A stretch of 64,000 nucleotides of DNA from Betaproteobacteria bacterium (GTDB lineage: Bacteria; Bacillota; SHA-98; UBA4971): the NCBI GenBank assembly GCA_050260395.1, contig JBLNCC010000124.1:5997-69996 (forward strand). The letters are read 5' to 3'. The notes under the pieces are model-generated. The model searched no databases and was not told the origin of the DNA. It worked only from the letters and a program-made list of their open reading frames with translations. A program made the translations under genes and the position numbers. Every line of letters begins with the position of its first letter. Within the stretch, counting starts at the first letter, position 1. Positions 1-64,000 of this stretch are shown in pieces.

Positions 1-167
1 CTGGTGCTCGCACCGTTGCCATGGACAACCAACACGTCGAGGTTGTCCTCTACTTCCTTGAGCACAGCCTCGTCTCGGTCGACGACCACGACGTCGTGCC
101 CATCTTCTGAGAGTTTCCTCGCTATCTCGAACCCAACTTTTCCGGCGCCTATCACGATCGCTCTCAC
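1..167 (-). CDS. TrkA/KtrA-family K+ transport NAD-binding subunit, N-terminal fragment (gene runs off window start)
   Basis: Reverse-complement translation from GTG at 167 gives VRAIVIGAGKVGFEIARKLSEDGHDVVVVDRDEAVLKEVEDNLDVLVVHGNGAST, a Rossmann GxGxxG TrkA-N signature. Not in ORF track because <60 aa lie inside the window. Confidence 0.65.
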   Translation of the reverse strand, partial: MRAIVIGAGKVGFEIARKLSEDGHDVVVVDRDEAVLKEVEDNLDVLVVHGNGAST

Positions 168-742
168 CGGTCAAGGCCCCCACATCCGGGCCTACGAGGC
201 CCGCAAAACCCGCGTGACAGAAGGGGCAGCGTCGTTCCGGGACCAAGCAGCCGTACTTCGTGCCCTGCTCACACAAATGCCGGCATCGCCAGAAACACGA
301 ATGCCGACAGAAAAGCGCCCACACGGTATTTCTGTTTATAAGGGCCAAGGGGCCTGAACCAAGCCCATGCCCCTCAGAAAAGGCTTAACCGTCTCGAGCC
401 ACCAGGCCAGCTCTCTCGCCAGTTGGACGACATGTGGTGACATGTTATCTTCGACGTCCGACGCATCTTCTCCTGCCGGCCGCCGTGGAAGCGGCACGGC
501 ACAGTAGCCCCGACCCGCGATAGCAGCGGGGACATCCCGAACCAACCGAACTGCGGCGGCCATCTCGAGGCTGGCTGAAACCTAATGCGGGAGAAGCGGG
601 GAGGCGTCGCCTGGTTACGGAAGAGGGGTTCCGCTCAGCACAAACGGGTTTCCGGGGAACAGGCTTGTCGCGAAGCTGCCCGGCGTGACACCACCAAGCC
701 CGCATCGCTGCTTTCCGCCCCCCAAAAAACCCGGATACAAAA

Positions 743-818
<76 letters not shown>

Positions 819-826
819 TAAGAAAA

Positions 827-904
827 TGGCGGAAGCGACGGGATTCGAACCCGCGATCTCCTGCGTGACAGGCAGGTATGTTAGACCAGCTACACCACGC
901 CTCC
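827..904 (-). tRNA. tRNA-Asp (anticodon GTC)
   Basis: Reverse complement GGAGGCGUGGUGUAGCUGGUCUAACAUACCUGCCUGUCACGCAGGAGAUCGCGGGUUCGAAUCCCGUCGCUUCCGCCA. Acceptor GGAGGCG/CGCUUCC, anticodon loop CUGUCAC, CCA encoded. Confidence 0.88.
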
Positions 905-938
905 GCAAACATCTATGTGCAATTGTCGTTTTTGCTCT

Positions 939-1014
939 TGGTGGGCGAAGGCAGATTTGAACTGCCGACCCCCTCCTTGTAAGGGAGGTGCTCTCCCAAC
1001 TGAGCTATCCGCCC
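939..1014 (-). tRNA. tRNA-Val (anticodon TAC)
   Basis: Reverse complement GGGCGGAUAGCUCAGUUGGGAGAGCACCUCCCUUACAAGGAGGGGGUCGGCAGUUCAAAUCUGCCUUCGCCCACCA. Anticodon loop CUUACAA, CCA encoded. Confidence 0.88.
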
Positions 1015-1068
1015 GCTAGTCAAAGCTTCACAACGCGCCTACGCGCCTCTCGGCCCGGCGCAAGACCA

Positions 1069-1097
1069 ATTATAACCCAACCCGAAGGGCGAGTCAA
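1069..1097 (-). promoter_or_regulatory. sigma-70 promoter of the tRNA Val-Asp-Phe operon (-35 TTGACT, 17-nt spacer, -10 TATAAT)
   Basis: Minus strand reads TTGACTcgcccttcgggttgggtTATAAT. TSS would fall ~45 nt upstream of the tRNA-Val 5' end. Confidence 0.6.
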
Positions 1098-1184
1098 TAC
1101 CGCTCCGCCGTCGTTCCAGCAAGTTCATCCTTTCTCGAAACCACCGCCGGACCGGGCCCTGCAGCTTCCTACGAGAAGTGGGGA

Positions 1185-2222
1185 CTACCTCGCCCTTCGC
1201 GAGGCGTTCGCCACCTTCTCAAGGAGATCAATCTCCTCCAACGCTTTGCCCGCGCCCGTCACAACGCTCATGAGCGGATTGTCCCCGCACCTCACCGGCA
1301 TTCCCGTTTCCTTCGAGATGTAACGGTCGATGCCTCGCAGCAGCGCCCCTCCACCCGTGATGATTATCTCTTTGTCTATTACATCGCTTATGAGCTCTGG
1401 CGGGGTGTTCTCGAGCGTGCTGCGGACGCCCGCCGCTATGGCCGCCATCGGTTCCGCCAGGGCCTCCCGAACTTCCTGTGACGTTAGTGTGATGCTCTTC
1501 GGAAGACCTGTGACATAGTCCCTTCCGCGCACTTCCATGGAGAGTTCCTCTTGCAATGGCCACACCGAGCCTATGGCGATTTTCACATCCTCCGCCGTGC
1601 GCTCGCCTATCATCAGGTTGTAATTCCGCCTTACATGCCTCACTATGGCCTCATCCATGTCGTCTCCGCCCACCCTCACGGAACAGCCGGAGACAATACC
1701 ACCAAGCGAGATCACGGCGGCATTGGTCATGCCGCCCCCGATGTCCACCACCATGCTACCGGTTGGTTCTTGCACAGGGAGGCCCACACCGATAGCCGCT
1801 GCCACCGCCTCTTCAATGAGAAACGCCGCGCGGGCACCAGCCTCAATAGTGGCATCGATCACCGCCCTTCGTTCCACCTCGGTCACGTCCGCCGGAACGG
1901 ACACGATGACTCGCGGCCGCACGAGCGCTCTTCCGCGGCATCCTCTTCGGATGAGGTACCGAAGCAGATGCTTGGTCATCTCGAAATTCGCTATGACGCC
2001 CTGTTTCAGAGGGCGCACGGCACGGATGGCCCCCGGCGTCCTTCCGATCATCTGCTTGGCTTCGCTGCCAACCGCCAGCACCTCGCCGCTGACCTCATCG
2101 ATGGCGACGACCGACGGTTCAAACATAACGACGCCACGCTTGGTCACGTACACGAGTGAATTGGCCGTGCCCAGGTCTATTGCCATATCGCGGACAAAAA
2201 AGCTATACCCATTACGCGCCAC
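1185..2222 (-). CDS. mreB: rod shape-determining protein MreB/Mbl (actin-like ATPase)
   Basis: Motifs IDLGTANSLVYV, VVDIGGGMTNAAVISLGGIV, ITGGGALLRGID. Length 345 aa. Confidence 0.9.
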   Translation of the reverse strand: MARNGYSFFVRDMAIDLGTANSLVYVTKRGVVMFEPSVVAIDEVSGEVLAVGSEAKQMIGRTPGAIRAVRPLKQGVIANFEMTKHLLRYLIRRGCRGRALVRPRVIVSVPADVTEVERRAVIDATIEAGARAAFLIEEAVAAAIGVGLPVQEPTGSMVVDIGGGMTNAAVISLGGIVSGCSVRVGGDDMDEAIVRHVRRNYNLMIGERTAEDVKIAIGSVWPLQEELSMEVRGRDYVTGLPKSITLTSQEVREALAEPMAAIAAGVRSTLENTPPELISDVIDKEIIITGGGALLRGIDRYISKETGMPVRCGDNPLMSVVTGAGKALEEIDLLEKVANASRRAR

Positions 2223-2475
2223 AGTTCTGTGCTCCTTCTTCTGCCCTCGTTTCCCAGCCTTACTGCTTGTTCAGAATTGAGAGCCTGTTGTCGCCCTGGC
2301 TCTGCGCCTTAGGTATCTGGATCTTCTGTTTCTTGGGCTTCTTTTTTTCCCTTTTTGCGGGCACTTTTGCACCCAATCACGATCCCCCCAGGATCGACTA
2401 GGTCCTACGGAAAACGTAGACTTTCCCAAGAGGCTATTCTATACCGCTTCCGTCATTCCTGCCGTTCTTCTGCGC

Positions 2476-3267
2476 TCAACAAGTGTTTCCATCAGTTCCC
2501 ATTCGCACCGCGTCCACAAGCGCAGGAAGAGCCTGCCCCGCCTTGGCGTGTATGACCACGTCCGCACGGCCATCGTAGCCTGTAGGCATCAGGTTTATTA
2601 TCGCAAGATGGGGCGCCATCGCTGGGAGATAGCACACCGGCGCCACTTCAAGACTGGACCCCACGGCGATGAGAAGGTCGCACTCTGCCACCGCCTGCTG
2701 AGCCAGGAGGAAATCAACAGGCAGGGGATCTTCGAAGAGCACCACATCCGGCTTGATGAGTCCACGACACGAGCTGCATCTCGGTAGTTTGCCAAGCCTC
2801 ACCGCATCCAAGATGACCTCGATATCGTAAGCTTTGCCGCATTGTACGCACGTGCCAGTCCGCAAGTGACCGTGGACTTCGAGCACGTTCCTCGATCCCG
2901 CACGTTGATGGAGCCCGTCGATGTTCTGCGTGACCACGACGTCAACAACTCCCATTTCCTCGAGCGCGGCGATGGCTCTGTGCCCGTCGTTCGGTCGCGC
3001 GGCTTGCAGTGTTTCGATGAGCTGCACGATGAATTGGTAGAAGGATTCCGGCATCGTGCGAAAAGCAGTGGCCGAGAGCACCGCCATCGGATCGACCCGG
3101 CTCCATAGACCCGTGCCGGGGCTACGAAAGTCAGGGATACCGCTCTCCGTGGATATGCCAGCCCCGGTGAGAACGACACACTTCTCGGCGCGCCTCACCA
3201 TTCTGGCAAGCTCCGTAACTCCCCTGGAGATCGAAGATGGCTCTTCCGGAGCATCGCTTCGGGACAT
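2476..3267 (-). CDS. NAD-dependent protein deacylase, Sir2/CobB family
   Basis: GAGISTESGIPDFRS and the Zn-ribbon CxxC...CxxC (CVQCGKAY...CSSC). Start chosen at internal Met MSRSD; ORF is open back to 3315. Confidence 0.75.
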   Translation of the reverse strand: MSRSDAPEEPSSISRGVTELARMVRRAEKCVVLTGAGISTESGIPDFRSPGTGLWSRVDPMAVLSATAFRTMPESFYQFIVQLIETLQAARPNDGHRAIAALEEMGVVDVVVTQNIDGLHQRAGSRNVLEVHGHLRTGTCVQCGKAYDIEVILDAVRLGKLPRCSSCRGLIKPDVVLFEDPLPVDFLLAQQAVAECDLLIAVGSSLEVAPVCYLPAMAPHLAIINLMPTGYDGRADVVIHAKAGQALPALVDAVRMGTDGNTC

Positions 3268-3460
3268 TCTCTTTCCCCTCCACCCGTCCAAAGTTCGCGA
3301 GCGCCTGCCGTGCATTCAGCCTGCATTCCCCAGGCGAACAAGTCAGGAAGGCCCCGGGCGGCTCCCCCCTTTTTCGCCGGGCGAGCCGCCGGGGAACGAA
3401 CTCTCGCCCGGCAGGATCTACCATCGGCTAGACAAGCACATATGCGGCGCCGCGCCACAC

Positions 3461-4411
3461 CTAGTCAAGGTCAAGCCCGCGCAGTTCGGGCGCAAGCTTC
3501 CTCCGGGCGTAATGAAACAAGAACTGTTGCGCATAGCCCGCGAGTTCGCCGAACCTTTCCCGGGCAAACTGCGCTATGGTCGCCGCCGACACCTTGCTCC
3601 CGCCGAAATAGACGTAGCGCATCACCCTTGTCATCCACACATCAATCGGAAACGCCTGGTAGAATCCAAGCGAAAACAACAGGACACAGTCGGCGACCTT
3701 CTCGCCCACACCCCGCAGGCCCATCAGCTTCTCCTTTGCGCCCTCGTACCCAAGGGTGCGGAGAGCTTGGAAATCGATGCCACCGGACGCCACTCTCTCC
3801 GCTGCAGCCTTCACGTACTGTGACCTGAACCCCGCGCCGCACCTCACAAGATCGAGGACGTCCGCCGACGCGAGCCTGCCCGGCGTCGGAAAGCTGTAAT
3901 AGGGTGTCTGCGCGGGTCCGCTGCCATCGTCCGTCTGAACGCTGTCGTCGCTTTCCTGGAAGATGGGATCTCCATAGGCTCTCGCTATCCGCTCCACCGC
4001 ACGACGGATGAGGGGAATGGCGTTCCTGGCAGAAAGGATGAATGACACCAGGCATTCCCATGGTTCCTGCCGGAGCAGACGGAGCCCGCTGAACGACCTC
4101 ACCGCGGAGTCGAGCGTGGGGTCTGTGTTGCACAGCCGCTCCTCGATGCTCGCCTGGTCCACATCGAGCGAGAAGTAATCGATCGCAAGCCGAATCACCT
4201 CTTCGCAACCGGGCCTGACGAGTACGAGCGAATCACCCTCCTGCACCGCCCGAATGACCCTCCCGCGCACGACACCGGTGAACAGGCCGTCCGCGACGTC
4301 CCACCGGAAGGCTTGTCCAGATTCCAGGGTCTCCTTGAGGTTGAACGGTGATATGCCTGAGATGACCACGTCATCCCGGCGCGTCTCTATCTTCGGCACC
4401 ACCAAGCTCAT
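3461..4411 (-). CDS. 8-oxoguanine DNA glycosylase/AP lyase (OGG1-like, HhH-GPD superfamily)
   Basis: N-terminal OGG domain plus helix-hairpin-helix LMGLRGVGEKVADCVLLFSLG...FPIDVWM with the catalytic Asp region. Confidence 0.6.
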   Translation of the reverse strand: MSLVVPKIETRRDDVVISGISPFNLKETLESGQAFRWDVADGLFTGVVRGRVIRAVQEGDSLVLVRPGCEEVIRLAIDYFSLDVDQASIEERLCNTDPTLDSAVRSFSGLRLLRQEPWECLVSFILSARNAIPLIRRAVERIARAYGDPIFQESDDSVQTDDGSGPAQTPYYSFPTPGRLASADVLDLVRCGAGFRSQYVKAAAERVASGGIDFQALRTLGYEGAKEKLMGLRGVGEKVADCVLLFSLGFYQAFPIDVWMTRVMRYVYFGGSKVSAATIAQFARERFGELAGYAQQFLFHYARRKLAPELRGLDLD

Positions 4412-7161
4412 TTCGCCCCTCTTTCGAGTTCTCGTAGCAAAGTGCCCAGCTCCTCGAGGGACTCGCCGAATCCGGCGAAGTCCCCCTCCCGCAGCCGTTT
4501 GTTCGCGTCCTCGTACGCCCGAACCGCACGACCAACAAGCTCAGATAGGGCTCTGGTGGCGCTCTCCTGCGAGGACGTCTGCGGCAGCACCTGTACACCC
4601 TTCTCTGGCTCCGTGGCCGCCCCGTCGCTCGCAGCCGCGGCACCGAACGCAGCGGCCAGAGCGCCTTCCAGGGTGACGTCCATGGCCACGGCGTCGCCGA
4701 ACGAGACTATCACCCTCTTCAACTCCGGAAGATCGCTCCGCTCCGCAAGAAGATACAGCGGCTCCACGTAAAGGATTGAGTTCTCTATCGGGATGACCAG
4801 GAGGTTTCCCCGCACGACCTTCGACCCCCGCTGACTCCACAAGGTGAGCGCCTGCGATACGGCGGGATCCTGATCGATCCTCGCCTCGACCTGCATAGGC
4901 CCGTATACAAGGCGATCTTTCGGGAAAGTGTACAGCATAAGCTGCCCGTAGCGAGGGAAATCGTTTCTGGCGGCAAGCCAGGCGATCATGTTGTCTTTGC
5001 CTGATGGAGTGAACGGCACGGTGAGCAGATACTCGGGCCGCTCGTCGCCTGGCATGCGCATGAACACATAGTAGGGCTGCACGGTTTGGCGCTCGCCGCC
5101 GTATACCTCCACCGGGAATTCCCAGAAATCCTCCTGTTTGTAGAAGGCATCCGGGTCTGTCGTATGATACGTGCCGAGCACGCGAGCCTGAATCGCGAAC
5201 AGATCCTCGGGATAACGTACGTGAGCTTTCAGCGACGCAGGCATTTCGTCCATCGGCGCGAACATCCCCGGGAAGACACCAGCTAAGCTCCTTATGATGG
5301 GTTCGTCCGGGTCAGGGGTGTAAAACGTCACATCGCCGCTGTATCCATCAACAACGACCTTGACCGAGTTCCGGATGTAGTTGATTCCCTCCTCGACAGG
5401 TTGAGAATAGGGATAAAGATCGCTCACCACATACGCGTCCCACATCCAGAAGAGTCTCCCGTCCGCAAGCACCAGATACGGGTCTTTGTCGTACCTGAGA
5501 AAGGGTGCTATGGTCTTTACACGGTCGCGGATGTTCCGAATATATAACACCCGGCTGTCCTTGCTCATATCCGTGGACATCAGGAATTGCATGCTCCCAA
5601 ATCGCGCGGCGAACAAGAGCCTTCTCCAGAACGACGACAACCGGACGCCGCCGCGCCCTTCGTAAGTCGTGTAAGTACCGGATTCCCCTGCGGGGTAATC
5701 GAATTCCCGAGCGGACGTGCCGACCACTACGTACTCGTCAGTGCACTCTCCGTAGTAAATCTCGGGACGCACCACGTCAAATCCCTCGTCGCTCCGCAGT
5801 GGAATGTCCCTTATCGTGAAGCTTGGAAGCCCTTCAGCAGAAACCCGGGTCACGTCGCTCATGACCAGCCCATAGCCATGAGTATACACCAAGTGTTCAT
5901 TCACCCATGTCCTCCCCTGCTCCGGCAGTTCCGCAAGGGACAGCTCGCGCGCGCACAGCGCCATTTGCCGTGTCCGGCCGTCCACGGTGTACCTGTCGAT
6001 GTCAACATCATTGAAGTTATAGTATACCCTGATCTCCTGCAGCTGGTTCAGAGTCTGAGAAAGGGGACGCCAGTCCCAGAGCCTCATGTTCTTGATGGTA
6101 TCCCGGTGAGCGGTCACGAGCCTCTCTAGCGTTAGGTCGTTGCGGACGTCGATGGGTCGCACCTCGATGTCGTTCAAGCCGAACGCCTGCCTGGTCGCCC
6201 CGATGTTATAGCCTATGTAGGGCCGCTCTCTCGATAGTTCGTTGGGCTCCACCGAAAGCTCCTGGATAATGGCAGGGTATATCGTCCCTAAAACGAAGGA
6301 GCCAACGACAAGCATCCCGGCGGCCGCAAGAACGAGCTTCTCTCCACGGATGAAGAGGCTCGCAAGCAGCGAAGCCGCCGCAACGACCGCTGTCACAGAC
6401 AGAACCTTGAGGGCAGGCAGCGTTGCATGCACGTCCGTGTAACCCGCCCCGAACGCGACGCCCCGACTGGAGTACACGAGCGCCAACCCGGCAAGCCGAT
6501 AGCCCCAGGCCTTCAGCAAAAGGCAGAGCGTTGCCAGGCCAGCGACGTGGTGCCTGGCCCTCAGGGTCCCGGTCACGTGGGTGCCCCTCAGGCCAATGGA
6601 CCGTGTCACAATGTAGATCGCCGTCACGAGCGCCGTAGTGACGAGCGCAAGGGTCATGAGGAAAGAGTACGCGAGTCGATAAAACGGCAGGCTGAACATG
6701 TAGAAGCCGACATCCAAGCCAAACAAAGGGTCCCTCGCCCCTCCCGGCGCGCGGTGCAAGAACTGCTGAACAACCATCCAATACGAGGAGCCTTCCAAGC
6801 CAGCAAAAGCCGCCAGGAGCAGGCTCACAGCGAAGACAACAAGCCTTGCCTTTTCCGCTGTAAGCCGCACCGGGACATTGTACGAAAGCAGTGAAACCCT
6901 TTCGAAGCTCTTGGCCGCTACCCTGAGGTTAGCATAAGAAAAGACGAAGAAAGCCGCGGCAGCAACAAAGCCGACCATCACCCGTGACAATATCGGTACC
7001 CATAGCGCTTGCGGGTACCCCAATTCCCGGAACCACATAATATCTGTGACAAACGTAGCGATCCCCCGAAACGACGCAACGAAGGCCGCAACCACCACAA
7101 CTACTACGAACCAGAAACACCGCCGGATCACCGCATTCCCCCCGTCCACGCCCTGGGGCAA
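4408..7161 (-). CDS. UPF0182-family large membrane protein (COG1615), function unknown
   Basis: 917 aa. About seven N-terminal TM helices are followed by a large soluble domain, the architecture of UPF0182 proteins of Firmicutes/Actinobacteria. Confidence 0.5.
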   Translation of the reverse strand: MPQGVDGGNAVIRRCFWFVVVVVVAAFVASFRGIATFVTDIMWFRELGYPQALWVPILSRVMVGFVAAAAFFVFSYANLRVAAKSFERVSLLSYNVPVRLTAEKARLVVFAVSLLLAAFAGLEGSSYWMVVQQFLHRAPGGARDPLFGLDVGFYMFSLPFYRLAYSFLMTLALVTTALVTAIYIVTRSIGLRGTHVTGTLRARHHVAGLATLCLLLKAWGYRLAGLALVYSSRGVAFGAGYTDVHATLPALKVLSVTAVVAAASLLASLFIRGEKLVLAAAGMLVVGSFVLGTIYPAIIQELSVEPNELSRERPYIGYNIGATRQAFGLNDIEVRPIDVRNDLTLERLVTAHRDTIKNMRLWDWRPLSQTLNQLQEIRVYYNFNDVDIDRYTVDGRTRQMALCARELSLAELPEQGRTWVNEHLVYTHGYGLVMSDVTRVSAEGLPSFTIRDIPLRSDEGFDVVRPEIYYGECTDEYVVVGTSAREFDYPAGESGTYTTYEGRGGVRLSSFWRRLLFAARFGSMQFLMSTDMSKDSRVLYIRNIRDRVKTIAPFLRYDKDPYLVLADGRLFWMWDAYVVSDLYPYSQPVEEGINYIRNSVKVVVDGYSGDVTFYTPDPDEPIIRSLAGVFPGMFAPMDEMPASLKAHVRYPEDLFAIQARVLGTYHTTDPDAFYKQEDFWEFPVEVYGGERQTVQPYYVFMRMPGDERPEYLLTVPFTPSGKDNMIAWLAARNDFPRYGQLMLYTFPKDRLVYGPMQVEARIDQDPAVSQALTLWSQRGSKVVRGNLLVIPIENSILYVEPLYLLAERSDLPELKRVIVSFGDAVAMDVTLEGALAAAFGAAAASDGAATEPEKGVQVLPQTSSQESATRALSELVGRAVRAYEDANKRLREGDFAGFGESLEELGTLLRELERGAK

Positions 7162-7264
7162 CCGGCTCTTGTACTGATCGCGATGAAATCGCGCCGGTCT
7201 CGCACGTGGACTCGACCCTGATAACGGATGCTGCGCCCCAGAAACAACAGGCCTGCGGCACGCG

Positions 7265-7534
7265 TCATGAGCCGTCGCGCGTGTCGGCTTTTTTATCCTT
7301 CGTCAACCGGCACACGATTCCTGCCACAGGCGCGCCTGCGGTTCCCCTTCCAACCCATCTTTCGGCTGCACAAGATGGTAGAAAGCGCCGGGCCACGTCG
7401 AGGAACCCAAGGGCATGGCGTAGCATGACCGCCTTTACCTCAGGGTCGTCCGCCCATCTGGCCTCCTCAGTGCATATATGTCCCAGCATGAGGCATGCAT
7501 CAGCGAGTCTCGTTTCCATGGACCAAAGCTCCAT
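7265..7534 (-). CDS. hypothetical small protein (89 aa), strong SD
   Basis: AGGGGGG lies 6 nt upstream of the ATG. Non-repetitive, helical-looking sequence MELWSMETRLADACLMLGHICTEEARW.... No recognisable family. Sits between the CPBP protease and UPF0182 genes. Confidence 0.35.
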   Translation of the reverse strand: MELWSMETRLADACLMLGHICTEEARWADDPEVKAVMLRHALGFLDVARRFLPSCAAERWVGRGTAGAPVAGIVCRLTKDKKADTRDGS

Positions 7535-7585
7535 GAACAGCCCCCCTGACTTGGCCGCGGCGGCCGGGGCCCCCTCAGTGCCGCG

Positions 7586-8368
7586 TCACGCCTCACCGCG
7601 CCCCGGGATCACCGCCGCCCGCTCCCAGCGTCGCTCCGCTTTGCTCCACATCAGGCCCGCGTAGTTCAGCCACCAGTGGACGAGCCACCCAGGCCATAGC
7701 GAACCCGCCATCCCGTTCAAGATGCAGAAACCGGCGCCCAGACTCGACGGAACCACCAAGGCATACCACAAGAGGAAGGCGCTCTTGCCGCGGGTGGCCA
7801 TCCTCATCGGAATGAAGTGCAAGAGGCCGAACGCCAGGGATGACGACGCAACCGCAGCCGCTGCCGCCCACTCGGCAGGGACACCAAGACTCCTCAGCAT
7901 CGCGGCCGCTCCGGACAGCGCAAGCCCTCGGAACGCAAACTCCTCCGCAAAAGTCTGCGAGAACGTCATAGCCGCTCCCACCAGTGCAGCGCGCACAAAG
8001 CCACTATGGACGAGGGCCAGGTACGCGCCGCCAGGGTTGATCGCGCCACTGTCCACGAGGGCCCTCATGATCGGCCGGAAGAGGTATGCCTGTACCAGCC
8101 GACTCATCACGAAGGCTGTCGCCCACAGAGCACACATGTGCCACCAAGGGCATCCCGCGAGCTCCCTAACACAAAGGCCGGTTGCAAGCAGCGGGTCCCT
8201 GCCGTACACCGCCCAACCGATGATAAGTAGCGCTGTTCCCAAAAGAGGTATGCCGTCGATGGTCCCGTCCGCCCCGACATCCGCGCTTTCCTTCGACGAC
8301 CTGTTGACGTCCGCAAGCATCCTGGTGACGAAACTGAGAGCGAGGGACAAATACACGATCCCCGTCAT
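7586..8368 (-). CDS. CPBP-family (CAAX/Abi) intramembrane metalloprotease
   Basis: Multi-TM protein with the EExxxR motif (AEEFAFRGL) and FxxxH motif (FGLLHF). Confidence 0.7.
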   Translation of the reverse strand: MTGIVYLSLALSFVTRMLADVNRSSKESADVGADGTIDGIPLLGTALLIIGWAVYGRDPLLATGLCVRELAGCPWWHMCALWATAFVMSRLVQAYLFRPIMRALVDSGAINPGGAYLALVHSGFVRAALVGAAMTFSQTFAEEFAFRGLALSGAAAMLRSLGVPAEWAAAAAVASSSLAFGLLHFIPMRMATRGKSAFLLWYALVVPSSLGAGFCILNGMAGSLWPGWLVHWWLNYAGLMWSKAERRWERAAVIPGRGEA

Positions 8369-8374
8369 ACTCTC

Positions 8375-9703
8375 TCACAACCCACCTGCAAGAGCGGCTG
8401 CAACCGCCCTAGCATTCTCGACGATGGTCCGGTCGTCGCGCCAACCCGACAACAATGCCAAGTAGGCCGTCTTGTAGAACTCGCAATACGGATCGATGGC
8501 GAGGAGGCTGCCCCCCTGCGCGAGTGCATGGGCTCGGCACCCACCGCCGCAGAAGTATGCCACCTTGCATTGGGAACAACCGGGGATTTCGTTCACCTCG
8601 GGTACAACGCTCTTCCCCGCGCGGCGTATTTTCGAAAGCGAGCTACCAGGCAACCTTCCAAGGAGCATTTCGGGACGGTGCATCAAGGGACACGGATACA
8701 CTGCGCCATCCGGACCGACGCTGAGGACGCTGTACCCGGCACCGCAGCCGACTTTCACGCGTAAGTCCACTGCCGGGCCAGGGTCTCGGCCCTTTGACCA
8801 TCCCTTCGAGTCCTGACAGGTCCGCTTCACAAGCGAGGCAAAGCAGGCAAGGAGCTCCCTCGGCGCGATCGAGAGATCTGCCGCATGACACGCGCCTCGT
8901 CCCACTGGCACGAAAAGACTGAAATGGTAGCCAACGCCGAGCTCCCTGGCAAGCTTTATAATGCCTTGAACCCGCGCGAGGTTCCTCCGAGTCAGAGTGG
9001 GCACGATCTCAATCCCGCCGACGCCCGCGGACCGCAGCGCACGAATGCCCCGCATCGCGGACCCGAAGCTACCGCGACCTCGTGCCAGTTCGTGGGTAGC
9101 GGGATCGTCTGATTCGATGCTCACTTGCACCCTGGCCCCGCACTCCTTTACCAGCCTTGCTTCTTTTTCACCTATAAGGCATCCGTTGGTAAGGAGCACA
9201 ACGTCGTCGAATCTTCGTGTGGCAAACGCCAGTATGTCGCCTATATCGTCACGGAGAAACGGCTCTCCACCGCTTACGACGAGACACCGTGGTTTGCCGG
9301 TTGCAAGCACGTCTAGCACAGACAGCGCTTCATCGGTCGAGAGATCGCCGGCGCCAGGTCCATCCCCAGCCGCGAAGTAACATGCCGGGCAAGAGAGGTT
9401 GCACCTATCAGTAACGTTGAAGTACACTCGACCGAGGCTCGCCGCTTCCCCGGCCTCTACTATGAAGCCCGCGTCTAGGAGATAACGGAGGAGCCCTTCC
9501 ACCTCTTCGGAGTCAGCTCCCCGCAGGGCGCATTCCAGCGCCACAAGCTTAGTCGCCGGGAGGTTCCCAGAGTTTTCCGCGAGCTCATATGCCTCACGAG
9601 TCAACTTGATCCACTCGAGGTTTTTGGGATTCACCAGCACATACTGGCCTTCAAACTCAGACACTGGCACTTCGGGGCAGATTGTGTAGACCTTCTCATC
9701 CAC
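8375..9703 (-). CDS. radical SAM / SPASM-domain peptide-modifying enzyme with N-terminal RRE(PqqD)-like domain
   Basis: CNLSCPACYF (CxxxCxxC) about 110 aa from the N-terminus. C-terminal Cys-rich SPASM (CPLMH...CSQCKVAYFCGGGC). N-terminal QYVLVNPKNLEWIKLTREAYEL resembles a RiPP recognition element. Confidence 0.75.
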   Translation of the reverse strand: MDEKVYTICPEVPVSEFEGQYVLVNPKNLEWIKLTREAYELAENSGNLPATKLVALECALRGADSEEVEGLLRYLLDAGFIVEAGEAASLGRVYFNVTDRCNLSCPACYFAAGDGPGAGDLSTDEALSVLDVLATGKPRCLVVSGGEPFLRDDIGDILAFATRRFDDVVLLTNGCLIGEKEARLVKECGARVQVSIESDDPATHELARGRGSFGSAMRGIRALRSAGVGGIEIVPTLTRRNLARVQGIIKLARELGVGYHFSLFVPVGRGACHAADLSIAPRELLACFASLVKRTCQDSKGWSKGRDPGPAVDLRVKVGCGAGYSVLSVGPDGAVYPCPLMHRPEMLLGRLPGSSLSKIRRAGKSVVPEVNEIPGCSQCKVAYFCGGGCRAHALAQGGSLLAIDPYCEFYKTAYLALLSGWRDDRTIVENARAVAAALAGGL

Positions 9704-9740
9704 CAGTACCGAGGCCCCCCTTCGTCATCCGTCGACCGAT

Positions 9741-9822
9741 GTGAGGGTGCGTTAGCCATTGCCGCATTTCCAGCGGTTGCCGGGTTGCCGGTGTTGCACA
9801 CGGGGACGGCGCCCCAGGCGGC
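9741..9822 (-). promoter_or_regulatory. conserved 82-nt leader element, copy A (89% identical to 45696..45777), 38 nt upstream of the radical SAM gene start
   Basis: Alignment with copy B shows 9 mismatches in 82. Contains tandem TTGCCGG(G)TTGCCGGTGTTGCAC repeats and a GGGGCGCCGUCCCC hairpin. An upstream stem shows compensatory changes between copies. Confidence 0.6.
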
Positions 9823-10212
9823 GCCCGCTCCGCCTCGTTCTTGGGTTCAGGCCAGGAAAGCCTCGCCGTCGTCGACACAAACAACGGGGGCAGGCGGCGA
9901 GGCAGCAACCCGTTGTCTCGTCGCCCGCCCATGCGCCCCGCGGCCGGGCTTACCCTATCGTAACCCGATGACCCCAGAGTCTGAAAGTGAAGCAATACCC
10001 GTCGATCGCAAGGTCCATCCTGATCTTTCTGCCACCAAGCCTTCCGTACACCAAGTCCACCCCCTTTCCCCGCCTCGCGCTGCGGGAGAATTGGATGCGC
10101 TCGCCTGAGCCGGCCCAGGTCGCCTCTGACGATCTCAGTCTACCAACCCTGCGCCCGGCGCGCCATTGCCCGAACGGGGGACTTGTGGTGGCTCCAACGG
10201 ATGAACCTTGGT

Positions 10213-10710
10213 TCAACGCACGCCGCGGCTCCACACATACCTCACCGCCTGGGATCGGTTTTTTACCCTGAGCTTCTTGAATATGCTCGCCACGTGCGTT
10301 TTCACGGTGTTAACGCTGATGTACAGCTCCTGCGCGATGTCTTTGTTCCTCAAACCCTTGGCGAGGAGCCTCAGGACATCCAGCTCGGTCCTCGTGAGGT
10401 ACACCGCCGCGTCTCGTTCAAAAGGAGCCGCCTCCTCTTGACCAGCCCATGCACCGCCACCGGCTCCCCCGCTTGACGCAGAGGAGTCCTTCGGCGAAAC
10501 AGCCGGCGACTCGCGGAGCACCGCTCGGAGGCCGAGGATGTCGCCCGGGATGTCCGCGCCCGCAGCAACAACTGCCGGCGCTAAAGCCGAACAAGACGTA
10601 ATTCTCAAGGTGCCGATGACCTCCACGTCACCAATGGACACGGCAGAGTCTGGATCGACGAAACAGTCTGTCGTTCCATCGTCGAGTACGAGCACTTTCA
10701 ACCTGCTCAT
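10213..10710 (-). CDS. LuxR/GerE-family HTH transcriptional regulator (atypical N-terminal receiver-like domain)
   Basis: C-terminal LTRTELDVLRLLAKGLRNKDIAQELYISVNTVKTHVASIFKKL is a LuxR-type HTH. Confidence 0.7.
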   Translation of the reverse strand: MSRLKVLVLDDGTTDCFVDPDSAVSIGDVEVIGTLRITSCSALAPAVVAAGADIPGDILGLRAVLRESPAVSPKDSSASSGGAGGGAWAGQEEAAPFERDAAVYLTRTELDVLRLLAKGLRNKDIAQELYISVNTVKTHVASIFKKLRVKNRSQAVRYVWSRGVR

Positions 10711-11140
10711 TGCCCTCCCCCCAACGGAGTTGTGCCAGAGGGACCGACCGGAAAACCGACAGCAGTCTTAGCGAACGCCTAGCTCCCCCTTTCGCCGGCC
10801 GTTTCCGCTCCACACTCCACACTTATGTGACCATGCAGTAGCCAGGTGCCACCATATCTGGTCTATACTGCCATGTCTCAATGATAGCACCATATTTTGG
10901 AAGCGTCAAGGGCTACGGTCGCGCACACCTGCGGCGAGGTCCCCCTCACGGCTTCATCTTCATCGAGCCGCTGTTGTTGAGGCAAGGGTTGACCTCGAGG
11001 TGAGCCTCAATTCCCGAACCCAATCGTTGCTGACGTCGCAAGAATGTCCCCTGCCCGAGGCGCATACTCGCTCGAATAGGAAGGAAAGCCACCTGCCCGG
11101 AGCGAAACTCCCCGCAGGACGAATGGAGGGGTGACAAGAC

Positions 11141-13189
11141 ATGCCTGATATCGCGCTCATCGCACCGTACGATAACCTCGCGGCAGTAGCCTATGAAGTC
11201 TCGAGAAGCGTCCGAAAGCCCGTCAGAGTAGAGCGCGCTCTCCTGGGCGAGGCGCCGGCGCTCGCGCGGCGCCTCAAGAAGGAGGGGATTCAGGTCCTTA
11301 TCAGTCGCGGAGGAACGGCCCTCGTCCTGCAGGACGCCCACGACCTGGGTCTGCCGGTAGTGGAGATCCGCGTGACCGCTTACGACGTGGTGCGCGCCGT
11401 TGCGAAAGCAAAGCTTTTCGGGCGCCGCATAGCCATAGTGGGCTTTGAGAACATGGTGCTCGGCGCGAGCACGCTGAGCGAGTCAATGGACGTGGACATA
11501 AAGGAGGTCGTCCTCGAGCGCGCCCGGGATGCCGACACGATAGTCCTTGAAGCCCTCCAGGACGGGGTTGACGTCCTGATAGGTGGCGTGATAACTGTCC
11601 GAACCGCGGAGAAGCACGGTGCCAGAGCCGTGCTGATAGAATCGGGGCCCGAAGCTGTTAGGCAAGCTATCGACGAGGCTTCGCGCGTGCTGTGGGTTAA
11701 GAAACACGAGACGGCGCGGGCGGAACAGTTCAAGCTCATTATAGACAACGTGTCCGACGGCATCATTGCCGTGGACGATGCCGGGCACATCACTGTCTTC
11801 AACGAAGCAGTCCAGCGACTCACCGGCCGCGCCGCCGCCGACGTCATAGGACGACATGTAAACGAGGTGTTGCCTGAAGCCGGTTTCGCCGGAGTCCTCG
11901 CGGCCGCCTCGTCGGGCCGGGGCTGGCGCCGCGAGCCCTCGTCGAATCCTTCGTCGCAGCCTGCACTACCCGAGGTATGCCGGATAAACGGCACTCTCGT
12001 CAATGTGACCCGCGTGCCTATCGTGGTAAGCGGCTCGTGCGCCGGTGCCATCGGCACTTTCCAGGATATCAGCAGGTTGCAAGCGCTGGAAAAGGATCTG
12101 CGTAAGAGGCTCTACGCCCGCGGTCACGTGGCGCGGTTTACGTTCGGCGACATCGTAGGCACGAGCCACGCGATCCAGGCTGCCATCACCAAAGCCAAAC
12201 GCTTCGCGGGCGTGGACTCCACCGTCCTCATCCTCGGGGAGACAGGAACCGGGAAAGAGCTTTTCGCCCAAAGCATCCACAATGCGAGCGCCAGGCGTGA
12301 CGGGCCGTTCGTGGCCGTTAACTGCGCCGCGCTGCCGGAGAGCCTGCTCGAAAGCGAGCTATTTGGATACGTCGAAGGCGCCTTCACCGGGGCCAAGCGG
12401 GAAGGCAAACAAGGCCTCTTTGAGCTGGCCCATCACGGAACGATCTTCCTGGATGAAATCGCGGGCATGCCTCTGCGTCTCCAGGCGCGCCTTCTCAGGG
12501 TCCTCCAAGAAAGAGAGGTGATGCGGCTCGGGGATGACCGCACGATCCCGGTTGACGTCCGCGTCATCGCCGCCTCCAACAAAGACCTCCATAGACTCGT
12601 CGCGGAGGGCCTCTTTCAGGCGGACTTATACTACCGGCTTGACGTCCTCAAGCTCGCGCTGCCACCGTTGCGAGAACGGCCGGAGGATATACCGCTCCTG
12701 GCGGACACGTTTGCGAGGACACTATCGGCTAAGCTCGGCACGCCCTTCCACGGCTTCACCGGCGACGCACTGGCGGTCCTTTCCGCTCATCCCTGGCACG
12801 GCAACGTGAGAGAACTCAAGAACACCGTTGAGAAGTGCCTGGTCCTGTCGGAAAACGGGCTTGTCACGGATAACGACGTGCTCGATGCCATAGGAGACAT
12901 GCCCGGGCCGTGTGCGTGGCCACGCATTACCGCGAGCGACGGTAACACCCCCTCAACCGGCGGCGTTCTGCCCGGTCCCCACAACGATGGCGCGGAGCAA
13001 GACCTCGAGAGCCTGGTTAAGGCAGCGGAACGCGACAGCATAGCCCGTGCGCTCAGTGCATGCGGCGGGAACAAGAGCGAAGCCGCCCGTCGCCTCGGAA
13101 TCAACCGGACCACGCTTTGGCGCAAGCTCAAGAGCGGACACGCGCCAGCGCGGCGAGACGCACGGCGGGAAAGCAGCCGCGAACCATGA
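11141..13189 (+). CDS. sigma-54-dependent transcriptional activator (PrpR-like N-terminal domain, PAS, AAA+ sigma54-interaction domain, Fis-type HTH)
   Basis: GETGTGKELFA (Walker A) and GAFTGA (EGAFTGAKREGKQGLFE). C-terminal HTH SEAARRLGINRTTLWRKLK. Confidence 0.85.
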   Translation: MPDIALIAPYDNLAAVAYEVSRSVRKPVRVERALLGEAPALARRLKKEGIQVLISRGGTALVLQDAHDLGLPVVEIRVTAYDVVRAVAKAKLFGRRIAIVGFENMVLGASTLSESMDVDIKEVVLERARDADTIVLEALQDGVDVLIGGVITVRTAEKHGARAVLIESGPEAVRQAIDEASRVLWVKKHETARAEQFKLIIDNVSDGIIAVDDAGHITVFNEAVQRLTGRAAADVIGRHVNEVLPEAGFAGVLAAASSGRGWRREPSSNPSSQPALPEVCRINGTLVNVTRVPIVVSGSCAGAIGTFQDISRLQALEKDLRKRLYARGHVARFTFGDIVGTSHAIQAAITKAKRFAGVDSTVLILGETGTGKELFAQSIHNASARRDGPFVAVNCAALPESLLESELFGYVEGAFTGAKREGKQGLFELAHHGTIFLDEIAGMPLRLQARLLRVLQEREVMRLGDDRTIPVDVRVIAASNKDLHRLVAEGLFQADLYYRLDVLKLALPPLRERPEDIPLLADTFARTLSAKLGTPFHGFTGDALAVLSAHPWHGNVRELKNTVEKCLVLSENGLVTDNDVLDAIGDMPGPCAWPRITASDGNTPSTGGVLPGPHNDGAEQDLESLVKAAERDSIARALSACGGNKSEAARRLGINRTTLWRKLKSGHAPARRDARRESSREP

Positions 13190-13378
13190 ATCGAAACGCA
13201 GCCCCGCATCTCGCTGCATAGGCACGCGTTCAGGAGGCGGGCGCGGTGCAAGTTGCTGCATATGTTGCTATTATGCGACGCATCCGTTGCCTCCATGCTA
13301 CAGTATCGTGCCGGCGAGGCTCACGCCACGGGTGGCGCCCGTGCCTCCCAGCCAAGGGGAAGACAGTTTAGACGGCGT

Positions 13379-13394
13379 TGGCACGCAGTTTGCT
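13379..13394 (+). promoter_or_regulatory. sigma-54 (-24/-12) promoter TGGCACgcagtTTGCT upstream of the LarA-homolog operon
   Basis: Exact TGGCAC-N5-TTGC spacing (GG at 13380-13381, GC at 13392-13393). It is adjacent to a sigma-54 activator gene. Confidence 0.7.
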
Positions 13395-13585
13395 TTTGTC
13401 TTCCCGCGGGACGCGGCGCCAAGTGAGCCGGCCCCCGCGACTAGGGTTGCGGCCTGTGCCGTGCCGCGTGCTGTATGGCAGGAGCTCTCCGCCGCGCGGC
13501 GCGGTGCGACGCTGCGATACAGCGTGGCCGAGGTCCGGCACCGCGCTTCCAGTCTTGAGCTTGCTGAAGGTGAGGTGGTGTCGTC

Positions 13586-14878
13586 GTGGTCCTCCAGTTG
13601 AAATACGGAAAGTCCTGCGTGCCCCTGGACACGGGCATGCTCCGGAACCCGCGAGTGTTGACCGGTCGAGAGGCGGAACCCCTCGCCGACCTGCGAGGCG
13701 AAGTCCTTTCGAAGCTCAGACATCCGACAGGGACTGACAGCCTGCTCCACGAGGTGAAGCGCAGACATGCCAGGAATGTCGCGATCATCGTAAACGACAT
13801 CACGAGACCCACACCTTACGCCGACATACTGCCTCCTCTTCTCAGCGAGCTCCGGGAAGCGGGAATAGCCGACGCGGACGTGACGCTCGTCGTCGCCACT
13901 GGAATCCACAGAGGAATGACCGTCGAGGAGATGCAGCTGACACTGGGACGCGAAATCTGCGACACGTATCGTGTCGTGAATCATGACTGCGACGACCGCG
14001 AGAACCTGGTCCACCTGGGCACGCTCTCCTTCGGGACGGAACTCCTTGTCAACCGCATCGTCCTCCAGTCGGATTTCATCATAGCTACCGGCGTCATCTC
14101 CCCTCACTACTTCGCCGGGTTCTCCGGCGGACGCAAGGCGATCTTGCCAGGCGTATCAGGCCGGGCTACTATCTCTCACAATCACTCGCTCATGGTTTCC
14201 AAGGCAGCGGCTGTGTGTAGCCTGAATGGAAACCCGGTTCACGTCGAAATGCTTGAAGCCGCGCGCAAAGCGGGCGTGCATTTCATCGTGAACACGGTCA
14301 CGGACGGGGTGGGCAAGGTAGCGGACGTGGTCGCGGGGAACCTCGAGGAAGCGTGGCTCGAAGGCGTGAAGATATGCTCGGATTTCGTTGTGGCGCCTGT
14401 CGCCCGCGAAGTCGATGTGGCCATCGCGAGCGCGGGCGGATTCCCTAAAGACATCAACGTGTACCAGGCCCAGAAAGCCATTGATAATGCCGATCGAGCT
14501 GTAAGAAAAGGGGGCACCATCGTGCTTTTGGCCGAGTGCCCCGAAGGGTGCGGCGAGTCGACCTTTGAGACTTGGATGACTGAAGCGCACAGCCTTGACG
14601 ATATCTTCCGCCGTTTCGCGGCCGGATTCGAGCTGGGCGGGCATAAGGCATACAGCTTGGCCCGGGTCTTGCAGGACAAAGAGGTCATCCTCGTGTCGTC
14701 CCTTGATGACGCTTTCGCAAGAAAGCTCTTCTTTACCCCTGCCAGGAGTCTCGACGAGGCCCTCCGCTTGGTCGAGTCCAAACATGGCAAAGAGTACGAG
14801 TCGATCATCATGCCTTGCGCCGGAATCGTAGTTCCAGTACCGGGAGGTGGTGTGGCAGGCAAGCTCACGCTGCAATAG
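13586..14878 (+). CDS. LarA-family (nickel-pincer-nucleotide dependent) 2-hydroxyacid racemase/epimerase homolog (DUF2088 N-terminal domain)
   Basis: Approx. 430 aa. N-terminal VNDITRPTP motif and overall LarA-like length and architecture. Family assignment is from recall, not alignment. Confidence 0.5.
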   Translation: MVLQLKYGKSCVPLDTGMLRNPRVLTGREAEPLADLRGEVLSKLRHPTGTDSLLHEVKRRHARNVAIIVNDITRPTPYADILPPLLSELREAGIADADVTLVVATGIHRGMTVEEMQLTLGREICDTYRVVNHDCDDRENLVHLGTLSFGTELLVNRIVLQSDFIIATGVISPHYFAGFSGGRKAILPGVSGRATISHNHSLMVSKAAAVCSLNGNPVHVEMLEAARKAGVHFIVNTVTDGVGKVADVVAGNLEEAWLEGVKICSDFVVAPVAREVDVAIASAGGFPKDINVYQAQKAIDNADRAVRKGGTIVLLAECPEGCGESTFETWMTEAHSLDDIFRRFAAGFELGGHKAYSLARVLQDKEVILVSSLDDAFARKLFFTPARSLDEALRLVESKHGKEYESIIMPCAGIVVPVPGGGVAGKLTLQ

Positions 14879-14944
14879 CTTTGACGTAGCGTCGGAACAG
14901 ACTCGAACTGCGACGAGCACAAGGACTACAGGGAGGTAGAAGGA

Positions 14945-15910
14945 ATGCGCGCTCTTGCGAGAATCGTTGCCGTGTGTATCCTCGTGTCGCTAGCCCTGAT
15001 CGGTTCCGTGGCGTCCGCAGCTCCAAAGTTTCCCGAGAAGCCCATAAACTATCTCGTCTGTTTCGATCCGGGCGGTGAGTCTGACATAACGGCCCGCTTG
15101 CAGCAGCCTTTCCTGGAGAAGATCCTCGGCGTGAAGGTGATCATCTCGTACAAGACGGGAGGAGGCGGGGCTGTCGGCTGGTCAGAGCTCGTGCGCTCCA
15201 AACCCGATGGGTACACCATCGCGGGTGACAACCTGCCCCACACCATACTCCAGCCTCTGCAGCGTGGAGACGCAGGCTACAAGACCGAGCAGCTCAAGCG
15301 CGTGTACTGCTTCGAAAGCACCCCGAACGCGCTGGTAGTAAGGAAAGACAGTCCCTTCAAGACGCTCAAGGACCTCATCGATTACGCCAAGGAGCACCCG
15401 GAGGTCGTGACGCTTGGAGGGAGCGGGAGCTGGTCCGCCAACCACCTTGGCGTCCTTGAGCTGAACCAAGCTGCCAATGTAAAGCTGACCTACATACCAT
15501 TCACAGGCTCAGGCGCGGTGGTCCCGGCGCTGCTCGGAGGGCACGTCACCGGGCTCATGACGTACACCACCATGGCGGTTCAGTACAAGGACCAAATGCG
15601 GGTCCTCGCGGTAGCGTCCGAAAAGCGCTCGGCGGTTCTGCCTGACGCCCCCACTTTCATGGAGCTCGGTTATGACGTGGTTGAAGGCGCCTATCGAGGC
15701 GTGTCGGTCCCACCCAATACGCCTGACGAGATCGTCAAGATCCTAGCGGACGCGTTCGACAAGGTCAACCGGGACCCCGAGTTCCAAAAGAAGATGCGGG
15801 AGATGGCCTTCGATCTCGAGTTCATGGGGCCTGACGAGTATGAGAAGTTCGTCCAGACCAGGCGCGTCCACTATGAGAAGCTGCTGAAAGACCTCGGAGT
15901 CGTCAAATAG
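14945..15910 (+). CDS. tctC: tripartite tricarboxylate transporter substrate-binding protein TctC (Bug family)
   Basis: Signal peptide followed by a Bug/TctC-like fold, ~320 aa. Confidence 0.75.
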   Translation: MRALARIVAVCILVSLALIGSVASAAPKFPEKPINYLVCFDPGGESDITARLQQPFLEKILGVKVIISYKTGGGGAVGWSELVRSKPDGYTIAGDNLPHTILQPLQRGDAGYKTEQLKRVYCFESTPNALVVRKDSPFKTLKDLIDYAKEHPEVVTLGGSGSWSANHLGVLELNQAANVKLTYIPFTGSGAVVPALLGGHVTGLMTYTTMAVQYKDQMRVLAVASEKRSAVLPDAPTFMELGYDVVEGAYRGVSVPPNTPDEIVKILADAFDKVNRDPEFQKKMREMAFDLEFMGPDEYEKFVQTRRVHYEKLLKDLGVVK

Positions 15911-16090
15911 GCGCCGGATGGTGCCGGGCACGCCCCTTGAGGCGTGCCAACCGGTGTGACCCGAAGGCGTGTGCGCGGGGTCGAGGCGGCATCTCGGATG
16001 CCGTGCCGCCCCGACCCTGCGGCTCCCGCACACTGAGTCATGGGCCAGCCGGTGCGCGGCGCGAGCCAAGTCAACCGAGTGAGGATGGTG

Positions 16091-17617
16091 ATGCAAATGG
16101 ACGCCTTGGTGTCCGGGATAACGCAGGTCCTTTCCCCCGGCAATCTCCTGTTGATGCTCGTAGGCACTGTCGCCGGCCTGATCGCAGGCGCCCTGCCAGG
16201 CCTCACGGCCACGATGGCTGTAGCTCTCGTAATCCCGTTCACGTTCGTGATGCCGCCGCTTACGGGCCTCGTGACCATGGGCGCCATCTACATGTCTGCG
16301 ATATACGGCGGCAGCTTCTCGGCGATACTCATTAATACGCCCGGAACTCCCTCCTCCATCGGCACGTGCTTCGACGGATATCCAATGGCAAAGGCCGGGA
16401 GGGGCCAGGAAGCTATCGTCGTTGCCACGGTGGCTTCGGTCATCGGCGGACTGTTCGGGATAGCCGTGCTCGCGTTCCTGGCGCCGCCACTTGCGCGCAT
16501 CGCTCTCCGCTTCGGTCCCCCAGAATACTTCTGGGTCGGCGTGTTTGGCCTGAGCATAATAGCGAGCCTCGCATCGAAGTCGATTCTAAAGGGCCTCATT
16601 GCTGGAGCGGTGGGTCTGCTGATAAGCATGATCGGCATCAGCCCGGTCGGGGGAAACGTCAGGTTTACGTTCGGGGAGCCGGCCCTGCAAGGCGGGGTGC
16701 AGCTAGTGTGCGCCCTGATAGGGTTGTTCTGCATACCAGAGGTGTTGTCCCTTGTGCTCCAGGGCGCGCAGGCCTACGAGGCCGTGCGCGTGGTAAAGCA
16801 GAAGGGCGTCATCATGTCAACCGTGCGCAAGGTGCTTGGGCAGCCGGGAAACCTCCTGCGCTCCAGCATCATCGGGACAATCGTCGGGATCATACCCGGG
16901 GCGGGCGGCAACATCGCCAACCTCATCGCATACAATGAAGCCGTGCGCGCCTCGAAATACCCGGAGAAGTTCGGAACGGGGATCATCGACGGCGTCATCG
17001 CCACCGAAACGTCCAACAACGCCACGGTCGGAGGTGGGCTGATCCCCCTCCTCACATTGGGAGTGCCGGGGACACCGGTGGATGCCGTCATATACGGGGG
17101 TCTGTTGCTTCAGGGTCTCCGGCCTGGGCCGGAGCTCTTCAGCGTGCACGCAGACATCACCTATGGGTTCATCTTCTCGCTCTTCGTCGCCACCCTCATG
17201 ATGCTTGTGGTAGGGCTCGCCGTGGGGACAGCCCTTCACAGGCTTGTGTCACGCATGCCCCTGAGGTTTCTCGCGCCGTCCATCGTCTTTCTGAGCATCA
17301 TCGGGTCGTACGCGATCAGGAACAACATGGCCGACGTGTGGGTGATGCTCGGCTGCGGGATCATAGGGTACGTCCTCAAGGAACTCGATTTCAACGCAGC
17401 CCCTATCGTCCTCGGCCTCATCCTCGGGCCGATCATCGAGGAGGGCCTCCTGCAATCGCTTCTCATCTCAAGGGCGTGGCACTTCCCATGGCTCATATTC
17501 GTCAGGAGTCCCATTTCCATCATCCTCATCCTCATGACCCTGGTCTCGTTCGCGTGGCCGTACCTGTCCTCGTCTGCGGCCCGCCGCAGGAAGGAGAGTG
17601 TATATGCTGACCGTTGA
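16091..17617 (+). CDS. tctA: tripartite tricarboxylate transporter permease TctA
   Basis: Approx. 500-aa polytopic membrane protein with TctA-like repeats. Start moved to the ATG 6 nt after GAGG. Confidence 0.75.
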   Translation: MQMDALVSGITQVLSPGNLLLMLVGTVAGLIAGALPGLTATMAVALVIPFTFVMPPLTGLVTMGAIYMSAIYGGSFSAILINTPGTPSSIGTCFDGYPMAKAGRGQEAIVVATVASVIGGLFGIAVLAFLAPPLARIALRFGPPEYFWVGVFGLSIIASLASKSILKGLIAGAVGLLISMIGISPVGGNVRFTFGEPALQGGVQLVCALIGLFCIPEVLSLVLQGAQAYEAVRVVKQKGVIMSTVRKVLGQPGNLLRSSIIGTIVGIIPGAGGNIANLIAYNEAVRASKYPEKFGTGIIDGVIATETSNNATVGGGLIPLLTLGVPGTPVDAVIYGGLLLQGLRPGPELFSVHADITYGFIFSLFVATLMMLVVGLAVGTALHRLVSRMPLRFLAPSIVFLSIIGSYAIRNNMADVWVMLGCGIIGYVLKELDFNAAPIVLGLILGPIIEEGLLQSLLISRAWHFPWLIFVRSPISIILILMTLVSFAWPYLSSSAARRRKESVYADR

Positions 17618-18044
17618 TCGCATCTCCGCTCTCTTCGTGCTTGCCCTGACGTTGGCGTTCGGGGTGCAGCTCCGAGGCCTTCCGGATCTCGACGCCCTAT
17701 TCCCGGAATGGGTTCTGGCCTTAGTAGTTGTGATGTCCATCGGGTTGCTCGTCACTTCCGGGGCAGGGAAAGGCTCGCGGAAGCCCTTCAAACTCCCGAA
17801 CATGCGAACCCTCGGGGCAGCCGTGGGGCTGATGATACTGTGGCTCATCCTCATTCCGATCGCGGGATTCTACGTGGCTAGCGTGCTCGTATCCACGATC
17901 TTCGCCGCGTTCGTCGACAGCCGGGTGCGGAAGCCAAGGGCTCTTGCGATTTCGTTGGCCGTGGTCGCCGCCGAGATCGGTCTCTTCTACGTGGTGTTCG
18001 CCAACCTGCTGGATGTCCCGCTGCCGCAGGGGCTCCTCTTCTGA
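17598..18044 (+). CDS. tctB: tripartite tricarboxylate transporter small membrane subunit TctB
   Basis: 148 aa, 4 TM helices, directly follows tctA. Confidence 0.6.
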   Translation: MYMLTVDRISALFVLALTLAFGVQLRGLPDLDALFPEWVLALVVVMSIGLLVTSGAGKGSRKPFKLPNMRTLGAAVGLMILWLILIPIAGFYVASVLVSTIFAAFVDSRVRKPRALAISLAVVAAEIGLFYVVFANLLDVPLPQGLLF

Positions 18045-18136
18045 TTCTAAGGCGGCGCGCGCGGGGCGGCAGGCCCGGGGAAGGCCGTCAACGTCGCATG
18101 TCAAACCAGTCGAAACGCGTCTGGGGGACTGTTATC

Positions 18137-19219
18137 ATGGATAGAATAAGCGTCGCTGTGGTTCCTGGTGACGGAATAGGGCCCGAGGTCACCGCGGAGG
18201 CGGTCAAGGTACTCAGGGTGGCCGCGGAAGTGCACGGCGGGCTCACGTTCAGTTTCACGGAGTTCGCCTGGGGTTGCGAATATTACCTGAAGCACGGCCG
18301 CATGATGGATGAACACGGCCTTGACGCGCTTCGCGACCACCAAGCCATACTCCTGGGTGCAGTCGGGGCGCCCGGGCTGGTTCCGGACCACATTTCCCTG
18401 TGGGGCCTGCTGCTCCCCATCCGCAAGTCCTTCGACCAGTATGTGAACCTCCGGCCCATCAAGCTGCTCCGCGGGGTGCCCGGACGGTTGATAGGCAAGG
18501 GCCCGGAGGACATCGACTTCGTGGTGGTCCGCGAGAACACCGAGGGAGAGTACTCCGGGGTCGGAGGCAGGGTCCACATCGGAACGCCTTTTGAGGTCGC
18601 GATCCAAAGCAATGTTTTCACTCGCCACGGGACGGAACGGATCATGAGATACGCCTTTGACCTGGCGAGGAAGAGACAGAAAGCAAAGCGCGTCGTGTCG
18701 GTGACGAAATCCAACGCGTGCAACTACAGCATGGTTTTCTGGGACGAAGTCTTCCACGCTGTGGCCGAGGACTACCCGGACATCGAGGCAGTCCAGGTGC
18801 ACGTGGACGCGGCGGCCATGTACGTGATCACGAGGCCCGAGTGGTTCGATGTGGTTGTCGCAACAAATCTTTTCGGGGACATTCTCACGGACGAGGGCGC
18901 GGCGATCCAAGGCAGCATCGGTCTTGCGGCGGGCGCGAATCTGAACCCGGAGAAGAAATACCCGTCTATGTTCGAGCCTATCCATGGTTCCGCTCCCGAC
19001 ATCGCTGGCAAGGGAATAGCAAACCCCATCGCAACTATATGGGCGGCCGCCATGATGCTGGACTTCCTGGGATACGAAGACATGGGCGAGCTCGTCATAT
19101 CCGCCATCGAACGCACCCTCCTCGAGGACGCGCCGAAGCCGCTCGACCTCGGAGGAACAGCGAGCACGTGTGAAGTGGGCGACGCGGTTTGCGAAAGCCT
19201 CTACCGGCTGGCAGGTTAG
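18137..19219 (+). CDS. tartrate dehydrogenase/decarboxylase or D-malate dehydrogenase (isocitrate/isopropylmalate dehydrogenase family)
   Basis: IAVVPGDGIGPEV N-terminus, NLFGDILTDEGAAIQGSIGLAAGANLN, Tyr/Lys/Asp catalytic signature. Start at the Met preceded by GGGGGA. Confidence 0.75.
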   Translation: MDRISVAVVPGDGIGPEVTAEAVKVLRVAAEVHGGLTFSFTEFAWGCEYYLKHGRMMDEHGLDALRDHQAILLGAVGAPGLVPDHISLWGLLLPIRKSFDQYVNLRPIKLLRGVPGRLIGKGPEDIDFVVVRENTEGEYSGVGGRVHIGTPFEVAIQSNVFTRHGTERIMRYAFDLARKRQKAKRVVSVTKSNACNYSMVFWDEVFHAVAEDYPDIEAVQVHVDAAAMYVITRPEWFDVVVATNLFGDILTDEGAAIQGSIGLAAGANLNPEKKYPSMFEPIHGSAPDIAGKGIANPIATIWAAAMMLDFLGYEDMGELVISAIERTLLEDAPKPLDLGGTASTCEVGDAVCESLYRLAG

Positions 19220-19249
19220 GCCGCAAGCCACACCACACGCAGCCGACGC

Positions 19250-20221
19250 TCATCCGACGCCGTTGCGTGCCACCTGGCGGGCCTCCGCGCCCGTCCGGGC
19301 GGAAAACAGGGTAAAGAGCGCTATCCCCGAGACCACAAGAACGCCTCCCGCGACCGCGGTCGCAGGGGGTGTCTCTTTCAACAGCGCCATCGCCAGCAGG
19401 GTGGCGCCCACAGGCTCCCCCAGCACGCTCACGGATATCACGGATGCGCTCACGTAGCGGAGGGCCCAATTGAACACGGTGTGCCCGAGGATCGTGGGAA
19501 TCGCCGCAAGGGCGAGAAAAAGCAAGTAATCGCGGATGGGGTAGGAATAAAGGCGCGACCCGTGGACAAGACACGTGACGGCGAGGATGACGGTGCATAT
19601 ACCGTACACGACGAAGGCGTACGGCGCCACCGAAAGCCTTTGTCTCACCCCCCTGCCCACGATAACGTAACCCGCGAACATGAGAGCCGAAAGGACAGCG
19701 AGAAGGTCGCCAAAAAGCACCGACCCTCCGCCGGCCGAATCGCCGAGACCGATGACGGCCGACCCGATCACGGCACCCACCGCCCCGGCTACTGCCCAAC
19801 CAGAGACCCTCTCACCGAAGATAAGGCGGCTTGCGAGCATCACAAATAGGGGGTGCGTCTCCACGAGCACCGCCGAGCTCGCGACGGATGTGAGGGAGAG
19901 GGAGGTCATCCACGCCCCGAAGTGCACTGCGAGAAAGCCGCCGGCAAGGAGCGAGAGAGCGAAGTCCCTGCGCCCCATGGCCAACACTTCGCGCCCCCCG
20001 CCCGCAAGCACGAACGGCGCCAACATGAGCGTCGCAAGCCCCATTCTCCACGTGGCTATGACCAGAGGAGGCGCTGACGATAGCCGCACGAAAACCGACG
20101 CGGACGAGACCGCGACAACGCCTATGCCGATGGCGGCCCAGGGCGGAACCCAAGGCCGCTCGCGCGCGCCTAGCGGAAGCCCTGCTGAAGCCCGCGCCTC
20201 CCTTTCCCCCGTGGCACTCAT
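19250..20221 (-). CDS. EamA-family (DMT superfamily) transporter, 10 TM
   Basis: Two EamA repeats of hydrophobic helices. Confidence 0.6.
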   Translation of the reverse strand: MSATGEREARASAGLPLGARERPWVPPWAAIGIGVVAVSSASVFVRLSSAPPLVIATWRMGLATLMLAPFVLAGGGREVLAMGRRDFALSLLAGGFLAVHFGAWMTSLSLTSVASSAVLVETHPLFVMLASRLIFGERVSGWAVAGAVGAVIGSAVIGLGDSAGGGSVLFGDLLAVLSALMFAGYVIVGRGVRQRLSVAPYAFVVYGICTVILAVTCLVHGSRLYSYPIRDYLLFLALAAIPTILGHTVFNWALRYVSASVISVSVLGEPVGATLLAMALLKETPPATAVAGGVLVVSGIALFTLFSARTGAEARQVARNGVG

Positions 20222-20369
20222 GCGACATCACCCCAAAAGGAATCCCCGATCCCCTGCCACCGGCGTCGAAATCAGCGAGCGGCCCGCCGAGGCCTTGGGC
20301 GCGCTCCGCCCTGACGCGGTGACATAACGAGATCTCGTCTTCTCCAGCGCCCCGGCCCCCGCAGCCGCT

Positions 20370-21137
20370 TCACCCGCGAGCGCCTCGGTCGAGGCTCCCG
20401 CACGCGGGGCAGTTGGGGTCGCGCGCGGCGCTCACTTCGCGCCACGTCATGGCAAGCCCGTCAAACAAAAGCAGCCGTCCGACCAAGGCCTCGCCTATAC
20501 CTAGGATGATCTTGAGCGCTTCGAGAGCCTCGATGCTGCCCACCACCCCCGGCACCGCGCCGAGGATCCCCGCTTCTCTCGGCGACGGCACTGTGCCGGG
20601 TGGTGGAGGCGCAGGGAACAGGCACCGATAGCACGGCCCCTTGCCCGGGATGATCGTGAGCACCATGCCGTCGAACCTCAGCACCCCCGCCTCTATCAGA
20701 GGCTTGCCGGCCCTCACGCACGCGTCGTTCACCACGTATCTCGTCTCGAGGTTGTCTACGGCGTCGAGCACCACATCGTACGCCTCGATGAGCTGGGACG
20801 CGTTCTCGGCATTGAGGCTCATGCGGCAGGGAATCACGTGGACGCTGGGGTTCAATCGCCCGATCGCACGCCTCGCGGACTCAACCTTTGCGAGGCCCAA
20901 GTGGTTGACGCTGTGTAGGATCTGTCTCTGTAAATTGGAGACATCGACCACGTCGGAGTCCACCAAGCCCAGGGTCCCCACCCCGGCCGCCGCGAGATAC
21001 ATGGCTGCCGGCGACCCCAAGCCCCCGACGCCCACCACCAGGACCTTGGCCGCCCGGAGCCGTTCCTGGCCCGCCTCACCGATTTCGGGCATCACAAGCT
21101 GCCTGGAATACCGCATCTTCTCTTCATTGGTCAACAT
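20370..21137 (-). CDS. moeB: molybdopterin-synthase adenylyltransferase MoeB/ThiF family (E1-like)
   Basis: RYSRQLVMPEIGEAGQERL and GVGGLGSPAAMYLAAAGVG. C-terminal CxxC pairs. Confidence 0.8.
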   Translation of the reverse strand: MLTNEEKMRYSRQLVMPEIGEAGQERLRAAKVLVVGVGGLGSPAAMYLAAAGVGTLGLVDSDVVDVSNLQRQILHSVNHLGLAKVESARRAIGRLNPSVHVIPCRMSLNAENASQLIEAYDVVLDAVDNLETRYVVNDACVRAGKPLIEAGVLRFDGMVLTIIPGKGPCYRCLFPAPPPPGTVPSPREAGILGAVPGVVGSIEALEALKIILGIGEALVGRLLLFDGLAMTWREVSAARDPNCPACGSLDRGARG

Positions 21138-21242
21138 TTTCGCACCACCGGCCTATGCGCCAGCCCTGACGCGAGCCGGACCGAGCTGGGCTCGGTCCGG
21201 TCGCACTGTGGGTCTGGGTACCTTGGCGCCCCGCCTGGTCAT

Positions 21243-22742
21243 CTAGAGACAGCCCGATCTCTCCACCACCCGCCGGAGCGCCTTTGTAGCCTCGCGTATC
21301 ACTTCATCTTCGTCAAAGGCGAGGAGTTTCCTCCCGTACATAAGGACCCGCCCATCCACGATGGTGGTCTCCACGTCAGACGCGTTCGCCTCGTACACGA
21401 TCCGGGCTGTGACGTCCACACCATCTGCCGGGACCGCGTGGGGCGCCCGAAGGTTCAGGATCACGATATCGGCGCGCTTTCCAGGCTCGATGCTGCCGAT
21501 CTCGTCCTCCAGGCCCATTGCGCGCGCGCCGCCCATCGTCGCCATCTCCAGCACCGTAGGGGCAGGCAGCGCGGTCGGTCCGAGACGAACTTTCTGAATG
21601 AGCGCGGCGTGCCGCATCTCCCGAAACATGTCGAGGTTGTTGTTGCACGGAGCGCCGTCCGCCCCCATCGACACGAACATGCCCATCTCGAGCATCTCGG
21701 GCACCCTCGCGATCCCTGAGGCCAGCTTGAGATTGGACGACGGGCAGTGGACGACCTTCGTGCCCGAATCGCGCAGGATGGCCATCTCTTCATCGTCGAG
21801 CCAGATGCAGTGCGCAAGAACGAGGTTCTGCCCGACGAGTCCGAGCTCGCGGAGGCAAACGACGTTGCGCATGCCTCTGTCCTGCTGCACAAGCTCCACT
21901 TCGCCGCGGTTCTCCGAAGCGTGGGTGTGAACGAGCACGCCTGCGGCCCTCGCCATATCACGGACCCGCACGAGAAGCTGATCCGAGCACGACACGACAA
22001 ACCTCGGCGCGAAAGCGTAACGGATTCTACCGTCATCATGCATGTGCCACCGGTCGAGCAGCGCCTCGCTCTCACGAAGCGAATCCGGGGTGGATTCCTT
22101 GAGACTCGCGGGCACGTCGGAGCCGTAATCCATCATCACTTTCCCGGACGCGGCCCGGATGCCTGACGAGTCGATCGCCCAGAATGCGCTCTCGGTGTGG
22201 TGGACGGTCTCCATATCAATGATAGCCGTGGTTCCACCCTTGATAAGCTCGGCTATGCCGAGCATCGCGGACCAATAGACGCTTTCCTCATCGTGCGCGC
22301 CCTCGAGCGGCCAGATGCGGTTCCGCAGCCAGTCCAGGAGCTCGAGGTCGTCCGCCTGACCCCGAAAGAGCGTCTGACAGAGGTGCACATGCGCCTGGAC
22401 GAACCCCGGAAGCACGATCTTTCCCGCAGCGTCTATGACCATGTCCACGTCATGCCTGTGCACGCCCACGGGAAGCTCGTGAAACCCTGCGTCAGTCGGG
22501 CTCGAGCCGCATTCCTCGTTGCGGGCAATGTGCGCCGAACGTGCCTCGAGACCACCCGCCGCATCTGGATCTGGGCCCGGCCCGCCTCCGTCATTTGAAT
22601 GCCACCGCCCCCTGTGGCCTGACCCCGGCCAGACCACCTCGGCTATCCTCCTCCCGTCGATGAGGACGTCCGCGCCCTCCAGCACCTCTCGTCTACTGTT
22701 CATAGTGACAACGGTTCCGCCGCGGATGAGGATCTTCGCCAC
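21243..22742 (-). CDS. amidohydrolase (chlorohydrolase/guanine-deaminase/SsnA-like metal-dependent hydrolase)
   Basis: LPGFVQAHVHLCQ metal-binding His pair, HASE, and the D near the C-terminus typical of the TIM-barrel amidohydrolase superfamily. Confidence 0.7.
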   Translation of the reverse strand: MAKILIRGGTVVTMNSRREVLEGADVLIDGRRIAEVVWPGSGHRGRWHSNDGGGPGPDPDAAGGLEARSAHIARNEECGSSPTDAGFHELPVGVHRHDVDMVIDAAGKIVLPGFVQAHVHLCQTLFRGQADDLELLDWLRNRIWPLEGAHDEESVYWSAMLGIAELIKGGTTAIIDMETVHHTESAFWAIDSSGIRAASGKVMMDYGSDVPASLKESTPDSLRESEALLDRWHMHDDGRIRYAFAPRFVVSCSDQLLVRVRDMARAAGVLVHTHASENRGEVELVQQDRGMRNVVCLRELGLVGQNLVLAHCIWLDDEEMAILRDSGTKVVHCPSSNLKLASGIARVPEMLEMGMFVSMGADGAPCNNNLDMFREMRHAALIQKVRLGPTALPAPTVLEMATMGGARAMGLEDEIGSIEPGKRADIVILNLRAPHAVPADGVDVTARIVYEANASDVETTIVDGRVLMYGRKLLAFDEDEVIREATKALRRVVERSGCL

Positions 22743-24581
22743 CTACGCCACTCCTTTCGCTTCTATCCCAAGCGCCTCGATCTTCTCTCGGGTGGGCACG
22801 CCATCAAGAGTCCACCCGCGTCTGGAATAGTACTCGGGGAGCATCCTCGCCAGGTCCACTGTCACGCCTTTCGCGGGCCCTTCGGGGAGGCCTTCCGTCA
22901 GAAAACGCTTGGGAAGGGTATCGTCATCCGGCGTCATACCGCACCGCAGGTTGAAGATTCTTTCCGTATTAACGATCCTCTCGCCTATGGTAAGGAGGTC
23001 TGTCTCAGAGTAGCATCGCCCCATCGCAAATGTCAGAAGGTCCGCGACGTCCTTCGGCATGACGGCGTAAGTCGCAAACGTGCAGTACTTGCATATCTCG
23101 GCCGAGTCGCACACCGCGCCGTAGTTCTCATGCCAGATGACCATCGGGACCTTGCCGTTCTCGGTGTACGGGTTCACACAGTCAGGGCTCCCGAACCAAC
23201 GGACCCCTTCCTCCCTCGTCTTGCTAAGGAGCTCGAAGTTGGGAAGGGCGCGCAGGTGATCTCCACCCCTGCTTGCCACGGCTTCGCCCAGCGCAAAGCC
23301 CTTGCCAGTGCGCACGTCGAACGCCGGAAGCTCGAGCCCTTTCACGTGAAGGGCAAACCCCTCGCTGCCGGGGATCTCGCGAGACATCGCCTTCACGCCT
23401 TTTGCGAGGAAGGCCCCGATGCCGTCGCGGTAAGCGATCTTGCGGAGGCAATCGATGACGAAGTCCGCGTCGCCCCACTCGTATTTCTCGTCGATGAGGC
23501 CGCGCTGCGAGCATTCCATGAGGAACGCGATGCTCGTGCCGACGGATATGGTGTCAAGCCCGTAGTCGTTAGCGAGCTGATTGGCCTTGAGAATGGCTGC
23601 GAGAGACCCCACGCCCACTCTGGTTCCAAGCGTGACCATGGTCTCGTACTCTGGGCCCATGTTCTCGCACTCGTACGGCGCTGAGGTGACCCGGGCGTAG
23701 TTCTTGCAGTGCAGGATGCACGAGAAGCACGCTTTGGAAGCGAGCTTGTAGGTGTCCTGGTACACGTGGCTCGAGATCTTTTCGTAGTGCTCGAACAGGC
23801 CGAGCTGCCCGTTTCTCGTGGAAAGCCCGCCGCCCGCCTGGGCGATGTCCACAAGGATCAGCGTTCCGTACTCGGAAAAGTCCGCGTAGGTTGGATCGGC
23901 CATAAGCTTCCTGTGGCACTCCCGAACCTTCGCGAGGAACCTCTCATCGTCTGCCACCGGAATGTCGCCCGAACCGCGCACAGCAATGGCTTTGAGGTTC
24001 TTGGACCCCATGACCGCGCCCACGCCCGTGCGCCCAGCAGCATCGTGGCCGGCGGTCATGATGTTCGCGTACGGAACGAGGTTCTCACCAGCCTGGCCTA
24101 TGGCGATGACCTTGACGTCCCTCCCGTGCGTCTTCTCGAGGGCGCTCACGGTGTCGAACACGCCTCGTCCCCACAGGTGAGACGCGTCGCGCAGCTCCAC
24201 GTGGTCGTCATCGATGAACAGGTAGACCGGCCCCCTTGCCCTGCCTTCGATAATTACGGCGTCGTACCCGGCGAACCGGAGTTCAGGGCCGAAATGCCCG
24301 CCGGAGTTGGCGTCTCCGAGGAGCCCGGTGAGGGGCGACTTGCAGCCCACAGTGAACCTGCCAGAGGAGGGGGACAGAGTCCCGTCCAACGGGCCTGTGG
24401 CGATGGTCAGGACGTTCTGGGGCGACAGAGGGTCGACGTGAGCGTCAACAAGGTCGTAAAGCACTTTGGAAGTAAACCCGCGGCCTCCGAGGTAGCAGGA
24501 CTTCCACTCCTCCGGCACCCTGGTTTTGCGCGTCCGGCCGGCGGCGAGGTCCACCCAGAGCAACCTATCCATGTACGACAC
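22743..24581 (-). CDS. aor: tungsten-containing aldehyde:ferredoxin oxidoreductase (AOR family)
   Basis: N-terminal WVDLAAGRTRKTRVPEEW...YLGGRGF AOR signature, 612 aa. Confidence 0.8.
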   Translation of the reverse strand: MSYMDRLLWVDLAAGRTRKTRVPEEWKSCYLGGRGFTSKVLYDLVDAHVDPLSPQNVLTIATGPLDGTLSPSSGRFTVGCKSPLTGLLGDANSGGHFGPELRFAGYDAVIIEGRARGPVYLFIDDDHVELRDASHLWGRGVFDTVSALEKTHGRDVKVIAIGQAGENLVPYANIMTAGHDAAGRTGVGAVMGSKNLKAIAVRGSGDIPVADDERFLAKVRECHRKLMADPTYADFSEYGTLILVDIAQAGGGLSTRNGQLGLFEHYEKISSHVYQDTYKLASKACFSCILHCKNYARVTSAPYECENMGPEYETMVTLGTRVGVGSLAAILKANQLANDYGLDTISVGTSIAFLMECSQRGLIDEKYEWGDADFVIDCLRKIAYRDGIGAFLAKGVKAMSREIPGSEGFALHVKGLELPAFDVRTGKGFALGEAVASRGGDHLRALPNFELLSKTREEGVRWFGSPDCVNPYTENGKVPMVIWHENYGAVCDSAEICKYCTFATYAVMPKDVADLLTFAMGRCYSETDLLTIGERIVNTERIFNLRCGMTPDDDTLPKRFLTEGLPEGPAKGVTVDLARMLPEYYSRRGWTLDGVPTREKIEALGIEAKGVA

Positions 24582-24587
24582 CCGTCC

Positions 24588-25025
24588 TCACCTCGTTTTC
24601 AGGGCAAGGGCCCCGGTAGTGCAGAACTTCACGCACATAGGATCGCCGTGGCAGAGGTCGCAGACGAGAACGGTCCCATCGAATATGCGAACCCCGCCGG
24701 ACGGACACGCGGCGACGCACTCGCCGCACAGGTTACACGCGGCGTCGTCCACGAACACCTCCCCGTCGTCCCACGCGAGTGCCCCCCTCTTGCACGCCTC
24801 GACGCAAGGGTGCTCCGTGCAGTGGTTGCACACGTGGAGCTCTTCGCTACACCCGCGCCGGAGCACCTGTATGCGCGCCCGCTTCGGGTTGAACGCGCCG
24901 AAGTGCGCGATGGAGCAGGCAAGCTCGCAGTTCCTGCACCCGGTGCACTTCTCCGGGTTGAACACCCGGATGTCCATGTCGTTCCCGCGCCTCAGCACCT
25001 CGAGCATTTCATACCCTGAAGCCAT
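24588..25025 (-). CDS. 4Fe-4S dicluster ferredoxin-like protein (multiple CxxCxxCxxxCP motifs)
   Basis: Four CxxCxxC clusters. Start chosen at MASGYEM, which gives an ATGA overlap with the upstream hydrogenase stop. Confidence 0.6.
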   Translation of the reverse strand: MASGYEMLEVLRRGNDMDIRVFNPEKCTGCRNCELACSIAHFGAFNPKRARIQVLRRGCSEELHVCNHCTEHPCVEACKRGALAWDDGEVFVDDAACNLCGECVAACPSGGVRIFDGTVLVCDLCHGDPMCVKFCTTGALALKTR

Positions 25026-25026
25026 T

Positions 25027-26991
25027 TCATCGCGCACCTCCTCCCGCCGGTTTGACCGAAGCGCCCGTCGTGCCGGTTCCCCCGGCGGCCGGCGTACCCT
25101 CCGCGTGAGAGCCACCCGCACTTCGATCTGAGCTGTTGAGTTGAGCGGCGAGACGCACCGGGTCATGCAGGAGCTCTTTCGCCCGGCCCCCGCCCGACTC
25201 GCCCAGAAACCGCGCGTAAAGCTCGACGACACCCGGGTTTCGACGCGGGTATCGCTCCGCGATGGCTTGGTCGATAGCCCGCAGCGCCGCGCCCCGCAGC
25301 CGCTCGGGCCCGCCCTCCGCGCCCTCCTGGTTCATCGCGATCGGCTGACCGCCTCCACCTACGCAGCCGCCGGGGCAAGCCATCACTTCGACGAAGTCGT
25401 ATCGCCGCTTTCCCGCCGCCACGTCGTTCAATATCTGCCTTGCTGCCGCAAGCCCTTGGACCACAGCCACGCGCAAGGCAAGGTGGCCGAGGGTCACCGT
25501 CGCTTCAGCCACGCCTGGACCGGGAGGCCCGCTGACAACGCGTCCGTCCCCGTCCGCCTCAAGCCTCACCCCAAGCTCGTCCGCGAGCGCCCGGAGCGCC
25601 GCGTCCATGACCCCGCCCGTAGTGCCGAATATGGCCCCTGCGCCGCTTGCGCTCCCGAGGGGGTCATCGAATCCGCTCTCCTCTAGCGACTCCACGTCCA
25701 TCTCGACCGACTGAATCAGCCGAATGAGCTCGCGCGTGGTGAGGACCGCGTCGACATCGCGCAGTGCGCCCCGCATCCCCCCGGCCCCGTGGTCTGTGCC
25801 GTCGTCCGAGGCTCCAGGCGCTTCCGGGCCTAGCCCTCCTTTCCTCGCGGCCTCGAACTTCTTCGCTGTGCACGGCATCACGGACACGACGTACACGTCC
25901 TCCGGGGCCACGCCCTCGGCCTCGTGGATCACCATCTTTGCGACGGCTCCAGCCATCATGTGAGGCGACTTACATGTTGAAAGGTGCTCAGTGAGGTCGG
26001 GATACTCGGTCTCCACAAACCTCACCCACGCGGGACAACACGAAGTGAACATGGGTAACTTTCCGCCTGTTGCCAGGCGTTGCCTTAGCTCGTGCGCTTC
26101 CTCGACCGCCGTGAGGTCCGCCCCGAACGCCGTGTCGAACACCCTGTCGAACCCGAGCTTTCGCAGGGTGGCTACCATGAGCGTCGTGGAGACCGTCCCC
26201 GGCGGCTTGCCCCATGCCTCTGCGAGGGTAGCCCGGAGCGCGGGTGCCGTCTGAGCTACCATGAGGGTCCCGCGGTCCGCGAGCTGGCGCCTCACCTTAA
26301 CCAGTTCCGACCTCTCCGAGAGTGCTCCAGTGGGGCACGCGACCACGCACTGCCCGCACTCCACGCACCGCGTCGCCGCCGCTCTGTCCTCGAAGGCGAG
26401 CGAACGGCACCGCGCCCACTCCTCGCCCAGGACCCCGCGCGGCCCGGTCCGCTCGATGATGCCGCGGGCCTCCTCGACCTCGGCGGCCAACGACTCATGA
26501 GGAACGATGCCGTGCATCTTCATGCACGCCGCGACGCACCTTCCACACATGATGCACTTGTTCGGATCGCGGACTATCGCTTGGCCCGTCCTGTCCACCG
26601 TAAGCTTCTGCCGCCTCACAGGGAGCCTGCGAACACGCACGCCGAGCTCGTCGCCAAGCGCCTTCAGCTCGCAGTATGCCCTCCGCTCACACACGAGGCA
26701 CTCTCCGGGATGCTGGGCCAAGAGGAACGTCACTACCTCGCGGCGCCTTGCCACCACCCTGTCCGTCGCGGTACGAATGACCATGCCCGGCTCCACAGCA
26801 TGGTCGCATGCGGTCACCAAATCGTCCCTGCCCTCCACCTCGACCACGCACACTCCACACCCCGCGCCGCGCTCGATCCATGGATGGTGGCACAGCGTCG
26901 GCACCCGCGCTCCGGCGCGCCTCGCGGCCTCCAGGATGGTCGTCCCCTCGGGCACACAGCACGCCCGACGGTCCACCAAGACCTCCAGCAC
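25027..26991 (-). CDS. hydA: [FeFe]-hydrogenase catalytic subunit (HydA, monomeric CpI-like M3 architecture: 2Fe-2S, accessory 4Fe-4S clusters, H-cluster domain)
   Basis: H-cluster motifs L1 TSCCPAWV, L2 MPCTAKKFE, L3 EVMACPGGCVGGGGQP. Start set at GTG preceded by GGAGGTGAGG; ORF is open back to 27144. Confidence 0.8.
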   Translation of the reverse strand: MLEVLVDRRACCVPEGTTILEAARRAGARVPTLCHHPWIERGAGCGVCVVEVEGRDDLVTACDHAVEPGMVIRTATDRVVARRREVVTFLLAQHPGECLVCERRAYCELKALGDELGVRVRRLPVRRQKLTVDRTGQAIVRDPNKCIMCGRCVAACMKMHGIVPHESLAAEVEEARGIIERTGPRGVLGEEWARCRSLAFEDRAAATRCVECGQCVVACPTGALSERSELVKVRRQLADRGTLMVAQTAPALRATLAEAWGKPPGTVSTTLMVATLRKLGFDRVFDTAFGADLTAVEEAHELRQRLATGGKLPMFTSCCPAWVRFVETEYPDLTEHLSTCKSPHMMAGAVAKMVIHEAEGVAPEDVYVVSVMPCTAKKFEAARKGGLGPEAPGASDDGTDHGAGGMRGALRDVDAVLTTRELIRLIQSVEMDVESLEESGFDDPLGSASGAGAIFGTTGGVMDAALRALADELGVRLEADGDGRVVSGPPGPGVAEATVTLGHLALRVAVVQGLAAARQILNDVAAGKRRYDFVEVMACPGGCVGGGGQPIAMNQEGAEGGPERLRGAALRAIDQAIAERYPRRNPGVVELYARFLGESGGGRAKELLHDPVRLAAQLNSSDRSAGGSHAEGTPAAGGTGTTGASVKPAGGGAR

Positions 26992-27278
26992 GCCCCTCAC
27001 CTCCAATCGCCCATTCTCTCGTGATCGATCCCTTTCGTCCCCGTTCCGCCACCCGCTCACCGTTCTCGCCGGAGACCCGCGCTCGGCCGGCGCCCGGCGC
27101 CCACCGGTCCCCGCGTGGCAGTGAGGCTCGAAAACACGCTCCATATTCTAGGGAAAACACACGCCCCACTGACCTAACGTGCGCTCCGCGCAACCCCGAA
27201 AGCCTGCGTCCACTCGCTCAGAAGGCCGCCCCAACCGGCCCCGGGGCGCCGAGATCGAGCGAACGATCCCCGGACGCC

Positions 27279-27351
27279 CTCTCATAGCCAGGTTGGTTGC
27301 GGCCTCCTGGTAGAAACGCCTGAACCCACGATTATCAGGTCTATATGAGAG
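27279..27351 (-). ncRNA. guanine-riboswitch-class (purine/xanthine/8-oxoguanine variant) aptamer candidate
   Basis: Minus strand reads CUCUCAUA-UAG-[P2]-GUUUCUACC-[P3 with CCGCAA loop]-C-UAUGAGAG. It has an 8-bp P1, the conserved J2/3 GUUUCUACC, and C at the ligand-specifying J3/1 position. It sits in the leader of the hydA-fd-aor genes inside a purine catabolic cluster. Confidence 0.5.
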
Positions 27352-27446
27352 TAACGCCTTGGAGCGCTATAGTTAGTGTCTTATGAATATTCGGCGGAAA
27401 CCTCGGCACTCCTCCCTACCCCGCCGCAGCGGTCAACGACCCGCGC

Positions 27447-28838
27447 TCACATGCGGGCAGCACGGATCATCACGTCAATCTCGGGCACTTTCGCGCGCTG
27501 TGCCACCCAGTATTCCTGGCTCTTCTGCGCGTTGAGTTCCTCGACCGTCTTGCCCTGCTGCTCCACCCAGGTGTAGTACTTCAGATTGTGCCAGCGCTTT
27601 CGGTTCTCTACCGTGCCTTCGACCACGTAGTCGAGCTTGGCAGAGAGGAATATCGCCTCATAGCGACATGCCGCTTTCACGCGGTCCATCGCGCCGTACC
27701 TCTCCGAGAGCGCCCTCATCACCGACTTGTATCGGTCTATGGCGTCCGTGGCCACGGTGACGATGTTGTCGTTCGGGCCGAATCCGTAGAACTTCGCCGT
27801 CTTGATCGCACCCAGGATGTTGCACACCCCCGAGATCCCGATGATGCCCGAGAGCGTTTCCGCGGCCTCCTGGTCGATCCCCACGTCGCCTGTGAGATAC
27901 TCAAGCCCCACGGGATCGGTCAGAAGCTGAAGTCCTTTCTTGCATTCCAGGTCGTCAACGCACATCATGGCGTCCATGTTGTTCACGTTATGGATCCACG
28001 TAACGTGCTTGTCGCCGATCCCCTGGATGTCATGGGCGCCGTACCCGTTATAGGAAAGCGTGGGACATTGGATAGGCTCGAGGCCCACGATGCGCGTCTC
28101 GTAGAATACCTCTTTCAGGCGGTCGCCGGCCGCGATGGTTCCTGCCGAACCCATCGCCGATACGAACGCTGCCGTTCTCCCGTTTCCTATGCCCTTTTGG
28201 GCGAGCTCCTGGACGGCCTCGACTATGCTGTTGCCGGTGACGTAGTAGTGAAACCGGTAGTTGCCCATCTCCTCGAATTGGTTCAGGACACGCACTCGAT
28301 CTGGGTCCGCCCCAACCAATTCCTTGCACTTGTCGTAGATCTCCTTGACGTTGCTCTCGCAGCCCGGTGTCGCGATGGCACGCGCGCCGTAGAACGCTAT
28401 CCGCTCGAACCGCTCGGCGCTCATTTGCTCTGGCAGTATGACAAGAGAGTCATACCCCATCCTCGGGCCCACCCAGGCCCCGCCGATCCCGTAGTTGCCT
28501 GTGGACGGCCATACCAGCGTGTGTTCCCCCGGCCGGATCTCCCCACGGAGCTGCTTCTCCACGGCCACGGAGTACGTCGCCCCCACCTTGTGGCTGCCTG
28601 TGGGGAAGTCTCTGCTGTAAAGGAGGATGATGTTTGGCTCCACCCCCGTCAGCGCCTTCGGCACCACGAAGCACCTCACCTTGTTGTCCGGCCCTTTCCA
28701 CGTGATGTTGTACAAGTTGACGGGATCGAGCACGTCCTCCTGAAACGCCTTGAGGGCCCTCTCCCTCACGTTCGGGTTGATGCGCTCGGGATGGAGCATC
28801 TCCTCGAACGTGGGGCCATACACCAGCTTGCGTGTCAT
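27447..28838 (-). CDS. PLP-dependent fold-type II enzyme (TrpB/cysteine-synthase-like), substrate unknown
   Basis: FPTGSHKVG lysine-PLP motif and STGNYG glycine loop. 463 aa. Confidence 0.55.
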   Translation of the reverse strand: MTRKLVYGPTFEEMLHPERINPNVRERALKAFQEDVLDPVNLYNITWKGPDNKVRCFVVPKALTGVEPNIILLYSRDFPTGSHKVGATYSVAVEKQLRGEIRPGEHTLVWPSTGNYGIGGAWVGPRMGYDSLVILPEQMSAERFERIAFYGARAIATPGCESNVKEIYDKCKELVGADPDRVRVLNQFEEMGNYRFHYYVTGNSIVEAVQELAQKGIGNGRTAAFVSAMGSAGTIAAGDRLKEVFYETRIVGLEPIQCPTLSYNGYGAHDIQGIGDKHVTWIHNVNNMDAMMCVDDLECKKGLQLLTDPVGLEYLTGDVGIDQEAAETLSGIIGISGVCNILGAIKTAKFYGFGPNDNIVTVATDAIDRYKSVMRALSERYGAMDRVKAACRYEAIFLSAKLDYVVEGTVENRKRWHNLKYYTWVEQQGKTVEELNAQKSQEYWVAQRAKVPEIDVMIRAARM

Positions 28839-28856
28839 AACTCTCTCACCTTTCCG

Positions 28857-30185
28857 TTAGAACCTCTCCCACACCCTTCTCGCGAGTTCGCGCGAGCGGG
28901 CCGAGATCCTCTCCTCGTCGAGCCCCGTAAGCTTGCGGCCGCGCATGAGCACACACCCAGCCACCACCGTCGTGTCTACCAGGCCGCCGCTCATGCCGAA
29001 CAGGACGTGGCTACAGTAGTTGGAGGGGTCGAGCGGCGTCGGGGGACGGTAGTCCACGACTATCACGTCACCGGCAGCGCCCGGTTCGAGCATGCCCAGC
29101 TTGAGCCCGAAAACCCTGCGGGCGATCTCCCTGTTGTTCTGGAATGCCATTGCGGGCACCTCGCCCCACGCCGCGCTCGGGTTCTTCTCGGCAAGTTTAT
29201 GGAGGATGTTAGCGACCTTCACCGACTCGAACATATCGGCGGTGTAGCCGTCGGTCCCGAGGCCGACCCTCACTCCCCTATCCATCATCCGCAGGACGGG
29301 CGCGACGCCCACAGCGTTACCCATGTTCGACTCGGGATTGTGCACCACGTTCACGTCGCGCTCGCGCAAGATCTCCATCTCGGCCTCGCTGACGTGAACG
29401 CAGTGAGCCGCGATGGTCTTCGGACCGAGGATGCCGAAGGCGTCGAGACGCTCCACGACCCGCTTGCCCGACTTTGCCAGCGCGTCCTCCACGTCCTCGA
29501 GCCCCTCGGCCACATGAACGTGGAACCCAACGTCGAGCCCCTCAGCGGCGTCTCGGCATTTCGCCAGCGTCGCGTCGGACAGAGTGAGCTGTGCGTGGAG
29601 CCCGAACGACGCGGCGAGATGTTCGCCTCGCTCGCGCCTGCACCTCTCGATGAACCTCACGTTCTCACGGATGCCTTGGTCGGCGATATCCGCGCCGTCC
29701 CTGTCGGAGACCTCGTACGCCAGGCATGCCCTGATCCCGGCCTCGTCCACCGCGCACGCTATCTGGTCGAGGCTGCCCCGAACCGCCATCGGGCTGGCGT
29801 GATGATCGAGGATGGTGGTCGTCCCGCAACGGATGCAGTCGATGAGCGGAACCAGGGCGCTCACGTACACGTCCTCCGGCCCCAAAGCCTTGTCCAGCCT
29901 CCACCACAGACGCTCCAAGATCTGGATGAATGTGCGGGGCGGCGCGTCTTTGAGCGCCATTCCCCGCGCAAACGTGCTGTACAGGTGCATGTGGGCGTTT
30001 ATCATGCCGGGCATGATCACGCGGCCTCCGGCATCGATGAACTCGGCGTCTGGATAGCGTCGCCTCATTTCGCCCGTGGCGCCGACATCGCGGATGATGC
30101 CGCCTTCGATAGCGACCGCGCCGTCGCCCAGCACCCGTCCCTGGGCGTCGAGGGTGATGAGACGGCCTCCCCCGATGATAAGCAT
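28857..30185 (-). CDS. ssnA: SsnA-type amidohydrolase (putative aminohydrolase of the selenium-dependent molybdenum hydroxylase locus)
   Basis: MINAHMHLYSTFARG. 442 aa, the same length as E. coli SsnA. Confidence 0.65.
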   Translation of the reverse strand: MLIIGGGRLITLDAQGRVLGDGAVAIEGGIIRDVGATGEMRRRYPDAEFIDAGGRVIMPGMINAHMHLYSTFARGMALKDAPPRTFIQILERLWWRLDKALGPEDVYVSALVPLIDCIRCGTTTILDHHASPMAVRGSLDQIACAVDEAGIRACLAYEVSDRDGADIADQGIRENVRFIERCRRERGEHLAASFGLHAQLTLSDATLAKCRDAAEGLDVGFHVHVAEGLEDVEDALAKSGKRVVERLDAFGILGPKTIAAHCVHVSEAEMEILRERDVNVVHNPESNMGNAVGVAPVLRMMDRGVRVGLGTDGYTADMFESVKVANILHKLAEKNPSAAWGEVPAMAFQNNREIARRVFGLKLGMLEPGAAGDVIVVDYRPPTPLDPSNYCSHVLFGMSGGLVDTTVVAGCVLMRGRKLTGLDEERISARSRELARRVWERF

Positions 30186-30210
30186 CGTTCCGTGCCCCCT
30201 TCCGATGCGT

Positions 30211-30771
30211 TCAGTCTGCCGAATCCCCTGAGTGAACCTCTCCGTCCTGGTCCCGCGCCTTCATCCTGGCGGCCGCGTCCTCTATTGCGGAGATGATCTG
30301 GTGATACCCCGTGCATCTGCAGAGGTTGCCCGAAATGGCGCGGGCGATCTCCTCCCTCGTGGGCTCGGGATTCTCGCGAAGGAGCGCGGCTGCCGCCATA
30401 AGCATCCCCGGCGTGCAGAACCCGCACTGCACCGCGGCGTGCTCGACGAAGGCTTCCTGGAGCGGGTGAAGCCTGCCGTCCCTCGCGAGCCCCTCCACGG
30501 TCTCGACTTCGCGCCCTTCCACCTGAAGAGCCGGAACGAGGCAGGAGTTCGCGGGCTTTCCATCGAGAAGCACCGTGCAAGCACCGCACTCACCGATCCC
30601 GCACCCTTCCTTGGTACCGGTAAGCCGCAGGCGCTCGCGGAGCACGTCTATGAGCCTGTCCTCCGGCGAAACCTCGACCTCGACCGCCCGGCCATTAACC
30701 CTGAACGATACGGTCGCGTTCGTCCCCGGTTCCACTTTCCTCACTCCACGTTCACCCCCAAAGCCTGCCAT
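30211..30771 (-). CDS. xanthine dehydrogenase-family [2Fe-2S] small subunit (CoxS/XdhC-type)
   Basis: GCGIGECGACTV plant-type cluster plus a second CxxC...C cluster. Confidence 0.8.
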   Translation of the reverse strand: MAGFGGERGVRKVEPGTNATVSFRVNGRAVEVEVSPEDRLIDVLRERLRLTGTKEGCGIGECGACTVLLDGKPANSCLVPALQVEGREVETVEGLARDGRLHPLQEAFVEHAAVQCGFCTPGMLMAAAALLRENPEPTREEIARAISGNLCRCTGYHQIISAIEDAAARMKARDQDGEVHSGDSAD

Positions 30772-31628
30772 ATGGCGCGCCTAGCAACAGCCTCAAGGGC
30801 GGGCTTCTTGTAGTCGGTGGACCAACGCACCCCCGTCCTCCTCACCATTTCCTGCGCGACTTCCCGCGCTGCGGCGGCGACGACGGCGTGGTCGGGGATG
30901 CTGCCCACCAAAATCTCCTCAGCCGACGAAACCCGCGCAGGCATCGGCAGGCATGCCCCGGGAACGATCGCGGCCCGCACCACGCGTCCGGCCTCATCGC
31001 GTTCGATGACCGCAGCGCAGCTCAAGCGCGCGATCGCTAGGGCCTCCCGGCGCCCTAGCTTCACGAAGGCACACCCGCACGCCGGGGGGAGCGCGTCGAA
31101 ATACACGTTCACGAGAACCTCCCCCGGCACAGCGCGGTTCTTGTAGGGCCCATCAAATACGTCTGTGATGAGGACGTCGCGAGTGCTTCCGACGTCCGAA
31201 AGCCGAACCCTCGCGGAAAGCGCCACGAGCGCAGGGATGGTGTCGGCCGCCGGCGAGGCGTTCATTATGTTCCCGCCGATCGTCCCGCGCGCGCGGACCT
31301 GCGGCGAACCCACGCTCGCGCATGCTTCCGCGAGAAGCCGCGCCCCCTTCCTGACGATAGGGTTTCGGGCTATCTCCTCGTGCACCGTGAGCGCTCCGAT
31401 CGTGATGGTGCCGGCGCCGGTGCATACGCCCGAAAGCCCCCGAATGCGCGAGACATCCACGAGCCACCGCAGGTCACTTCGGCTCCCGTGCCGGGCCTGC
31501 CGCCTGAGCTGGACCAGGACGTCCGTGCCACCCGCGACGGCCACGGCCTGCCCAGCATGTTCCCGCAGGAATCCGCTGGCCTCCTCCAAGGTCTCCGGCA
31601 CCACGTAACCGAGTTTCAGGAGGCTCAT
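30741..31628 (-). CDS. xanthine dehydrogenase-family FAD-binding subunit (CoxM/XdhB-type)
   Basis: FAD_binding_5 fold: AGGTDVLVQL, GTIGGNI. Confidence 0.75.
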   Translation of the reverse strand: MSLLKLGYVVPETLEEASGFLREHAGQAVAVAGGTDVLVQLRRQARHGSRSDLRWLVDVSRIRGLSGVCTGAGTITIGALTVHEEIARNPIVRKGARLLAEACASVGSPQVRARGTIGGNIMNASPAADTIPALVALSARVRLSDVGSTRDVLITDVFDGPYKNRAVPGEVLVNVYFDALPPACGCAFVKLGRREALAIARLSCAAVIERDEAGRVVRAAIVPGACLPMPARVSSAEEILVGSIPDHAVVAAAAREVAQEMVRRTGVRWSTDYKKPALEAVARRAIWQALGVNVE

Positions 31629-33994
31629 GACATCTCACTTCCCCTCTTGCCGCGCGCGGCCTTGAGCGATCGCCCCAGCAGCACTCTCTCGAGGTCCAAC
31701 GGAAGCTCCCGCACTCTCCTGCCCGTCGCATGCGCCACCGCGTTCGCAATGGCCGGCGCGAGAAGCTCGCAGGTAGGCTCCCCGATGGTCTTCGCGCCGT
31801 ACGGGCCATACGAATCCGGGTTTTCCACCACGATCGGGATGACCTCTGGCACATCCACGGACGTGGCGATGAGGTACTCGTCGAAGTTCTGGGTCCTCGT
31901 GACGCCCCTCGACATTTCGACCTCCTCCAGGAGGCCGTATCCCATTCCCATGGCCACGCCGCCGTATATCTGTCCCTCCACGGTCGCGGGGTTGATGGCT
32001 CTGCCAACGTCGTGCGCGGCGGCCACCTTCAGCACTTTGACCCTGCCCGTCTCGGTGTCCACCTCGACCTCAGCTGCCTGGCAACCATACACGTACGTGA
32101 AGTAGGCCCTCCCTTGGCCGTGCTCCTCGTCCCACGAGACCTTCGGGCCCTTATACCAGCCGAAGGCCGCCATGAGCTCCCCGCGGTTGTATGCGGCCTG
32201 CGCAACCTCGCCAAAGCTCAAGCCCCGCGCGGGGTCGTCGGCGACGAATATCCTGCCTCCCGAAGACCTAAGCGCGTCGGAGGACGTTCCGAGCATCTCT
32301 CCCGCCACGCCCAGGAGCGTTTCGCGGACCTTCCGGGCGGCGTCGCGCACCGCAGACCCGCCCATGACGGTGCTGCGCGACGCCACCGTCGGGCCGCCGT
32401 CCGGGATGAGCGACGTATCGGTGTCCATGAACACCACGTCCTCCAGGTCGCACCCGAGCTCCTCCGCGGCGATCTGGCTGAAGATCGTCCGGAGCCCCTG
32501 GCCGTTCTCGGCTAAGCCTGCATACACGTATACGCTGCCGTCCTGCTGCACCGAGACGATGGCCCCCGTCGCATCAACGCCCTCCCCACCCAAGCTGACG
32601 CCGCGGTAGCTCACGGCAAGCCCGACCCCGCGGACCTTCTTCGCCCCTTCCCGCCGCGCCGCCTCAGCATATGCCCGCCTTTTCTCGCGGTACCCGATGG
32701 CCTCCGCGGCCTTTTGCATCACCTCCACAAGGCTCACCGCGTGGTCGTCGAGCGTCTGGCCGGTGGCCGTGACCGACCCTTGCCGGAAGCCGTTCTTCAG
32801 GCGCAGGTCCAGCGGATCCATGTTGAGCTCGGCGGCAAGCTCGTCCATCAAGGACTCGTGAGCGAAGATGATCTGCGGGCTTCCGAACCCCCTCATGGCG
32901 CCCGTGTACGTATTGTTCGTGTATACGCCGTACACATCTGTCTTGACGTTAGGGACCTCGTAAGGCCCAGTCGCCTGCACCACCGAGCGCCACGTCACGA
33001 ACGGCGTCATCGAGGCGTAGGCCCCTCCGTCTGCCAGGATGCGTATCTCCATGGCAAGGAGCTTGCCGTCCCTCGTAGCCCCGACCTTGTACCTGAGCAC
33101 GTATGGGTGTCGCTTGTATCCCTCGACGATGGACTCCTCGCGGGTGTTCACCATCTTCACGGGCCGTCCCGTCTTGAGGGCCGCCAGCGCTGCCCGCGCG
33201 CACATGCACGACATAACGTCGTCCTTGCCTCCGAACGACCCTCCCATCGCGCACTGAACGATCCGAACCCTGTTCAGGCTCACCCCGAGGACGTGCGCCA
33301 CGACGCGCCTCGCGGTGAAAGGGTTCTGGATCGACCCATATACCGTGACGGATCCTTCGCCCGGGTTCGGGACCGCCACCGCGGCCTCGGGCTCAATGTA
33401 CGCGTGCTCGATGAACTGGGTGCGGTACTCGCGCTCGATGACGACGTCTGACGCGGCGAACCCGGCGTCCACGTCCCCTTTGCGGACTACGTGGTGGTTT
33501 ACGATGTTGCCAGGCGCGTCGTCGTGTAGGATCGGTGCGCCCTCCGCCATGGCTTCTTCCGGCGAAAACACGGCGGGAAGCTCCTGGTACTCGACGCGCA
33601 CGAGCTCGCAAGCCCGCTCGGCCGCCTCCACGGTGGCCGCCACGGCCATTGCCACGCCATCGCCCAAATAACGCGTCTTGTCGAAGGCGAACACGGGCAT
33701 ATCCCGCCGCACCGGTCCGAAGGTCTTGGCACCAGGGATGTCCTCGTGAGTGATGACAGCAGCGACTCCCGGGACTCTCGATGCCTCGCTTGTGTCGATT
33801 CGGACGATCCTCGCGTGGGGGAACCTCGCCCGCAGCACACGTGCGTAAAGCATGCCGTCGAAGTACAGATCCGCCGCGAATTTCGCCCTGCCGGTCACCT
33901 TCTCCACCGCGTCCACACGCCTCGCCCGGTGGCGCACTATGCTGAATTCATCCTGCAGGCCGTCCCTGGCGGCCGGGTCTCCAGCATTCCCCAC
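31625..33994 (-). CDS. xanthine dehydrogenase-family molybdopterin-binding large subunit
   Basis: 789 aa. VDAVEKVTGRAKF N-terminus, GGGFGGK, Mo-pterin binding domains. Confidence 0.8.
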   Translation of the reverse strand: MGNAGDPAARDGLQDEFSIVRHRARRVDAVEKVTGRAKFAADLYFDGMLYARVLRARFPHARIVRIDTSEASRVPGVAAVITHEDIPGAKTFGPVRRDMPVFAFDKTRYLGDGVAMAVAATVEAAERACELVRVEYQELPAVFSPEEAMAEGAPILHDDAPGNIVNHHVVRKGDVDAGFAASDVVIEREYRTQFIEHAYIEPEAAVAVPNPGEGSVTVYGSIQNPFTARRVVAHVLGVSLNRVRIVQCAMGGSFGGKDDVMSCMCARAALAALKTGRPVKMVNTREESIVEGYKRHPYVLRYKVGATRDGKLLAMEIRILADGGAYASMTPFVTWRSVVQATGPYEVPNVKTDVYGVYTNNTYTGAMRGFGSPQIIFAHESLMDELAAELNMDPLDLRLKNGFRQGSVTATGQTLDDHAVSLVEVMQKAAEAIGYREKRRAYAEAARREGAKKVRGVGLAVSYRGVSLGGEGVDATGAIVSVQQDGSVYVYAGLAENGQGLRTIFSQIAAEELGCDLEDVVFMDTDTSLIPDGGPTVASRSTVMGGSAVRDAARKVRETLLGVAGEMLGTSSDALRSSGGRIFVADDPARGLSFGEVAQAAYNRGELMAAFGWYKGPKVSWDEEHGQGRAYFTYVYGCQAAEVEVDTETGRVKVLKVAAAHDVGRAINPATVEGQIYGGVAMGMGYGLLEEVEMSRGVTRTQNFDEYLIATSVDVPEVIPIVVENPDSYGPYGAKTIGEPTCELLAPAIANAVAHATGRRVRELPLDLERVLLGRSLKAARGKRGSEMS

Positions 33995-34070
33995 GTGCCT
34001 CGAGCCCCCTTTCCATTTCCAGCGCCATGTGCCGACCTCCCGCCATGCGCCGGCGCCGCGTTGTGCGCCG

Positions 34071-36431
34071 TCACGCGTCTCGGGCCCCTGCGGCCTTCCC
34101 GTCCCGTTTCTTGAGAGCCATATACACCCTCTCCGCGGTGGCCGGTATTTGTGTTACCCATATACCGGTAGCATCGTGGACGGCGTTTGTGATGGCAGGG
34201 GTGATGGGCACACACACCGCCTCCCCGATTCCCTTGGCCCCGAAGGGCCCAGATGGCTCAAGTTCCTCGACGATTATGGTCTCTATGTCCGGCGCGTCCA
34301 GGGAGGTCGGGATTATGTACGTCGAGAAATCAGGCGTCTTCGTGATCCCCCGTTCGATGACGGTATCCTCCATCAAAGCGTATCCCATCCCCATCACCAC
34401 GCCGCCCTCGGACTGCGCCTCGATGCCTGCGGGGTTTATGGCCTTGCCTGGATCTGGGATAGACACGGCCCGGAGCACCTCGACCTCGCCGGTGAGGGTA
34501 TTCACCTCTACAAGCGCAACCTGAGTGATGTAAGAGTAAATGAGATGCGGCAGGCCGAAATGCCCCTCGACACCCTTGTCGGCGACCGGCCAGATGAAGT
34601 CTCCTTCGGTTTTGGGCCTCCTGCCCTTGTCCTCCGCGAGTTGCGCGATGTCTCGGAACGAAAGGAAGCCAGCAGCAGACACGCCTTCCTGCGGTCGGCG
34701 CGGTTTGGCCCGCACGCCTCCGCGCTCGAAAGCGATGTCGTCGCGCGGCACGCCCAGCTCCTCCGCGGCCACGTCCGCGATGGCCTCACGCATCCTGGCG
34801 GCCGCGCACCGGATGGCGTTCCCGCCGGTGTACACCGAGCGAGACGCAGTGGACGTGCCGGAGTCCATGGTGCGCCCTGAATCCCCCGACACCACCACGA
34901 TGTCTCGGACGGAACACCCGAGGCTATCCGCGGCCATTTGGGCGAAGGCCGTGGTGTTGCCCTGGCCGATCTCGGGGCAGCTCACCCCCACAGCAAACCG
35001 TCCATCCGGCAGAAGCTCGATGGTGGCCGCACCGTAGTCAGGAAGCCCCAAGCCCAGCCCGCACCCGTGAAGCTCGGTCGCAAGCCCCACACCTCGCTTC
35101 TTGTAAGGGGCCGAAGGCTTTGCTTTCAATTCTTCGCGCCGCGCCCAGAGCTCGCACCTGGACGCAGCCTCGAGTGTGGCCGCCGCACCAACCGATGCCG
35201 TCATCGTATGCCCGAGAGCCGCCACATCTCCGCGGCGCAAAGCGTTCTTGAGTCGGAACTCGAGCCTGTCGAAGCCGAGGCGTTCGGCGATCATGTCTAC
35301 CTGCGTCTCCAGCGCGAACGTCACTTGGTTCGCGCCGAACCCTCGAAACGCTCCAGCGAGGCCGTTATTGGTATACACGCAGAATCCCTCCAGCCTCACG
35401 TTGGGCATGCGGTAGGGTCCGCATGAGTGCTCGATGGCAAGGTTTACGACGGGGCCACCAAGCGAGGCGTACGCGCCCGTGTCGGCGACCACGCGCACCT
35501 CGTTCGCAAGGAGCGTGCCATCCGCGGCGGCCGCGGTCTTCATGCGGATCTTCATGGGATGCCGTTTCATCCCAGCAATGACCGACTCTTCCCGCGAAAG
35601 CACGATCTTCACGGGACGCCCCGTCCGGAGCGCAAGGAGCGCGAGGTATATCTGGACCGTTATTTCGTCCTTGCCCCCGAACGCCCCGCCGGCAGGCGTC
35701 GATACGACGCGGATCTTCCTGGGGTTCATGCCGAGGGCGCGCGCTATCTGGAGCTGGTCCCTAAAGGGATGCTGGCTTCCGCACCAGACAGTGATGTTGC
35801 CCTCCTCGTCCAGAGCGGCGACGCCGCTCTCGGTCTCCATGAAGGCGTGCATTTGCCTGGGCGTGTAGTAGGTGTTCTCGACCACCACCGCGGCCTCGCG
35901 GAACGCCGCGTCCACGTCTCCCCTCTCCACCTTGATATGATGGTGGATGTTCCCGCTGGCGTGAACCTTCGGCGCGGACTCCAGCATGGCTTCCTCCGGA
36001 TCGTCCACGACGGGAAGGGGCTCGTACTCGACGTCGATGGCCCGCAGAGCCTCGCTCGCCTTTTCTTTCGAGACCGCGGCCACCAGCGCGACCGCGTCAC
36101 CCATGTAGCGCACCTTGTCAAAACAGAGAACGGGCTGGTCGGGAACAACTATGCCGAAGCCATTGAGGCCGGGCACGTCTTTGTGGGTCAGCACGGCCAC
36201 CACACCGTCCATGGCTTCGGCTTTCGAGGTATCTATCTTTTTGATAAGAGCGTGTGGGTACGCGCTCCGCAGGACAGCTCCCCAGAGCATGCCCGGAAAC
36301 GAGAGATCGGACATGAACTTGAGCTTCCCAGTCACCTTCTCCACCGCGTCGACCCGGGAAACCCGGGCCCCAACCCACCTCGGCTCGCTCAAACGCGCTC
36401 CCTCCTCCCCACCAACACGCATCTTTCGCAC
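34071..36431 (-). CDS. second xanthine dehydrogenase-family molybdopterin-binding large subunit
   Basis: 786 aa. VDAVEKVTGKLKF, GGAFGGK, GIGQG. A paralog of the 31625..33994 gene. Confidence 0.8.
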   Translation of the reverse strand: MRKMRVGGEEGARLSEPRWVGARVSRVDAVEKVTGKLKFMSDLSFPGMLWGAVLRSAYPHALIKKIDTSKAEAMDGVVAVLTHKDVPGLNGFGIVVPDQPVLCFDKVRYMGDAVALVAAVSKEKASEALRAIDVEYEPLPVVDDPEEAMLESAPKVHASGNIHHHIKVERGDVDAAFREAAVVVENTYYTPRQMHAFMETESGVAALDEEGNITVWCGSQHPFRDQLQIARALGMNPRKIRVVSTPAGGAFGGKDEITVQIYLALLALRTGRPVKIVLSREESVIAGMKRHPMKIRMKTAAAADGTLLANEVRVVADTGAYASLGGPVVNLAIEHSCGPYRMPNVRLEGFCVYTNNGLAGAFRGFGANQVTFALETQVDMIAERLGFDRLEFRLKNALRRGDVAALGHTMTASVGAAATLEAASRCELWARREELKAKPSAPYKKRGVGLATELHGCGLGLGLPDYGAATIELLPDGRFAVGVSCPEIGQGNTTAFAQMAADSLGCSVRDIVVVSGDSGRTMDSGTSTASRSVYTGGNAIRCAAARMREAIADVAAEELGVPRDDIAFERGGVRAKPRRPQEGVSAAGFLSFRDIAQLAEDKGRRPKTEGDFIWPVADKGVEGHFGLPHLIYSYITQVALVEVNTLTGEVEVLRAVSIPDPGKAINPAGIEAQSEGGVVMGMGYALMEDTVIERGITKTPDFSTYIIPTSLDAPDIETIIVEELEPSGPFGAKGIGEAVCVPITPAITNAVHDATGIWVTQIPATAERVYMALKKRDGKAAGARDA

Positions 36432-36477
36432 ACGTACTACGCCCCGCGGCGCTGACGCTCGGCCAAATCTTGCGCGC

Positions 36478-36705
36478 TCACCCGCCCCCCACCGGGGTTA
36501 GAATGTGCACGTTCGCGCCGTCCGTGAGCACGGTGTCCTCGTCCGCCCGCCGTCCGTTCACAAGGACGATGATGTACACCCTGTCCTCTATCTTGAGGCG
36601 GTCAAAGAGGTCGGAGAGCTTCGCACCCTCCTCGAATTCCATCTGGAACTTGTCCTCTTTCGCGTACTTGCGCATGGTCCCGAACAGGACAACGTTGACC
36701 TTCAT
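36478..36705 (-). CDS. MoaD/ThiS-like ubiquitin-fold sulfur-carrier protein (C-terminal GG)
   Basis: 75 aa ending ...ILTPVGGG. Confidence 0.6.
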   Translation of the reverse strand: MKVNVVLFGTMRKYAKEDKFQMEFEEGAKLSDLFDRLKIEDRVYIIVLVNGRRADEDTVLTDGANVHILTPVGGG

Positions 36706-37640
36706 GCCTGCCGAACCTCCCCGGCGTCGTCGCCCTCAGCGATGAGGCCTAATAGACCTTCATAGAGAAGGTTACACGCCATCTCCTGGCGGTAAGCCAG
36801 AGATCCCCTTATGTCGGTTATGGGCATCACGTCGCGGAACGCGAGGCGCGAGATATACCTCGCAGCAGCTGCATCAAGCTTCTTTCCGGCCAGCGCCTTC
36901 TCAACCGTGCGCGCCCTCACGACCGTGGGCGCGACCGATCCGAAAGCGACGCGCGAGTCGTCGAACGTCGTGGAATCCAAACGCCGCGCGACAAAGGCCA
37001 CGCTCACCACGGATATGGCGAGCGCCCCTCTCTGACCCAGCTTGCGGAAGAACGACACATACCCCTGCCCAAGCGCGCGGAACCTCACTCCGAGGACCAG
37101 CTCGTCCGGGGCCAGCACCGACTTCTTCGGCCCCGCGAAGAACGATTCCACCCCAATGGTCCGAACGCCCCCGGGACCCCTTACATCTACCGACGCCTCC
37201 AGCGTGAAGAGCGGCGGTATCACGTCTCCCGCCGGGGAGGCCGTGCACAGGTTACCGCCGATGGTCCCTCTTGCCCTTATTTGGGGCGAGCCCACGTGGG
37301 CGCACGCGTCAGCGAGCAACGGAGCGGCCGCCCTCACAATAGGGGACGACGCAACGTCGGCATGGGTGGTGAGTGCGCCGACCCACACCACGCCACCACG
37401 GACCGCTGCTCCGGCGGGCTTGTCCTCGCACGGCGCGGCTGCGCCATCCTCAACGCGCACCCCGCGGAGCTCCTCGAGGCGGCTGATATCCACCAGGACC
37501 GCCGGGGCACGCTTCTCCTCCTTCATCTCGACGACGATGTCGGTCCCCCCGGCTATGATCCGCGCCTCGGGCCCCCACCTGGCGAGGGCCTCGAGAGCTT
37601 CATCCACGCTTTCAGGGACCGCGACGCTAAATGGCTTCAC
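36702..37640 (-). CDS. xanthine dehydrogenase-family FAD-binding subunit (second copy)
   Basis: AGGTDIVVEM, GTIGGNL. 4-bp overlap with the moaD-like gene. Confidence 0.75.
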   Translation of the reverse strand: MKPFSVAVPESVDEALEALARWGPEARIIAGGTDIVVEMKEEKRAPAVLVDISRLEELRGVRVEDGAAAPCEDKPAGAAVRGGVVWVGALTTHADVASSPIVRAAAPLLADACAHVGSPQIRARGTIGGNLCTASPAGDVIPPLFTLEASVDVRGPGGVRTIGVESFFAGPKKSVLAPDELVLGVRFRALGQGYVSFFRKLGQRGALAISVVSVAFVARRLDSTTFDDSRVAFGSVAPTVVRARTVEKALAGKKLDAAAARYISRLAFRDVMPITDIRGSLAYRQEMACNLLYEGLLGLIAEGDDAGEVRQA

Positions 37641-38842
37641 ACCGCTCCCACCTTTGGCTTAAGCTGTATGCACTCGTAAACCGGGCATACCGTGGCGCAC
37701 ATGCCGCAGCCCTTGCACTTGTTCTCGTCTACCCTGGGCAGACGGTTGGAGTCGAGCTCGATGGCTTGGTGCCCGCCGTCCCTGCAAGCGATGTAGCAGA
37801 GGTCGTCCTTGATACACATTTCGTGATTGATCGTGGCAACCACTTTGTGCTTGCGCGAGAGCCGCGAGTGTTCAACGATGTATGGGAGGGATTTGCCAAC
37901 AAGCTCGCGAACGGAGCTCATGCCCTTTTCCTCCAGGTAAACATCGAGGCCGTCGACAAGGTCCTCGATGATCCTGAAGCCGTGCCTCATCACAGCCGTG
38001 CAGAGCTGGATGTTGGTGGCACCTACCAAGAGGAATTCCACAGCGTCTCTCCATGTGCTGATGCCGCCCACCGCAGCGATGGGGATGTCGACGGCCTTAG
38101 CGATCTCGGCCACGCACCGGAGGGCGACGGGCTTGATCGCAGGTCCGGAATAGCCACCAAAAGTTGAATAGCCGCCCACGTTTGGATAGGGAACGAACGT
38201 GTCGAGATCGATCCCGATGAGGCTCTTCAGCGTGTTGATGGCGCAGACCCCGTCAGCCCCCGACCTTTTCACGGCACGAGCTGCCGCGGTGATGTCTGCT
38301 ATCTGAGGGGTCAGCTTGATGACGACCGGGACGCGCTTCGCGGCCTCTTTCACCCACCGTGCAGTGCGCTCCGTGAACTCCGGGTCCTGGCCGATGGTGG
38401 AGCCCATACCCCTCTCTGGCATGCCGTGCGGGCATGAGAAGCTGCACTCAATCAGGTCCACGCCGGCCGCTTCCAGCCTTCGCACGAGTTCCTGCCAGTC
38501 TTCCTTTTTCGCGCCCATGATGCTCGCACCGACCACCCTGTCGGGGTATTCTTTCTTGAGAGCCCTCACGTCCTCCTCAACCTGATCGATGTGGCGCTCG
38601 GAGATGAGGTCGATGTTCTCGAGCCCCATGAGCTTCTTCTCCTCGTAATCGAGCCCCGCCATCATCGGGTACACGAGCTCGACAACCTCGGTTTCGACCG
38701 AGGTGGTCTTGAGGATCGCGCCGCCCCAACCGGCCTCGAACGCGCGCGCGACCAGCTCCGCGCTGTCCGTAGGCGGTGCGGCCGCAAGCGTGAACGGATT
38801 TGGAAATCTCACCCCACAAAACTCGATGGATAGGTCTGCCAA
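37637..38842 (-). CDS. dihydroorotate/dihydropyrimidine dehydrogenase family protein (PreA-like) with C-terminal 2x[4Fe-4S] ferredoxin domain
   Basis: DHOD/DPD TIM-barrel (GADGVCAINT) plus C-terminal CxxCxxCxxxCP x2. Confidence 0.75.
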   Translation of the reverse strand: MADLSIEFCGVRFPNPFTLAAAPPTDSAELVARAFEAGWGGAILKTTSVETEVVELVYPMMAGLDYEEKKLMGLENIDLISERHIDQVEEDVRALKKEYPDRVVGASIMGAKKEDWQELVRRLEAAGVDLIECSFSCPHGMPERGMGSTIGQDPEFTERTARWVKEAAKRVPVVIKLTPQIADITAAARAVKRSGADGVCAINTLKSLIGIDLDTFVPYPNVGGYSTFGGYSGPAIKPVALRCVAEIAKAVDIPIAAVGGISTWRDAVEFLLVGATNIQLCTAVMRHGFRIIEDLVDGLDVYLEEKGMSSVRELVGKSLPYIVEHSRLSRKHKVVATINHEMCIKDDLCYIACRDGGHQAIELDSNRLPRVDENKCKGCGMCATVCPVYECIQLKPKVGAV

Positions 38843-38934
38843 CTCCGGTCCCTCCCGTGTGCCAGAATGTGTGCGTCACCTCTCACAGCCGCTCTTCCTC
38901 TCCTGAGTGGAGCGCCACAGGTCCCCGCCGTTCC

Positions 38935-40569
38935 TCAGCGAGAGAGATCTCCCCGCGACAGATGCGAGCCTACACCCTGACCAGGCTGACCAGGCTCCGG
39001 CCCGCGCCCAGGGATCGCATCTGACGCAAGGCTGACCTTGCACCGCTTCCAGCTGCGGTTCGGAAGATAGGCATCGGGATCAAGCAGGATGCACCTAACC
39101 GGATGTTTAGTGCATATCATGAGGACCTGGTCCCGGCCGGTGAGGGTGACCTTCTCGCGCGTCTCCCACTCACCGCCCGCGAGAAGCACGTCAGCCTGGA
39201 CGGGACCGACCGCGTCGCCCGTGTTCACAAGCGAGAATTTCGTCACAAAACCTCCCCCAGGCTTCGGAGAGCACCGCGCACCGCGGATCTCGTACGCAAA
39301 ACTCGCGGTCGTGCCGAGCCATTGCTTGATGAGACCATCCACAGGTTTGCCCGACACCCTCTCCGCGATCTTTACGAACTCCGCGAGACCGGACGGCTTC
39401 GCCCTGTACATCGCCACGTGCCGCCTGAGTGTTTCGAAAAAGGCCTCGCTTCCGAGCGTGTGGTGAACGAGCCTCAACACCAGGGCTGACCTGATACAAA
39501 CGTGCCTCGGCGCGTCGAGCACGCGGCTCCTCGCCCACGACAGCACGCTTTCCTCGCCTCCCGATCCGACAGCGGAGTCAGCCGCGTACCTGTCGATCTC
39601 CTCATGGATGAGCGCAGCGTGTGCCTCATCCCCGAGAACGCGCCCGACGGTCTCGTACGCCATCGCCCGCGCCAGCGCCTCGTGGAACCATGTATCGCCG
39701 AACCCGACAGAGATCGGGCTGCCCCACCAGATATGCGCTGTTTCGTGGGCAAGAGCCGCGACAAGCCGCACGAGGTGCTCATCCCCTGGGTACTGGCGCC
39801 TGAGCACCACGGCAAAACGCCGGGTTTCCGGCTCACCAAGCATCGATATGTACGCGTCGATGACCCCGCGGAAAAGCTCCATGACCTCGGGAGCCTGTTC
39901 CGTGAGCCGAGGGCCTAGGTAAAGGTCGAGTTGTAGGCCTTTATGCGTCGCACGCTCCAGTGTGAATCTCCCGGCCGTAAGCGCAAGCCCGGAAAGGGGC
40001 TCCCGCGTCTCCCAGACGTACACGGCCCGGCCCTCGGTCTGCGACGACGAGACGAGATCCCCATCGGTTACCCCGACCATCCCTGGGAACGTCGCGCACG
40101 ACACCCTCGCCGTGAACGAATCGAACCCCGCCCCGACTGGATACCATGCTGACCTCCGCGAGAGGCGCAGGCCGCCCTCTTCTATGCGCGCCCACCTGCC
40201 GCCCGCCGGCCGGCCGCCGTATATGAAGGTAAGTCGCGCTTCCCGTCCCTCCTCGAGAGGCTCCAGCAGATAGACCCATACAGCCTTCAGCCCAGGCGCG
40301 TCCGCGAGCTCCGTTTCGCGCGTCTCCACGCGCTCGCCGTCCATGACCACAGCGCTCACGGCAAGGCCTTTGTTCAGCACGAAACAGTGCTTCGTCACGC
40401 CGGGCGCGAGCGCCTTCAGGACGAGGACAGCAGTGGCCTCGAGCTTTCCTTGTTCGACGTCGGTCCACACAGAGATGTCGTAGCGCGTGACCGTTGCTTC
40501 GTCGCCCGAGCGGGCGAGTGAAGAAAAGAGATGCGTTCGTTTTTGCCTGGCCACCCAGCCGATGCCCAT
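38935..40569 (-). CDS. M1-family (gluzincin) metallopeptidase-like protein
   Basis: HETAHIWWG followed by E 18 residues after the second His (HExxH-X18-E). Confidence 0.55.
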   Translation of the reverse strand: MGIGWVARQKRTHLFSSLARSGDEATVTRYDISVWTDVEQGKLEATAVLVLKALAPGVTKHCFVLNKGLAVSAVVMDGERVETRETELADAPGLKAVWVYLLEPLEEGREARLTFIYGGRPAGGRWARIEEGGLRLSRRSAWYPVGAGFDSFTARVSCATFPGMVGVTDGDLVSSSQTEGRAVYVWETREPLSGLALTAGRFTLERATHKGLQLDLYLGPRLTEQAPEVMELFRGVIDAYISMLGEPETRRFAVVLRRQYPGDEHLVRLVAALAHETAHIWWGSPISVGFGDTWFHEALARAMAYETVGRVLGDEAHAALIHEEIDRYAADSAVGSGGEESVLSWARSRVLDAPRHVCIRSALVLRLVHHTLGSEAFFETLRRHVAMYRAKPSGLAEFVKIAERVSGKPVDGLIKQWLGTTASFAYEIRGARCSPKPGGGFVTKFSLVNTGDAVGPVQADVLLAGGEWETREKVTLTGRDQVLMICTKHPVRCILLDPDAYLPNRSWKRCKVSLASDAIPGRGPEPGQPGQGVGSHLSRGDLSR

Positions 40570-40607
40570 CGCCTGAACCTCACCTCCGAGTTCCGTCGGG
40601 ATCCCGC

Positions 40608-41951
40608 TTACCTTAGGTAACCATCGATGACCTCAGCCGCACGCTTCCCCTCGGCCACAGCGCGCACGACAGTGGCGCCGCCGTTCACAGCGTCGCCCCC
40701 GGCGAACACCCCTTCGACCGACGTCATCCGCGTTTCGTTCCCTACCATGATGACGCCGGCCCCCTCAACGGCAAGCCCGCTGAAAAGCTCAGCGAGCCCC
40801 GGCCACGGGGCTTGGCCAGCCGCCACGATGGCGGTAGGTACCTCGATCATATGCTCAGTCCCAGGGATCATTTCTGGCCTTCTCCGCCCGCTCGAGTCAG
40901 GCTCACCCAGGCGCGTGCGGACACACTCGATTCCCGCGAGACGTCCGTCCCGGCCGATGAACCTCACGGGGCTCGTAAGGAACTCGAACCTCACGCCTTC
41001 CGCAACCGCGAATTCATACTCCCTTTTCCAGGCGGGCATTTCCTCACGTGAACGCCGGTACAGCACCACGACCTCCGACGCGCCGCAGCGCAACGCCGAG
41101 CACGCCGCGTCCATCGCCACGTTCCCACCGCCAATGACCGCCACTTTTCCAACAAGGCTCGGGCAGTCTCCGGTGGCCGTCCTCTGCAGAAACTCGCCGG
41201 CCGGCAGAACGCCAGCGAGGTCTTCTCCCGGAATCCCGAGCAACGACTGGTAGCCCAGGCCGGGAGCGAGGAAAACCGCGTGGTACGACCCGCGGATCTC
41301 GGCTGCCGACGCGTCCTTGCCCACGCAAATCCCAGGTTTCACCTCTATGGAAGGTGATGCGAGCACGGCGACTATCTCGGCTTCGGCCACCGCGAGCGGG
41401 AGCCTGTACCGGGGTATCCCGCGGACGAGGAGCCCACCCGGTTTCTGCGCGCTCTCGTAAACCGTCACCGCGTGACCGCGTCGTGCGAGCTCGTGGGCGC
41501 ACGCGAGGCCCGCAGGACCCGACCCGATCACCGCCACCCTCCTACCGGTTGGCCCGCCCGGCCCCGGCGGCTTGATCCCTCGCTTCATCTCCTCGTCTGC
41601 GACAAACCGCTGGAGCGCAGCTATTGCTATCGGTTCGGAAAGGTTCGTGCTGGAACACCTTTTCTCGCAGAGCTCCTCAGCAGGGCATACCCTCGCGCAG
41701 ACGCCCGCGAACACGTTGGCCTCGCGTATGAGCCGCGCCGCACCGATGAAGTTCTTCGTCTTCAGCCTCCGGATGAAGCCCGGCACATCCACGCCGGCCG
41801 GGCACCCCGCGACACACGGGGCGTCGTGACAGAAAAGGCACCTTGAGGCCTCGGCGAGAGCCTCGTGAATCGGAAGCCCGCCCTGGACCTCCTCGAAGCC
41901 CGTCCTCCGCGCCTCTGGTGAAAGCTCCCTCATCCTGGCTCTAGCACCCAT
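40608..41951 (-). CDS. GltD/PreT-like NAD(P)H-dependent Fe-S flavoprotein oxidoreductase (glutamate synthase small-chain family; YgfT/YgfK-type)
   Basis: 4Fe-4S cysteines (CLFCHDAPC...CP), two Rossmann GxGxxG motifs (GSGPAG, GGGNVA). Start set at an internal Met because 41952-42185 is low-complexity and contains a repeat element. Confidence 0.7.
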   Translation of the reverse strand: MGARARMRELSPEARRTGFEEVQGGLPIHEALAEASRCLFCHDAPCVAGCPAGVDVPGFIRRLKTKNFIGAARLIREANVFAGVCARVCPAEELCEKRCSSTNLSEPIAIAALQRFVADEEMKRGIKPPGPGGPTGRRVAVIGSGPAGLACAHELARRGHAVTVYESAQKPGGLLVRGIPRYRLPLAVAEAEIVAVLASPSIEVKPGICVGKDASAAEIRGSYHAVFLAPGLGYQSLLGIPGEDLAGVLPAGEFLQRTATGDCPSLVGKVAVIGGGNVAMDAACSALRCGASEVVVLYRRSREEMPAWKREYEFAVAEGVRFEFLTSPVRFIGRDGRLAGIECVRTRLGEPDSSGRRRPEMIPGTEHMIEVPTAIVAAGQAPWPGLAELFSGLAVEGAGVIMVGNETRMTSVEGVFAGGDAVNGGATVVRAVAEGKRAAEVIDGYLR

Positions 41952-42060
41952 CCGGATGACCGCCTCCTCGCCAAAACTCCGCAGCCCGGCCCAGACCAGA
42001 CCGATACCTACCGAGTAGATCCCTACCTTACGAGACGAGCTCGCGCTGCTTTGCACCACA

Positions 42061-42178
42061 CAAGTCCTGCCTAGTGTTGCCGGTGGTTGTGCGACGGGGC
42101 GTTGAGAATTCGGCCGTCCCGCGCGCCGAATTCGAACGAGGCGCGCCGCAAGCGCGCCGTCCCCGGAGCGCAACACCG
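42061..42178. repeat. nested palindrome whose 15-bp perfect inverted arms carry the core of the 82-nt leader element (copy C)
   Basis: CTAGTGTTGCCGGTG (42061-42075) is the exact reverse complement of CACCGGCAACACTAG (42164-42178). The right arm GCGCCGTCCCCGgagcGCAACACCGGCAAC matches the A/B core. Inner palindromes are GAATTCGGC...GCCGAATTC and GGCGCGCcgcaaGCGCGCC. Confidence 0.65.
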
Positions 42179-42254
42179 GCAACACTAGCTCTCTCAGAAA
42201 GAGAAACGAAGACTCATAGCCCCATGCTCAGCCTACCGGGGCGAGCGAGCGTGC

Positions 42255-43187
42255 TCAGCGCTTGTTGTTCTTGACCTGGATCATTTGAGCCACGATGGCC
42301 ACGGCGATCTCCTGGGCCGTTTGAGCGCCTATATCAAGCCCTATCGGCGCATGCACGTACGCCACGTCGGCCTGAGAGAAGCCCTCGCCGAGGAGCGCGT
42401 CGAACGTGGCACGCACCTTCGACCGGCTCCCGATCATGCCGACGTAGCATGGGCGCGGCTCGCGCCTCAGGCACTCCGTCAGGACCCTTCGGTCATGGGC
42501 GTGGCCCCGCGTTACGATGACCACGTACGTCCCGGCGTCCATCGGTATCGCGCGGGCCGCCTCCCCAAGATCCGAGACGACAACCTCATCGGCCACGAGC
42601 TTTTCCCTGTCGGCGAACTCCGGCCGGTCATCCACAACCACGACGCTGAACCCCGCCACGGTTGCGATATGGGCTACCGCCGCGCCCACGTGCCCGGCAC
42701 CGAACACTACGACTCTCGGCCTAGGCACGATGGGCTCGATGTACACCGTAGCCGCTCCGCCGCAGATCATCCCCAGATTGTCCTGGGTGCCCGGCGCAAG
42801 CTCCACCTGGACGAGCCTCGGCCTCCCGCTTGCCAGAGCATCCTCGGCCTCACGAATGATCCTGGCCTCGAGGGCTCCTCCGCCCACCGTTCCGACGGTA
42901 GCCCCGCCCGGGAAGACCAGCATCTTGAAGCCGGGAAGCCCCGGCGATGAAGCCTCGGTGGCGATCACGGTGGCGAGCGCCGCACGACCGCCTTCATCGA
43001 TGAGGCGGGCTATCTCCCTGTAGATGGCGACGGCGTCAGCTGGCCCGGCGCCCGATGCCGATCCGCGAGGACCTGACTGGGGGGCCGACCCCACTTCGGG
43101 CCTGCATTCAGGCGCCCGCCCACTCTCCGATCCATTTGCCTGTCCCGTGTTCACTCGGAGCTCGTTCCTTTCTCCCTCTTGTTTCAC
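42255..43187 (-). CDS. XdhC/CoxI-family molybdenum-cofactor insertion chaperone
   Basis: Two-domain XdhC architecture with a Rossmann-like C-terminal domain (VVFGAGHVGAAVA). Confidence 0.75.
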   Translation of the reverse strand: MKQEGERNELRVNTGQANGSESGRAPECRPEVGSAPQSGPRGSASGAGPADAVAIYREIARLIDEGGRAALATVIATEASSPGLPGFKMLVFPGGATVGTVGGGALEARIIREAEDALASGRPRLVQVELAPGTQDNLGMICGGAATVYIEPIVPRPRVVVFGAGHVGAAVAHIATVAGFSVVVVDDRPEFADREKLVADEVVVSDLGEAARAIPMDAGTYVVIVTRGHAHDRRVLTECLRREPRPCYVGMIGSRSKVRATFDALLGEGFSQADVAYVHAPIGLDIGAQTAQEIAVAIVAQMIQVKNNKR

Positions 43188-43199
43188 TTAACGGATTCA

Positions 43200-43823
43200 T
43201 CAGAAAATCCGCGTCTTCCTAATCTCCAAGGCCCGCTCGTAGTCCTCCGCCGTATCAAGGTCCGCGACCATCCCTGGCCTATCCAGCTCCACGCGGAGGA
43301 CCCGGCCTTCATGCCGCGCGATGAGGTCGAGAAGACCGCGCCCATCGTACGGCAGGTCCAGCACCTCGCGCCTCACGTCGGCTGCGAAAAGAGTCGGGTG
43401 ACCGCCGCGCCCGCGGCACGTGGGTATGACGATATCCACCTGAGGCCGCGCGCGCCGGTACGCCTGCACAACCAGACGGTAATCCTCAGCGGAGACGCCG
43501 GCCTGGTCCGCGGGAGCGACGAGGAACGCCTCGATCCCATCAGCCAGCGCGCGAACCCCGGTCTTGACTGAGGAGAGCATCCCAAGGTGGTAATCGGCGT
43601 TCACGACCACGCGCATCCTCGGGCGCGGGCGCGATGTGAGCGCCGACGCCACTGCCTGGGCTTCGTGACCGAGCACCACCACGACCTCGGAAACGTCCGC
43701 GGCGTCGAGGGCCGCGTCAACCGCGGCTTCCACTACAGTCCGGTCGCCCCAGGGCAGGGTCTGTTTGAGCCTTCCCATCCTTCGCGACTCGCCCGCCGCC
43801 AGGATCACCGCACCGCAGCTCAT
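43200..43823 (-). CDS. MobA-like NTP transferase (molybdenum cofactor cytidylyl/guanylyltransferase, MocA/YgfJ-type)
   Basis: N-terminal AVILAAGESRRMGRLKQ. Confidence 0.75.
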   Translation of the reverse strand: MSCGAVILAAGESRRMGRLKQTLPWGDRTVVEAAVDAALDAADVSEVVVVLGHEAQAVASALTSRPRPRMRVVVNADYHLGMLSSVKTGVRALADGIEAFLVAPADQAGVSAEDYRLVVQAYRRARPQVDIVIPTCRGRGGHPTLFAADVRREVLDLPYDGRGLLDLIARHEGRVLRVELDRPGMVADLDTAEDYERALEIRKTRIF

Positions 43824-44347
43824 CTTGGCTCAGGGCCGGCGCCGCCCTTTTCTTCCCCGAACGCACCCGGGCTTCCGGAACCCCCGCCGCGCCCCGCCTC
43901 CCGGAGAGCCGCCGCCGCTCTCTCGATCGCCTTCACTATCTTGGCATATCCAGTGCACCTGCAGAGGTTGCCTGATATCGCTCGCCTGATCTCGTCCTTG
44001 GTCGGCGAGGGCTCGGCATCCAGTAACGCTTTTGCTGACATGATCATCCCTGGGATGCAAAACCCGCACTGCACGGCGCCTTCGGCGACGAACGCCTCCT
44101 GGATCGGGTGAAGCTTGCCGTCGCGCTCGAGGCCTTCCACGGTCACGACGTCCTTCCCGTCCGCCTGATATGCCAGCATAAGGCAGGAGTTGACAGGCCT
44201 CCCGTCCACGAGCACCGTGCACGCGCCGCACTCGCCCTTGCCGCACCCTTCCTTCGTGCCGGTGAGGCCGAGGTCATCACGCAGAAACTCGAGCAGGGTC
44301 CGCGTCGCGGGGATATCGGCCGTGACCAGGCGACCGTTCACGCGCAC
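43820..44347 (-). CDS. xanthine dehydrogenase-family [2Fe-2S] small subunit (second copy)
   Basis: GCGKGECGACTV. Start set at GTG after GAGG (M-RVNGRLV); ORF is open back to 44455. Confidence 0.75.
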   Translation of the reverse strand: MRVNGRLVTADIPATRTLLEFLRDDLGLTGTKEGCGKGECGACTVLVDGRPVNSCLMLAYQADGKDVVTVEGLERDGKLHPIQEAFVAEGAVQCGFCIPGMIMSAKALLDAEPSPTKDEIRRAISGNLCRCTGYAKIVKAIERAAAALREAGRGGGSGSPGAFGEEKGGAGPEPR

Positions 44348-44623
44348 GTTCACCTCGAGCGTCGTCCTCGGCCCGAGAGCGGGCCTCTCTCCCGGCCCCC
44401 GCGCATCCCCCGCATCATCGCGATGGCCGACCGCATCACAACGCACACCCGCCACTCGACATCACCGACCCTTCATGAATCATTGCCGTGCAGTGCCAAG
44501 CCTTATGGCCGCCCCCGGGGCACCAGGCCAAGCCTTGGTAGATCGCCGGAAGCTCGCGCCGCTTTTCAGCATATGAGCTGCGCCCTGCTCGAACCTGTCA
44601 GGTGCGAGCGCTCACGGGCACCC

Positions 44624-45616
44624 TCATGGCCGCCCGCCCATGCAAAGCGTAAGGAGCGCCTTCTGCACGTGCAGCCTGTTCTCGGCCTCGTCGAAGACCA
44701 CCGAGTGCGGCCCGTCCATCACCTCGTCGGTGACCTCGTAGCCACGGTCGGCCGGCAAGCAGTGCATGTAGATGGAGTCCGGGGCCGTGAGCTTCATGCG
44801 CCTCTCATCGCATATCCAGTCTGTGTACTTCTTTGCGATTGCCATTGACTCATCCTTGTCCTGGGTGGTCATGAGCGCTCCCCAGCTCTTCGGGTAGACT
44901 ACGTGCGCCCCCTCGAAGGCCGCGTCCATGTCGTGGACCACTTCGAATTTCACTCCTGCCTGCCGGGCGTTTTCCTCGGCCTGCTTCATGATCTCCGGCA
45001 TCAGCCTGAACTCGGGCGGGTGAGCAAGAGTCACATCCATCCCGAACCGGGTCATGAGAAGGATGAGCGATTGCGGGACCGACATGGGCTTCATGTAGCT
45101 CGGAGCGTAAGCCCACGAGACCACGAATTTGCGCCCCCGAAGCTCGCCCGCGAACTTCTCCCTTATCGTCATGAGATCACCGAGCGCCTGGCACGGATGG
45201 TACAGGTCGCACTGCATGTTGAAGACGGGAACGCTCGACCACTTGGCGACCTCGCGTATGTACTTGTTGCCTATTCCAAAGAAGCAGTTTCGAATGGCGA
45301 TGCCGTGGCCATACCTGCTGAGGACCATCGCCGTGTCCTCCGCAGCCTCTCCGTGGCTTATCTGCAGCTTGTCGGGGGTGAGATCGTGAGCATGCCCGCC
45401 GAGCTGCGTCATGCCGGCCTCGAAGGAGTTCCGGGTCCTCGTGGACTGCTCGAAGAACATCATGAAAAGGGTCTTGTCTTGCAGGTAACGATGGGGAACC
45501 CCCATGGCGAAGAGCTTCTTGAGGTCCCAGGCGACGTCCAGGACCATCTCCAGCTCTTCCCTCGTCCACTCCTGCGTGGTGATAAAGTGTTTGCCGCGCA
45601 ATAGAGAATGCACCAT
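44624..45616 (-). CDS. carbamoyltransferase of the OTC/ATC superfamily (YgeW-like; candidate oxamate/ornithine-type catabolic transcarbamylase)
   Basis: STRTR carbamoyl-phosphate motif, HPCQ, HCLP. Confidence 0.7.
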   Translation of the reverse strand: MVHSLLRGKHFITTQEWTREELEMVLDVAWDLKKLFAMGVPHRYLQDKTLFMMFFEQSTRTRNSFEAGMTQLGGHAHDLTPDKLQISHGEAAEDTAMVLSRYGHGIAIRNCFFGIGNKYIREVAKWSSVPVFNMQCDLYHPCQALGDLMTIREKFAGELRGRKFVVSWAYAPSYMKPMSVPQSLILLMTRFGMDVTLAHPPEFRLMPEIMKQAEENARQAGVKFEVVHDMDAAFEGAHVVYPKSWGALMTTQDKDESMAIAKKYTDWICDERRMKLTAPDSIYMHCLPADRGYEVTDEVMDGPHSVVFDEAENRLHVQKALLTLCMGGRP

Positions 45617-45695
45617 GCATTCCTCCTCTTCTACCGTTTGCCCCTTCCAATGGGGCGGGCCAATCGGGACGGTCCTTCTCTAGAAGGATTTCTAA

Positions 45696-45777
45696 GTGAG
45701 GGTGCGTTAGTCCTTCCCCCATTTCCAGTAGTTGCCGGGTTGCCGGTGTTGCACTCGGGGACGGCGCCCCAAGCGGG
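45696..45777 (-). promoter_or_regulatory. conserved 82-nt leader element, copy B, 80 nt upstream of the carbamoyltransferase start
   Basis: 89% identical to 9741..9822 in the same orientation relative to its downstream gene. Confidence 0.6.
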
Positions 45778-45788
45778 GCGCGCTTCGC

Positions 45789-45824
45789 CAAAATCCGGCC
45801 CATCAGGCCAGTGGCCGGATTTTG
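45789..45824 (-). terminator. intrinsic terminator candidate after the M20 peptidase gene (AAAAUCCGGCC...GGCCGGAUUUU)
   Basis: 11-bp perfect stem flanked by an A-tract and a U-tract. Confidence 0.5.
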
Positions 45825-45885
45825 ACACCCTCCTGCAATCACCGGCAGCCCCTCCCAAAAGTCGGGAGGATTTCTGCACCCCCGT

Positions 45886-47124
45886 TTAGAAGGATCGCTC
45901 CGTTACCTGCCTGTACACCGTCGGAAACAGAGCATAGAACATGGCAGACCTCACGAGATGCTCCACGCTTACTTGATCGTCCACGGAGTGAGAGTGCCTC
46001 TCCTCGCCCGGCCCGAACCCGATTGTAGGGATGCCGAGCCTCCCCATGGTGGCGGTGCCGTCGGTCGAAAACACCCATTTGCTCGTGCGGGGCTTTTCGC
46101 CGAAGAGCGACTCAGCGCACTTCACGCCCGCCTGCACCAGAGGGTGGTCCTCCTCCAGGACCCACGTGGGGAAATACTTCTCCCAGCTCCGCCTGTATCC
46201 TGTGTAGCTCGGCGAATCGTACGTGAGCAGGCCCACATCCGCGTCTTCGGCCCCGGGCAGCGACCGGATCTCCTCGATGGATGACTCGGTGGTCTCGCCC
46301 ACTGTCATCCGTCTGTCCACGTAGATCGTGCACTCATCTGGCACGACGTTGAGCGAGCCGGTCTTGCACTCGATGGACGTCACGGCGATGGTCCCGCGCC
46401 CAAGGAACGGGTCGTCTTTGAGCCTGCCATTGAGATCCTCGATGCCCGCCACTATAGGCACCATCTTGTAGATGGCGTTCACCCCGCGCGCGGGAGCGCT
46501 CGCGTGGCACGACACGCCCTTCGTGGTCACTTTGATTTCACACCGGCCGCGATGCCCGCGGTTTATCTGCAGGCTGGTGCACTCGCCAAGCACCACGCAC
46601 TCCGGTTGAATCCCTTGAGTGGTGATCATCTCGTGGACGGCCCACCCGTCGCAGTCCTCTTCTTGCACCACTCCGGCGACGTGCAAGGTGACGTCGTCGG
46701 GAAGGAGTCTCAGGTCTGTCATGACGCGCGCGCCCCACACCATGCAGGCGATGGCAGCCTTGTTGTCAGACGCGCCGCGTCCGTATACAACGCCGTTTTC
46801 ATACTTGCCCTGGAACGGGTCCCACTTCCACGCGGCGCGGTCTCCCACGCCCACCGTATCGATGTGCGAGTCGTACAGGATCTTGCGACGCCCCGACCCC
46901 ATCGTGCCGATGACGTTGCCGATGGCGTCCACCTTCACGTCATCGAACCCGGCCCTTTCCATCTCAAGTCGGATCCGGCAGATACACTCGCCTTCATTCG
47001 TGCTGGTGCTCGGTATCGCGATTAGCTCTCGAAGAAACGTGACGATGTTCTCCCTGTATCCCTCCACAGCCTCCCTTATCTTCGTAGCTTGTTCCCTGTC
47101 CGCGCTGGCGCCGCCCAAACTCAT
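45886..47124 (-). CDS. M20-family peptidase/amidohydrolase (YgeY-like; ArgE/DapE/ACY1 family)
   Basis: HIDTVGVGD, GASDNKAA, and the E-E and H metal ligands typical of M20 dimetallohydrolases. Confidence 0.75.
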   Translation of the reverse strand: MSLGGASADREQATKIREAVEGYRENIVTFLRELIAIPSTSTNEGECICRIRLEMERAGFDDVKVDAIGNVIGTMGSGRRKILYDSHIDTVGVGDRAAWKWDPFQGKYENGVVYGRGASDNKAAIACMVWGARVMTDLRLLPDDVTLHVAGVVQEEDCDGWAVHEMITTQGIQPECVVLGECTSLQINRGHRGRCEIKVTTKGVSCHASAPARGVNAIYKMVPIVAGIEDLNGRLKDDPFLGRGTIAVTSIECKTGSLNVVPDECTIYVDRRMTVGETTESSIEEIRSLPGAEDADVGLLTYDSPSYTGYRRSWEKYFPTWVLEEDHPLVQAGVKCAESLFGEKPRTSKWVFSTDGTATMGRLGIPTIGFGPGEERHSHSVDDQVSVEHLVRSAMFYALFPTVYRQVTERSF

Positions 47125-48509
47125 CCCTCCTCCGCCCTTCGCTCCCCAGGCGCGGCCGTAACGAACCGGCCCCAACCGGGAGCTCCAACGAACTGATCAT
47201 TCCTGCACACGACCCTGCCTCGAACCATCGCCATTCTGGGCCAGCCCTGTACCCTCCTTCCCTCATAAGGCGTGTATCCCGCCTTTGAGTGAAGCTCCGG
47301 CGCGCTGATCGTGCGGACGCACCCGGGGTCGAATATCACGATGTCCGCGTCAGAGCCCGGGGCGATCGTCCCTTTCCTCGGAAACAGCCCGAACAGCCTC
47401 GCCGGGTTGTATGAAAGCATCCTCACCATGTCGCGGAGGCTCATGCCCCGGCGCACAACCCCCTCGTGATGAACAAGAGGCAGCAACGTCTCGACTCCAG
47501 GGATTCCGGGAAGCACATCGAAGCACGTCTCGCCGAAGGCCTTCTGGTCCCGCGTGAACGCGCAATGATCGGTGGCGATGACGTCGATCTCGCCGCCAAG
47601 AACGGCGTCCCAGAGCGCAGCTGTATCCGCCGCTTTTCGGAGCGGTGGCGTCATGATCAGCTCACGCGCCATGTCGCCTGAGTATTGCTCGGACGTAAGC
47701 AGAAGGTAATGGGGGCACGTCTCCGCGTATACCGTGTATCCCAATCGCCGAGCCTCACGAACCGCGTGGAGGCCGGCCGCGCTGGACACGTGGACGAAGT
47801 ACACGGGAATCCCGAGGGCGCCGAGGCTCGCGGCCACTTTCCTTATGGCTGCCGCCTCGGCCTCCGACGGGCGGGACTCGGCGTGGTGCGCGGGCGATGT
47901 CCTGCCTTCCGCCCGGAGCGCGGACTCGATCGCCTCCACGGTATCATTGTCCTCGGCGTGAACCGTCACCAGGAGCCCGGCGTTCTTCGCCGCCTCGGAC
48001 ACCGCCAGGAAGTCCGCGTCATCAAGGAGGTAACCCGCGGCACGGTAAGTCGTGAAGAGCTTGACCGCCCCGATGCCCATGCGGGCGAGCGCCGCGGCCT
48101 CGGCCTCGATGTCGGAGGGCACGTTCGTGATGGTCATGTGCAGGGCGAAGTCCACCGACGCCACGGCCGCCGCCTCGTCGATACGCGCCCGGGCGGCGCC
48201 TGCCATCGAAGCCCCTGCAACCTGGTCGGCGAAGTCGATGACGCAGGTCACGCCGCCGGACGCTGCCGAACGCATGCCCGACGCGAAGTCGTCGGCAGTA
48301 ACCGTCCCACGAGAGCGGAGGGCGAAATGGGTGTGCGCGTCTATGACCCCGGGGAGCACGTAACTGCCCGACGCGTCGAGGACCACGGCCTCCGGTGTCC
48401 GGGGCAAACCCTCGCCCACCGAGACGATCTTGCCTCCGTCCACCGCCACATCCGCGCGGAACTCCCCTTCGGCGGTCACCACGAGTCCCCCCACGATGAG
48501 GAAGTCCAT
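47121..48509 (-). CDS. D-hydantoinase/dihydropyrimidinase (cyclic amidohydrolase)
   Basis: VLPGVIDAHTHF, carboxylated-Lys region, 462 aa. Confidence 0.8.
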   Translation of the reverse strand: MDFLIVGGLVVTAEGEFRADVAVDGGKIVSVGEGLPRTPEAVVLDASGSYVLPGVIDAHTHFALRSRGTVTADDFASGMRSAASGGVTCVIDFADQVAGASMAGAARARIDEAAAVASVDFALHMTITNVPSDIEAEAAALARMGIGAVKLFTTYRAAGYLLDDADFLAVSEAAKNAGLLVTVHAEDNDTVEAIESALRAEGRTSPAHHAESRPSEAEAAAIRKVAASLGALGIPVYFVHVSSAAGLHAVREARRLGYTVYAETCPHYLLLTSEQYSGDMARELIMTPPLRKAADTAALWDAVLGGEIDVIATDHCAFTRDQKAFGETCFDVLPGIPGVETLLPLVHHEGVVRRGMSLRDMVRMLSYNPARLFGLFPRKGTIAPGSDADIVIFDPGCVRTISAPELHSKAGYTPYEGRRVQGWPRMAMVRGRVVCRNDQFVGAPGWGRFVTAAPGERRAEEG

Positions 48510-48569
48510 ATCGACCCCTCCCTTTCCCCGGCGCCTCCGTCTCTCGCCGGGCGCATGTTCGGCGGCGCG

Positions 48570-49505
48570 TCAGCGCGATATCCTCGTGCCGCTCCGGCCA
48601 TCGAGCGCCTCCAGGCACTTGTCGAGGGACGTGATTATCGCGAGCCCGCCGGACGAAGCGAAGTTTATGGACGCTTGCACCTTGGGGCCCATGCTGCCCG
48701 CCTTGAAGTGTCCCTCGGCCATGTGACGTCTGGCTTCCTCTATGGTCATGCTGTCGAGAAAGACCTGTGATGGGGTGCGGTAGTTGAGCGCAACCTTCTC
48801 CACGTCTGTCAGGATGAGCAACACATCCGCACCGATGTCCGTTCCCAGCTTAGCGCTGGCGAGATCCTTGTCGATGACCGCCTCGACGCCGCGTAGCGTG
48901 TCTCCTTCCTTGATAACGGGGATGCCGCCGCCGCCCGCAGCGATGACCACCTCTCCCCTGTCGAGGAGGCTCTCGATGGCACGCCTCTCGAATATCTGAA
49001 CAGGAAGCGGCGACGGGACCACCTTGCGCCAGCCGCGGCCGGCGTCTTCCTTCCACACCTCACCCCGCTCTGTCATGAAGCGCTTCGCCTCTTCCTCCGA
49101 GTAGAACGGGCCGATCGGTTTGGTCGGATTCGCGAAAGCGGGATCGACGGGGTCCACCACCACTTGCGTGAGCACTGTGACGACCGAGGCCCGCAGACCC
49201 TCGCGGACGATCTCGTTGTGCATGGCCTGCTGGATCATGTAACCGATGAGACCTTGGCTCTCAGCTCCGCACACGTCGAGCGGCATCGCGGGGACGATGT
49301 CGCGCGCGCTGTGGTTTTGGATGAGGATGTTCCCGACCTGCGGACCGTTGCCGTGCGTGATGACTACCCTGTGACCCCTTTTCAGAAGCTGAACGATGCT
49401 CCGGCACGTGGACCTGACGTTGTTCATCTGCTGCTCGGCGGTGCCCTTCTCGCCGGGCTTCAGAATAGCGTTGCCCCCAAGCGCCACAACGATCGTCGTC
49501 CGCAT
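48570..49505 (-). CDS. carbamate kinase
   Basis: MRTTIVVALGGNAIL N-terminus, amino-acid kinase family, 311 aa. Confidence 0.85.
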   Translation of the reverse strand: MRTTIVVALGGNAILKPGEKGTAEQQMNNVRSTCRSIVQLLKRGHRVVITHGNGPQVGNILIQNHSARDIVPAMPLDVCGAESQGLIGYMIQQAMHNEIVREGLRASVVTVLTQVVVDPVDPAFANPTKPIGPFYSEEEAKRFMTERGEVWKEDAGRGWRKVVPSPLPVQIFERRAIESLLDRGEVVIAAGGGGIPVIKEGDTLRGVEAVIDKDLASAKLGTDIGADVLLILTDVEKVALNYRTPSQVFLDSMTIEEARRHMAEGHFKAGSMGPKVQASINFASSGGLAIITSLDKCLEALDGRSGTRISR

Positions 49506-49631
49506 GTCGTCCTCTCCTCCCCCGGATGACCGGTCCGCGGTCCTCTCCCCTGTTGCCGAGAGCCACGGCCCGCCCGAATTTGGTCCATCCGTTCCCCGCC
49601 TGCCGCTGCCGCTCCCGAAATACGGAGCCTG

Positions 49632-50174
49632 TCAGAACTCCGGCGGCGTGATCGCGGAGATGAAAACGAGGTCCTTGTTGCCGACGCTCGTGATCTTGTG
49701 CGGGATAGCGCAATAGTAGTAGATGCTGTCGCCTTCCTCAAGGTGGTAGCGCTCATCCCCCACCTGTATATCCATGGCGCCCTGTAGCACCACGGTACAT
49801 TCCTCGCCAGGATGCGCCAGGGGCTCCTCGCAAGTTGAAGTGCCGGGCTTGAGCGTCGCCATCATGACCTCCATCTGTCTGTTAAGGTCGGGCGACAGGA
49901 GCTCGAACGCCAAGTGGGACCGGGGAAACTTCAGTGTCTTCCGGCTGTCCTTCCTCACCACGGGGCTATAACCGTCCGAATCGAGGAGAAAGTAGAATAT
50001 GGGCACATCGAGTGCCTCAGCGATCTTGCGCAGCGACGTAATGGACGGCTCAGCCACGTCTCTTTCGACCTGGCTCAAGAAACTCGCTGTGAGCCCCGTG
50101 AGCGCGGCGAGTTCGCTCAGGCTCTTCCCCTGTTCCCGGCGCTTTTCGCGGATCTTTTTACCGAGCAACATCAT
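49632..50174 (-). CDS. XRE-family HTH transcriptional regulator with C-terminal cupin sensor domain
   Basis: HTH_3 (KSLSELAALTGLTASFLSQVERD) plus a cupin beta-barrel. Confidence 0.75.
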   Translation of the reverse strand: MMLLGKKIREKRREQGKSLSELAALTGLTASFLSQVERDVAEPSITSLRKIAEALDVPIFYFLLDSDGYSPVVRKDSRKTLKFPRSHLAFELLSPDLNRQMEVMMATLKPGTSTCEEPLAHPGEECTVVLQGAMDIQVGDERYHLEEGDSIYYYCAIPHKITSVGNKDLVFISAITPPEF

Positions 50175-51526
50175 TCCCCCTGCGTCAGAAGGTCGCCTGC
50201 GCGCGCCCCGAGCACCCGCTCCAACTCTTCGATGGCCGGACCGACCTCTATGGGAGGGGGCGCAGCCCGCTCAGCGTTGGCGATGTCTTTGAGCCCGTTG
50301 CCGGTGGCGATGATGACAACCGTCTCCTCACGGTCTATGACGCCGCCCTCGAAAGCGGCGATAAGGCCCGCGAGGCTAGCGGCTCCGGCTGGCTCGCTGA
50401 ACACGCCGGTTGTCGACCCGAGCAACCTCATGGCGCGGAGGATCTCGTCATCCGTCACGGCAACCATGTTACCGCCGGACTCGCGCACGGCGTTCAGGGC
50501 CTTCGTCGGGTTGCGAGGCACCCCCACCGCTATGCTATCGGCCAGGGTGTTCTCGGGCCACGGCCGGAAGCGGTCGGCGCCCGACTTGAACGCCTCCACA
50601 ATGGGCTGGCATCCGGCGGCTTGGACGCCGAGGATGCGCGGAATTCGCGTTATGAGGCCGGTCCTCCAAAAGTCGTGGAAACCTTTGTACACACCGGCTA
50701 TGGTGCAGCCGTCGCCGACCGAGACCACCACCCAGTCGGGGACTCGCCACCCGAGCTGCTCGCATATCTCGAAGCTCACGGTCTTCTTGCCTTCGACGAG
50801 GTATGGGTTGATTGCAGCGTTGCGGTTGTACCAGCCCCACTTGTCAATGGCGGCCGCCGAGAGCAAGAAGGCGTCGTGGTAGGAGCCGTCTACGGAGACG
50901 ACCGAGGCACCGTACATGAGCAGCTGCATGAGTTTGCCGCGGGGAGCCCGCCTGGGCACGAAGATGCACGACCGCAGGCCCATCGACGCGGCGCACCCTG
51001 CGAGCGACGAGGCGGCGTTGCCCGTGGACGCGCAAGCGACGACGCGCCGGCCGGCCGCCTTCGCGCGGACGGCCGCGATGGCCGACGCCCGGTCCTTGAG
51101 CGACGCCGTCGGGTTCACCCCTTCGTCTTTCACGAAGACGGAGCGCGCCCCGAGGGCGCGGGCAAGGCGATGCGCGTCATAGAGCGGGGTCCACCCGATC
51201 CGAAGCGGCGGCCTCTCCCAGGCTGGGTCAACGGGCAGGAACGCCGCGTAACGCCACATGGAATCCTCGCCGGCGGCAAAGACCTCGCGGCCAGCGTCGC
51301 ACCCTTTGTCTCCGCCTATCCTGCGCGCGATGGCGTCGTAATCGTACACCACGTCCAGAATGCCCTGGTTGCCGCAGGATGGGCATGTGAGCGCCCAGCC
51401 TCCGCAGCTCTCGTGCTCCACGACCGCGCCACACGTCGTGCACTGAAGATGCTTCACATGGTCCAACTGCGGTCCCCCTGGCATCTCCCCGGAATGGCTC
51501 AAGCCGCTCCCTGCATGAATCGTCAC
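50171..51526 (-). CDS. threonine-synthase-like PLP-dependent enzyme with N-terminal Zn-ribbon
   Basis: NPTASLKDRAS lysine motif and CTTCG...CPSCG ribbon. Confidence 0.6.
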   Translation of the reverse strand: MTIHAGSGLSHSGEMPGGPQLDHVKHLQCTTCGAVVEHESCGGWALTCPSCGNQGILDVVYDYDAIARRIGGDKGCDAGREVFAAGEDSMWRYAAFLPVDPAWERPPLRIGWTPLYDAHRLARALGARSVFVKDEGVNPTASLKDRASAIAAVRAKAAGRRVVACASTGNAASSLAGCAASMGLRSCIFVPRRAPRGKLMQLLMYGASVVSVDGSYHDAFLLSAAAIDKWGWYNRNAAINPYLVEGKKTVSFEICEQLGWRVPDWVVVSVGDGCTIAGVYKGFHDFWRTGLITRIPRILGVQAAGCQPIVEAFKSGADRFRPWPENTLADSIAVGVPRNPTKALNAVRESGGNMVAVTDDEILRAMRLLGSTTGVFSEPAGAASLAGLIAAFEGGVIDREETVVIIATGNGLKDIANAERAAPPPIEVGPAIEELERVLGARAGDLLTQGE

Positions 51527-51712
51527 GTTCCGGGCTGTTTAGCGTGATTTAACAACTGGCTAATATATTCAATCCTCATTGAAGAGATCCTTCCGACCGT
51601 GGAAGGTTTTCGTCGCGAAACGGTCGCACGAAGCCCGGGAGGAATCTTGCTGCAAGCGGCGGCCACATAGACTGATGAGAGACGAGGACTCGAGTCCCGG
51701 GAGTGACGGCGT

Positions 51713-53017
51713 GTGGAATGGGGAGTGATACGCATCGTGTCCAGGGAAGGCGGGTGCCGTTTGGATCGCTTCCGCTTGCATCGCTTCGCAACATCCCGCA
51801 CCGTGTTGCTGACCGTTGGCCTGGCTCTGCTCGCGGCAGCCATCGGCGCGCGGATCCTATCTTCGCACCCTGCCACCTCCGGCGGTGGTGTCGTCCTTGC
51901 GCCGCGCGGCCGGGGCGACAGCGGCGCGCGCGTCCAGGTTCACCTCTTCTACAGCTCGGCCTGCCCAAGTTGTGAGATCGCAAGGTTGCAAGTCGCTCGG
52001 CTCGTCGCCCTGAGGCCGCAAGTCTCGGTTGTCGAGCACGACGTCGCGTTCCCCGCAAACCAGGCCTTGCTCCGGGCGTTCTGCTACGCCGCGGGCGTCC
52101 CGGCCGACTCCAGGCGCACTGTGCCCATGGTGTTCCTCGGGCCGCGCTACCTCACCTCACGCGACATCACCCTCGAGCACCTGCTGAGGCTAGTTGACGG
52201 GCACGACCCCCAGGCAGGGTCTCTCGATATCGGAGACGAGGAGATCGAGGCGGCAGAGCGCGCCTTAAGGAGAGAGGGCTCCATGCTGACCGCGGCTATC
52301 GTCGCTGCCGCAGGGTTCGTAGATGGGATCAACCCGTGTGCCTTCGCCATCCTCGTCTTCCTCGTGTCGTATCTGACGTTCGCGGGCAAAGACAGGCTGC
52401 AGATCCTCGCGACTGGCGTTGCGTTCGCAGGAGGGGTCTTCGCGACGTATGTCGCAGCGGGCTTCGGGCTGCTCAGGGTCATGCGCGCCTTCCGGGGCAT
52501 GCCCTTCGTTCACAGGGCGGTGTATTTAGCGGCCGCCGTCATGTGCTTTGCACTAGCGGCCGCGACGATACATGACTTGCTGCAAATGCGCCCGGGGTTT
52601 CCCTCCAACGTGAAGTTGAGGCTCCCCCGCCGCCTCACGAAGTTCGCCCACGCCGCGATCAAGCGTGCGGCATCCTCGCCTCATCTTGGGGCGGCGGCCC
52701 TCCTGACCGGGGCGGTCGTCGCAACCACGGAGTTCGTATGCACCGGCCAGTTGTATTTGCCTACCATCGCATACATGGTGCAGGCAGGTGGCGATTCGGG
52801 ACGACCCGCTGCCATGTTGATCCTGTACAACCTGGCGTTCATAGCGCCGATGCTATGCGCGGTTACCCTCACATATCTCGGCACGACGTCGGAACGCTTG
52901 GCGGCTTTCACGCGACGTCAGGCTACGACAGTGAAGGCTGCCATCGCACTGGTCCTGGTCTGCCTGGGGAGCTATCTCGGCCTGGAGTTTCTCGGAATGC
53001 TAGGCTTGGGGGCGTAG
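51713..53017 (+). CDS. thioredoxin-like domain fused to CcdA/DsbD-type transmembrane thiol:disulfide electron transporter
   Basis: Periplasmic-type CPSC thioredoxin-fold segment followed by 6-8 TM helices with the GINPCAF and second Cys motif of the CcdA/DsbD core. Confidence 0.65.
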   Translation: MEWGVIRIVSREGGCRLDRFRLHRFATSRTVLLTVGLALLAAAIGARILSSHPATSGGGVVLAPRGRGDSGARVQVHLFYSSACPSCEIARLQVARLVALRPQVSVVEHDVAFPANQALLRAFCYAAGVPADSRRTVPMVFLGPRYLTSRDITLEHLLRLVDGHDPQAGSLDIGDEEIEAAERALRREGSMLTAAIVAAAGFVDGINPCAFAILVFLVSYLTFAGKDRLQILATGVAFAGGVFATYVAAGFGLLRVMRAFRGMPFVHRAVYLAAAVMCFALAAATIHDLLQMRPGFPSNVKLRLPRRLTKFAHAAIKRAASSPHLGAAALLTGAVVATTEFVCTGQLYLPTIAYMVQAGGDSGRPAAMLILYNLAFIAPMLCAVTLTYLGTTSERLAAFTRRQATTVKAAIALVLVCLGSYLGLEFLGMLGLGA

Positions 53018-53128
53018 GGGTGTGGTGTGGTCGCGCTGCCGGGGCGCCCGGGTGTCGCGCAGCTTGCCTGGGTGTCAATGATACCAAGAGATAGCAGGTC
53101 GAAACGAGGTGCGGGCGCGGCCCGTGGA

Positions 53129-54538
53129 TCACGAAGCGGCATCCCCAGCATCCCGCAGCAAAGCCTGCACGGCCAGCGCGCACTCGATGCGCTTCTTCTG
53201 GATCGCGCACGCCACGGGTTCAGGGGTGAGGATATCGCCCGACGAAAAGTAGGCATTTGCGTGGCACCCGCCGCTGCAGATGAACCGCGCCCAGCACTCG
53301 GCGCAGCCGCGCTTCGTGTAGACGTGTGCGCCCCGGAACCTCTCCACGAGCACTTCATCCATTTCGCCCTCGAACACGTCGCCCATGAGGAGCTCGCGTT
53401 GCCCCACGAACTGATGGCATGGGTACACGCTCCCGTCGGGCGCCACAGCGAGATAGTCCACGCCCGAGCCGCAACCCGCGAGGCGTCGCGCAAGGCACGG
53501 GCCGCCCTCAAGATCCACGTTGAAATGGTAAAACGAGAACCCCTTTCCCTCGGCGTGTCGCTCAAGAAAGAGCGTGGCCAGGCGCTCGTATTCCCGGCCG
53601 ATGGCGTCGAGGTCGCCCGCGCGGATGCCGTAAGACGCATCCCGCCCCCCGACCACGGGCTCCACGGATATGCTCCCGCAACCGAGGTCCGCGAGGTGCA
53701 TGACGTCGGACGCGAAGTCTAGGTTCGCCCTGGTGTAGGTGCCACGGACGAAGTACGACTCGGGCGCGCGGCTTCTCACGAACCGTTGCACCTTGGGCGC
53801 GACCACATCGTAGCTCCCGCCACCTCCCGGCGCAACTCGCATCCTGTCGTGCGTCTCTTTGCGCCCGTCGAGGCTGAGCACTACGAGCATGTCATTATCG
53901 GTGAGGAACCGGGCCACGTCCTCATCGAGCAGAACCGCGTTGGTGGTCAAGGTGAAATCAATGTGCTTCCCGAGGCGCTCTGCCCTCGCCCGCCCATACT
54001 CGACGGTGGACTTCACCACACCGAAGTTGAGGAGCGGCTCGCCGCCGAAGAAATCCACGTTGAGGTTGCGGCGCTTGCCCGACCGCGCGAGGAGGAAATC
54101 TATCGCCGCCCGAGCCACCCGCTCAGGCATAAGCTCCCTCGTCATGCCGAAGTTTCCGGTCTTGCCGAAGCAGTATCGGCATCTGAGGTTACAGTCATGC
54201 GCCACGTGGAGGCAAAGGGCCTTGACGAGCACCTCGCCCGAGGGCTCGTACGGCTCGTCTGGGGCGAAAGGAGGAGAGAGCCTTCCAGATGAGACCATCT
54301 CGTCGATCTCGTCGTAAGCTTCGGCGACTGCCTCCTCACCGTGAACCGGCCCCAAGCTGCGGACGACCTCGTCTCTCGACCCAGGGCCCCCGTACGCAGC
54401 GGCCACATCGCAGGCCACGCTGTCGAGCTCGTGGAGGCCGCCTGTCTTCACATCGAGCAGAAGGTTCACCCCAAGCACCGAGAACACGTGCCAGTTGGCT
54501 TCCTTGCGGGCTTCGCGCGAGCCTCCTGCGCCGGGCAT
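53129..54538 (-). CDS. SCIFF (six-cysteines-in-forty-five) radical SAM/SPASM thioether-forming maturase (CteB-like ranthipeptide synthase)
   Basis: CNLRCRYCFG radical SAM motif, C-terminal SPASM CAECWARFICSGGCHANA, N-terminal WHVFSVLGVNLLLDVKTGGLHELD peptide-binding segment. A cognate SCIFF peptide gene lies 150 nt upstream. Start moved to the internal Met; ORF is open back to 54766. Confidence 0.8.
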   Translation of the reverse strand: MPGAGGSREARKEANWHVFSVLGVNLLLDVKTGGLHELDSVACDVAAAYGGPGSRDEVVRSLGPVHGEEAVAEAYDEIDEMVSSGRLSPPFAPDEPYEPSGEVLVKALCLHVAHDCNLRCRYCFGKTGNFGMTRELMPERVARAAIDFLLARSGKRRNLNVDFFGGEPLLNFGVVKSTVEYGRARAERLGKHIDFTLTTNAVLLDEDVARFLTDNDMLVVLSLDGRKETHDRMRVAPGGGGSYDVVAPKVQRFVRSRAPESYFVRGTYTRANLDFASDVMHLADLGCGSISVEPVVGGRDASYGIRAGDLDAIGREYERLATLFLERHAEGKGFSFYHFNVDLEGGPCLARRLAGCGSGVDYLAVAPDGSVYPCHQFVGQRELLMGDVFEGEMDEVLVERFRGAHVYTKRGCAECWARFICSGGCHANAYFSSGDILTPEPVACAIQKKRIECALAVQALLRDAGDAAS

Positions 54539-54687
54539 CCCGGGCCAAGCCCCATCGACATCCCCGTTCCCACGGACCCTGGAGCTTTCGGCCTGCCGGG
54601 CGGCCTCCAATCGCCGCGTCGCGTCTGCGCCCTGCGCCCCCGCGCTGCCCGGCCGGGCGGCGGGCTCTCGCTCGGGCCTTCGGAGGC

Positions 54688-54858
54688 TCACTTCTCGCGC
54701 TGCCGGCATACCTGATTGCCGACGGTGCACGAAGTCTTGCACGCCGACTGGCACGAGGCCTGGCATTCCTTGCAGCCGCCCACGCCGAGGCCGGCCTTCG
54801 TCGAGCCCTCGCTTACCGTGCGAATGTGCTTCGTCGCGATCTTCCGCGCCACAACCAC
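54688..54858 (-). CDS. SCIFF ranthipeptide precursor (six Cys in the C-terminal ~25 aa)
   Basis: Translation ...HIRTVSEGSTKAGLGVGGCKECQASCQSACKTSCTVGNQVCRQREK* has the invariant SCIFF core GGCxECQxSCQSACKTSCTVGNQ. GTG start sits 5 nt after AAAGGAG. Below the 60-aa ORF-track cutoff. Confidence 0.8.
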   Translation of the reverse strand: MVVARKIATKHIRTVSEGSTKAGLGVGGCKECQASCQSACKTSCTVGNQVCRQREK

Positions 54859-55238
54859 CACGTCTCCTTTATGTAAATCTCTTGCGTCAGCACCCAGGTC
54901 TCGCCGGGCCCGGATACCTGTGGCAGACCCGGGGCGTTCCAGGGAACATTATAGCATCAGCTTCCTCCACTGCGAAAGCCACCAGCCAGAATTTCCGCCG
55001 GAATCACCCAAACAGGCGTTGCCTGCTTCGTGTCCCGAGGCTATAATTATCCCGAAGTCGTTGCAGCGGGAGGTTCCCGGCCGCGTTTGCGGTCACCGGC
55101 ATGGGCTCCGCCCCGTCCCTCGAGCCGTGCGCCGATGCGGGGCGCGGCGATGCTTGTTGCCCGTGGCACGCCGTTGCCCGCAAGACCACGTTACAGGAGC
55201 AGTCGCAGGCCAGGCGACCTCCAGGGAGGAAAGCGTTC

Positions 55239-56189
55239 ATGTTGTCTGCTGTGCCATCATCATCAACCCCGCAGCGCCTGCGCGGGCTCATCCAGCTCGC
55301 CGACCCAAAGATATGGGTCGCGTCCACCGTCCCCATGTTCGTGGCGGGCGCGCTCGCTTTCGCGGACACGGGCCGCTTCGCGATAGGATGGTTCCTAGTC
55401 ACGCTCGTCGGAATCTACGCAGTTGAAGTTGGCAAGAACGCCGTGAACGAAGTGGTCGACTGGCGCTCCGGCGCCGACAGGTTCGTAGCGCCCGAGGACG
55501 CTACCCCGTTCTCCGGTGGCAAGAAGACCATAACCGGCGGCCTGCTCTCCGAGCGAGACGCCATCTGGATAGCTATGGGCAGCTTCGCACTGGCGGCCCT
55601 CGCAGGTCTACCCATCGTCCTCTTCCGGACTTGGCACGCCTTCTGGATCGCCGCGCTCGGTGGATTCCTGGCGTTCGCCTACAGCGCGCCGCCCTTCTCA
55701 TTCTGCTATCGCGGCCTCGGGGAACTCGTAGTGGGGGTGACCTTCGGCCCGCTCCTCTCGCTCGGCACCTACGTGGTCCAGACGGGGGAGCTTTCCGTGA
55801 GGCCGGTCGCGCTTGGGATCCCCCTCGGGATCCTCATCGCAAACGTCCTCTGGATCAACGAGTTCCCTGACTTCGAGGCGGACAGGCGCGCGAATAAGCG
55901 AAACCTCGTGGTCCGCATGGGGAAGGCCAGGGCCAGAGTGGTGTACGCCTGGCTCCTCGGCCTTGCCGAAGCGGCCGTCATCGGCGTGGCCGTGTACCTG
56001 CGCAACCCGTGGGCGCTTCTGGGCCTTGCGGGAAGCATGGAGGCGTGCCGCGCCGCCAAGGTCTGCTGGCGCGCATACGATTCCACGGCCGAGCTCGTGC
56101 CCGCCAACGCCGGCACGGTGAAGACCTACATCCTCACGGGCGCCGGGCTCATCGCGGGAGCATTGCTAGGACGTTGGCTGCCCTTGTAG
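55239..56189 (+). CDS. UbiA-family aromatic prenyltransferase (MenA-like)
   Basis: NEVVDWRSGAD and NEFPDFEAD(RRANK) Asp-rich motifs, 8-9 TM. Confidence 0.75.
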   Translation: MLSAVPSSSTPQRLRGLIQLADPKIWVASTVPMFVAGALAFADTGRFAIGWFLVTLVGIYAVEVGKNAVNEVVDWRSGADRFVAPEDATPFSGGKKTITGGLLSERDAIWIAMGSFALAALAGLPIVLFRTWHAFWIAALGGFLAFAYSAPPFSFCYRGLGELVVGVTFGPLLSLGTYVVQTGELSVRPVALGIPLGILIANVLWINEFPDFEADRRANKRNLVVRMGKARARVVYAWLLGLAEAAVIGVAVYLRNPWALLGLAGSMEACRAAKVCWRAYDSTAELVPANAGTVKTYILTGAGLIAGALLGRWLPL

Positions 56190-56297
56190 CATCCGGCCAG
56201 CGGCCAGCCGCCGTCCAGCTGCCACAGCGTACGGCGGTCGCGCGCCGCCCCACGCCGTGGCCGTGGGCTGAATCATGGAGTGACGGGCCCGGGGCGT

Positions 56298-56999
56298 TCA
56301 GGACCAGTCCCGTCTCTGCACCCACCATATCGACGCGGCGCAGCCCACGGCGTAGACCACGATGCCCGCGCAGGCCACAACGAGAGGGGCGGCCCAGGAC
56401 CGTCCCAGAGCCCCTAGCCAGTCAGGCGCCCGTACCTGCGCGCGTTGGAGGACCGCGGACGCGGCCATGACCACGGCGAACACGCCCAACATGACGATGC
56501 GGTTATAGGCGGCCGCCCTCGCGTATCCGAGGCAGAAGAACATCGCCAGGTACACCGCCACGAGCACCAAAAGCAAGCCGAAGAACGCCGCGACCGAGAT
56601 GAATGTCTCGACGACCAACCCCGAAACGCCCTGTGGCGCTCCGACCGGCGCTCCGATCCCGACGCTCGGTCCGATGAACCCCTCGGCGACGACGGCAAGC
56701 CCCCCGGAGAACACCGCGAAACCAACCGCCACGATGAACGTGGACACGAACTTGCTCGCGACGATGGCAGCGTCGGAAAGGGGCAGTCCCTTCAGGAAGA
56801 GGAGCGCCCCATTCTTGTCGTCGTCATAAGTGGACCTGATGGCGAACCCGTAAACGGAGAGAGTCATCTGAAGGGCGATCACCGCGCCGACGTCGCTCAT
56901 CGCGAACGCGAGACTTATCGCGATGGCCGCACCGACCGCCAGGTAAAAAGCGAGCATCCTCCTACCCTGGATGATGTCCTTCCACACGAGGTCTAGCAC
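56298..56999 (-). CDS. ABC-2 family exporter permease
   Basis: 6 TM, follows the ATPase gene with a 4-nt overlap. Confidence 0.55.
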   Translation of the reverse strand: MLDLVWKDIIQGRRMLAFYLAVGAAIAISLAFAMSDVGAVIALQMTLSVYGFAIRSTYDDDKNGALLFLKGLPLSDAAIVASKFVSTFIVAVGFAVFSGGLAVVAEGFIGPSVGIGAPVGAPQGVSGLVVETFISVAAFFGLLLVLVAVYLAMFFCLGYARAAAYNRIVMLGVFAVVMAASAVLQRAQVRAPDWLGALGRSWAAPLVVACAGIVVYAVGCAASIWWVQRRDWS

Positions 57000-58021
57000 C
57001 CTTCACTCCCCCTTACGATCGCGACCAGGATATCGTCGAGCGAAACCGGAACGACGCGCGGCCTTGTCCCGGCTAGATGCGAGATCTCCCTCTCCACGTC
57101 TCCGGAAAAAGCCTTTGTGATGCCGGTGAAGGTGAGGCCGTCGATCTTGTGCGCGGCAAACGCCCTCCCAAGGACTCCTTCCATGGCTCGTTCCACTCTC
57201 TCCCTCGCCTCGGCGACGGCAGACTCGAGGCGGGCGGGGTCGGACGCGCCCCTCGCCTCGGGCGGCAAGGGAAGGGGGAATGAAACCCTCTTCCACCTGG
57301 CAAGCACATCGTCTTTCACGTCGGAGATGACGACCCGCCCTTCATTAATGAACGTGACGTAGTCCGCGACCTTCTCCACGTCCTGTGTGATGTGGGTCGA
57401 GAGGAACACGCTCCGCTCCTCGTCCTGGATGACGGACATGAGTTCCGCCAGGACGTCGTGGCGAACGACCGGATCGAGCCCGCTCGTCGGCTCGTCGAGT
57501 ATCAGGAGCTCCGGCCTGTGCGAGAGAGCGAGCGCGAGTCCGAGCTTCACCTTCATGCCTTTGGAGAGGGCCTTCACGGGCTTCGACGGTTCTATCCCGA
57601 AGCGTTTCAGGGTCGCCCTGTAAAGGCGCGCGTCCCATGTGGGGTAGTACTTGCCGACGAAGCCGCCGAGCCAGGCGGGAGTGACCTCCTGGTAAAAATG
57701 TGGTTCCTCGCCCAGATAGCCCACATGCCTCTTCACCTCGGTCTCGAAAGCCACGTGGTCGAGGCCGAGCACCTTGACGGTGCCGCCGGACTTCCTCACC
57801 ATGTTCATTACTATCTTGATGGTCGTGCTCTTTCCCGCGCCGTTGGGCCCGAGGAACCCCATGATGTACCCCCTCGGCAACACGAAAGACACGTCCTTGA
57901 GCTCGAACTTGGGGTATTTCTTGCCCACGGCCGACAGCACGAGCGCGGGCGCTTCGGGCTGCCTGGCGCCCTTGGCCACAGCCGCCGCAGTCGCCGCCGT
58001 CGCCGCTACCGTTACCATCAC
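56993..58021 (-). CDS. ABC transporter ATP-binding protein
   Basis: GPNGAGKST, LSKGMKVKL, ILDEPTSGLD. Confidence 0.8.
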   Translation of the reverse strand: MMVTVAATAATAAAVAKGARQPEAPALVLSAVGKKYPKFELKDVSFVLPRGYIMGFLGPNGAGKSTTIKIVMNMVRKSGGTVKVLGLDHVAFETEVKRHVGYLGEEPHFYQEVTPAWLGGFVGKYYPTWDARLYRATLKRFGIEPSKPVKALSKGMKVKLGLALALSHRPELLILDEPTSGLDPVVRHDVLAELMSVIQDEERSVFLSTHITQDVEKVADYVTFINEGRVVISDVKDDVLARWKRVSFPLPLPPEARGASDPARLESAVAEARERVERAMEGVLGRAFAAHKIDGLTFTGITKAFSGDVEREISHLAGTRPRVVPVSLDDILVAIVRGSEGC

Positions 58022-58386
58022 TCCATCGCCTCCCTGAGAAGTCTCATGAGCTCCTCGTCGGTCACACCGCTTCCCCGCGCGTCGACCACGATCTCCGCAA
58101 GCCGCTCCCGGAGGGACCGCATCCGGATGGCCTTCACGCGCTCGGCATCCAGGTGAGCCACGAACGACCCCAGCCCCGCTCGCGTCACGATTATCCCCTC
58201 CGCCTCGAGCTCCGAGTAGGCTCTTTTCGTCGTTATCACGCTCGTCCCGACCTCCTCGGCGAGCTGCCGGATGGACGGCAGGCTCTCGCCCGGGGCAAGC
58301 TCGCCGGAGAGGACTTTCTCCCTGATCTGGTCCACTATCTGCTTGTACAAGGGCACGGGGTTGTTGTATGAGATGCTGATGTGCAC
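58018..58386 (-). CDS. GntR-family (YtrA-like) transcriptional regulator
   Basis: PSIRQLAEEVGTSVITTKRAYSELEAEG wHTH. Heads a GntR-ABC-ABC2 operon. Confidence 0.8.
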   Translation of the reverse strand: MHISISYNNPVPLYKQIVDQIREKVLSGELAPGESLPSIRQLAEEVGTSVITTKRAYSELEAEGIIVTRAGLGSFVAHLDAERVKAIRMRSLRERLAEIVVDARGSGVTDEELMRLLREAME

Positions 58387-58508
58387 CGCGTCACATCCTG
58401 TATATATCGTCTATACACAGTATAGACACGACGCCAGCAGGTGTCAAGGGTGGAATTCGTCGTGCGGCGATGGCGAGGTCTCTCTGGGACTTGCGGCCCC
58501 CCGCCTGT

Positions 58509-60203
58509 CTAGTTGCCGCCCTGAACTGCCAGGACCTTCACGCCATATGGTTCCAGTGTGAGTTCGAGCGAACCAAGATCCCCACCGCGCACGCTTGGCG
58601 GGCAAGGCGACGCCTGGCCCCTTAGAGCGCGCAAGCTGTACACGGCGTCGCGGTCGACGCCCGGCAGGCGACCACCGGCCGCGGCCAGCCTCGCGCGGAC
58701 CACGTCGCCGGTAACGTTCAGCGCCACCAGCACGCGGCTGCGACCGTACTCTCTGTAGAAAGCCAGGCCTGCATCTTCCCTGCTCATGTCCAGGAAAGTC
58801 AGAGACCCGCGCCTCAGGGCTGGCGTGTCGCGCCTCATGCGGCAAAGCTCCCTGTACGTAGCGCTCACAACGGGGTCCCCGGCCTCCCAACGGATCTTGA
58901 ACGGGTCGAAAAGCGAAGGCCTCTCCTCCTCGCCTATCTCCTGGCCGTTGTAGATGAGGGGAATCCCGTCGAGGGTGAATAAAAGGGTCGCCGCGACCTC
59001 GTAACCCCTGCGCCCGAGGGCGCGGATGGCCCGCAGCTGGTCGTGGTTCTCAAGATAGCGGAGCCTCAACGAGCCCACGGGGAACGAGCGCCGGTCGTTT
59101 TCGATCATGTCCCTGATCGCCTTCGCCGGAAGCTCGCCCGACAGGACCTGTGCCAGGATCTTAGGGAGGGTCTCCTCGTAAGTGACGTCGAACGCGGCCG
59201 CGTTGTGAGCGGGTTCGTGCGACTCCGCCAGCAGGAGCACGTCGGGCTTGACTGACTTCAGCGAGCGCCTCGCGGCCCGCCAGAAGTCCGTCGGCACGAG
59301 CGCCGCCACGTCACATCGGTAGCCGTCGATATCGAACTTCTCGACGTAGTGGCGCATGACGCGAATCATGTAATCCCGCAGGGCGGTGCTGGAGTAGTCG
59401 AAAGCGACCACGTCGTCCCAACCGAATCCGGCACATTGGATGTTCCCATGCTCGTCTCTGCGGTACCATTCAGGATGCGTCACCGTGAGAGGGCAATCCC
59501 GCGCGCTGTGATTCGCCACGAAATCCATGATGACGCGAAGGCCGTGGTAGTGCGCCGTTCTCACCAGCTCGTGAAGATCGGCGTCTGTTCCCAGATCGGG
59601 ATGGATGCTGAGATAGTCGTAAATCGCGTAGGGGCTACCCAAGCTTCCTTTACGCCCGTCTCTCCCTATGTCGTGGATGGGCATGAGCCAGACGCATGTA
59701 GCGCCGAGGTCAGCAATCTGCGGGATCCGCCTCGTCACACCCTCGAGGGTTCCCTCCTCGCTGAAGACCCGCGGGAATACCTCGTATATCACGGCGTCGC
59801 GAACCCAGTCGGGGCTCGTAACCGCCCTGAACCTGCCGAATCCACACGCCTCCCCTTGCGGGGCCGGCGTCCGCACCTCACCGTCCGACGCTACCTCCAC
59901 GACGGAGTTCACAGTGCCGTGCTCGTTCAGCATCATGCACGGGTTGTGCGGGTCGCGCGTCCACTCTCCATCGACGACGAACTTGTATTCGTGCGCGCCC
60001 TCCCCCAAGGGCACGACGATCTCCCACACACCGCACGGGTGCCTCCGCATCTCGCAATCAGCCGCACGCCAGTTGTTGAATTCGCCTGCAATGTAGGCCC
60101 GCGAAGCGCGCGGGTTGAAATAACGAAACTTGACCCCACGGCTTGCGCGCGCGGGGCCCAGCTCTCCCACAACCTCGCCCAACTTCCTGCCTCCCCCCAC
60201 CAC
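58509..60203 (-). CDS. glycoside hydrolase family 13 (alpha-amylase family) enzyme with N-terminal CBM48/E-set domain
   Basis: GH13 regions DFVANHS, GYRCDVA, EPAHN, NHDQLR. N-terminal FNNW...HEYKFVVDGEW. Confidence 0.75.
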   Translation of the reverse strand: MVGGGRKLGEVVGELGPARASRGVKFRYFNPRASRAYIAGEFNNWRAADCEMRRHPCGVWEIVVPLGEGAHEYKFVVDGEWTRDPHNPCMMLNEHGTVNSVVEVASDGEVRTPAPQGEACGFGRFRAVTSPDWVRDAVIYEVFPRVFSEEGTLEGVTRRIPQIADLGATCVWLMPIHDIGRDGRKGSLGSPYAIYDYLSIHPDLGTDADLHELVRTAHYHGLRVIMDFVANHSARDCPLTVTHPEWYRRDEHGNIQCAGFGWDDVVAFDYSSTALRDYMIRVMRHYVEKFDIDGYRCDVAALVPTDFWRAARRSLKSVKPDVLLLAESHEPAHNAAAFDVTYEETLPKILAQVLSGELPAKAIRDMIENDRRSFPVGSLRLRYLENHDQLRAIRALGRRGYEVAATLLFTLDGIPLIYNGQEIGEEERPSLFDPFKIRWEAGDPVVSATYRELCRMRRDTPALRRGSLTFLDMSREDAGLAFYREYGRSRVLVALNVTGDVVRARLAAAGGRLPGVDRDAVYSLRALRGQASPCPPSVRGGDLGSLELTLEPYGVKVLAVQGGN

Positions 60204-60350
60204 ACGGGCCGGAGCGTCAAGGCATAGTCCGCATCCGGCATTTCCATTATAGCGGGGAGCTTAGGCAACGGGCAAAAGAACATTCTTCCTCGCTTTCCGA
60301 TGCTGCGGGATGCCAAGCGTCCCGCATGGCCGCCCGCTGACCTTGGATCG

Positions 60351-61439
60351 TCACTCCCACCGCCAGAACCTCGCGGCGACGATGAAGGAGGCGACCGCCC
60401 ACGCCGCGAGCACGCCGACGTCGGTGACGGCGCTGTACTCCGGAGGAGCGGCGACCATGATCTGGCGAAGCAGGTCCCCGAGGTAACTCAGTGGCATGGC
60501 GTTCACCACGGGACGCAGGAACGACGGCATTATCTCGACGGGAAAGAATATCCCCGACAGGAACATCATCGGGAATTGGACCACCTGGACGAGCCCCACC
60601 CCGGCCTCCTCGGTCTTGGGGAACGCCGCGATCATATAGCCCATGCTCACGAACGTGAGCGCCCCGAGCAGCACGGCCCCAAGGAGCGACAGCCAGCTGC
60701 CGAGGATCTTCACGTGGAACACCGCATATCCGATGGCCACGATCAAAACGGTCTGGATGAGAGCCATCGTCATGCGAACCACAACCTCCGAGACCAAGAG
60801 GAGCCCCCTCCTCAAAGGCGTCGCTCCGAGGCTCTTGAGGACCTTCTGCTCCCGGAGGCTCACGGCGCGCATCGCGCCAAACAGCCCGAGCTGCATGAGG
60901 GCCATGGCGAGGATTCCAGGGAGCAGGAAGTCAACCATGCGAAGGTCCGCGCTCTCGACCGGTTGGGCCGTGACCTCAAAGACCCTAGGCCGGCCAGTCA
61001 CGCGCCTCTCCGCCTCGTTCAGGATCTGCTCAACCACGGGCACGAGGACCTGCCGGGCCGTGGGCTCCGTCTCGTTGTAGTAGACCTGCACCTTCAAGGG
61101 GTCGCCGCTGCCAGTCAGCGCGGTGAAGGATGGCATGGGGATCTCCACCACCAAGCTCCTCTCGCCTTTCCTGAGCGCCTGGATCTCGCTCTCACGATCG
61201 CCGACATGGGTCTTGAACACCGGGACTGAGCTGGCTCCCTCGGCGAGCCCCTCGCCCAACGGGTTGCCCGCATCATACACGATTCCCACGTCGTACGTGG
61301 AAGTCCCTTCGTTCGAGAATATGAAGCCAAAGAGGAGTATAAAGATCACCGGAAAGAGCAAGAACCAGAAGAGGCTCATCTTGTCGCGCCCGATGTCCCG
61401 GGCGTTGGCGAGCACAAGCTGCCAAAAGGTCCTCGTCAC
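60351..61439 (-). CDS. ABC-2 family exporter permease
   Basis: 6 TM with a large first extracytoplasmic loop. 4-nt overlap with the upstream ATPase. Confidence 0.65.
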   Translation of the reverse strand: MTRTFWQLVLANARDIGRDKMSLFWFLLFPVIFILLFGFIFSNEGTSTYDVGIVYDAGNPLGEGLAEGASSVPVFKTHVGDRESEIQALRKGERSLVVEIPMPSFTALTGSGDPLKVQVYYNETEPTARQVLVPVVEQILNEAERRVTGRPRVFEVTAQPVESADLRMVDFLLPGILAMALMQLGLFGAMRAVSLREQKVLKSLGATPLRRGLLLVSEVVVRMTMALIQTVLIVAIGYAVFHVKILGSWLSLLGAVLLGALTFVSMGYMIAAFPKTEEAGVGLVQVVQFPMMFLSGIFFPVEIMPSFLRPVVNAMPLSYLGDLLRQIMVAAPPEYSAVTDVGVLAAWAVASFIVAARFWRWE

Positions 61440-62359
61440 TCGCGTATCCTCCTTCCCGTGAGCTTCAGGAACACGTCCTCCAGGGTGGCCCGCCTGACGA
61501 CGACGTCGTCGATGTGCATCCCGCCGCCTGTTGCGAGCTGCATCAGCGCGGACATCGTGGCGGGCACGTCGCGCGTATAAAGCGTGGCGGTGTTTTCGCT
61601 GAAGCGGGCGCGAGTCACACCGGGCAGCTTTTCGAGCTTCTCCCTGTCAGCGGATATCGAGTTGGAAAACTCGACGGCCTGCTCCTGAAAGTGCTCGGAG
61701 ATCAGGTCCGACGGGGAGCCGAACGCAATGACCTTGCCGTGATCCATGACCGCAACCTTGTCGCACAGCCGCTCGGCCTCGTCCATGTAGTGCGTGGTGA
61801 GGAAGACCGTCTTCCCACGGCTCCTGATACCTCGTATGACATCCCACAGGCCCCGCCTTGCTTGCGGGTCGAGCCCGGTCGTGGGCTCATCCAGGAACAC
61901 GAGATCCGCGTCGTTCACCATAGCGAGAGCCACCCCGAGCCGTTGGACCTGCCCGCCCGAGAGCGCTCTCACGACCGTCCCCGCCTTCGCGGTGAGGCCG
62001 ACCTGCTCGATGACCTCGTCCGCCGGCACGGTTCGTTCATAGAAGCTGGAAAAGAGCGTTACAATCTCTCTCACCGTGAGCCGGGGGTATAGCCCCCGCG
62101 CTTGCAGTTGCACGCCTATGCGCGAGCGCAGCTCTCTCCCTTGCCTCGCGGGGTCCATTCCGAGCACCCACGCCTCACCCGCGTCGCGGGGACGAAGCCC
62201 CACGAGGATCTCGACTGTCGTGGTCTTGCCCGCCCCGTTGGGACCGAGCATCCCGAATACCTGGCCGCGCTCGACCCTGAGGTCGAGGCCGTCCACAGCC
62301 ACGGTCTTGCCGTAGGTCTTGCGCAAGCCCGAGACTACCACCGCATCCGTCATCCCCAT
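61436..62359 (-). CDS. ABC transporter ATP-binding protein (DrrA-like)
   Basis: GMLGPNGAGKTT, LSGGQVQRL, FLDEPTTGLD. Start at MGMTDAVVV. Confidence 0.8.
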   Translation of the reverse strand: MGMTDAVVVSGLRKTYGKTVAVDGLDLRVERGQVFGMLGPNGAGKTTTVEILVGLRPRDAGEAWVLGMDPARQGRELRSRIGVQLQARGLYPRLTVREIVTLFSSFYERTVPADEVIEQVGLTAKAGTVVRALSGGQVQRLGVALAMVNDADLVFLDEPTTGLDPQARRGLWDVIRGIRSRGKTVFLTTHYMDEAERLCDKVAVMDHGKVIAFGSPSDLISEHFQEQAVEFSNSISADREKLEKLPGVTRARFSENTATLYTRDVPATMSALMQLATGGGMHIDDVVVRRATLEDVFLKLTGRRIRE

Positions 62360-62494
62360 CCCTATCCCCCTTTCCGGATGTGCCAGCCGACGAACCCGCC
62401 TGCAGTCTGGCGTTCCACGCAGCTCTTGGGCCTTCAGCAAAGGTCAGCTTGCACGGAATTCGCCGGGCGAGGCGAGCCGGGGCACAAGCCACTT

Positions 62495-63070
62495 TCACCC
62501 GCCGCCCTCGCCGCTCCCCGCGTCGCAGCTTCGCCGGAACTCGTCCTTCGTGATCCCCATGATGACCTCGTCCCAGTACCGACCATCGTAGAAACGCTGC
62601 TCGCGGATGCGCCCTTCTTCCCTGAAACCGCACCTGAGGTAGCAACGCCGCCCGCGTTCGTTGTACTCGAAGACGCGCAGGTTCACTTTATGCATGTTGA
62701 GGAAATCGAAAGCGAAGCCCAGCGCGAGCCGAATGGCCTCCCGACCTATGCCTTTTCCGAGGAGGTCCTCCCGGCCTATAACGATACCGAGCTCGCAATG
62801 GCGGTTGCGGTAGTCGATGTTGTGAAGCCCGACGGACCCTATGTACTCGAGCTTCGGATCGTCCTTCATGGCGATCACGAAGACTCCCTCGTTCGGACCG
62901 CCCCGTTGGTGGAGCTGCCTGTCTACGAACTCCGCAGTCTGCTCCGCCGTTTGTGGAAAGAGCGGAAAGGAAAGGTAACGGTTTATGTTCTCGTTGTTCA
63001 CCCAGCGTTGGACCGCGTCCTGGTCCTCGCGCCTGAACTCCCGGAGCACGATCCTCTCGCCACGCAACAT
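62495..63070 (-). CDS. GNAT-family N-acetyltransferase (RimJ/RimL-like)
   Basis: Acetyl-CoA motif LLGKGIGREA. 191 aa. Confidence 0.75.
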   Translation of the reverse strand: MLRGERIVLREFRREDQDAVQRWVNNENINRYLSFPLFPQTAEQTAEFVDRQLHQRGGPNEGVFVIAMKDDPKLEYIGSVGLHNIDYRNRHCELGIVIGREDLLGKGIGREAIRLALGFAFDFLNMHKVNLRVFEYNERGRRCYLRCGFREEGRIREQRFYDGRYWDEVIMGITKDEFRRSCDAGSGEGGG

Positions 63071-63401
63071 CGGCCATCGCCCTCCTCAGATCGCTCTCTC
63101 TGGCATGTTGCGCTAATAGTAGCACATGCGATCCCAGGCAGGCAAGAGGGATCTGCAAGACACAGAAACCGCCATTTGACGGAAACCGCGGGCATGCGTG
63201 ATGGGGGAAAAGACGGTCTCCGTTGGACGCACGGATGGACGCACGGAGGCCGGCGCCGGGTACAAGATAGCCCGCCGGGGACACGCGGACCGCCCGCGAT
63301 CTCATCCCCGGCGGGATACCCTGCGGTTTGGACGTTTGGTCGTTTGCTGCCGAAACCGGGCACAGAGTCGATTTCTCGGGGAGTTCGTTAGGAGGCGCTG
63401 C

Positions 63402-63995
63402 TCAGGGCGCGACGCCGAAGTGATCGGCGATGCCGAGGTAGATGTAGTAGCCCTCCCGCCAAGTGTAGCCCATGTCTTTCAGACGGGCTTCCTGGTATGG
63501 ATTACTTATGTACGACGCCTCCGTGAGGATCGAAGGCATCCAGGTGTTTCGGAGCACGTAGAAGTTGGCAGTGTGAACGCCGCCGTCGGGAAGCCCTAGG
63601 CCGGACACGAGGCTTTCGTGGACTTTGTCGCGCAGGTCAAGCGCGGTCCTGTCCGCATACGTGTACGCGTACGTTTCTGTCGCGTTATAGCTCCGGTTGT
63701 ACGAGGCGTTGTGGTGCACGGAGATAAACCTATCCGCTCCCCACTCGTTAGCTGCCGCGGTCCTCTCGCCAAGGCTCACATCGACGTCGCCCGTGCGTGA
63801 CATCATCACCGTCGCCCCGCCGTACTCCACCAAGCAGTTCCGGAGGGCCGTCGCCACCCTCAGGTTCACGTCGGACTCGCGAAGCCCGGACGGACCGATA
63901 GCGCCCGGCTCGGGCCCGCCGTGACCGGGGTCAACGAAGATCTTAACGCCCTCCAGCCCACCGCGCGCCAACGCTGCGGGCGATGCTACCACCAA
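63402..63995 (-). CDS. N-acetylmuramoyl-L-alanine amidase (Amidase_3 family), probably 5'-truncated by window end
   Basis: KIFVDPGHGGPEPGA, HHNA, Zn-ligand pattern of CwlD/AmiC-type amidases. Confidence 0.7.
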   Translation of the reverse strand: MVVASPAALARGGLEGVKIFVDPGHGGPEPGAIGPSGLRESDVNLRVATALRNCLVEYGGATVMMSRTGDVDVSLGERTAAANEWGADRFISVHHNASYNRSYNATETYAYTYADRTALDLRDKVHESLVSGLGLPDGGVHTANFYVLRNTWMPSILTEASYISNPYQEARLKDMGYTWREGYYIYLGIADHFGVAP

Positions 63996-64000
63996 GATGG

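Follow-up and report, generated by a model that had tools for sequence, protein, structure and literature searches.

The genes considered here lie on the minus strand of a 64,000-nucleotide stretch of DNA (the window) and comprise a LuxR-type regulator, a short precursor peptide gene, a radical-SAM (rSAM)/SPASM enzyme and a CPBP intramembrane protease, followed by an ORF for an 89-residue protein (Table 1). An earlier note on this DNA had the coordinates and strand of the four listed ORFs right, and its placing of a LuxR-type regulator ahead of the enzyme and of a CPBP protease behind it is borne out by the Pfam matches and, for the protease, by intact motifs.

Table 1. Features of the cassette and its surroundings in the window.
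Feature	Position	Strand	Evidence or remark
LuxR/GerE regulator (165 aa)	10213..10710	minus	Pfam GerE 4.7e-21
Dyad box AAGTCCCCCGTTCGGGCAATGG	10163..10184	minus	top non-coding conservation upstream of the peptide, 19 aligned loci
Extended -10-like element TGGTAGACT	10137..10145	minus	conserved column block TAGAC/TATAA
Shine-Dalgarno AAAGGGGGTG	10058..10067	minus	6 nt before precursor GTG
Precursor peptide gene (33 codons + stop, GTG start)	9950..10051	minus	29 distinct loci
GC-rich hairpin	9888..9930	minus	19 nt after precursor stop codon
rSAM/SPASM peptide maturase (442 aa)	8375..9703	minus	Pfam, NCBIfam, AF2, Foldseek
rSAM: RRE-like winged helix, ~aa 1-85	9449-9703		
rSAM: barrel, aa 93-~300			
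rSAM: SPASM, aa 320-442			7 Cys
CPBP (Rce1-like/Abi) intramembrane protease (260 aa)	7586..8368	minus	Pfam Rce1-like 5e-9
Conserved hypothetical (89 aa)	7265..7534	minus	no family match; cassette membership doubtful

Synteny was followed over seven contigs picked by protein identity plus genome loci, and delimits a conserved core of four genes in the order LuxR, peptide, rSAM and CPBP. This order is kept in two genomic contexts, near UPF0182 and in front of obg, the second of which defines the four-gene core. In many relatives an ABC exporter pair is added after the CPBP gene; the pair is absent from the window's clade and from the obg-context cassettes, and because of its absence export, or even current function, is uncertain for the window's clade. 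Neither haem or sulfatase genes nor genes of the MftD/E/F type were seen next to the cassette in the seven syntenic contigs. The 89-residue ORF does possess the strong Shine-Dalgarno sequence credited to it (AGGGGGG, 6 nt before the ATG), but its inclusion in the cluster has to be given up: the UPF0182-context loci conserve it and hold it beside UPF0182, behind the ABC genes where these intervene, and the obg-context cassettes do not have it. Only three database homologues of its product were found, and neither Pfam nor NCBIfam holds a matching family.

The precursor peptide and its flanking elements

The precursor peptide MYGRLGGRKIRMDLAIDGYCFTFRLWGHRVTIG is encoded by a 33-codon ORF (10051..9950, start codon at 10051-10049) in the 509-nt spacer between the rSAM and LuxR genes. 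The earlier note found no precursor in the ORF track, and the gene is indeed unannotated in this window and rarely called in related loci elsewhere, yet it is present. The 94-residue spacer ORF proposed to contain it (9950..10234) exists, with conservation limited to its last 33 codons; these form the sole conserved element of the spacer, in agreement with the proposal that its last 33-34 codons are the precursor. Doubts about the spacing of the GTG and the Shine-Dalgarno sequence proved unfounded, the 6-nt gap being normal, and a sequence of the GGAGGTG or GGGGGTG type precedes the start in nearly all 29 loci (in L024 it is merely approximate, GAGGAGGG). In a search of 91 sequences the peptide HMM matched directly upstream of the rSAM gene in these 29 distinct loci and nowhere else, and the peptide is kept alongside enzymes as divergent as about 30% identity. 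The pattern of change in the small ORF is that of a protein-coding sequence, as variation falls mostly at third codon positions (summed entropy of 22.9, 16.5 and 43.2 for positions 1, 2 and 3).

Residues M1, G7, C20, F23, W26, G27, T31 and G33 of the peptide are invariant, and the C-terminal part follows the motif [FY]-C-x-x-F-x-x-W-G-x-x-x-T-[IV]-G, with T[IV]G-stop as the end in all 29 loci. We propose that the leader covers approximately residues 1-18 and the core approximately residues 19-33. No Pfam or NCBIfam model matched the peptide and no counterpart was found in the literature searched; judged by sequence comparison, it belongs to no described family and represents a new family of a known kind.

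In every cassette locus the LuxR gene is the immediate upstream neighbour of the peptide gene. Its product carries a C-terminal HTH, preceded by what is left of a receiver domain without the phospho-acceptor Asp segment; Response_reg is complete in the L009 orthologue, and the alignment shows a deletion there in the window protein. The dyad box is a candidate LuxR operator, with its centre some 31 nt ahead of the -10, and from clade to clade its arms covary (CCCG..CGGG in one form, CATTCC..GGGAATG in the other). The extended -10-like element, which reads TGGTATAAT in L009 and L023, is a candidate promoter for the precursor gene; no good -35 precedes it and a strict consensus promoter scan did not pick it up. 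Past the precursor stop codon, long stems of differing sequence occupy the hairpin position in most loci, with z-scores of -2.7 to -4.3 in L001, L007, L008, L009 and L038, while the window hairpin (z = -0.24) does not exceed shuffled sequence in stability. Lying between the precursor gene and the enzyme genes, the hairpin may be an attenuator or may stabilise the transcript; a search for a canonical T-tract terminator gave none. The spacer also holds the repeat copy reported earlier, a real element (9741-9834 is 88% identical to 45696-45789) whose core motif is present three times in the window where 0.14 copies would be expected. Being dispersed, multi-copy and missing at the spacer position in the relatives checked, it does not belong to the system.

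The radical-SAM enzyme and the CPBP protease

The enzyme is matched by Pfam Radical_SAM (7e-22) and has a complete CX3CX2C motif (C101, C105 and C108). The Pfam SPASM match is weak (0.0016, 19.2 bits against a gathering score of 21.5), but the C-terminal SPASM domain claimed for the protein is evident from its seven-cysteine motif (C320, C338, C376, C379, C385, C389 and C407), which, like the CX3CX2C motif, is invariant in 22 homologues. Pfam did not detect PqqD/RRE in the N-terminus of the window protein and matched PqqD in one of the 22 homologues (8.6e-5). In an AlphaFold2 model (pLDDT 86), however, residues 5-77 form strands and then three helices, and the whole model aligns to the RRE-bearing CteB over 427-473 columns, so that an RRE fold is predicted here; the PqqD/RRE-like N-terminus suggested earlier is thus upheld as a fold, with a size of about 85 residues and not 110.

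The best structural matches of the model in Foldseek are CteB (4.9e-18), TigE (fourth, 1.1e-14), SkfB and SuiB, all RRE-bearing RiPP maturases. Profile comparison with the PDB ranks SkfB (4.3e-32) and CteB (2.2e-31) above anSME and PqqE, which are both also significant, and SkfB is likewise the best single-sequence match among solved structures (6.9e-14). By these comparisons the closest solved relatives of the enzyme are the thioether synthases SkfB and CteB. No NCBIfam equivalog cut-off was approached, the top score being 148 bits for AhbD (cut-off 500); the best near-full-length alignment is that to StsB, residues 18-400 against model positions 21-406 (128.5 bits, 3.1e-37, cut-off 625). In its first SPASM segment, CGAGYSVLSVGPDGAVYPC, the enzyme conforms to the CteB pattern, and an open Aux I site would fit because the segment is without the second upstream cysteine of anSME; that an Aux I site is able to take a substrate ligand is a principle stated elsewhere (PMC10878394). 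The nearly invariant C272 could nevertheless serve as a fourth Aux I ligand and would then weaken the open-site argument.

The CPBP gene starts 6 nt past the rSAM stop codon, and in the UPF0182 and obg contexts alike it comes after the rSAM gene. The catalytic motifs EExxxR, FxxxH and HxxxN are present as E142-E143-R147, F180-H184 and H231-N235 and are invariant in eight orthologues. The protein is a candidate leader peptidase and/or immunity protein.

Proposed pathway and alternative readings

Taken as a whole, the region is probably a self-contained unit for a ribosomal peptide with radical-SAM modification (RaS-RiPP), and very probably one that makes a chemically cross-linked 33-residue peptide. 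The most likely course is leader-guided radical cross-linking, perhaps as a Cys20 thioether, and then cleavage by the CPBP protease. In such a scheme the LuxR regulator would bind the dyad and activate a promoter with a weak -35 and an extended -10, the peptide would be translated from its strong Shine-Dalgarno sequence, and the hairpin would lower read-through into the enzyme genes. The RRE would bind the N-terminal leader of alternating hydrophobic residues (...KIRMDLAIDG), after which the active site and two auxiliary clusters would install an intramolecular cross-link in the invariant core. The CPBP protein would remove the leader and/or protect the producer, and the adjacent ABC pair would export the product in many relatives. 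As to the nature of the cross-link, our preferred, though tentative, assignment is a thioether of sactionine or ranthionine type that joins Cys20, the only invariant cysteine, to a carbon atom in a residue further downstream; we put it at somewhat under even chances. The earlier reading of a RiPP-like cluster is therefore supported overall: the best matches of the enzyme are SkfB and CteB, not a non-RiPP SPASM family, and the small ORF is conserved. Of an undescribed RiPP class only a part stands: the libraries searched hold no description of the precursor family, but the chemistry is putative.

The same cassette and precursor could instead serve an enzyme that makes a C-C (or C-N/C-O) cross-link at the invariant Trp26, like those of streptide, tryglysin or cyclophanes, with Cys20 in recognition or another role. 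Cys20 might be a recognition residue because DLA[IV]DG-x-C is similar to a stretch in the precursor of mycofactocin, where the cysteine is not known to be the modified residue. In addition, the residue after the invariant W26-G27 is H, Y, Q or V, which gives a stretch reminiscent of the WGK that WgkB modifies (PMC9389541), WgkB being likewise an RRE-rSAM-SPASM enzyme, and the WgkB model scores 115.7 bits, near StsB. The WgkB cut-off of 650 is far off, however, no conserved Lys partner follows the WG, the nearest solved relatives are thioether synthases, and a single strictly invariant core cysteine is the classical signature of a donor; all this makes a Trp26 cross-link rather unlikely. The peptide end T-I-G or T-V-G in turn recalls the TVGG and TIGSVS motifs in which TvgB and TigE, also RRE-rSAM-SPASM enzymes, modify Val or Ile (PMC10878394), and TigE ranks among the structural matches, which would make the enzyme a cyclopropyl synthase turning Ile32 (Val in some loci) into (methyl)cyclopropylglycine. 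This is very improbable, given that none of the 22 homologues has the GYW motif, which that family is reported to require and to conserve strictly (PMC10878394), T[IV]G occurs once and is not repeated, the TigE profile match (1.3e-16) covers the N-terminal half alone, and the family cut-offs are not reached.

The likeness to mycofactocin could also be taken further, with the peptide as precursor of a related redox cofactor or intracellular signal and not of an exported antimicrobial, and the CPBP protein as a trimming peptidase. DLAIDGYCF aligns with DLAVDGICG in MftA from four loci (profile-profile probability 64%, hhalign P 6.4e-5), the shared stretch being DLA[IV]DG-hydrophobic-C; the enzymes are homologous (MftC model, 119 bits), MftC loci were among the more distant relatives recovered, and the cassettes of the window's clade and the obg context are without the exporter. 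Against this, the peptide runs 13 residues beyond the motif and is without the C-terminal GVY, the RRE is fused and not separate as in MftB, the MftC cut-off of 265 is not reached, CPBP and LuxR partners stand in place of mftD/E/F, and the ABC pair after CPBP in many relatives suggests export, so we consider a mycofactocin-like role improbable. Hardly credible is a reading in which the small ORF is a regulatory upstream or chance ORF and the rSAM protein acts on a non-peptide substrate in the manner of AhbD/NirJ or a sulfatase maturase. The top NCBIfam bit scores do belong to AhbD and NirJ2 (129), and the anSME and PqqE matches are significant; but both scores are far under their cut-offs of 500, their best stretches begin at residue 93-94 and exclude the N-terminal domain with its predicted RRE fold, and haem or sulfatase genes were not seen beside the cassette in the seven contigs. 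The whole 33-residue peptide is moreover conserved at the amino-acid level although the enzymes share as little as 30% identity, which, together with the unvarying presence of a CPBP partner, argues for a peptide substrate.

With the cross-linked RaS-RiPP as the preferred reading, the closest parallel in layout is the skf cluster of Bacillus subtilis (skfA, skfB, skfC, skfE/F), which comprises a precursor, an RRE-bearing rSAM enzyme, a putative protease and an ABC export/resistance pair, and in which SkfB carries a twitch domain with a [2Fe-2S] cluster (PMC8172795). Many relatives of the window share the precursor-rSAM-protease-ABC order exactly, and SKF contains a single thioether from one cysteine, the peptide here likewise having one invariant cysteine. 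SkfC is a CPBP-family protein. The cassette differs in the full seven-cysteine SPASM domain in place of the twitch, in having no SkfH thioredoxin or SkfG, in its LuxR-type regulator, in the missing ABC pair of the window, and in a 33-residue peptide with no similarity detected to any curated precursor model. The sactipeptide maturase StsB/GggB of streptosactin gives the best NCBIfam alignment taking in the N-terminal domain, but the score is far below the cut-off, the precursor is unrelated, and shp/rgg regulation in streptococci contrasts with the LuxR-type regulator here. CteB of the SCIFF (thermocellin-type) system shares the architecture of RRE, rSAM barrel and seven-cysteine SPASM, and the C-G-x-G...Y-P-C form of the first SPASM segment is common to both enzymes. 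The precursor here misses the SCIFF model and has one cysteine against six, and the CPBP and LuxR partners are specific to the cassette. The window's own SCIFF system, as noted earlier, is a separate locus (53129-54861, with the SCIFF gene at 54688..54861 on the minus strand), and its maturase is 30% identical to the enzyme described here over residues 95-405.

Organization and limits of the cassette

The cassette between 7265 and 10710, in which all genes are oriented on the minus strand, represents a new family among radical-SAM-modified peptides. The gene set, its co-conservation, the coding signature of the peptide and the domain content of the proteins confirm the overall observation of the earlier note and support, with corrections, its interpretation as a RiPP locus. 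The features discussed here are collected in the table.

Table. Features of the cassette, its flanks and related elements in the window
Feature	Position	Strand	Remarks
Sigma-54 activator	11141..13189		PrpR_N type; divergent, on the other side of the cassette
Sigma-70-like match	10909..10881		upstream of LuxR
LuxR-type regulator	10213..10710	-	165 aa; Pfam GerE 4.7e-21
Spacer between regulator and radical-SAM gene			509 nt
Dyad box	10184..10163		5′ of peptide; common to 19 aligned loci
Extended -10-like element	10145..10137		TGGTAGACT; about 17 bases downstream of the dyad box
Shine-Dalgarno sequence	10067-10058		AAAGGGGGTG; six bases from the start codon
Precursor peptide	9950..10051	-	33 codons; GTG start at 10051-10049
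Dispersed repeat, copy A	9741-9834	-	
Dispersed repeat	42110-42183	+	
Dispersed repeat	about 45690-45850	-	
Radical-SAM/SPASM enzyme	8375..9703	-	442 aa; Pfam Radical_SAM 7e-22, SPASM 0.0016
CPBP/Rce1-like membrane protease	7586..8368	-	260 aa; Pfam 5e-9; six bases past the radical-SAM gene
89-aa ORF	7265..7534	-	no family match
UPF0182 protein	4408..7161	-	917 aa; beyond the 89-aa ORF
SCIFF-type six-Cys peptide gene	54688..54861	-	...GGCKECQASCQSACKTSCTVGNQVC...
CteB-like SCIFF maturase	53129..54766	-	30% identical to the cassette enzyme over residues 95-405
Purine riboswitch aptamer	27265-27368	-	Rfam RF00167, 45.9 bits, above gathering score
Three tandem tRNA genes	746-1014	-	Rfam tRNA, 65-76 bits

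Loci with homologues of the enzyme were collected by protein identity and by scanning a single genome for each species. In the majority of them (L007-L009, L016-L024) the order is LuxR, peptide, radical-SAM enzyme, CPBP protease, ABC ATPase, ABC permease, homologue of the 89-aa ORF and UPF0182; the ABC pair was found neither in the window nor in its closest relatives (L001, L003, L005, L011-L013). The full order of precursor, radical-SAM enzyme, membrane protease and exporter, as present in L007-L009 and L016-L024, parallels that of the skf cluster with its putative protease (PMC8172795); equivalents of SkfH/G were absent from the contigs, which had been fetched by protein identity. In a second context (L010, L032, L038) LuxR, peptide, enzyme and CPBP protease lie between xanthine-dehydrogenase/amidohydrolase genes and obg-nadD, with no ABC pair, 89-aa ORF or UPF0182 present, and the ORF layout of L030 and L031 matches this context by position. 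Comparison of the two contexts therefore delimits the conserved unit as four genes: LuxR, peptide, radical-SAM enzyme and CPBP protease. The earlier note had placed the 89-aa ORF in the cluster, a membership that its absence from the second context makes doubtful. It is a lineage-restricted small protein and, because a database search gave only three homologous proteins, is tied to UPF0182 and not to the cassette by synteny alone.

The CPBP (CAAX/Abi) assignment made from the sequence holds, with a Pfam Rce1-like match of 36.8 bits against a gathering score of 22.4 and with the EExxxR, FxxxH and HxxxN catalytic motifs kept as EEFAFR at 142, FGLLH at 180 and HWWLN at 231; the key residues of all three are invariant in eight orthologues. 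In the LuxR-type regulator of the window the receiver domain is reduced to its first strand region (MSRLKVLVLDD...EVIG), the segment bearing the phospho-acceptor Asp being deleted; in L009 the orthologous protein is a complete response regulator. A distant radical-SAM/SPASM relative (36% identity) is present in the gut actinobacterium Collinsella sp. (L036, 2627-7071), where a membrane protein with CPBP motifs lies a few genes away, and the pairing of the two enzymes may therefore reach beyond the present peptide family.

The precursor peptide and its non-coding surroundings

Gene callers had marked small spacer ORFs in L007 and L010, the translations of which are nearly identical to the tail of a 94-aa ORF noticed earlier in the spacer of the window. 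A profile HMM built from eight such peptides and searched against all stop-to-stop fragments of 91 sequences matched in 29 distinct loci, each time immediately 5′ of the enzyme gene (E 1e-23 to 2e-10), with no significant match elsewhere in these sequences. The tentative precursor of the earlier note, the last 33-34 codons of the spacer ORF, is thereby substantiated as a conserved small ORF in related genomes, co-located with the enzyme as in other systems with RRE-dependent radical-SAM/SPASM maturases; the last 33 codons of the 94-aa frame are conserved, and the long frame as such is not. The ORF length is constant at 33 codons, the end is always T-[IV]-G-stop, and a strong Shine-Dalgarno sequence of the GGAGGTG or GGGGGTG type precedes the ORF in nearly all loci. 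The summed variation at codon positions 1, 2 and 3 is 22.9, 16.5 and 43.2, respectively, and this excess at the third position is the pattern of a translated gene.

In an alignment of 26 peptides, M1, G7, C20, F23, W26, G27, T31 and G33 are invariant. Two subtypes, MYG[KR]LGG..DLAIDG[FY]CFTFRLWGHR[IV]TIG and [MV]F.V.AGR.RRMNVSVN.FC.NF.LWGY.ITIG, accompany enzymes sharing only about 30% identity with one another. Judged by its sequence, the peptide appears related to no described precursor: four variants scanned with Pfam and NCBIfam yielded no more than a single match, due to chance, an exact look-up found the peptide sequences seldom called as genes and never named, and literature searches with the peptide sequence strings, or on radical-SAM proteins with CPBP/CAAX and LuxR, gave no relevant paper. 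An exhaustive search of 1.84 billion representative proteins matched one cluster of 33-aa peptides and also the RCC1-repeat protein P0122 (664 aa), which was judged non-homologous, the match covering a beta-hairpin-like stretch. The peptide core AIDGYCFTFRLWGH resembles the RCC1-type strand-turn-strand repeat TIDxDLDGYADTLYMWGxN of that protein in six matched stretches, a likeness that probably reflects a shared beta-hairpin propensity and not homology.

Upstream of the peptide, the arms of the dyad box covary between clades in the 19 aligned loci, the -10-like element is a perfect TGGTATAAT in L009 and L023, and a conserved leader lies 3′ of it. Together, the dyad and the -10-like element would constitute an activator-dependent promoter with a candidate LuxR operator; in a consensus scan, the only sigma-70-like match near the cassette was the one upstream of LuxR. 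A long GC hairpin of differing sequence directly follows the peptide stop codon in most loci and is significantly stable in five of the eight tested, the window hairpin not being significant (z = -0.24), and a consensus scan of 7100-11200 found no intrinsic, canonical terminator. In Rfam the spacer had no match at E <= 1, and around the locus nothing reached the gathering level.

Copy A, described in the earlier note as a copy of a conserved element in the spacer, is real, and besides its further copies in the window the element occurs in L011 (8680-8800) and in L091-L170. The element, roughly 140-170 nt long, is dispersed in many copies between genes: its core was found in more than 120 metagenome stretches, mostly of bioreactor and biogas origin, with several copies per long contig. 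Its 5′ stem comes in either of two forms, and it further has a GC hairpin whose changes are compensatory and an invariant core GTCCCCG-N2-4-GCAACACCGGCAAC; many copies end in ...ACTTAG. The 94-nt repeat was rejected as a regulatory element of the cassette, since L001, L003 and L005 lack it at this position and in L011 it sits elsewhere, before UPF0182; in the spacer of the window it is an insertion and no part of the cassette. It may represent either a MITE/REP-like repeat or a non-coding RNA of unknown kind. The repeat had no match in Rfam, a by-eye search for a sigma-54 promoter inside it gave nothing convincing, and consensus folding of three copies was uninformative. Two copies lie in intergenic regions of a gene cluster at 40600-48500 that resembles those of purine or N-heterocycle catabolism; its members, named by reading translated ORFs, include a ygeW-like carbamoyltransferase (44624..45616), M20 peptidase-like, hydantoinase/amidohydrolase-like and XdhC-like proteins and a 2Fe-2S subunit. 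Some 80 nt separate the purine riboswitch aptamer of the window from the start of ORF 25027..27144, a minus-strand frame downstream of it.

The enzyme and its standing among known maturases

Across 22 full-length homologues, which share 35-80% identity with the enzyme of the window, the radical-SAM CX3CX2C motif (C101, C105, C108) and seven SPASM cysteines (C320, C338, C376-x2-C379-x5-C385-x3-C389 and C407) are invariant, and C272 is nearly so. The Pfam SPASM match is weak in the window protein, yet the model is matched in 19 of the 22 homologues. An AlphaFold2 model built on this alignment (pLDDT 86, pTM 0.85) places strands within residues 5-35 and, after these, helices at 36-43, 50-61 and 65-77; the block-mean pLDDT across residues 1-80 is 83-95. 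This predicted arrangement corresponds to the PqqD-like winged helix of an RRE, as proposed earlier for the N-terminus; at the sequence level the support is weak, with a Pfam PqqD match in only one of the 22 homologues, so that the predicted fold is the main basis of the assignment. A Foldseek search of the PDB gave CteB as the top match (4.9e-18), over 427-473 aligned columns, so that the N-terminal domain is included and the two enzymes appear to be built alike; TigE, anSME, SkfB, SuiB, PqqE and ChlB followed. With a sequence profile of the family, SkfB (4.3e-32) and CteB (2.2e-31) come out well above anSME (5.7e-22), PqqE (1e-21) and TigE (1.3e-16), so that the enzyme does not group with the non-RiPP SPASM proteins that the earlier note had considered as an alternative.

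The HMM comparison suggested there matched Radical_SAM and SPASM, and among the best 25 of 61 NCBIfam matches no model came near its own cut-off. The enzyme thus appears, as far as sequence models can tell, to belong to none of the curated families tested. The two top scores were those of AhbD (148 bits versus 500) and NirJ2 (129 versus 500); for these non-RiPP SPASM models and for PqqE (67.6 versus 381) the cut-offs were far from reached, and the RRE fold of the model would set the enzyme apart from AhbD/NirJ, anaerobic sulfatase maturases and PqqE. StsB, a sactipeptide maturase, gave the best alignment spanning the N-terminal domain (residues 18-400), although the score of 128.5 bits lies far below the cut-off of 625, and the PapB cut-off of 340 was likewise not reached. 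For MftC (TIGR03962) the score was 119 bits against 265. The SCIFF maturase model was not among the best 25 matches, and the peptide, with one cysteine as against the six in forty-five residues of the SCIFF precursor, had no SCIFF match. A separate, true SCIFF pair is found elsewhere in the window, in agreement with the distinction already drawn from the sequence, and comparison of the two maturases shows that the cassette enzyme is a distant paralogue of that enzyme and not part of a second SCIFF system.

Proposed maturation and cross-link

Beyond the genes and their conservation, a mechanism can be proposed from how such systems work. The RRE would bind the leader, the ...IRMDLAIDG stretch of which alternates between hydrophobic and polar residues in a strand-like manner; the enzyme would cross-link the invariant core, the CPBP protease would remove the leader and/or protect the cell, and the ABC proteins, where present, would export the product.

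A thioether from Cys20 is tentatively favoured as the modification, because this is the single invariant cysteine of the core, because the enzyme has SkfB, CteB and StsB as its closest characterised relatives, and because the first SPASM segment is CteB-like and lacks the second upstream Cys found in anSME; Aux I clusters with three Cys ligands take another Cys or the substrate as the fourth (PMC10878394). Among enzymes of solved structure, those closest to the present one make thioethers, and the candidate bond would be a thioether to a C-alpha, C-beta or C-gamma carbon, of the sactipeptide or ranthipeptide kind. Certainty is reduced by the DLAIDGYCF stretch of the peptide, which matches DLAVDGICG of mycofactocin precursors in four of the collected loci (hhalign probability 64%, P 6.4e-5), where the Cys is not known to be the modified residue. 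This stretch, DLA[IV]DG-x-C, is all that the two precursors have in common, MftA ending in ...CGVY and the cassette peptide in TIG. C272 might fill the open Aux I site, which likewise counts against certainty. The main rival to the thioether is a cross-link centred on Trp26, for which the WGK motif of tryglysin offers a parallel (PMC9389541); in the cassette peptide, however, the residue after WG is H, Y, Q or V and in no case K, and the WgkB model NF050035 scored 115.7 bits against a cut-off of 650. Cyclopropane formation on the terminal T[IV]G appears unlikely, since the GYW motif that defines the TvgB/TigE cyclopropyl synthases and provides the Tyr ligating the Aux I cluster (PMC10878394) is absent from all 22 homologues. 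In a more far-reaching reading, which we consider rather improbable, the cassette would found a RaS-RiPP class with an undescribed cross-link, such as Cys-Trp, Trp-His/Tyr or a thioether onto the terminal Thr-Ile-Gly, and with a precursor evolutionarily tied to that of mycofactocin via the shared recognition stretch. A redox-cofactor pathway would then be joined to an exported-peptide pathway using a CPBP protease, and the possible motif link would bear on the diversification of radical-SAM-peptide systems.

Radical-SAM-modified peptides are a steady supply of new bond-forming chemistry and of narrow-spectrum antimicrobial and signalling peptides, and what usually delays new families is that the tiny precursor gene goes unannotated. 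Here the 33-residue precursor is located to the base, together with an invariant residue set, a minimal four-gene cassette and variants from 29 loci. With precursor, gene set and natural variants defined, the chemistry is therefore directly testable by co-expression of two genes. Orphan families of this kind are many, and the cassette is an incremental addition to a well-populated class and no new principle. The MAGs that carry the family are labelled Bacillota or Clostridia, and many derive from bioreactor or biogas metagenomes; to our knowledge, almost nothing has been described of the peptide natural products of such organisms. NCBI files the database protein P0001, which is 100% identical to that of the window, under 'MAG: Betaproteobacteria bacterium'. 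This label of the source bin looks wrong, because the related loci all stem from Bacillota/Clostridia MAGs and SCIFF and UPF0182 genes are present in the window.

Follow-up and report, generated by a model that had tools for sequence, protein, structure and literature searches.

A candidate variant of the reductive uric-acid pathway in an uncultured Bacillota lineage of high GC content

A 24-kb gene cluster (27447-51526) of an uncultured high-GC Bacillota lineage probably specifies a variant form of the reductive route by which uric acid is degraded anaerobically via 2,8-dioxopurine, a reading to which we assign a probability of roughly 70%. The cluster is the core of a run of 26 consecutive minus-strand genes that fills positions 19250-51526 of the 64-kb window, the whole stretch of DNA analysed here, and the last 8 kb of this run (to 19250) form a separate downstream module. 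The assignment to purine catabolism of the ygeW-ssnA-xdh type, already made by a sequence-only reading, is upheld because SsnA, YgeY, HyuA and carbamate kinase are present at equivalog level, the synteny is conserved and a purine riboswitch lies within the locus. All genes named in that reading were found where it had placed them. The committed intermediate of the reductive pathway is 2,8-dioxopurine derived from urate and not xanthine, the purine named in that reading.

Ring-opening, carbamoyl and PLP genes of the core

The two ends of the core comprise the following genes.

50171-51526, minus strand: ThrC-like fold-type-II PLP enzyme (PALP, 269 bits; NF006050, 304.5 vs cutoff 303)
49632-50174, minus strand: PuuR-like XRE-HTH and cupin regulator (HTH_3, Cupin_2)
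48570-49505, minus strand: carbamate kinase, YqeA equivalent (TIGR00746, 440 bits vs cutoff 358)
47121-48509, minus strand: HyuA-equivalent D-hydantoinase/dihydropyrimidinase (TIGR02033, 436 vs cutoff 393)
45886-47175, minus strand: YgeY-family M20 hydrolase (TIGR03526, 531 vs cutoff 321.5)
44624-45616, minus strand: short YgeW-like carbamoyltransferase, 330 aa (YgeW: 396 aa)
28857-30185, minus strand: SsnA aminohydrolase (TIGR03314, 640 vs cutoff 455.5; NF005540, 642 vs 444)
27447-28838, minus strand: CysK-like fold-type-II PLP enzyme, 463 aa, extended at both termini (PALP)

SsnA, which opens the reduced purine ring, serves as the pathway's marker enzyme; the protein encoded here is 37% identical to E. 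coli SsnA. Identity to the respective E. coli protein is 36% for the HyuA equivalent, predicted to open the hydantoin ring, 46% for the YgeY homologue, which probably starts near 47088 and would hydrolyse a ureido group, and 49% for the carbamate kinase, which is expected to yield ATP from carbamoyl phosphate. The gene previously labelled ygeW does encode a YgeW-like carbamoyltransferase, but in a short form that remains under the YgeW HMM cutoffs (242 vs 453; 225 vs 500). It is 38% identical to YgeW, has the blocks WAYxPSYxKPxSVPQ, LMTRFGMDVTLAHP and VYPKSW in common with it, and lacks DxxxSMG, the ornithine motif of OTCases.

Both PLP enzymes noticed earlier are PALP proteins. The stop codon of the ThrC-like gene overlaps the start of the regulator gene by 4 bp; its product carries an N-terminal zinc ribbon (CxxC...CxxC), has threonine synthase 2zsj as its best PDB match (253 bits) and is only 23% identical to YgeX. 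The CysK-like enzyme, encoded by the final gene of the conserved core, best matched O-acetylserine sulfhydrylases in the PDB (~96 bits), retains the Lys and the S/T-G-N loop, and gave no BLASTP match to YgeX, which is itself not present in the cluster. Both enzymes recur around SsnA across many lineages, the ThrC-like one beside SsnA as well as beside OTC-like/carbamate kinase genes. The XRE-cupin regulator was likewise present, and its homologues (64-81% identical) adjoin pathway genes in the related loci L043, L049, L090 and L091.

Two molybdenum hydroxylases and a split reductase

The central part of the core encodes two hydroxylases, denoted A and B, together with maturation and reductase proteins.

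43820-44455, minus strand: Fer2_A, 2Fe-2S subunit (Fer2, Fer2_2)
43200-43823, minus strand: MocA/YgfJ-type molybdenum cofactor cytidylyltransferase (NTP_transf_3)
42255-43187, minus strand: XdhC-family Moco insertion/maturation factor (XdhC_CoxI, XdhC_C)
40608-42185, minus strand: PreT/GltD-like FAD/NAD(P)H and 4Fe-4S subunit (Fer4_20, Pyr_redox_2)
38935-40569, minus strand: M1-like gluzincin metallohydrolase (Pfam Peptidase_M1, E = 6e-8)
37637-38842, minus strand: PreA-type FMN/4Fe-4S reductase subunit, candidate 2,8-dioxopurine reductase (NF006183, 535 vs cutoff 335)
36702-37640, minus strand: FAD_A (FAD_binding_5, CO_deh_flav_C)
36478-36705, minus strand: MoaD/ThiS-like beta-grasp protein, 75 aa (PF02597)
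34071-36431, minus strand: Mo_A, molybdopterin subunit, candidate urate/2,8-dioxopurine dehydrogenase (DOPDH-like)
31625-33994, minus strand: Mo_B, molybdopterin subunit, candidate xanthine dehydrogenase
30741-31628, minus strand: FAD_B, FAD subunit of set B
30211-30771, minus strand: Fer2_B, 2Fe-2S subunit of set B

Two complete Mo/FAD/2Fe-2S sets are present, as the sequence-only reading had it, and the 2Fe-2S gene of set A is displaced by 7.4 kb. Fer2_A is presumed to partner Mo_A and FAD_A, and its position is unchanged in L090, L091 and L094. The two trios are ~40% identical and are therefore old paralogues, not products of a recent duplication. The MoaD-like carrier recognised between the FAD_A and Mo_A genes was confirmed as an open reading frame. 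The protein ends in GGG, contains no Cys, scores under the cutoff of TIGR01687 (moaD_arch, 34 bits) and occurs in Mo_A-type loci only; in L020 it is fused to the FAD subunit. Stop/start overlaps link its gene to those of PreA and FAD_A, the PreA stop overlapping the FAD_A start and FAD_A overlapping the MoaD-like gene by 4 bp.

The MocA/YgfJ-type protein scored 147 against TIGR03310, under the cutoff of 186. The XdhC-like protein is 35% identical to residues 3-253 of E. coli YqeB, the XdhC-like N-terminal half, only; TIGR03309 has no match in it, whereas residues 271-526 of E. coli YqeB do match. Within the 64-kb window, neither the TIGR03309 YqeB domain nor YqeC or SelD was found, and the selenium-dependent type named in the sequence-only reading thus gains no support from it. 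No dedicated NCS2-type urate/xanthine permease is present at the locus.

Both members of the reported PreA/PreT-like pair exist, but the "ygfT (GltD-like)" and "PreT-like" genes turned out to be a single gene. Its product is 37% identical to E. coli PreT and 33% to the middle section of YgfK, and the real start probably lies about 75 codons into the open reading frame. The M1-like peptidase was found with its HExxH motif (HETAH...E) and the downstream Glu intact. It is missing from L005, L011, L020, L090 and L091, and its gene is an insertion specific to this lineage, placed between preT and preA.

Relatives with 62-77% identity in SsnA retain the core. The run of genes (ThrC-like, XRE, carbamate kinase, HyuA, YgeY, OTC-like, Fer2, MocA, XdhC, PreT, PreA, FAD, MoaD-like, Mo_A and Mo_B) is conserved in L090 and L091 with identities of roughly 60-85%, and L005, L011 and L020 still have PreT through SsnA plus the CysK-like gene, at SsnA identities as low as 62%.

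A riboswitch-headed module downstream of the core

27265-27368, minus strand: guanine-type purine riboswitch aptamer (RF00167, 45.9 bits vs gathering score 37)
25027-26991, minus strand: Group A [FeFe] hydrogenase, M3-type (Fe_hyd_lg_C, 294 bits; TIGR02512, 426 vs 406)
24588-25025, minus strand: poly-[4Fe-4S] ferredoxin, YgfS/HydN/AorA-like (36-37% identity with YgfS and with the N-terminus of YgfT)
22743-24581, minus strand: AOR-type aldehyde:ferredoxin oxidoreductase of the tungstopterin family (AFOR_N, AFOR_C)
21243-22742, minus strand: MtaD/DadD-family aminohydrolase, predicted purine deaminase (NF005557, 665 vs cutoff 522)
20370-21137, minus strand: MoeB-type adenylyltransferase, no rhodanese domain (ThiF, 290 bits; NF004281, 299.5 vs 266)
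19250-20221, minus strand: EamA/DMT transporter (EamA, two repeats), last gene of the module

The hydrogenase, ferredoxin, AOR, amidohydrolase and EamA genes of these 8 kb (19250-27144), and likewise the riboswitch, went unmentioned in the earlier reading, which had recorded the MoeB gene also found here. Its view of the locus as one 32-kb unit is not supported: the last 8 kb are a separately regulated module headed by the riboswitch, and only the closest relatives have it. L010, at 88% SsnA identity, lacks the hydrogenase module, which is therefore dispensable for the pathway; L005, L011 and L020 lack it as well.

The riboswitch is located in the leader of the hydrogenase operon and is near-invariant in L001, L003, L009 and L013, where the flanks diverge. 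A competing helix is predicted downstream, and the expression platform contains no U-tract. Elsewhere, purine riboswitches precede xdh-ssnA operons in Moorella (L007) and a Mo_A-type operon in L043. The hydrogenase gene starts with GTG at 26991, and the H-cluster motifs TSCCP, PCTAK and EVMACPGGCVGG are intact. The AOR matches P. furiosus AOR (1aor) with 500 bits. The aminohydrolase is 31% identical to GuaD, and a 68% homologue adjoins SsnA in L043; MoeB homologues (50-54%) adjoin ygfK/xdhD-like genes in L038, L042 and L047.

Proposed pathway, alternatives and known systems

Gene content, family membership, synteny and the riboswitch aptamer with its conservation were observed directly, and the enzyme assignments in the following flow all derive from homology and gene context. 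Mo_B/FAD_B/Fer2_B would oxidise hypoxanthine and xanthine to urate, and Mo_A/FAD_A/Fer2_A, with the MoaD-like protein associated, would reduce urate to 2,8-dioxopurine, which the two-subunit PreA/PreT may dearomatise in the role of YgfK/UacX. SsnA would open the ring and HyuA the hydantoin; the short carbamoyltransferase and carbamate kinase would turn one ureido group into ATP, and YgeY would hydrolyse the other. Since YgeX is missing, we place the ThrC-like and/or the CysK-like enzyme at the last step, where albizziin or 2,3-diaminopropionate would yield pyruvate or a related three-carbon product. Cofactor maturation would fall to MocA and the XdhC-like protein, and regulation of the core to the XRE-cupin protein. 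The second operon (27368 to 19250), presumably added downstream in the closest relatives only and placed under the guanine-class riboswitch, would most likely act as a purine-triggered redox valve that takes up or releases H2 via ferredoxin, balancing a pathway that uses four electrons per urate, and would also supply it with aminopurines.

The reductive uric-acid reading has evidence against it, as the carbamoyltransferase falls under the YgeW cutoffs, YgeX is missing, PreA is nearer to E. coli PreA than to UacX and no NCS2-type permease is present. The locus might instead be a mixed nucleobase island in which PreA/PreT, HyuA and the M20 hydrolase form a Pyd-type reductive pyrimidine pathway, the hydroxylases and SsnA serving purines separately. 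PreA scores above the cutoff of the PreA equivalog model, and its identity is 44% with E. coli PreA (a dihydropyrimidine dehydrogenase) but 32% with the UacX-type protein of C. difficile; HyuA passes the dihydropyrimidinase model. We nevertheless consider such an island unlikely: SsnA needs a 2,8-dioxopurine reductase and the locus holds no other candidate (YgfK), translational coupling ties PreA to the genes of FAD_A, the MoaD-like protein and Mo_A, PreA occupies this place in all relatives down to an SsnA identity of 62%, a PF01180 reductase adjoining SsnA is the published UacX variant, and at equivalog level the M20 hydrolase is a YgeY rather than a beta-ureidopropionase. A purine fermentation of the classical clostridial type, via xanthinase and formiminoglycine, would suit an anaerobic Bacillota host with XDH-family enzymes but is highly improbable, as the markers present belong to the SsnA/HyuA/YgeY/carbamoyltransferase route and no genes of the glycine/formiminoglycine branch were recognised among the annotated genes of the window.

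For the two hydroxylases, Mo_A as the urate/2,8-dioxopurine enzyme and Mo_B as xanthine dehydrogenase is an assignment only slightly better than even, because the top HMM of Mo_A is PucD, a xanthine dehydrogenase (717 bits, just below the cutoff of 784), and Mo_A has Leu at the Arg880 position, where DOPDH, Mo_B and XOR have Arg. A swap, with Mo_A as a PucD-like xanthine/purine hydroxylase and Mo_B as the urate/2,8-dioxopurine enzyme, or action of one of them on a non-purine N-heterocycle, is a serious though less probable possibility. The best PDB match of Mo_A is a Se-dependent nicotinate dehydrogenase. SsnA is directly joined to Mo_B and not to Mo_A, which does not discriminate because Moorella places an XdhA-type trio there. 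The Mo-subunit phylogeny suggested earlier, run as an NJ tree without PucD or C. sporogenes reference sequences, a composition that counts in favour of a swap, groups Mo_A as sister to the TIGR03311 clade of clostridial 2,8-dioxopurine dehydrogenases (bootstrap 77), to which the fused enzyme of C. difficile also belongs (1649 bits). Moreover, Mo_A matches this clade at more discriminating columns than Mo_B and shares with it Thr at bovine position 1078, where Mo_B has Val. Mo_B is clearly nearer to solved XDH/XOR structures (bovine XO, 324 bits vs 217 bits for Mo_A) and retains equivalents of R880, R912, F914 and E1261, and its sister clade has the complete XOR residue set. Across loci, one of XdhD or DOPDH/Mo_A is paired with one of XdhA or a Mo_B-like subunit. 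A similarly serious though less probable possibility is that the genes for hydrogenase, ferredoxin, AOR and MoeB represent a passenger copy of the known mobile AOR/tungsten-cofactor cluster with no purine role, the riboswitch serving only deaminase and transporter. AOR, 4Fe-4S ferredoxin and MoeB form a described, sporadically distributed cluster (Iyer 2006), the module is patchy as described above, and no aldehyde occurs among the pathway intermediates. However, the hydrogenase gene directly follows the riboswitch, riboswitch and module are kept together in four diverged relatives with a variable surrounding leader, and gaps of 0-6 bp from hydrogenase through ferredoxin and AOR to amidohydrolase indicate one transcript. 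In addition, the urate pathway needs an external reductant, which in E. coli is formate via YgfT/AegA; the ferredoxin of the module is similar to YgfS and to the N-terminus of YgfT.

The reductive uric-acid/2,8-dioxopurine pathway was first described in 2025, and published cluster variants carry either YgfK or else a reductase of family PF01180, and either YgeW or else UacY. Ring reduction by the PreAT-like pair and distinct substrates for the hydroxylases were good guesses of the sequence-only reading; since both ideas were published in 2025, its remark that the variant is "not fully described" is out of date in these two respects. In the 2025 pathway YgfK/UacX reduces the ring, to which the PreA/PreT pair corresponds here, and XDH and DOPDH correspond to the two hydroxylases. 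Taken together, the core reads as a variant of this known pathway that is clearly distinct in its enzyme versions: a split PreA/PreT in place of YgfK/UacX, a short carbamoyltransferase in place of YgeW, two other PLP enzymes instead of YgeX, a MoaD-like protein linked to FAD_A, and two anciently diverged three-subunit hydroxylases.

Purine-catabolic core and its surroundings

Positions 19250-51526 hold 26 consecutive genes on the minus strand (the GC content of the window is about 63%), and the gene families that the sequence-only reading had named were all confirmed by Pfam and NCBIfam. The genes of the proposed 32-kb cluster likewise proved real, but the conserved core comprises only 24 kb (27447-51526), as indicated by the gene orders kept in homologous loci from other genomes: ThrC-like to Mo_B in L090 and L091, and PreT to CysK-like in L005, L011 and L020. 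The 8 kb at the low-coordinate end contain genes that had not been mentioned. Within the core, the M1-like gene represents a lineage-specific insertion.

Core features discussed by position
27447-28838, minus strand: CysK-like PLP enzyme
31625-33994, minus strand: Mo_B, molybdenum subunit of hydroxylase set B
34071-36431, minus strand: Mo_A, molybdenum subunit of hydroxylase set A
36478-36705, minus strand: MoaD-like protein
36702-37640, minus strand: FAD_A, FAD subunit of set A
40608-42185, minus strand: PreT
43820-44455, minus strand: Fer2_A, 2Fe-2S subunit of set A
50171-51526, minus strand: ThrC-like PLP enzyme

SsnA passes TIGR03314 (IPR017700) with 640 bits against a cutoff of 455.5, the YgeY M20 hydrolase passes TIGR03526 (531 versus 321.5), the HyuA hydantoinase TIGR02033 (436 versus 393) and the carbamate kinase its curated cutoff (440 versus 358). 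The identities to the E. coli proteins amount to 37% for SsnA, 46% for YgeY, 36% for HyuA, 49% for the carbamate kinase and 38% for the YgeW-family carbamoyltransferase. The latter had been read as ygeW; a family member is indeed present, but in a short form of 330 aa, which scores below both YgeW models (242 versus 453 and 225 versus 500). It has long YgeW-specific blocks in common with YgeW, and the ornithine motif (DxxxSMG) of genuine OTCases is missing. In many other loci, too, this short form takes the place of YgeW next to YgeY and carbamate kinase.

The pathway behind the E. coli and clostridial versions of this neighborhood was solved in two 2025 preprints (Li et al. 2025; Liu et al. 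2025, bioRxiv). Hypoxanthine and xanthine enter as urate via a separate XDH, and urate is converted to 2,8-dioxopurine by XdhD-YgfM in E. coli or by the fused XdhAC, termed 2,8-dioxopurine dehydrogenase (DOPDH), in C. sporogenes. Dearomatisation of 2,8-dioxopurine is carried out by YgfK, or by the PF01180 protein UacX in C. difficile, and ring opening by SsnA and HyuA. One ureido group undergoes phosphorolysis by YgeW, yielding ATP via carbamate kinase, or alternatively hydrolysis by UacY; the second is hydrolysed by YgeY, and 2,3-diaminopropionate is converted to pyruvate by YgeX (Li et al. 2025; Liu et al. 2025). The earlier proposals of ring reduction by a PreAT-like pair and of distinct substrates for the two hydroxylases were right in kind, but neither is undescribed, since both were published in 2025.

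Taken together, the locus is a real, well-conserved purine-catabolic cluster, best filed under the 2,8-dioxopurine pathway as a variant and not as something undescribed. New here are a putative PreAT-type reductase, a candidate three-subunit DOPDH-like enzyme with a MoaD-like partner, a recurrent pair of ThrC-like and CysK-like enzymes in place of or alongside YgeX, and a hydrogenase/AOR operon with predicted riboswitch control. The reductive uric-acid pathway has been known only since 2025, when it was resolved in E. coli and gut clostridia. The cluster provides a different assembly of the same chemistry in environmental and bioreactor Bacillota and pinpoints specific gaps in the published scheme.

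All close relatives of the locus came from uncultured Bacillota, as MAGs or as metagenome contigs, with bioreactors among the sampled sources. The closest contig found was the bioreactor contig UPAD01000004 (635 kb, L094), with an OTC-like gene that is 99% identical; in the cultured relatives Moorella and Thermanaeromonas the SsnA identity is only about 65%, and XdhA-type and YgfK-type parts are present. The upstream boundary of the cluster is at 51526. The next gene (51713-53017, plus strand) encodes 434 aa with coding-type GC3 and without a Pfam or NCBIfam match; by eye, it shows a thioredoxin-like CPSC motif and, with GINPC, a membrane domain resembling CcdA/DsbD.

Very long ORFs antisense to real genes, such as those at 27588-30296 on the plus strand (902 aa, overlapping the cluster) and at 18101-19231 on the minus strand, were rejected as high-GC artefacts, because their GC content peaks at codon position 1 and not at position 3 as in the real genes. 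Elsewhere in the window, a SCIFF system is found at 53129-54861 (minus strand), with a radical-SAM maturase (TIGR03974, 547 bits versus 425) and, directly upstream of it, a six-Cys SCIFF precursor ORF at 54688-54861 (...GGCKECQASCQSACKTSCTVGNQVC...). SCIFF is a hallmark of Clostridia, and the system fits the Bacillota assignment. A separate plus-strand cluster (11141-19219) converges on the end of the purine locus and encodes a sigma-54 PrpR-type activator, a LarA-like protein, the tripartite tricarboxylate transporter components TctC and TctA, and tartrate dehydrogenase (TIGR02089, 533 versus 470). Three tandem tRNA genes lie at 746-1014 (minus strand).

Two molybdenum hydroxylases and a MoaD-like protein

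Two complete hydroxylase sets are present as proposed before, but the reading as a duplication did not hold: with about 40% identity the sets represent old paralogues. The 2Fe-2S gene described as displaced is the set A copy, located 7.4 kb from Mo_A, and the sulfur carrier noticed between the Mo and FAD genes corresponds to a 75-aa MoaD/ThiS-like ORF ending in GGG between FAD_A and Mo_A. Mo_A and Mo_B are approximately 30-33% identical to E. coli XdhA/XdhD; neither is an orthologue, and both belong to three-subunit enzymes. On the XdhD (TIGR03313) and XdhAC (TIGR03311) models Mo_A scored 559 and 305 and Mo_B 492 and 315, respectively, all below the cutoffs.

A neighbour-joining tree of 86 molybdenum subunits from 87 SsnA-centred loci, anchored by E. 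coli references only, yielded four groups: an XdhD clade, an XdhA clade, Mo_B with a sister clade, and Mo_A with a fused clostridial clade. Within the fused clade, the protein from C. difficile matches TIGR03311 at equivalog level (1649 bits), indicating that this clade is of the DOPDH type. In a bootstrap run on 40 representatives, Mo_A grouped with DOPDH at 77%, Mo_B with its sister clade at 83%, and XdhA with XdhD at 100%. Residues at positions numbered by calibration on the bovine chain are compared in the table.

Table. Residues at five positions of the bovine chain (bovine residue in brackets)
802 (Glu): Mo_A mostly Asp (11/12); Mo_B Asp; fused DOPDH clade Glu; Mo_B sister clade Glu
880 (Arg): Mo_A mostly Leu (9/12); Mo_B Arg; fused DOPDH clade Arg; Mo_B sister clade Arg
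914 (Phe): Mo_A Phe; Mo_B Phe; fused DOPDH clade Phe; Mo_B sister clade Phe
1009 (Phe): Mo_A mostly Leu (11/12); Mo_B Leu; fused DOPDH clade Ile/Val/Leu/Thr; Mo_B sister clade Phe
1078 (Ala): Mo_A Thr or Ser (12/12); Mo_B Val; fused DOPDH clade Thr (24/24); Mo_B sister clade Val

The A1078T/S change, which Liu et al. (2025) picked out in DOPDH, is also found in Mo_A. At 27 columns distinguishing DOPDH and the canonical XDH-like clade, Mo_A agrees more often with DOPDH and Mo_B with XDH, and bovine XO is matched better by Mo_B (324 bits) than by Mo_A (217 bits). The loci typically combine one of {XdhD, DOPDH/Mo_A} with one of {XdhA, Mo_B-like}. Contrary to a DOPDH role, the best HMM for Mo_A is that of the B. 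subtilis-type PucD (717 versus a cutoff of 784), and the equivalent of Arg880 is lost. Weighing the tree, the residues and the XO scores against the PucD match and the lost arginine, we favor by only roughly 60:40 the assignment in which Mo_A would be the urate/2,8-dioxopurine enzyme and Mo_B the XDH. The arginine of the conserved "RGFG" motif, considered as bovine Arg880, corresponds to Arg912 after calibration on the bovine chain. E606 of XdhD, proposed by Li et al. (2025), was of no use as a marker, since it sits in an XdhD-specific insertion with no counterpart in Mo_A or Mo_B.

The locus had been assigned to the selenium-dependent type. According to Liu et al. (2025), no active-site residues distinguish Se from S hydroxylases. 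E. coli YqeB is a fusion of an XdhC-like N-terminal half and a TIGR03309 C-terminal half and, used as a control, matched TIGR03309 at 417 bits; the XdhC-like protein of the window matched XdhC models only and is homologous only to the XdhC-like part of YqeB (31-38% identity). Since neither a TIGR03309 domain nor YqeC or SelD is encoded among the annotated genes of the 64-kb window, selenium dependence cannot be affirmed from this stretch of sequence. In clostridia (L050, 17850-20790; L053, L087, L017, L024, L039) we observed YqeB split into two adjacent genes beside yqeC, one TIGR03309-type and one XdhC-like.

The MoaD-like protein contains no Cys and scores below the cutoffs of the archaeal-type MoaD and SAMP1 models. 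Its gene is restricted to Mo_A-type loci (11 of 87), where it always lies beside the FAD_A gene. In L020 (2577-3845) the FAD subunit continues at its C-terminus, after a low-complexity linker of about 70 aa, into the MoaD-like domain; the fusion comprises 422 aa and ends in GGG, and the stand-alone protein of L043 (9747-9980) ends in GGGGS. To our knowledge, the MoaD linked to AORs is the only described precedent, and we know of no described counterpart for a ubiquitin-fold protein joined to an XO-family hydroxylase. In that precedent the MoaD gene is glued to tungsten AORs, with a fusion (MoaD-AOR) in Azoarcus, which has been read as enzyme-dedicated pterin synthesis (Iyer, Burroughs and Aravind 2006). 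By analogy, enzyme-dedicated pterin synthesis would be the default reading for the window protein as well, with a role as a structural subunit being a possible alternative. The cotranslation with FAD_A, the fusion in L020 and the free Gly-Gly C-terminus would also accommodate a protein that is more than an additional molybdopterin-synthase subunit: adenylated by a MoeB-type E1, it would supply the terminal sulfido or selenido Mo ligand as a thiocarboxylate or selenocarboxylate dedicated to this hydroxylase, replacing YqeB/YqeC in this lineage; we consider this improbable. In L038, L042 and L047, MoeB homologues (50-54% identical) are located between ygfK and an XdhD-like gene; a search for GG-terminal ORFs combined with jackhmmer revealed no MoaD-like ORF beside them.

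Candidate ring reductase, PLP enzymes and the hydrogenase module

YgfK was not found in the cluster, and a PreA/PreT pair is present in its stead. PreA passes NF006183 (535 versus 335) and is 44% identical to E. coli PreA; at 32% identity to the C. difficile UacX-type protein it is not a UacX orthologue. Its partner is 37% identical to E. coli PreT, and the "ygfT (GltD-like)" and "PreT-like" items listed separately in the earlier reading are both accounted for by this gene, which is one and not two. The PF01180 gene preA belongs to the same gene string as SsnA, 7.5 kb upstream of it, PF01180 being the family level used by Li et al. for the UacX-type reductase. In L005 and L090 preA and preT adjoin, and in the window the M1-like gene is located between them. 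The stop codon of PreA overlaps the start of FAD_A, and that of FAD_A the start of the MoaD-like gene, so that translational coupling links the enzymes proposed to make and to use 2,8-dioxopurine. From this gene context we infer that the substrate of PreA/PreT is 2,8-dioxopurine rather than uracil or thymine. Uricolytic probiotics might be engineered more simply with a PreAT-type reductase of two subunits than with YgfK. In Desulfosporosinus (L025, L026, L028, L034-L036, L040, L046), YgfK is accompanied by a PreA-like PF01180 protein (50-54% identical to the window PreA) immediately upstream of SsnA, which suggests two reductases or a YgfK-PreA complex in this genus.

YgeX is not among the genes of the window: the ThrC-like protein, the best of the PALP proteins, scores 58 versus 276 on the DAP-lyase model NF006058 and is 23% identical to YgeX, and the CysK-like protein gave no BLASTP match to it. 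YgeX could be encoded outside the window. The ThrC-like enzyme has an N-terminal zinc ribbon and finds its best matches among threonine synthases, and in the CysK-like enzyme (463 aa) the PLP lysine is retained, as is the loop by which O-acetylserine sulfhydrylases bind the carboxylate. When 52 non-redundant full-length SsnA loci were surveyed, both genes were present within 10 kb in 17 (10 without and 7 with YgeX), and in 5 further loci, which belong to the lineage of the window, a CysK-like gene directly follows SsnA. Loci centred on the short YgeW-like gene contain a ThrC-like gene in 17 of 48 cases, often in a triad of carbamoyltransferase, carbamate kinase and ThrC-like protein.

Neither of the 2025 pathway papers mentions the ThrC-like or CysK-like proteins (Li et al.; Liu et al.). 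The occurrence of the PLP pair around SsnA in about half of the 52 loci, in part without YgeX, suggests an undescribed terminal branch. A PLP enzyme needs a free alpha-amino group, which among the pathway intermediates is present only in albizziin and 2,3-diaminopropionate. As a working inference, the two enzymes would therefore act at the albizziin/2,3-diaminopropionate end, replacing or bypassing YgeX. The triad of short YgeW-like protein, carbamate kinase and ThrC-like protein was also observed on metagenome contigs with no SsnA within reach (L128, L130, L134, L156, L157), where it may belong to a related ureido-amino-acid pathway.

The 8 kb beyond the core harbor a module that is preceded by a predicted purine riboswitch and includes the following features.

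Features of the downstream module
27265-27368, minus strand: purine riboswitch aptamer (RF00167)
25027-26991, minus strand: group A [FeFe] hydrogenase, H-cluster motifs complete (three of three), probably starting with a GTG codon at 26991
24588-25025, minus strand: poly-[4Fe-4S] ferredoxin resembling YgfS and the N-terminus of YgfT
22743-24581, minus strand: AOR-type aldehyde:ferredoxin oxidoreductase (500 bits to P. furiosus AOR)
20370-21137, minus strand: MoeB

The aptamer matched the full Rfam model (positions 1-102) with 45.9 bits versus a gathering threshold of 37 and shows a three-way junction. It is located in the gap of 302 nt that separates the CysK-like stop codon from the longest hydrogenase ORF, some 270 nt ahead of the likely GTG start. 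J2/3 reads GUUUCUACC and J3/1 GCUA, with C at the specificity position and equivalents of U51 and C74; the pocket nucleotides are of the guanine-I type, without the U51G change and the insertions of xanthine-II variants. The aptamer is near-invariant in L001, L003, L009 and L013 while the leaders diverge, and it is absent from relatives without the module. A conserved segment just downstream is complementary to both the P3 region and the 3' strand of P1, so that a long competing hairpin with one compensatory change is predicted. This layout resembles ON switches such as pbuE, but there is no U-tract, and either ON or OFF control may apply. A consensus scan detected no promoter- or terminator-like site near the riboswitch that would help to define the expression platform, and a relaxed-threshold Rfam search of 19000-52200 gave no second riboswitch (Moco, NMT1/xanthine-I or other motif).

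With a custom covariance model, related aptamers were detected ahead of the xdhA-type/ssnA operon of Moorella (L007, L033) and ahead of the Mo_A-type operon in L043, which indicates that riboswitch control of these catabolic clusters is recurrent; the unusual part of the predicted arrangement is the hydrogenase as the first controlled gene. In all, purine-riboswitch-like aptamers were observed in the SsnA loci L007 (5686-5757 and 14796-14869), L033, L022, L006, L015, L018, L043 (3575-3647) and L067 (8711-8787), the examples including one just upstream of a Bmp/ABC nucleoside transporter.

The module also encodes an MtaD/DadD-family aminohydrolase and an EamA transporter. It is missing from L010, whose SsnA is 88% identical, and from all more distant relatives; it is a recent accretion that is not essential to the pathway. 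Breakdown of urate uses up four electrons, and E. coli requires formate via YgfT/AegA. In view of this and of the likeness of the ferredoxin to YgfS and the YgfT N-terminus, the most economical reading is that the module would supply a redox valve triggered by purines, along with a deaminase for aminopurines and a transporter. If the hydrogenase is indeed run by the riboswitch, purine sensing would be tied directly to H2 metabolism, and this would also suggest what serves as the physiological electron donor when urate is reduced.

Relation to known systems

With the E. coli ygeW-ygeX-ygeY-hyuA-yqeA...ygfK-ssnA-ygfM-xdhD cluster the locus has in common SsnA, YgeY, HyuA, carbamate kinase, a YgeW-family transferase, MocA and XO-family hydroxylases with an FAD subunit. 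It differs in the split PreA/PreT instead of YgfK, in lacking YgeX, the C-terminal domain of YqeB and YqeC, and in the additional MoaD-like protein, M1-like protein and two PLP enzymes; moreover, an XRE-cupin regulator is found where E. coli has the sigma-54 regulator YgeV. The two-subunit architecture is common to the window pair and E. coli PreAT, the NAD-dependent dihydropyrimidine dehydrogenase, whereas the context in the window is purine and not pyrimidine, and PreA is translationally coupled to a molybdenum hydroxylase. In the version of C. difficile and C. sporogenes, which occurs with or without UacY, a PF01180 reductase is likewise next to SsnA, but in contrast to the UacX type the window PreA carries a 2x[4Fe-4S] tail and has a PreT partner. 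Similarly, Mo_A is sister to the TIGR03311 clade and has Thr at bovine 1078 in common with the clostridial fused DOPDH; unlike the latter, it is not fused to a 2Fe-2S domain, lacks the Arg880 equivalent and is accompanied by an FAD subunit.

The neighbors SsnA, YgeY, HyuA, YgeW-like protein and MocA are those of the selenium-dependent molybdenum hydroxylases (the SelD/YqeB/YqeC trait, cited in Liu et al. 2025), but the marker genes of this trait are absent from the window, which encodes only an XdhC-like homologue of the YqeB N-terminal half. Comparison with Iyer, Burroughs and Aravind (2006) identifies AOR, ferredoxin and MoeB as a known, sporadically distributed gene set: as in the AOR-linked MoaD/MoeB tungsten-cofactor cluster, AOR, a 4Fe-4S ferredoxin and MoeB share one operon, and the MoaD-like gene is joined to a pterin enzyme and in one lineage, here the kin L020, fused to an enzyme subunit. 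However, the sole MoaD-like gene of the window is not strictly adjacent to AOR but lies 12 kb away, beside (or, in L020, fused to) the FAD subunit of an XO-family hydroxylase, and the hydrogenase occupies the usual place of the pyridine-nucleotide-disulfide oxidoreductase. Finally, the predicted riboswitch has the three-way junction and canonical J2/3 of guanine-I riboswitches (RF00167; xpt and pbuE types), and the 3' half of its aptamer could pair downstream as in ON switches, but it is without a U-rich terminator tail and its first downstream gene encodes an [FeFe] hydrogenase.

Follow-up and report, generated by a model that had tools for sequence, protein, structure and literature searches.

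A predicted guanine-class riboswitch preceding hydrogenase, aldehyde oxidoreductase and deaminase genes at the end of a purine fermentation cluster

The locus and its aptamer

The window, which is the whole 64,000-nucleotide stretch of DNA that was analysed, carries all genes from 51526 down to 19250 on its minus strand. Those upstream of the element considered here encode, in order, a PLP enzyme, a carbamate-kinase-like protein, a hydantoinase-like amidohydrolase, an M20 peptidase, an OTCase-fold carbamoyltransferase, XdhC, a MobA-like protein, a PreT/YgfK-like flavoprotein, a PreA/UacX-like DHODH-fold protein, two xanthine-dehydrogenase-family large subunits with FAD and 2Fe-2S partners, SsnA and a second PLP enzyme. 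The aptamer comes next, and after it the genes hydA to eamA (Table 1). The product of hydA is a 100% match to a 654-aa database protein, and the AOR protein scores 500 bits against P. furiosus AOR (PDB 1aor). By their annotation the genes upstream of the aptamer match a pathway for reductive uric-acid breakdown via 2,8-dioxopurine that was reported in 2025, and the riboswitch unit lies at the end of a ~32-kb cluster for reductive uric-acid/purine fermentation. The 2025 papers on that pathway make no mention of a riboswitch, a tungsten enzyme, a hydrogenase or a hydrogenase/ferredoxin/AOR module.

Table 1. Aptamer, expression platform and genes of the regulated unit in the window
Feature	Coordinates	Strand	Remarks
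Promoter-like motif AGGAGTG-N11-GCCGAAT	27389..27413	-	-35 at 27413-27407, -10 at 27395-27389
Guanine-class aptamer	27279..27351	-	RF00167 match, kept in 22 related loci, P1 covariation
P1, 8 bp, CUCUCAUA/UAUGAGAG	27351-27344 with 27286-27279	-
J1/2, UAG	27343-27341	-
P2/L2	27340-27318	-	P2 of 7 positions, outermost pair A/C; L2 carries GG
J2/3, GUUUCUAC	27317-27310	-
P3/L3	27309-27289	-	L3 is CCGCAAC and carries CCGCAA
J3/1, GC	27288-27287	-	G73 and C74
GC-rich hairpin right after P1	27243..27278	-	Free and constrained folds; present in both states
Anti-aptamer 3' strand CCGGUUGGGGCGGCCUUCU	27220..27238	-	Pairs with P3 region 27309-27289; MFE folds
Leader remainder	26992..27219	-	Shine-Dalgarno GGAGG at 27004-27000
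hydA, group A [FeFe] hydrogenase	25027..26991	-	Pfam and NCBIfam; GTG start at 26991; first regulated gene
fd, 4Fe-4S ferredoxin-like protein	24588..25025	-
aor, aldehyde:ferredoxin oxidoreductase family protein	22743..24581	-	Pfam AFOR_N, AFOR_C; tungstopterin enzyme family
COG0402 amidohydrolase/deaminase	21243..22742	-	GuaD-type HxHxxQ and PRF; fourth gene of the unit
MoeB/ThiF-type adenylyltransferase	20370..21137	-	Molybdopterin synthesis
EamA-family transporter	19250..20221	-	Last gene of the unit

When the whole window was scanned against Rfam 15, four matches exceeded the gathering score: three tRNAs (746-1014) and RF00167 (Purine) at 27265-27368 on the minus strand. The latter is full-length (model positions 1-102) and scores 45.9 bits against a gathering score of 37. 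Its E value is 1.8e-4 when the full 64-kb window is compared with all 4227 families, and 7e-6 when the search is limited to the 2.5 kb around it. RF00167 is the top-scoring member of clan CL00123 at the site. A permissive local scan of 26000-28500 at E <= 10 gave no further match close to threshold around the aptamer, nor any match near a gathering score in the leader remainder. On sequence grounds the element truly belongs to the guanine-class riboswitches, a well-known RNA family that thereby gains a new member.

The original prediction placed a guanine-class aptamer with C74 in a purine catabolic cluster, 5' of hydA-fd-aor, and proposed an Infernal comparison with RF00167; the match just described and the gene annotation uphold it. 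The minus-strand sequence and the Rfam alignment agree with the coordinates and the stem and junction anatomy that it gave for 27279-27351. Its estimate of ~290 nt to hydA-fd-aor corresponds to a hydA GTG that lies 287 nt after P1, and the PLP enzyme gene that it put upstream ends at 27447, 95 nt before P1. It held both L2 and L3 to be longer than canonical. For L2 this is so, as it is 9 nt long, 2 nt above canonical length, but L3 with 7 nt in the Rfam alignment is not elongated. What distinguishes that arm is instead P3, which in the model alignment has two non-standard pairs (an alternative drawing has 4 bp, an A/AA internal loop, 2 bp and a 6-nt loop).

Relatives, gene linkage and conservation

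The aptamer was found in 22 related loci, 10 of them before hydA orthologs and 12 directly before deaminase orthologs that are followed by moeB. All 23 copies (ten hydA-linked and 13 metagenomic) exceed the Rfam threshold, the relatives scoring 43.2-54 bits. HydA has ten orthologs at 63-83% identity, the next relatives being only 47% identical. Nine of the ten orthologs have the aptamer (43-49 bits), and these nine correspond to ten fetched loci, two of which (L085 and L086) encode one protein; at the remaining ortholog (L093) the aptamer was not found. A search of contigs with HydA returned just generic hydrogenases of ~40% identity, none with the aptamer core. Metagenome contigs were scanned with a pattern that fixed G24, A25, C45, J2/3, C54 and G72-A76. 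It gave 28 matches, of which 13 are real aptamers (45.6-54 bits) and ~15 are chance matches, the number expected. One of the 13 is at a hydA-type locus. The other 12 are directly 5' of deaminase orthologs that are 61-69% identical over long alignments to the window deaminase, and in all eight of these loci whose DNA reaches that far moeB follows the deaminase gene, with no hydA, fd or aor.

The deaminase gene is the one most consistently linked to the aptamer, and linkage across hydA-type and deaminase-type loci makes deaminase plus MoeB the constant cargo of the riboswitch. The genes that flank the 12 deaminase-type loci are unrelated. In four hydA-linked relatives (L088-L091) the upstream genes are unrelated sugar-metabolism genes, from which it follows that the aptamer travels with the hydA...eamA unit and not with xanthine dehydrogenase genes. 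Deaminase homologs further off, at 56-59% identity, lie in two loci, both within xanthine dehydrogenase clusters (one is that of Alkaliphilus metalliredigens, beside adenine deaminase and xanthine permease), and there the aptamer was not found. A search of the literature for a purine riboswitch with an aldehyde ferredoxin oxidoreductase, an amidohydrolase or a guanine deaminase found no description of such an arrangement.

The promoter-like motif of the window has a spacing of 11 nt, which we take to be that of sigma-H promoters. When the 120 nt preceding P1 were aligned for the 16 leaders, whose upstream genes differ, two blocks proved invariant, AGGA.T and GAAT, and the window motif fits the sigma-H consensus RNAGGAWWW / RNNGAATWW (PMC8510167). 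A conserved, putative promoter of sigma-H-like sequence would thus be present just upstream of the aptamer. This motif, together with the unrelated upstream genes in the four relatives, argues that the aptamer is the 5' leader of its own transcription unit. The proposal that it gates the distal part of a longer operon was right about its place upstream of hydA-fd-aor, but the element heads its own unit and is not an internal gate.

The aptamer occurs in 15 distinct sequences. No base of P2, P3 or the junctions differs among them; those that do are in the L2 insertion, at positions 48 and 63, at one base of the internal loop and in P1. The motifs AAU...GG of L2 and CCG.AA of L3, which would supply the GG with CC, A-U and A-A contacts between the two loops, are kept in all 15, with two extra bases in L2. 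P1 has a single covarying pair, G-C or A-U, which is switched in six sequences; no covariation was found inside the clade in P2 or P3, both being invariant, so that support for the fold rests on the Rfam model and not on the clade alone. As G24, A25, C45 and G73 were fixed by the metagenome pattern, their invariance in those 13 matches is by construction. The same second-shell changes are, however, also invariant in the 9 distinct hydA-linked aptamers, which were found via protein homology alone. Comparison of the window with its closest relative (L081) gives 73/73 identical positions in the aptamer, 90% identity in the hairpin after it and 59% in the remaining leader, while the fourfold-degenerate sites of hydA are 73.6% identical. 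The identity of the aptamer set against that of the fourfold sites points to strong purifying selection on the aptamer, and a chance match was rejected on this ground.

Expression platform and direction of control

The original prediction pointed to the 290-nt platform as a place to look for terminator/antiterminator alternatives, and a candidate was found there. In the MFE fold of the window a long, terminator-like, anti-aptamer hairpin is predicted at 27309-27220. The 5' half of this hairpin runs from the P3 5' strand through L3, the P3 3' strand and J3/1 to the P1 3' strand. The hairpin that directly follows P1 forms the apex, and a CCUCCU-like strand is at the end of the 3' half. The duplex between the P3 region and the downstream strand has a predicted energy of -38.3 kcal/mol in the window, as against -24.2 +/- 2.8 for 300 dinucleotide shuffles, none of which is as strong (z = -5.0, the strongest of all leaders). 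A mir-1915 pseudo-hit in Rfam reflects this pairing of the P3 region with CCGGUUGGGGCGGCCUUCU. Of the 16 distinct leaders, 15 have the long hairpin as the MFE fold of aptamer plus platform. The exception is L097, in which the 5' strand of P3 forms local pairs but the P3 3' and P1 3' strands are still part of an anti-aptamer hairpin. Complementarity of the P3 region to the downstream strand beats at least 95% of dinucleotide shuffles in 12/16 leaders, and is not individually significant in four of the six deaminase-type leaders. Across the 16 leaders the predicted apo fold is more stable than the aptamer-constrained fold by 3.6-16.7 kcal/mol, a nearest-neighbour figure that excludes tertiary and ligand energy. 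The predicted folds show the alternative hairpin and the aptamer to be mutually exclusive.

A clear U-tract follows the hairpin in half of the 16 leaders (in L104 it is UUAUUUUUUGU), and a weaker U-rich tail in four. The four leaders with neither are those of the window and of three high-GC relatives (L081, L084 and L092). The window has 63% GC, and its intrinsic-terminator-like sites are not above chance (9 found, 10.9 expected); a search of the relevant leader strand for a canonical intrinsic terminator or a sigma-70 promoter found neither. As no U-tract follows the hairpin, the output step in the window is uncertain. The predicted platform architecture is that of the pbuE adenine ON switch, and by analogy with it the direction of control modelled here is probably ON.

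The reading that we consider fairly probable is that a guanine-I riboswitch heads its own hydA-fd-aor-deaminase-moeB-eamA unit and acts by guanine-induced antitermination, as an ON switch of pbuE type. In the ligand-free state the downstream pyrimidine-rich (CCUCCU-like) strand would capture the P3 helix together with J3/1 and the P1 3' strand, with the hairpin directly 3' of P1 serving to nucleate the capture. The result would be one long hairpin which, where a U-tract follows as in most relatives, would be an intrinsic terminator. Guanine would pair with C74 and lock the three-way junction; the terminator could then not invade the aptamer and transcription would go on. Hypoxanthine or xanthine may have the same effect, perhaps more weakly. 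Free guanine would in this way induce its own deamination to xanthine and also the synthesis of Moco for the neighbouring xanthine dehydrogenases, and in the window lineage, in addition, the ferredoxin/hydrogenase/AOR redox module.

An OFF or a translational switch could be envisaged instead, in which the ligand frees the CCUCC strand to mask the Shine-Dalgarno GGAGG or a terminator forms in the bound state as in xpt. The downstream strand is indeed anti-Shine-Dalgarno-like (CCUCCU), the P3 5' strand is Shine-Dalgarno-like (AGGAGG), the window has no U-tract, and in 6/16 leaders the Shine-Dalgarno sequence is clearly more paired in the aptamer-constrained ensemble. In the other ten, however, its pairing is unchanged or shifts the opposite way, the window included (0.60 unpaired in the free and 0.80 in the constrained ensemble), and for this inconsistency a translational mechanism was rejected as the main reading. 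The strand is 100-290 nt from the Shine-Dalgarno sequence, no stable bound-state hairpin abuts a U-tract, and a U-tract directly after an aptamer-destroying hairpin, as in 12/16 leaders, is the logic of an ON switch; a catabolic operon is also better suited to substrate induction than to repression. Such a switch is quite improbable. Still further down in likelihood, and hard to credit, is that the window aptamer is a non-regulating relic, with a terminator U-tract that has decayed and a leader that has grown to 287 nt. The lack of a U-tract in the window and the same three relatives and the poor conservation of the distal leader would fit decay. Against it are the identity of the aptamer and of the platform hairpin between window and closest relative, compared with that at neutral sites, and an anti-aptamer complementarity in the window that is the strongest among the leaders. 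A genome without enrichment of canonical intrinsic terminators, moreover, makes some other read-out plausible.

Ligand, deaminase and known systems

In the model alignment the ligand-contacting bases U22, U47, U51 and C74 (contact positions per PMC9295807, PMC10556655, PMC12282948) are all canonical for guanine-I, and J2/3 has 8 nt and J3/1 has 2 nt. What departs from the consensus is G24, the A25/C45 mismatch, G73, the two additional L2 bases and, in P3, an internal loop rich in A. In the consensus position 24 is A or U and position 73 is A, both being conserved without contacting the ligand. Positions 24, 48 and 73 are the least conserved core positions among 89 guanine aptamers, in which position 24 is only A or U, G24 is unseen and position 73 is ~90% conserved (PMC2018637). 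The natural guanine binder LM-pbuG carries G73, and in the xpt context A24G and A73G each abolish 2-aminopurine binding (PMC2018637). As G24 is unseen in that set and both changes are disruptive in xpt, affinity or selectivity could differ here. Conceivably G24 forms a pair with C45, leaving A25 bulged out in the spacer role of A24.

The known variant classes were considered in turn. Xanthine-II has U51G with insertions in J2/3 (2 nt) and J3/1 (PMC9295807); the element keeps U51, has neither insertion, and was not assigned to it. Guanine-II keeps U51 and has a 1-nt J2/3 insertion and a J3/1 insertion (PMC9295807), and was rejected as both junctions here are of canonical length. The adenine class (pbuE/add) has U74, where C74 is found here. 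The 2'-dG classes have remodelled junctions (PMC12282948), with changes in J2/3 and at other junction bases by which the deoxyribose is accommodated, and 2'-dG-I, -II and -III were set aside on the canonical J2/3 and on RF00167 being the best-scoring clan member at the site. Xanthine-I (the NMT1 motif, which folds differently and has a separate Rfam model) has no match in 26000-28500 at E <= 10. The 8-oxoG class has lost U47 and is always 5' of 8-oxoG deaminase genes (PMC10556655); it was rejected on the presence of U47 and on the score of the linked deaminase, which is below the cut-off of the 8-oxoG deaminase model. Loss of U47 being the mark of 8-oxoG sensors, its retention argues against 8-oxoG as ligand. 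The statement in the original prediction that 8-oxoguanine-sensing variants occur upstream of xanthine dehydrogenase operons is inaccurate, given the constant association of that class with 8-oxoG deaminase genes (PMC10556655).

The linked deaminase is itself informative. NCBIfam places it in PRK07228, '5'-deoxyadenosine deaminase', with 665 bits against a cut-off of 522, and it scores 283.7 bits against the 8-oxoG deaminase model NF006055, for which the cut-off is 532. Its nearest solved relatives are MTA/SAH deaminases, which read HxHxxM and PHA at two active-site positions where the window deaminase reads HVHLCQ and PRF. Direct alignment gives HIHYPQ and PRF for E. coli GuaD, while SsnA proteins lack these motifs. 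The glutamine just after beta-strand 1 binds guanine at its exocyclic oxygen (O6), and only the GuaD cluster, to which 8-oxoG deaminase and AtzB also belong, has it (PMC12828455, 2025). By regular expression both motifs are in at least 105 of the 120 best homologs. On its motifs the window deaminase is most likely a guanine-type deaminase, and as such fits an aptamer with C74. A widespread Firmicute family labelled 5'-deoxyadenosine deaminase would then look like the guanine deaminase of anaerobic purine degraders. From contact bases, junctions and deaminase together we infer that the ligand is guanine, with hypoxanthine or xanthine perhaps bound more weakly.

That the element may be a specificity variant, as was first suggested, has to be weighed against this. 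The clade with G24, A25/C45 and G73 could prefer xanthine, uric acid, hypoxanthine, 8-oxoguanine or 2,8-dioxopurine, or could discriminate guanine more sharply in the manner of guanine-II. Its conserved changes adjoin the pocket and are invariant in the 9 distinct hydA-linked aptamers, the corresponding single changes at positions 24 and 73 are disruptive in xpt (PMC2018637), and Rfam scores of 44-54 bits are in the low tail of the family. Every real match to the signature is 5' of one deaminase family, a linkage that is atypical and tight, like that of the 8-oxoG class. The four contacting bases and the whole of J2/3 are nevertheless canonical and J3/1 is of canonical length, whereas each validated variant class alters at least one of these features. 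A natural guanine binder has G73, the effect of positions 24 and 73 depends on context, and the GuaD-like deaminase downstream fits guanine itself. The suggestion of a specificity variant was accordingly not borne out, and we regard a changed preference as unlikely. Equally doubtful in our view is that the clade, as defined by G24, A25/C45, G73, the 9-nt L2 and the P3 internal loop, forms a separate ligand-specificity class on the guanine-I scaffold. Members of such a class might sense guanine with extreme selectivity, or might respond to another 2-amino or 2-oxo purine intermediate of anaerobic purine fermentation. If the class were real, the [FeFe] hydrogenase, the ferredoxin and the tungsten-type AOR would be marked as previously unrecognised purine-fermentation enzymes.

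Under the preferred reading, guanine-induced antitermination, the element adds a C74 member of predicted ON type to a family whose guanine-sensing representatives are nearly all OFF. It also puts a hydrogenase/ferredoxin/AOR module under predicted purine control beside the reductive uric-acid (2,8-dioxopurine) pathway, and through regulation the linkage hints at what the genes do. How much context a guanine pocket tolerates is put to a natural test by the conserved second-shell substitutions.

Among known systems, guanine-I riboswitches of the B. subtilis xpt-pbuX type share with the element the three-stem junction, the J2/3 GUUUCUAC, U22/U47/U51/C74 and the loop GG and CC on which contact between the loops depends. 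They differ from it in that here there is G24, G73, A25/C45 in place of U25-A45, an L2 longer by 2 nt and a P3 internal loop. Control is predicted to be ON whereas typical members are OFF, and the genes are those for deaminase, MoeB, hydrogenase and AOR, where typical members precede purine synthesis, salvage and transport genes.

In the pbuE (ydhL) adenine riboswitch of B. subtilis, P1 and P3 are given up when the terminator forms, both states contain a P4/L4 nucleator, and there is an A-A mismatch in P3 (PMC7707468). By predicted folds the platform here is of the same design, with the hairpin directly after P1 as the counterpart of P4/L4. However, pbuE has U74, senses adenine and controls an efflux pump, while the window element has C74; the hairpin of the window clade is longer, and the window lacks the U-tract. 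The 8-oxoguanine riboswitch of Paenibacillaceae is likewise derived from guanine-I, ON (predicted for the element here), confined to a narrow clade and 5' of a COG0402 deaminase gene (PMC10556655). It is without U47, which the window element keeps, and the deaminase here is below the cut-off of the 8-oxoG deaminase model (283.7 against 532 bits). The xanthine-II and guanine-II riboswitches of Paenibacillus have in common with the element the three-stem scaffold, a link to purine degradation or salvage genes and predicted ON control (PMC9295807), and are set apart by the J2/3 and J3/1 insertions and, for xanthine-II, U51G, where the window element retains the canonical guanine-I form.

Leader RNA and its putative promoter

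The strand that the predicted ligand-free fold uses to pair with the P3 region of the guanine-class aptamer carries CCUCCU, which resembles the 3′ end of 16S rRNA. This strand forms the 3′ side of the anti-aptamer hairpin, and its sequence in several relatives is ACCUCCUUA. Its counterpart, the 5′ strand of P3, is itself Shine-Dalgarno-like. In 6 of the 16 distinct leaders folded, the CCUCCU strand, once freed, is predicted to mask the real Shine-Dalgarno sequence. A UCCAA-like motif, as in the small hairpin ahead of P1, is seen again 5′ of P1 in the deaminase-type leaders. Further 5′, the promoter-like motif agrees with the sigma-H consensus (RNAGGAWWW / RNNGAATWW), and if it does serve as a promoter, the operon would be linked to transition-state or sporulation-phase transcription.

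Features of the window and of related loci (L081–L110, related hydA-type or deaminase-type loci; L123 and L124, loci of two more distant deaminase homologs)
Feature	Position	Strand	Remarks
Three tandem tRNA genes	746-1014	−	Rfam 64.8-76.2 bits
Deaminase family members	21243-22742; L123 4001-5338; L124 4001-5329	− (window)	
Anti-aptamer hairpin 3′ strand, CCUCCU	27220-27230	−	equivalent strands in L081–L110
P3 5′ strand, AGGAGG	27303-27308	−	Shine-Dalgarno-like; equivalent strands in L081–L110
Pre-aptamer hairpin, UAGCGC-UCCAAG-GCGUUA	27352-27369	−	directly 5′ of P1
Promoter-like motif, AGGA.T-N-GAAT	27389-27413	−	conserved 5′ of every aptamer copy
Near-complete gene set of reductive uric-acid (2,8-dioxopurine) pathway	27447-51526	−	upstream of riboswitch
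Two PLP-fold enzymes of this gene set	27447-28838; 50171-51526	−	

Purine cluster and related loci

The uric-acid cluster encodes SsnA, UacX/PreA-like and YgfK/PreT-like reductases and two XDH-family large subunits, together with hydantoinase-like, OTCase-fold, M20 peptidase, carbamate kinase and PLP enzymes and the maturation proteins XdhC and a MobA-like protein. The PLP enzyme adjoining the riboswitch received no YgeX (diaminopropionate ammonia-lyase) assignment, its NCBIfam matches being weak and cysteine-synthase-like; the Pfam PALP match is much stronger for the distal one.

An orthologous hydA-fd-aor-deaminase-moeB-eamA cluster (L093, positions 1-1058; HydA 63% identical to that of the window) is preceded by just 133 nt and lacks a purine aptamer; the riboswitch was therefore either lost or never acquired at this locus. 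At a metagenomic relative (L098), a CRISPR repeat array with four RF01315 matches (5841-6069) begins directly after the riboswitch-deaminase-moeB unit.

Source organism

All close relatives of the window hydA and deaminase genes come from Firmicutes/Bacillota/Clostridia MAGs, several of them from biogas fermenters, and the gene order and strong GGAGG ribosome sites of the window are likewise Firmicute-like. The ‘Betaproteobacteria bacterium’ label of the source MAG may reflect a mistake in taxonomy or in binning. Between 12000 and 31999 of this 63% GC window, intrinsic-terminator-like sites show no excess over shuffled sequence, with 9 found against 10.9 expected; canonical U-tract terminators may be rarely used by the source organism.

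The downstream deaminase

Across Firmicutes the family of the window deaminase is annotated as 5′-deoxyadenosine or MTA/SAH deaminase. Its members have the HxHxxQ and PRF motifs of GuaD type and are located in xanthine dehydrogenase clusters, and motifs and setting together argue that the annotation is probably wrong and that a guanine-type deaminase is likely. A stretch of some 45-55 residues rich in Gly, Pro and Asp is inserted near the N-terminus of the window protein (residues ~45-100); it is shorter in the low-GC orthologs and absent from E. coli GuaD and from SsnA.
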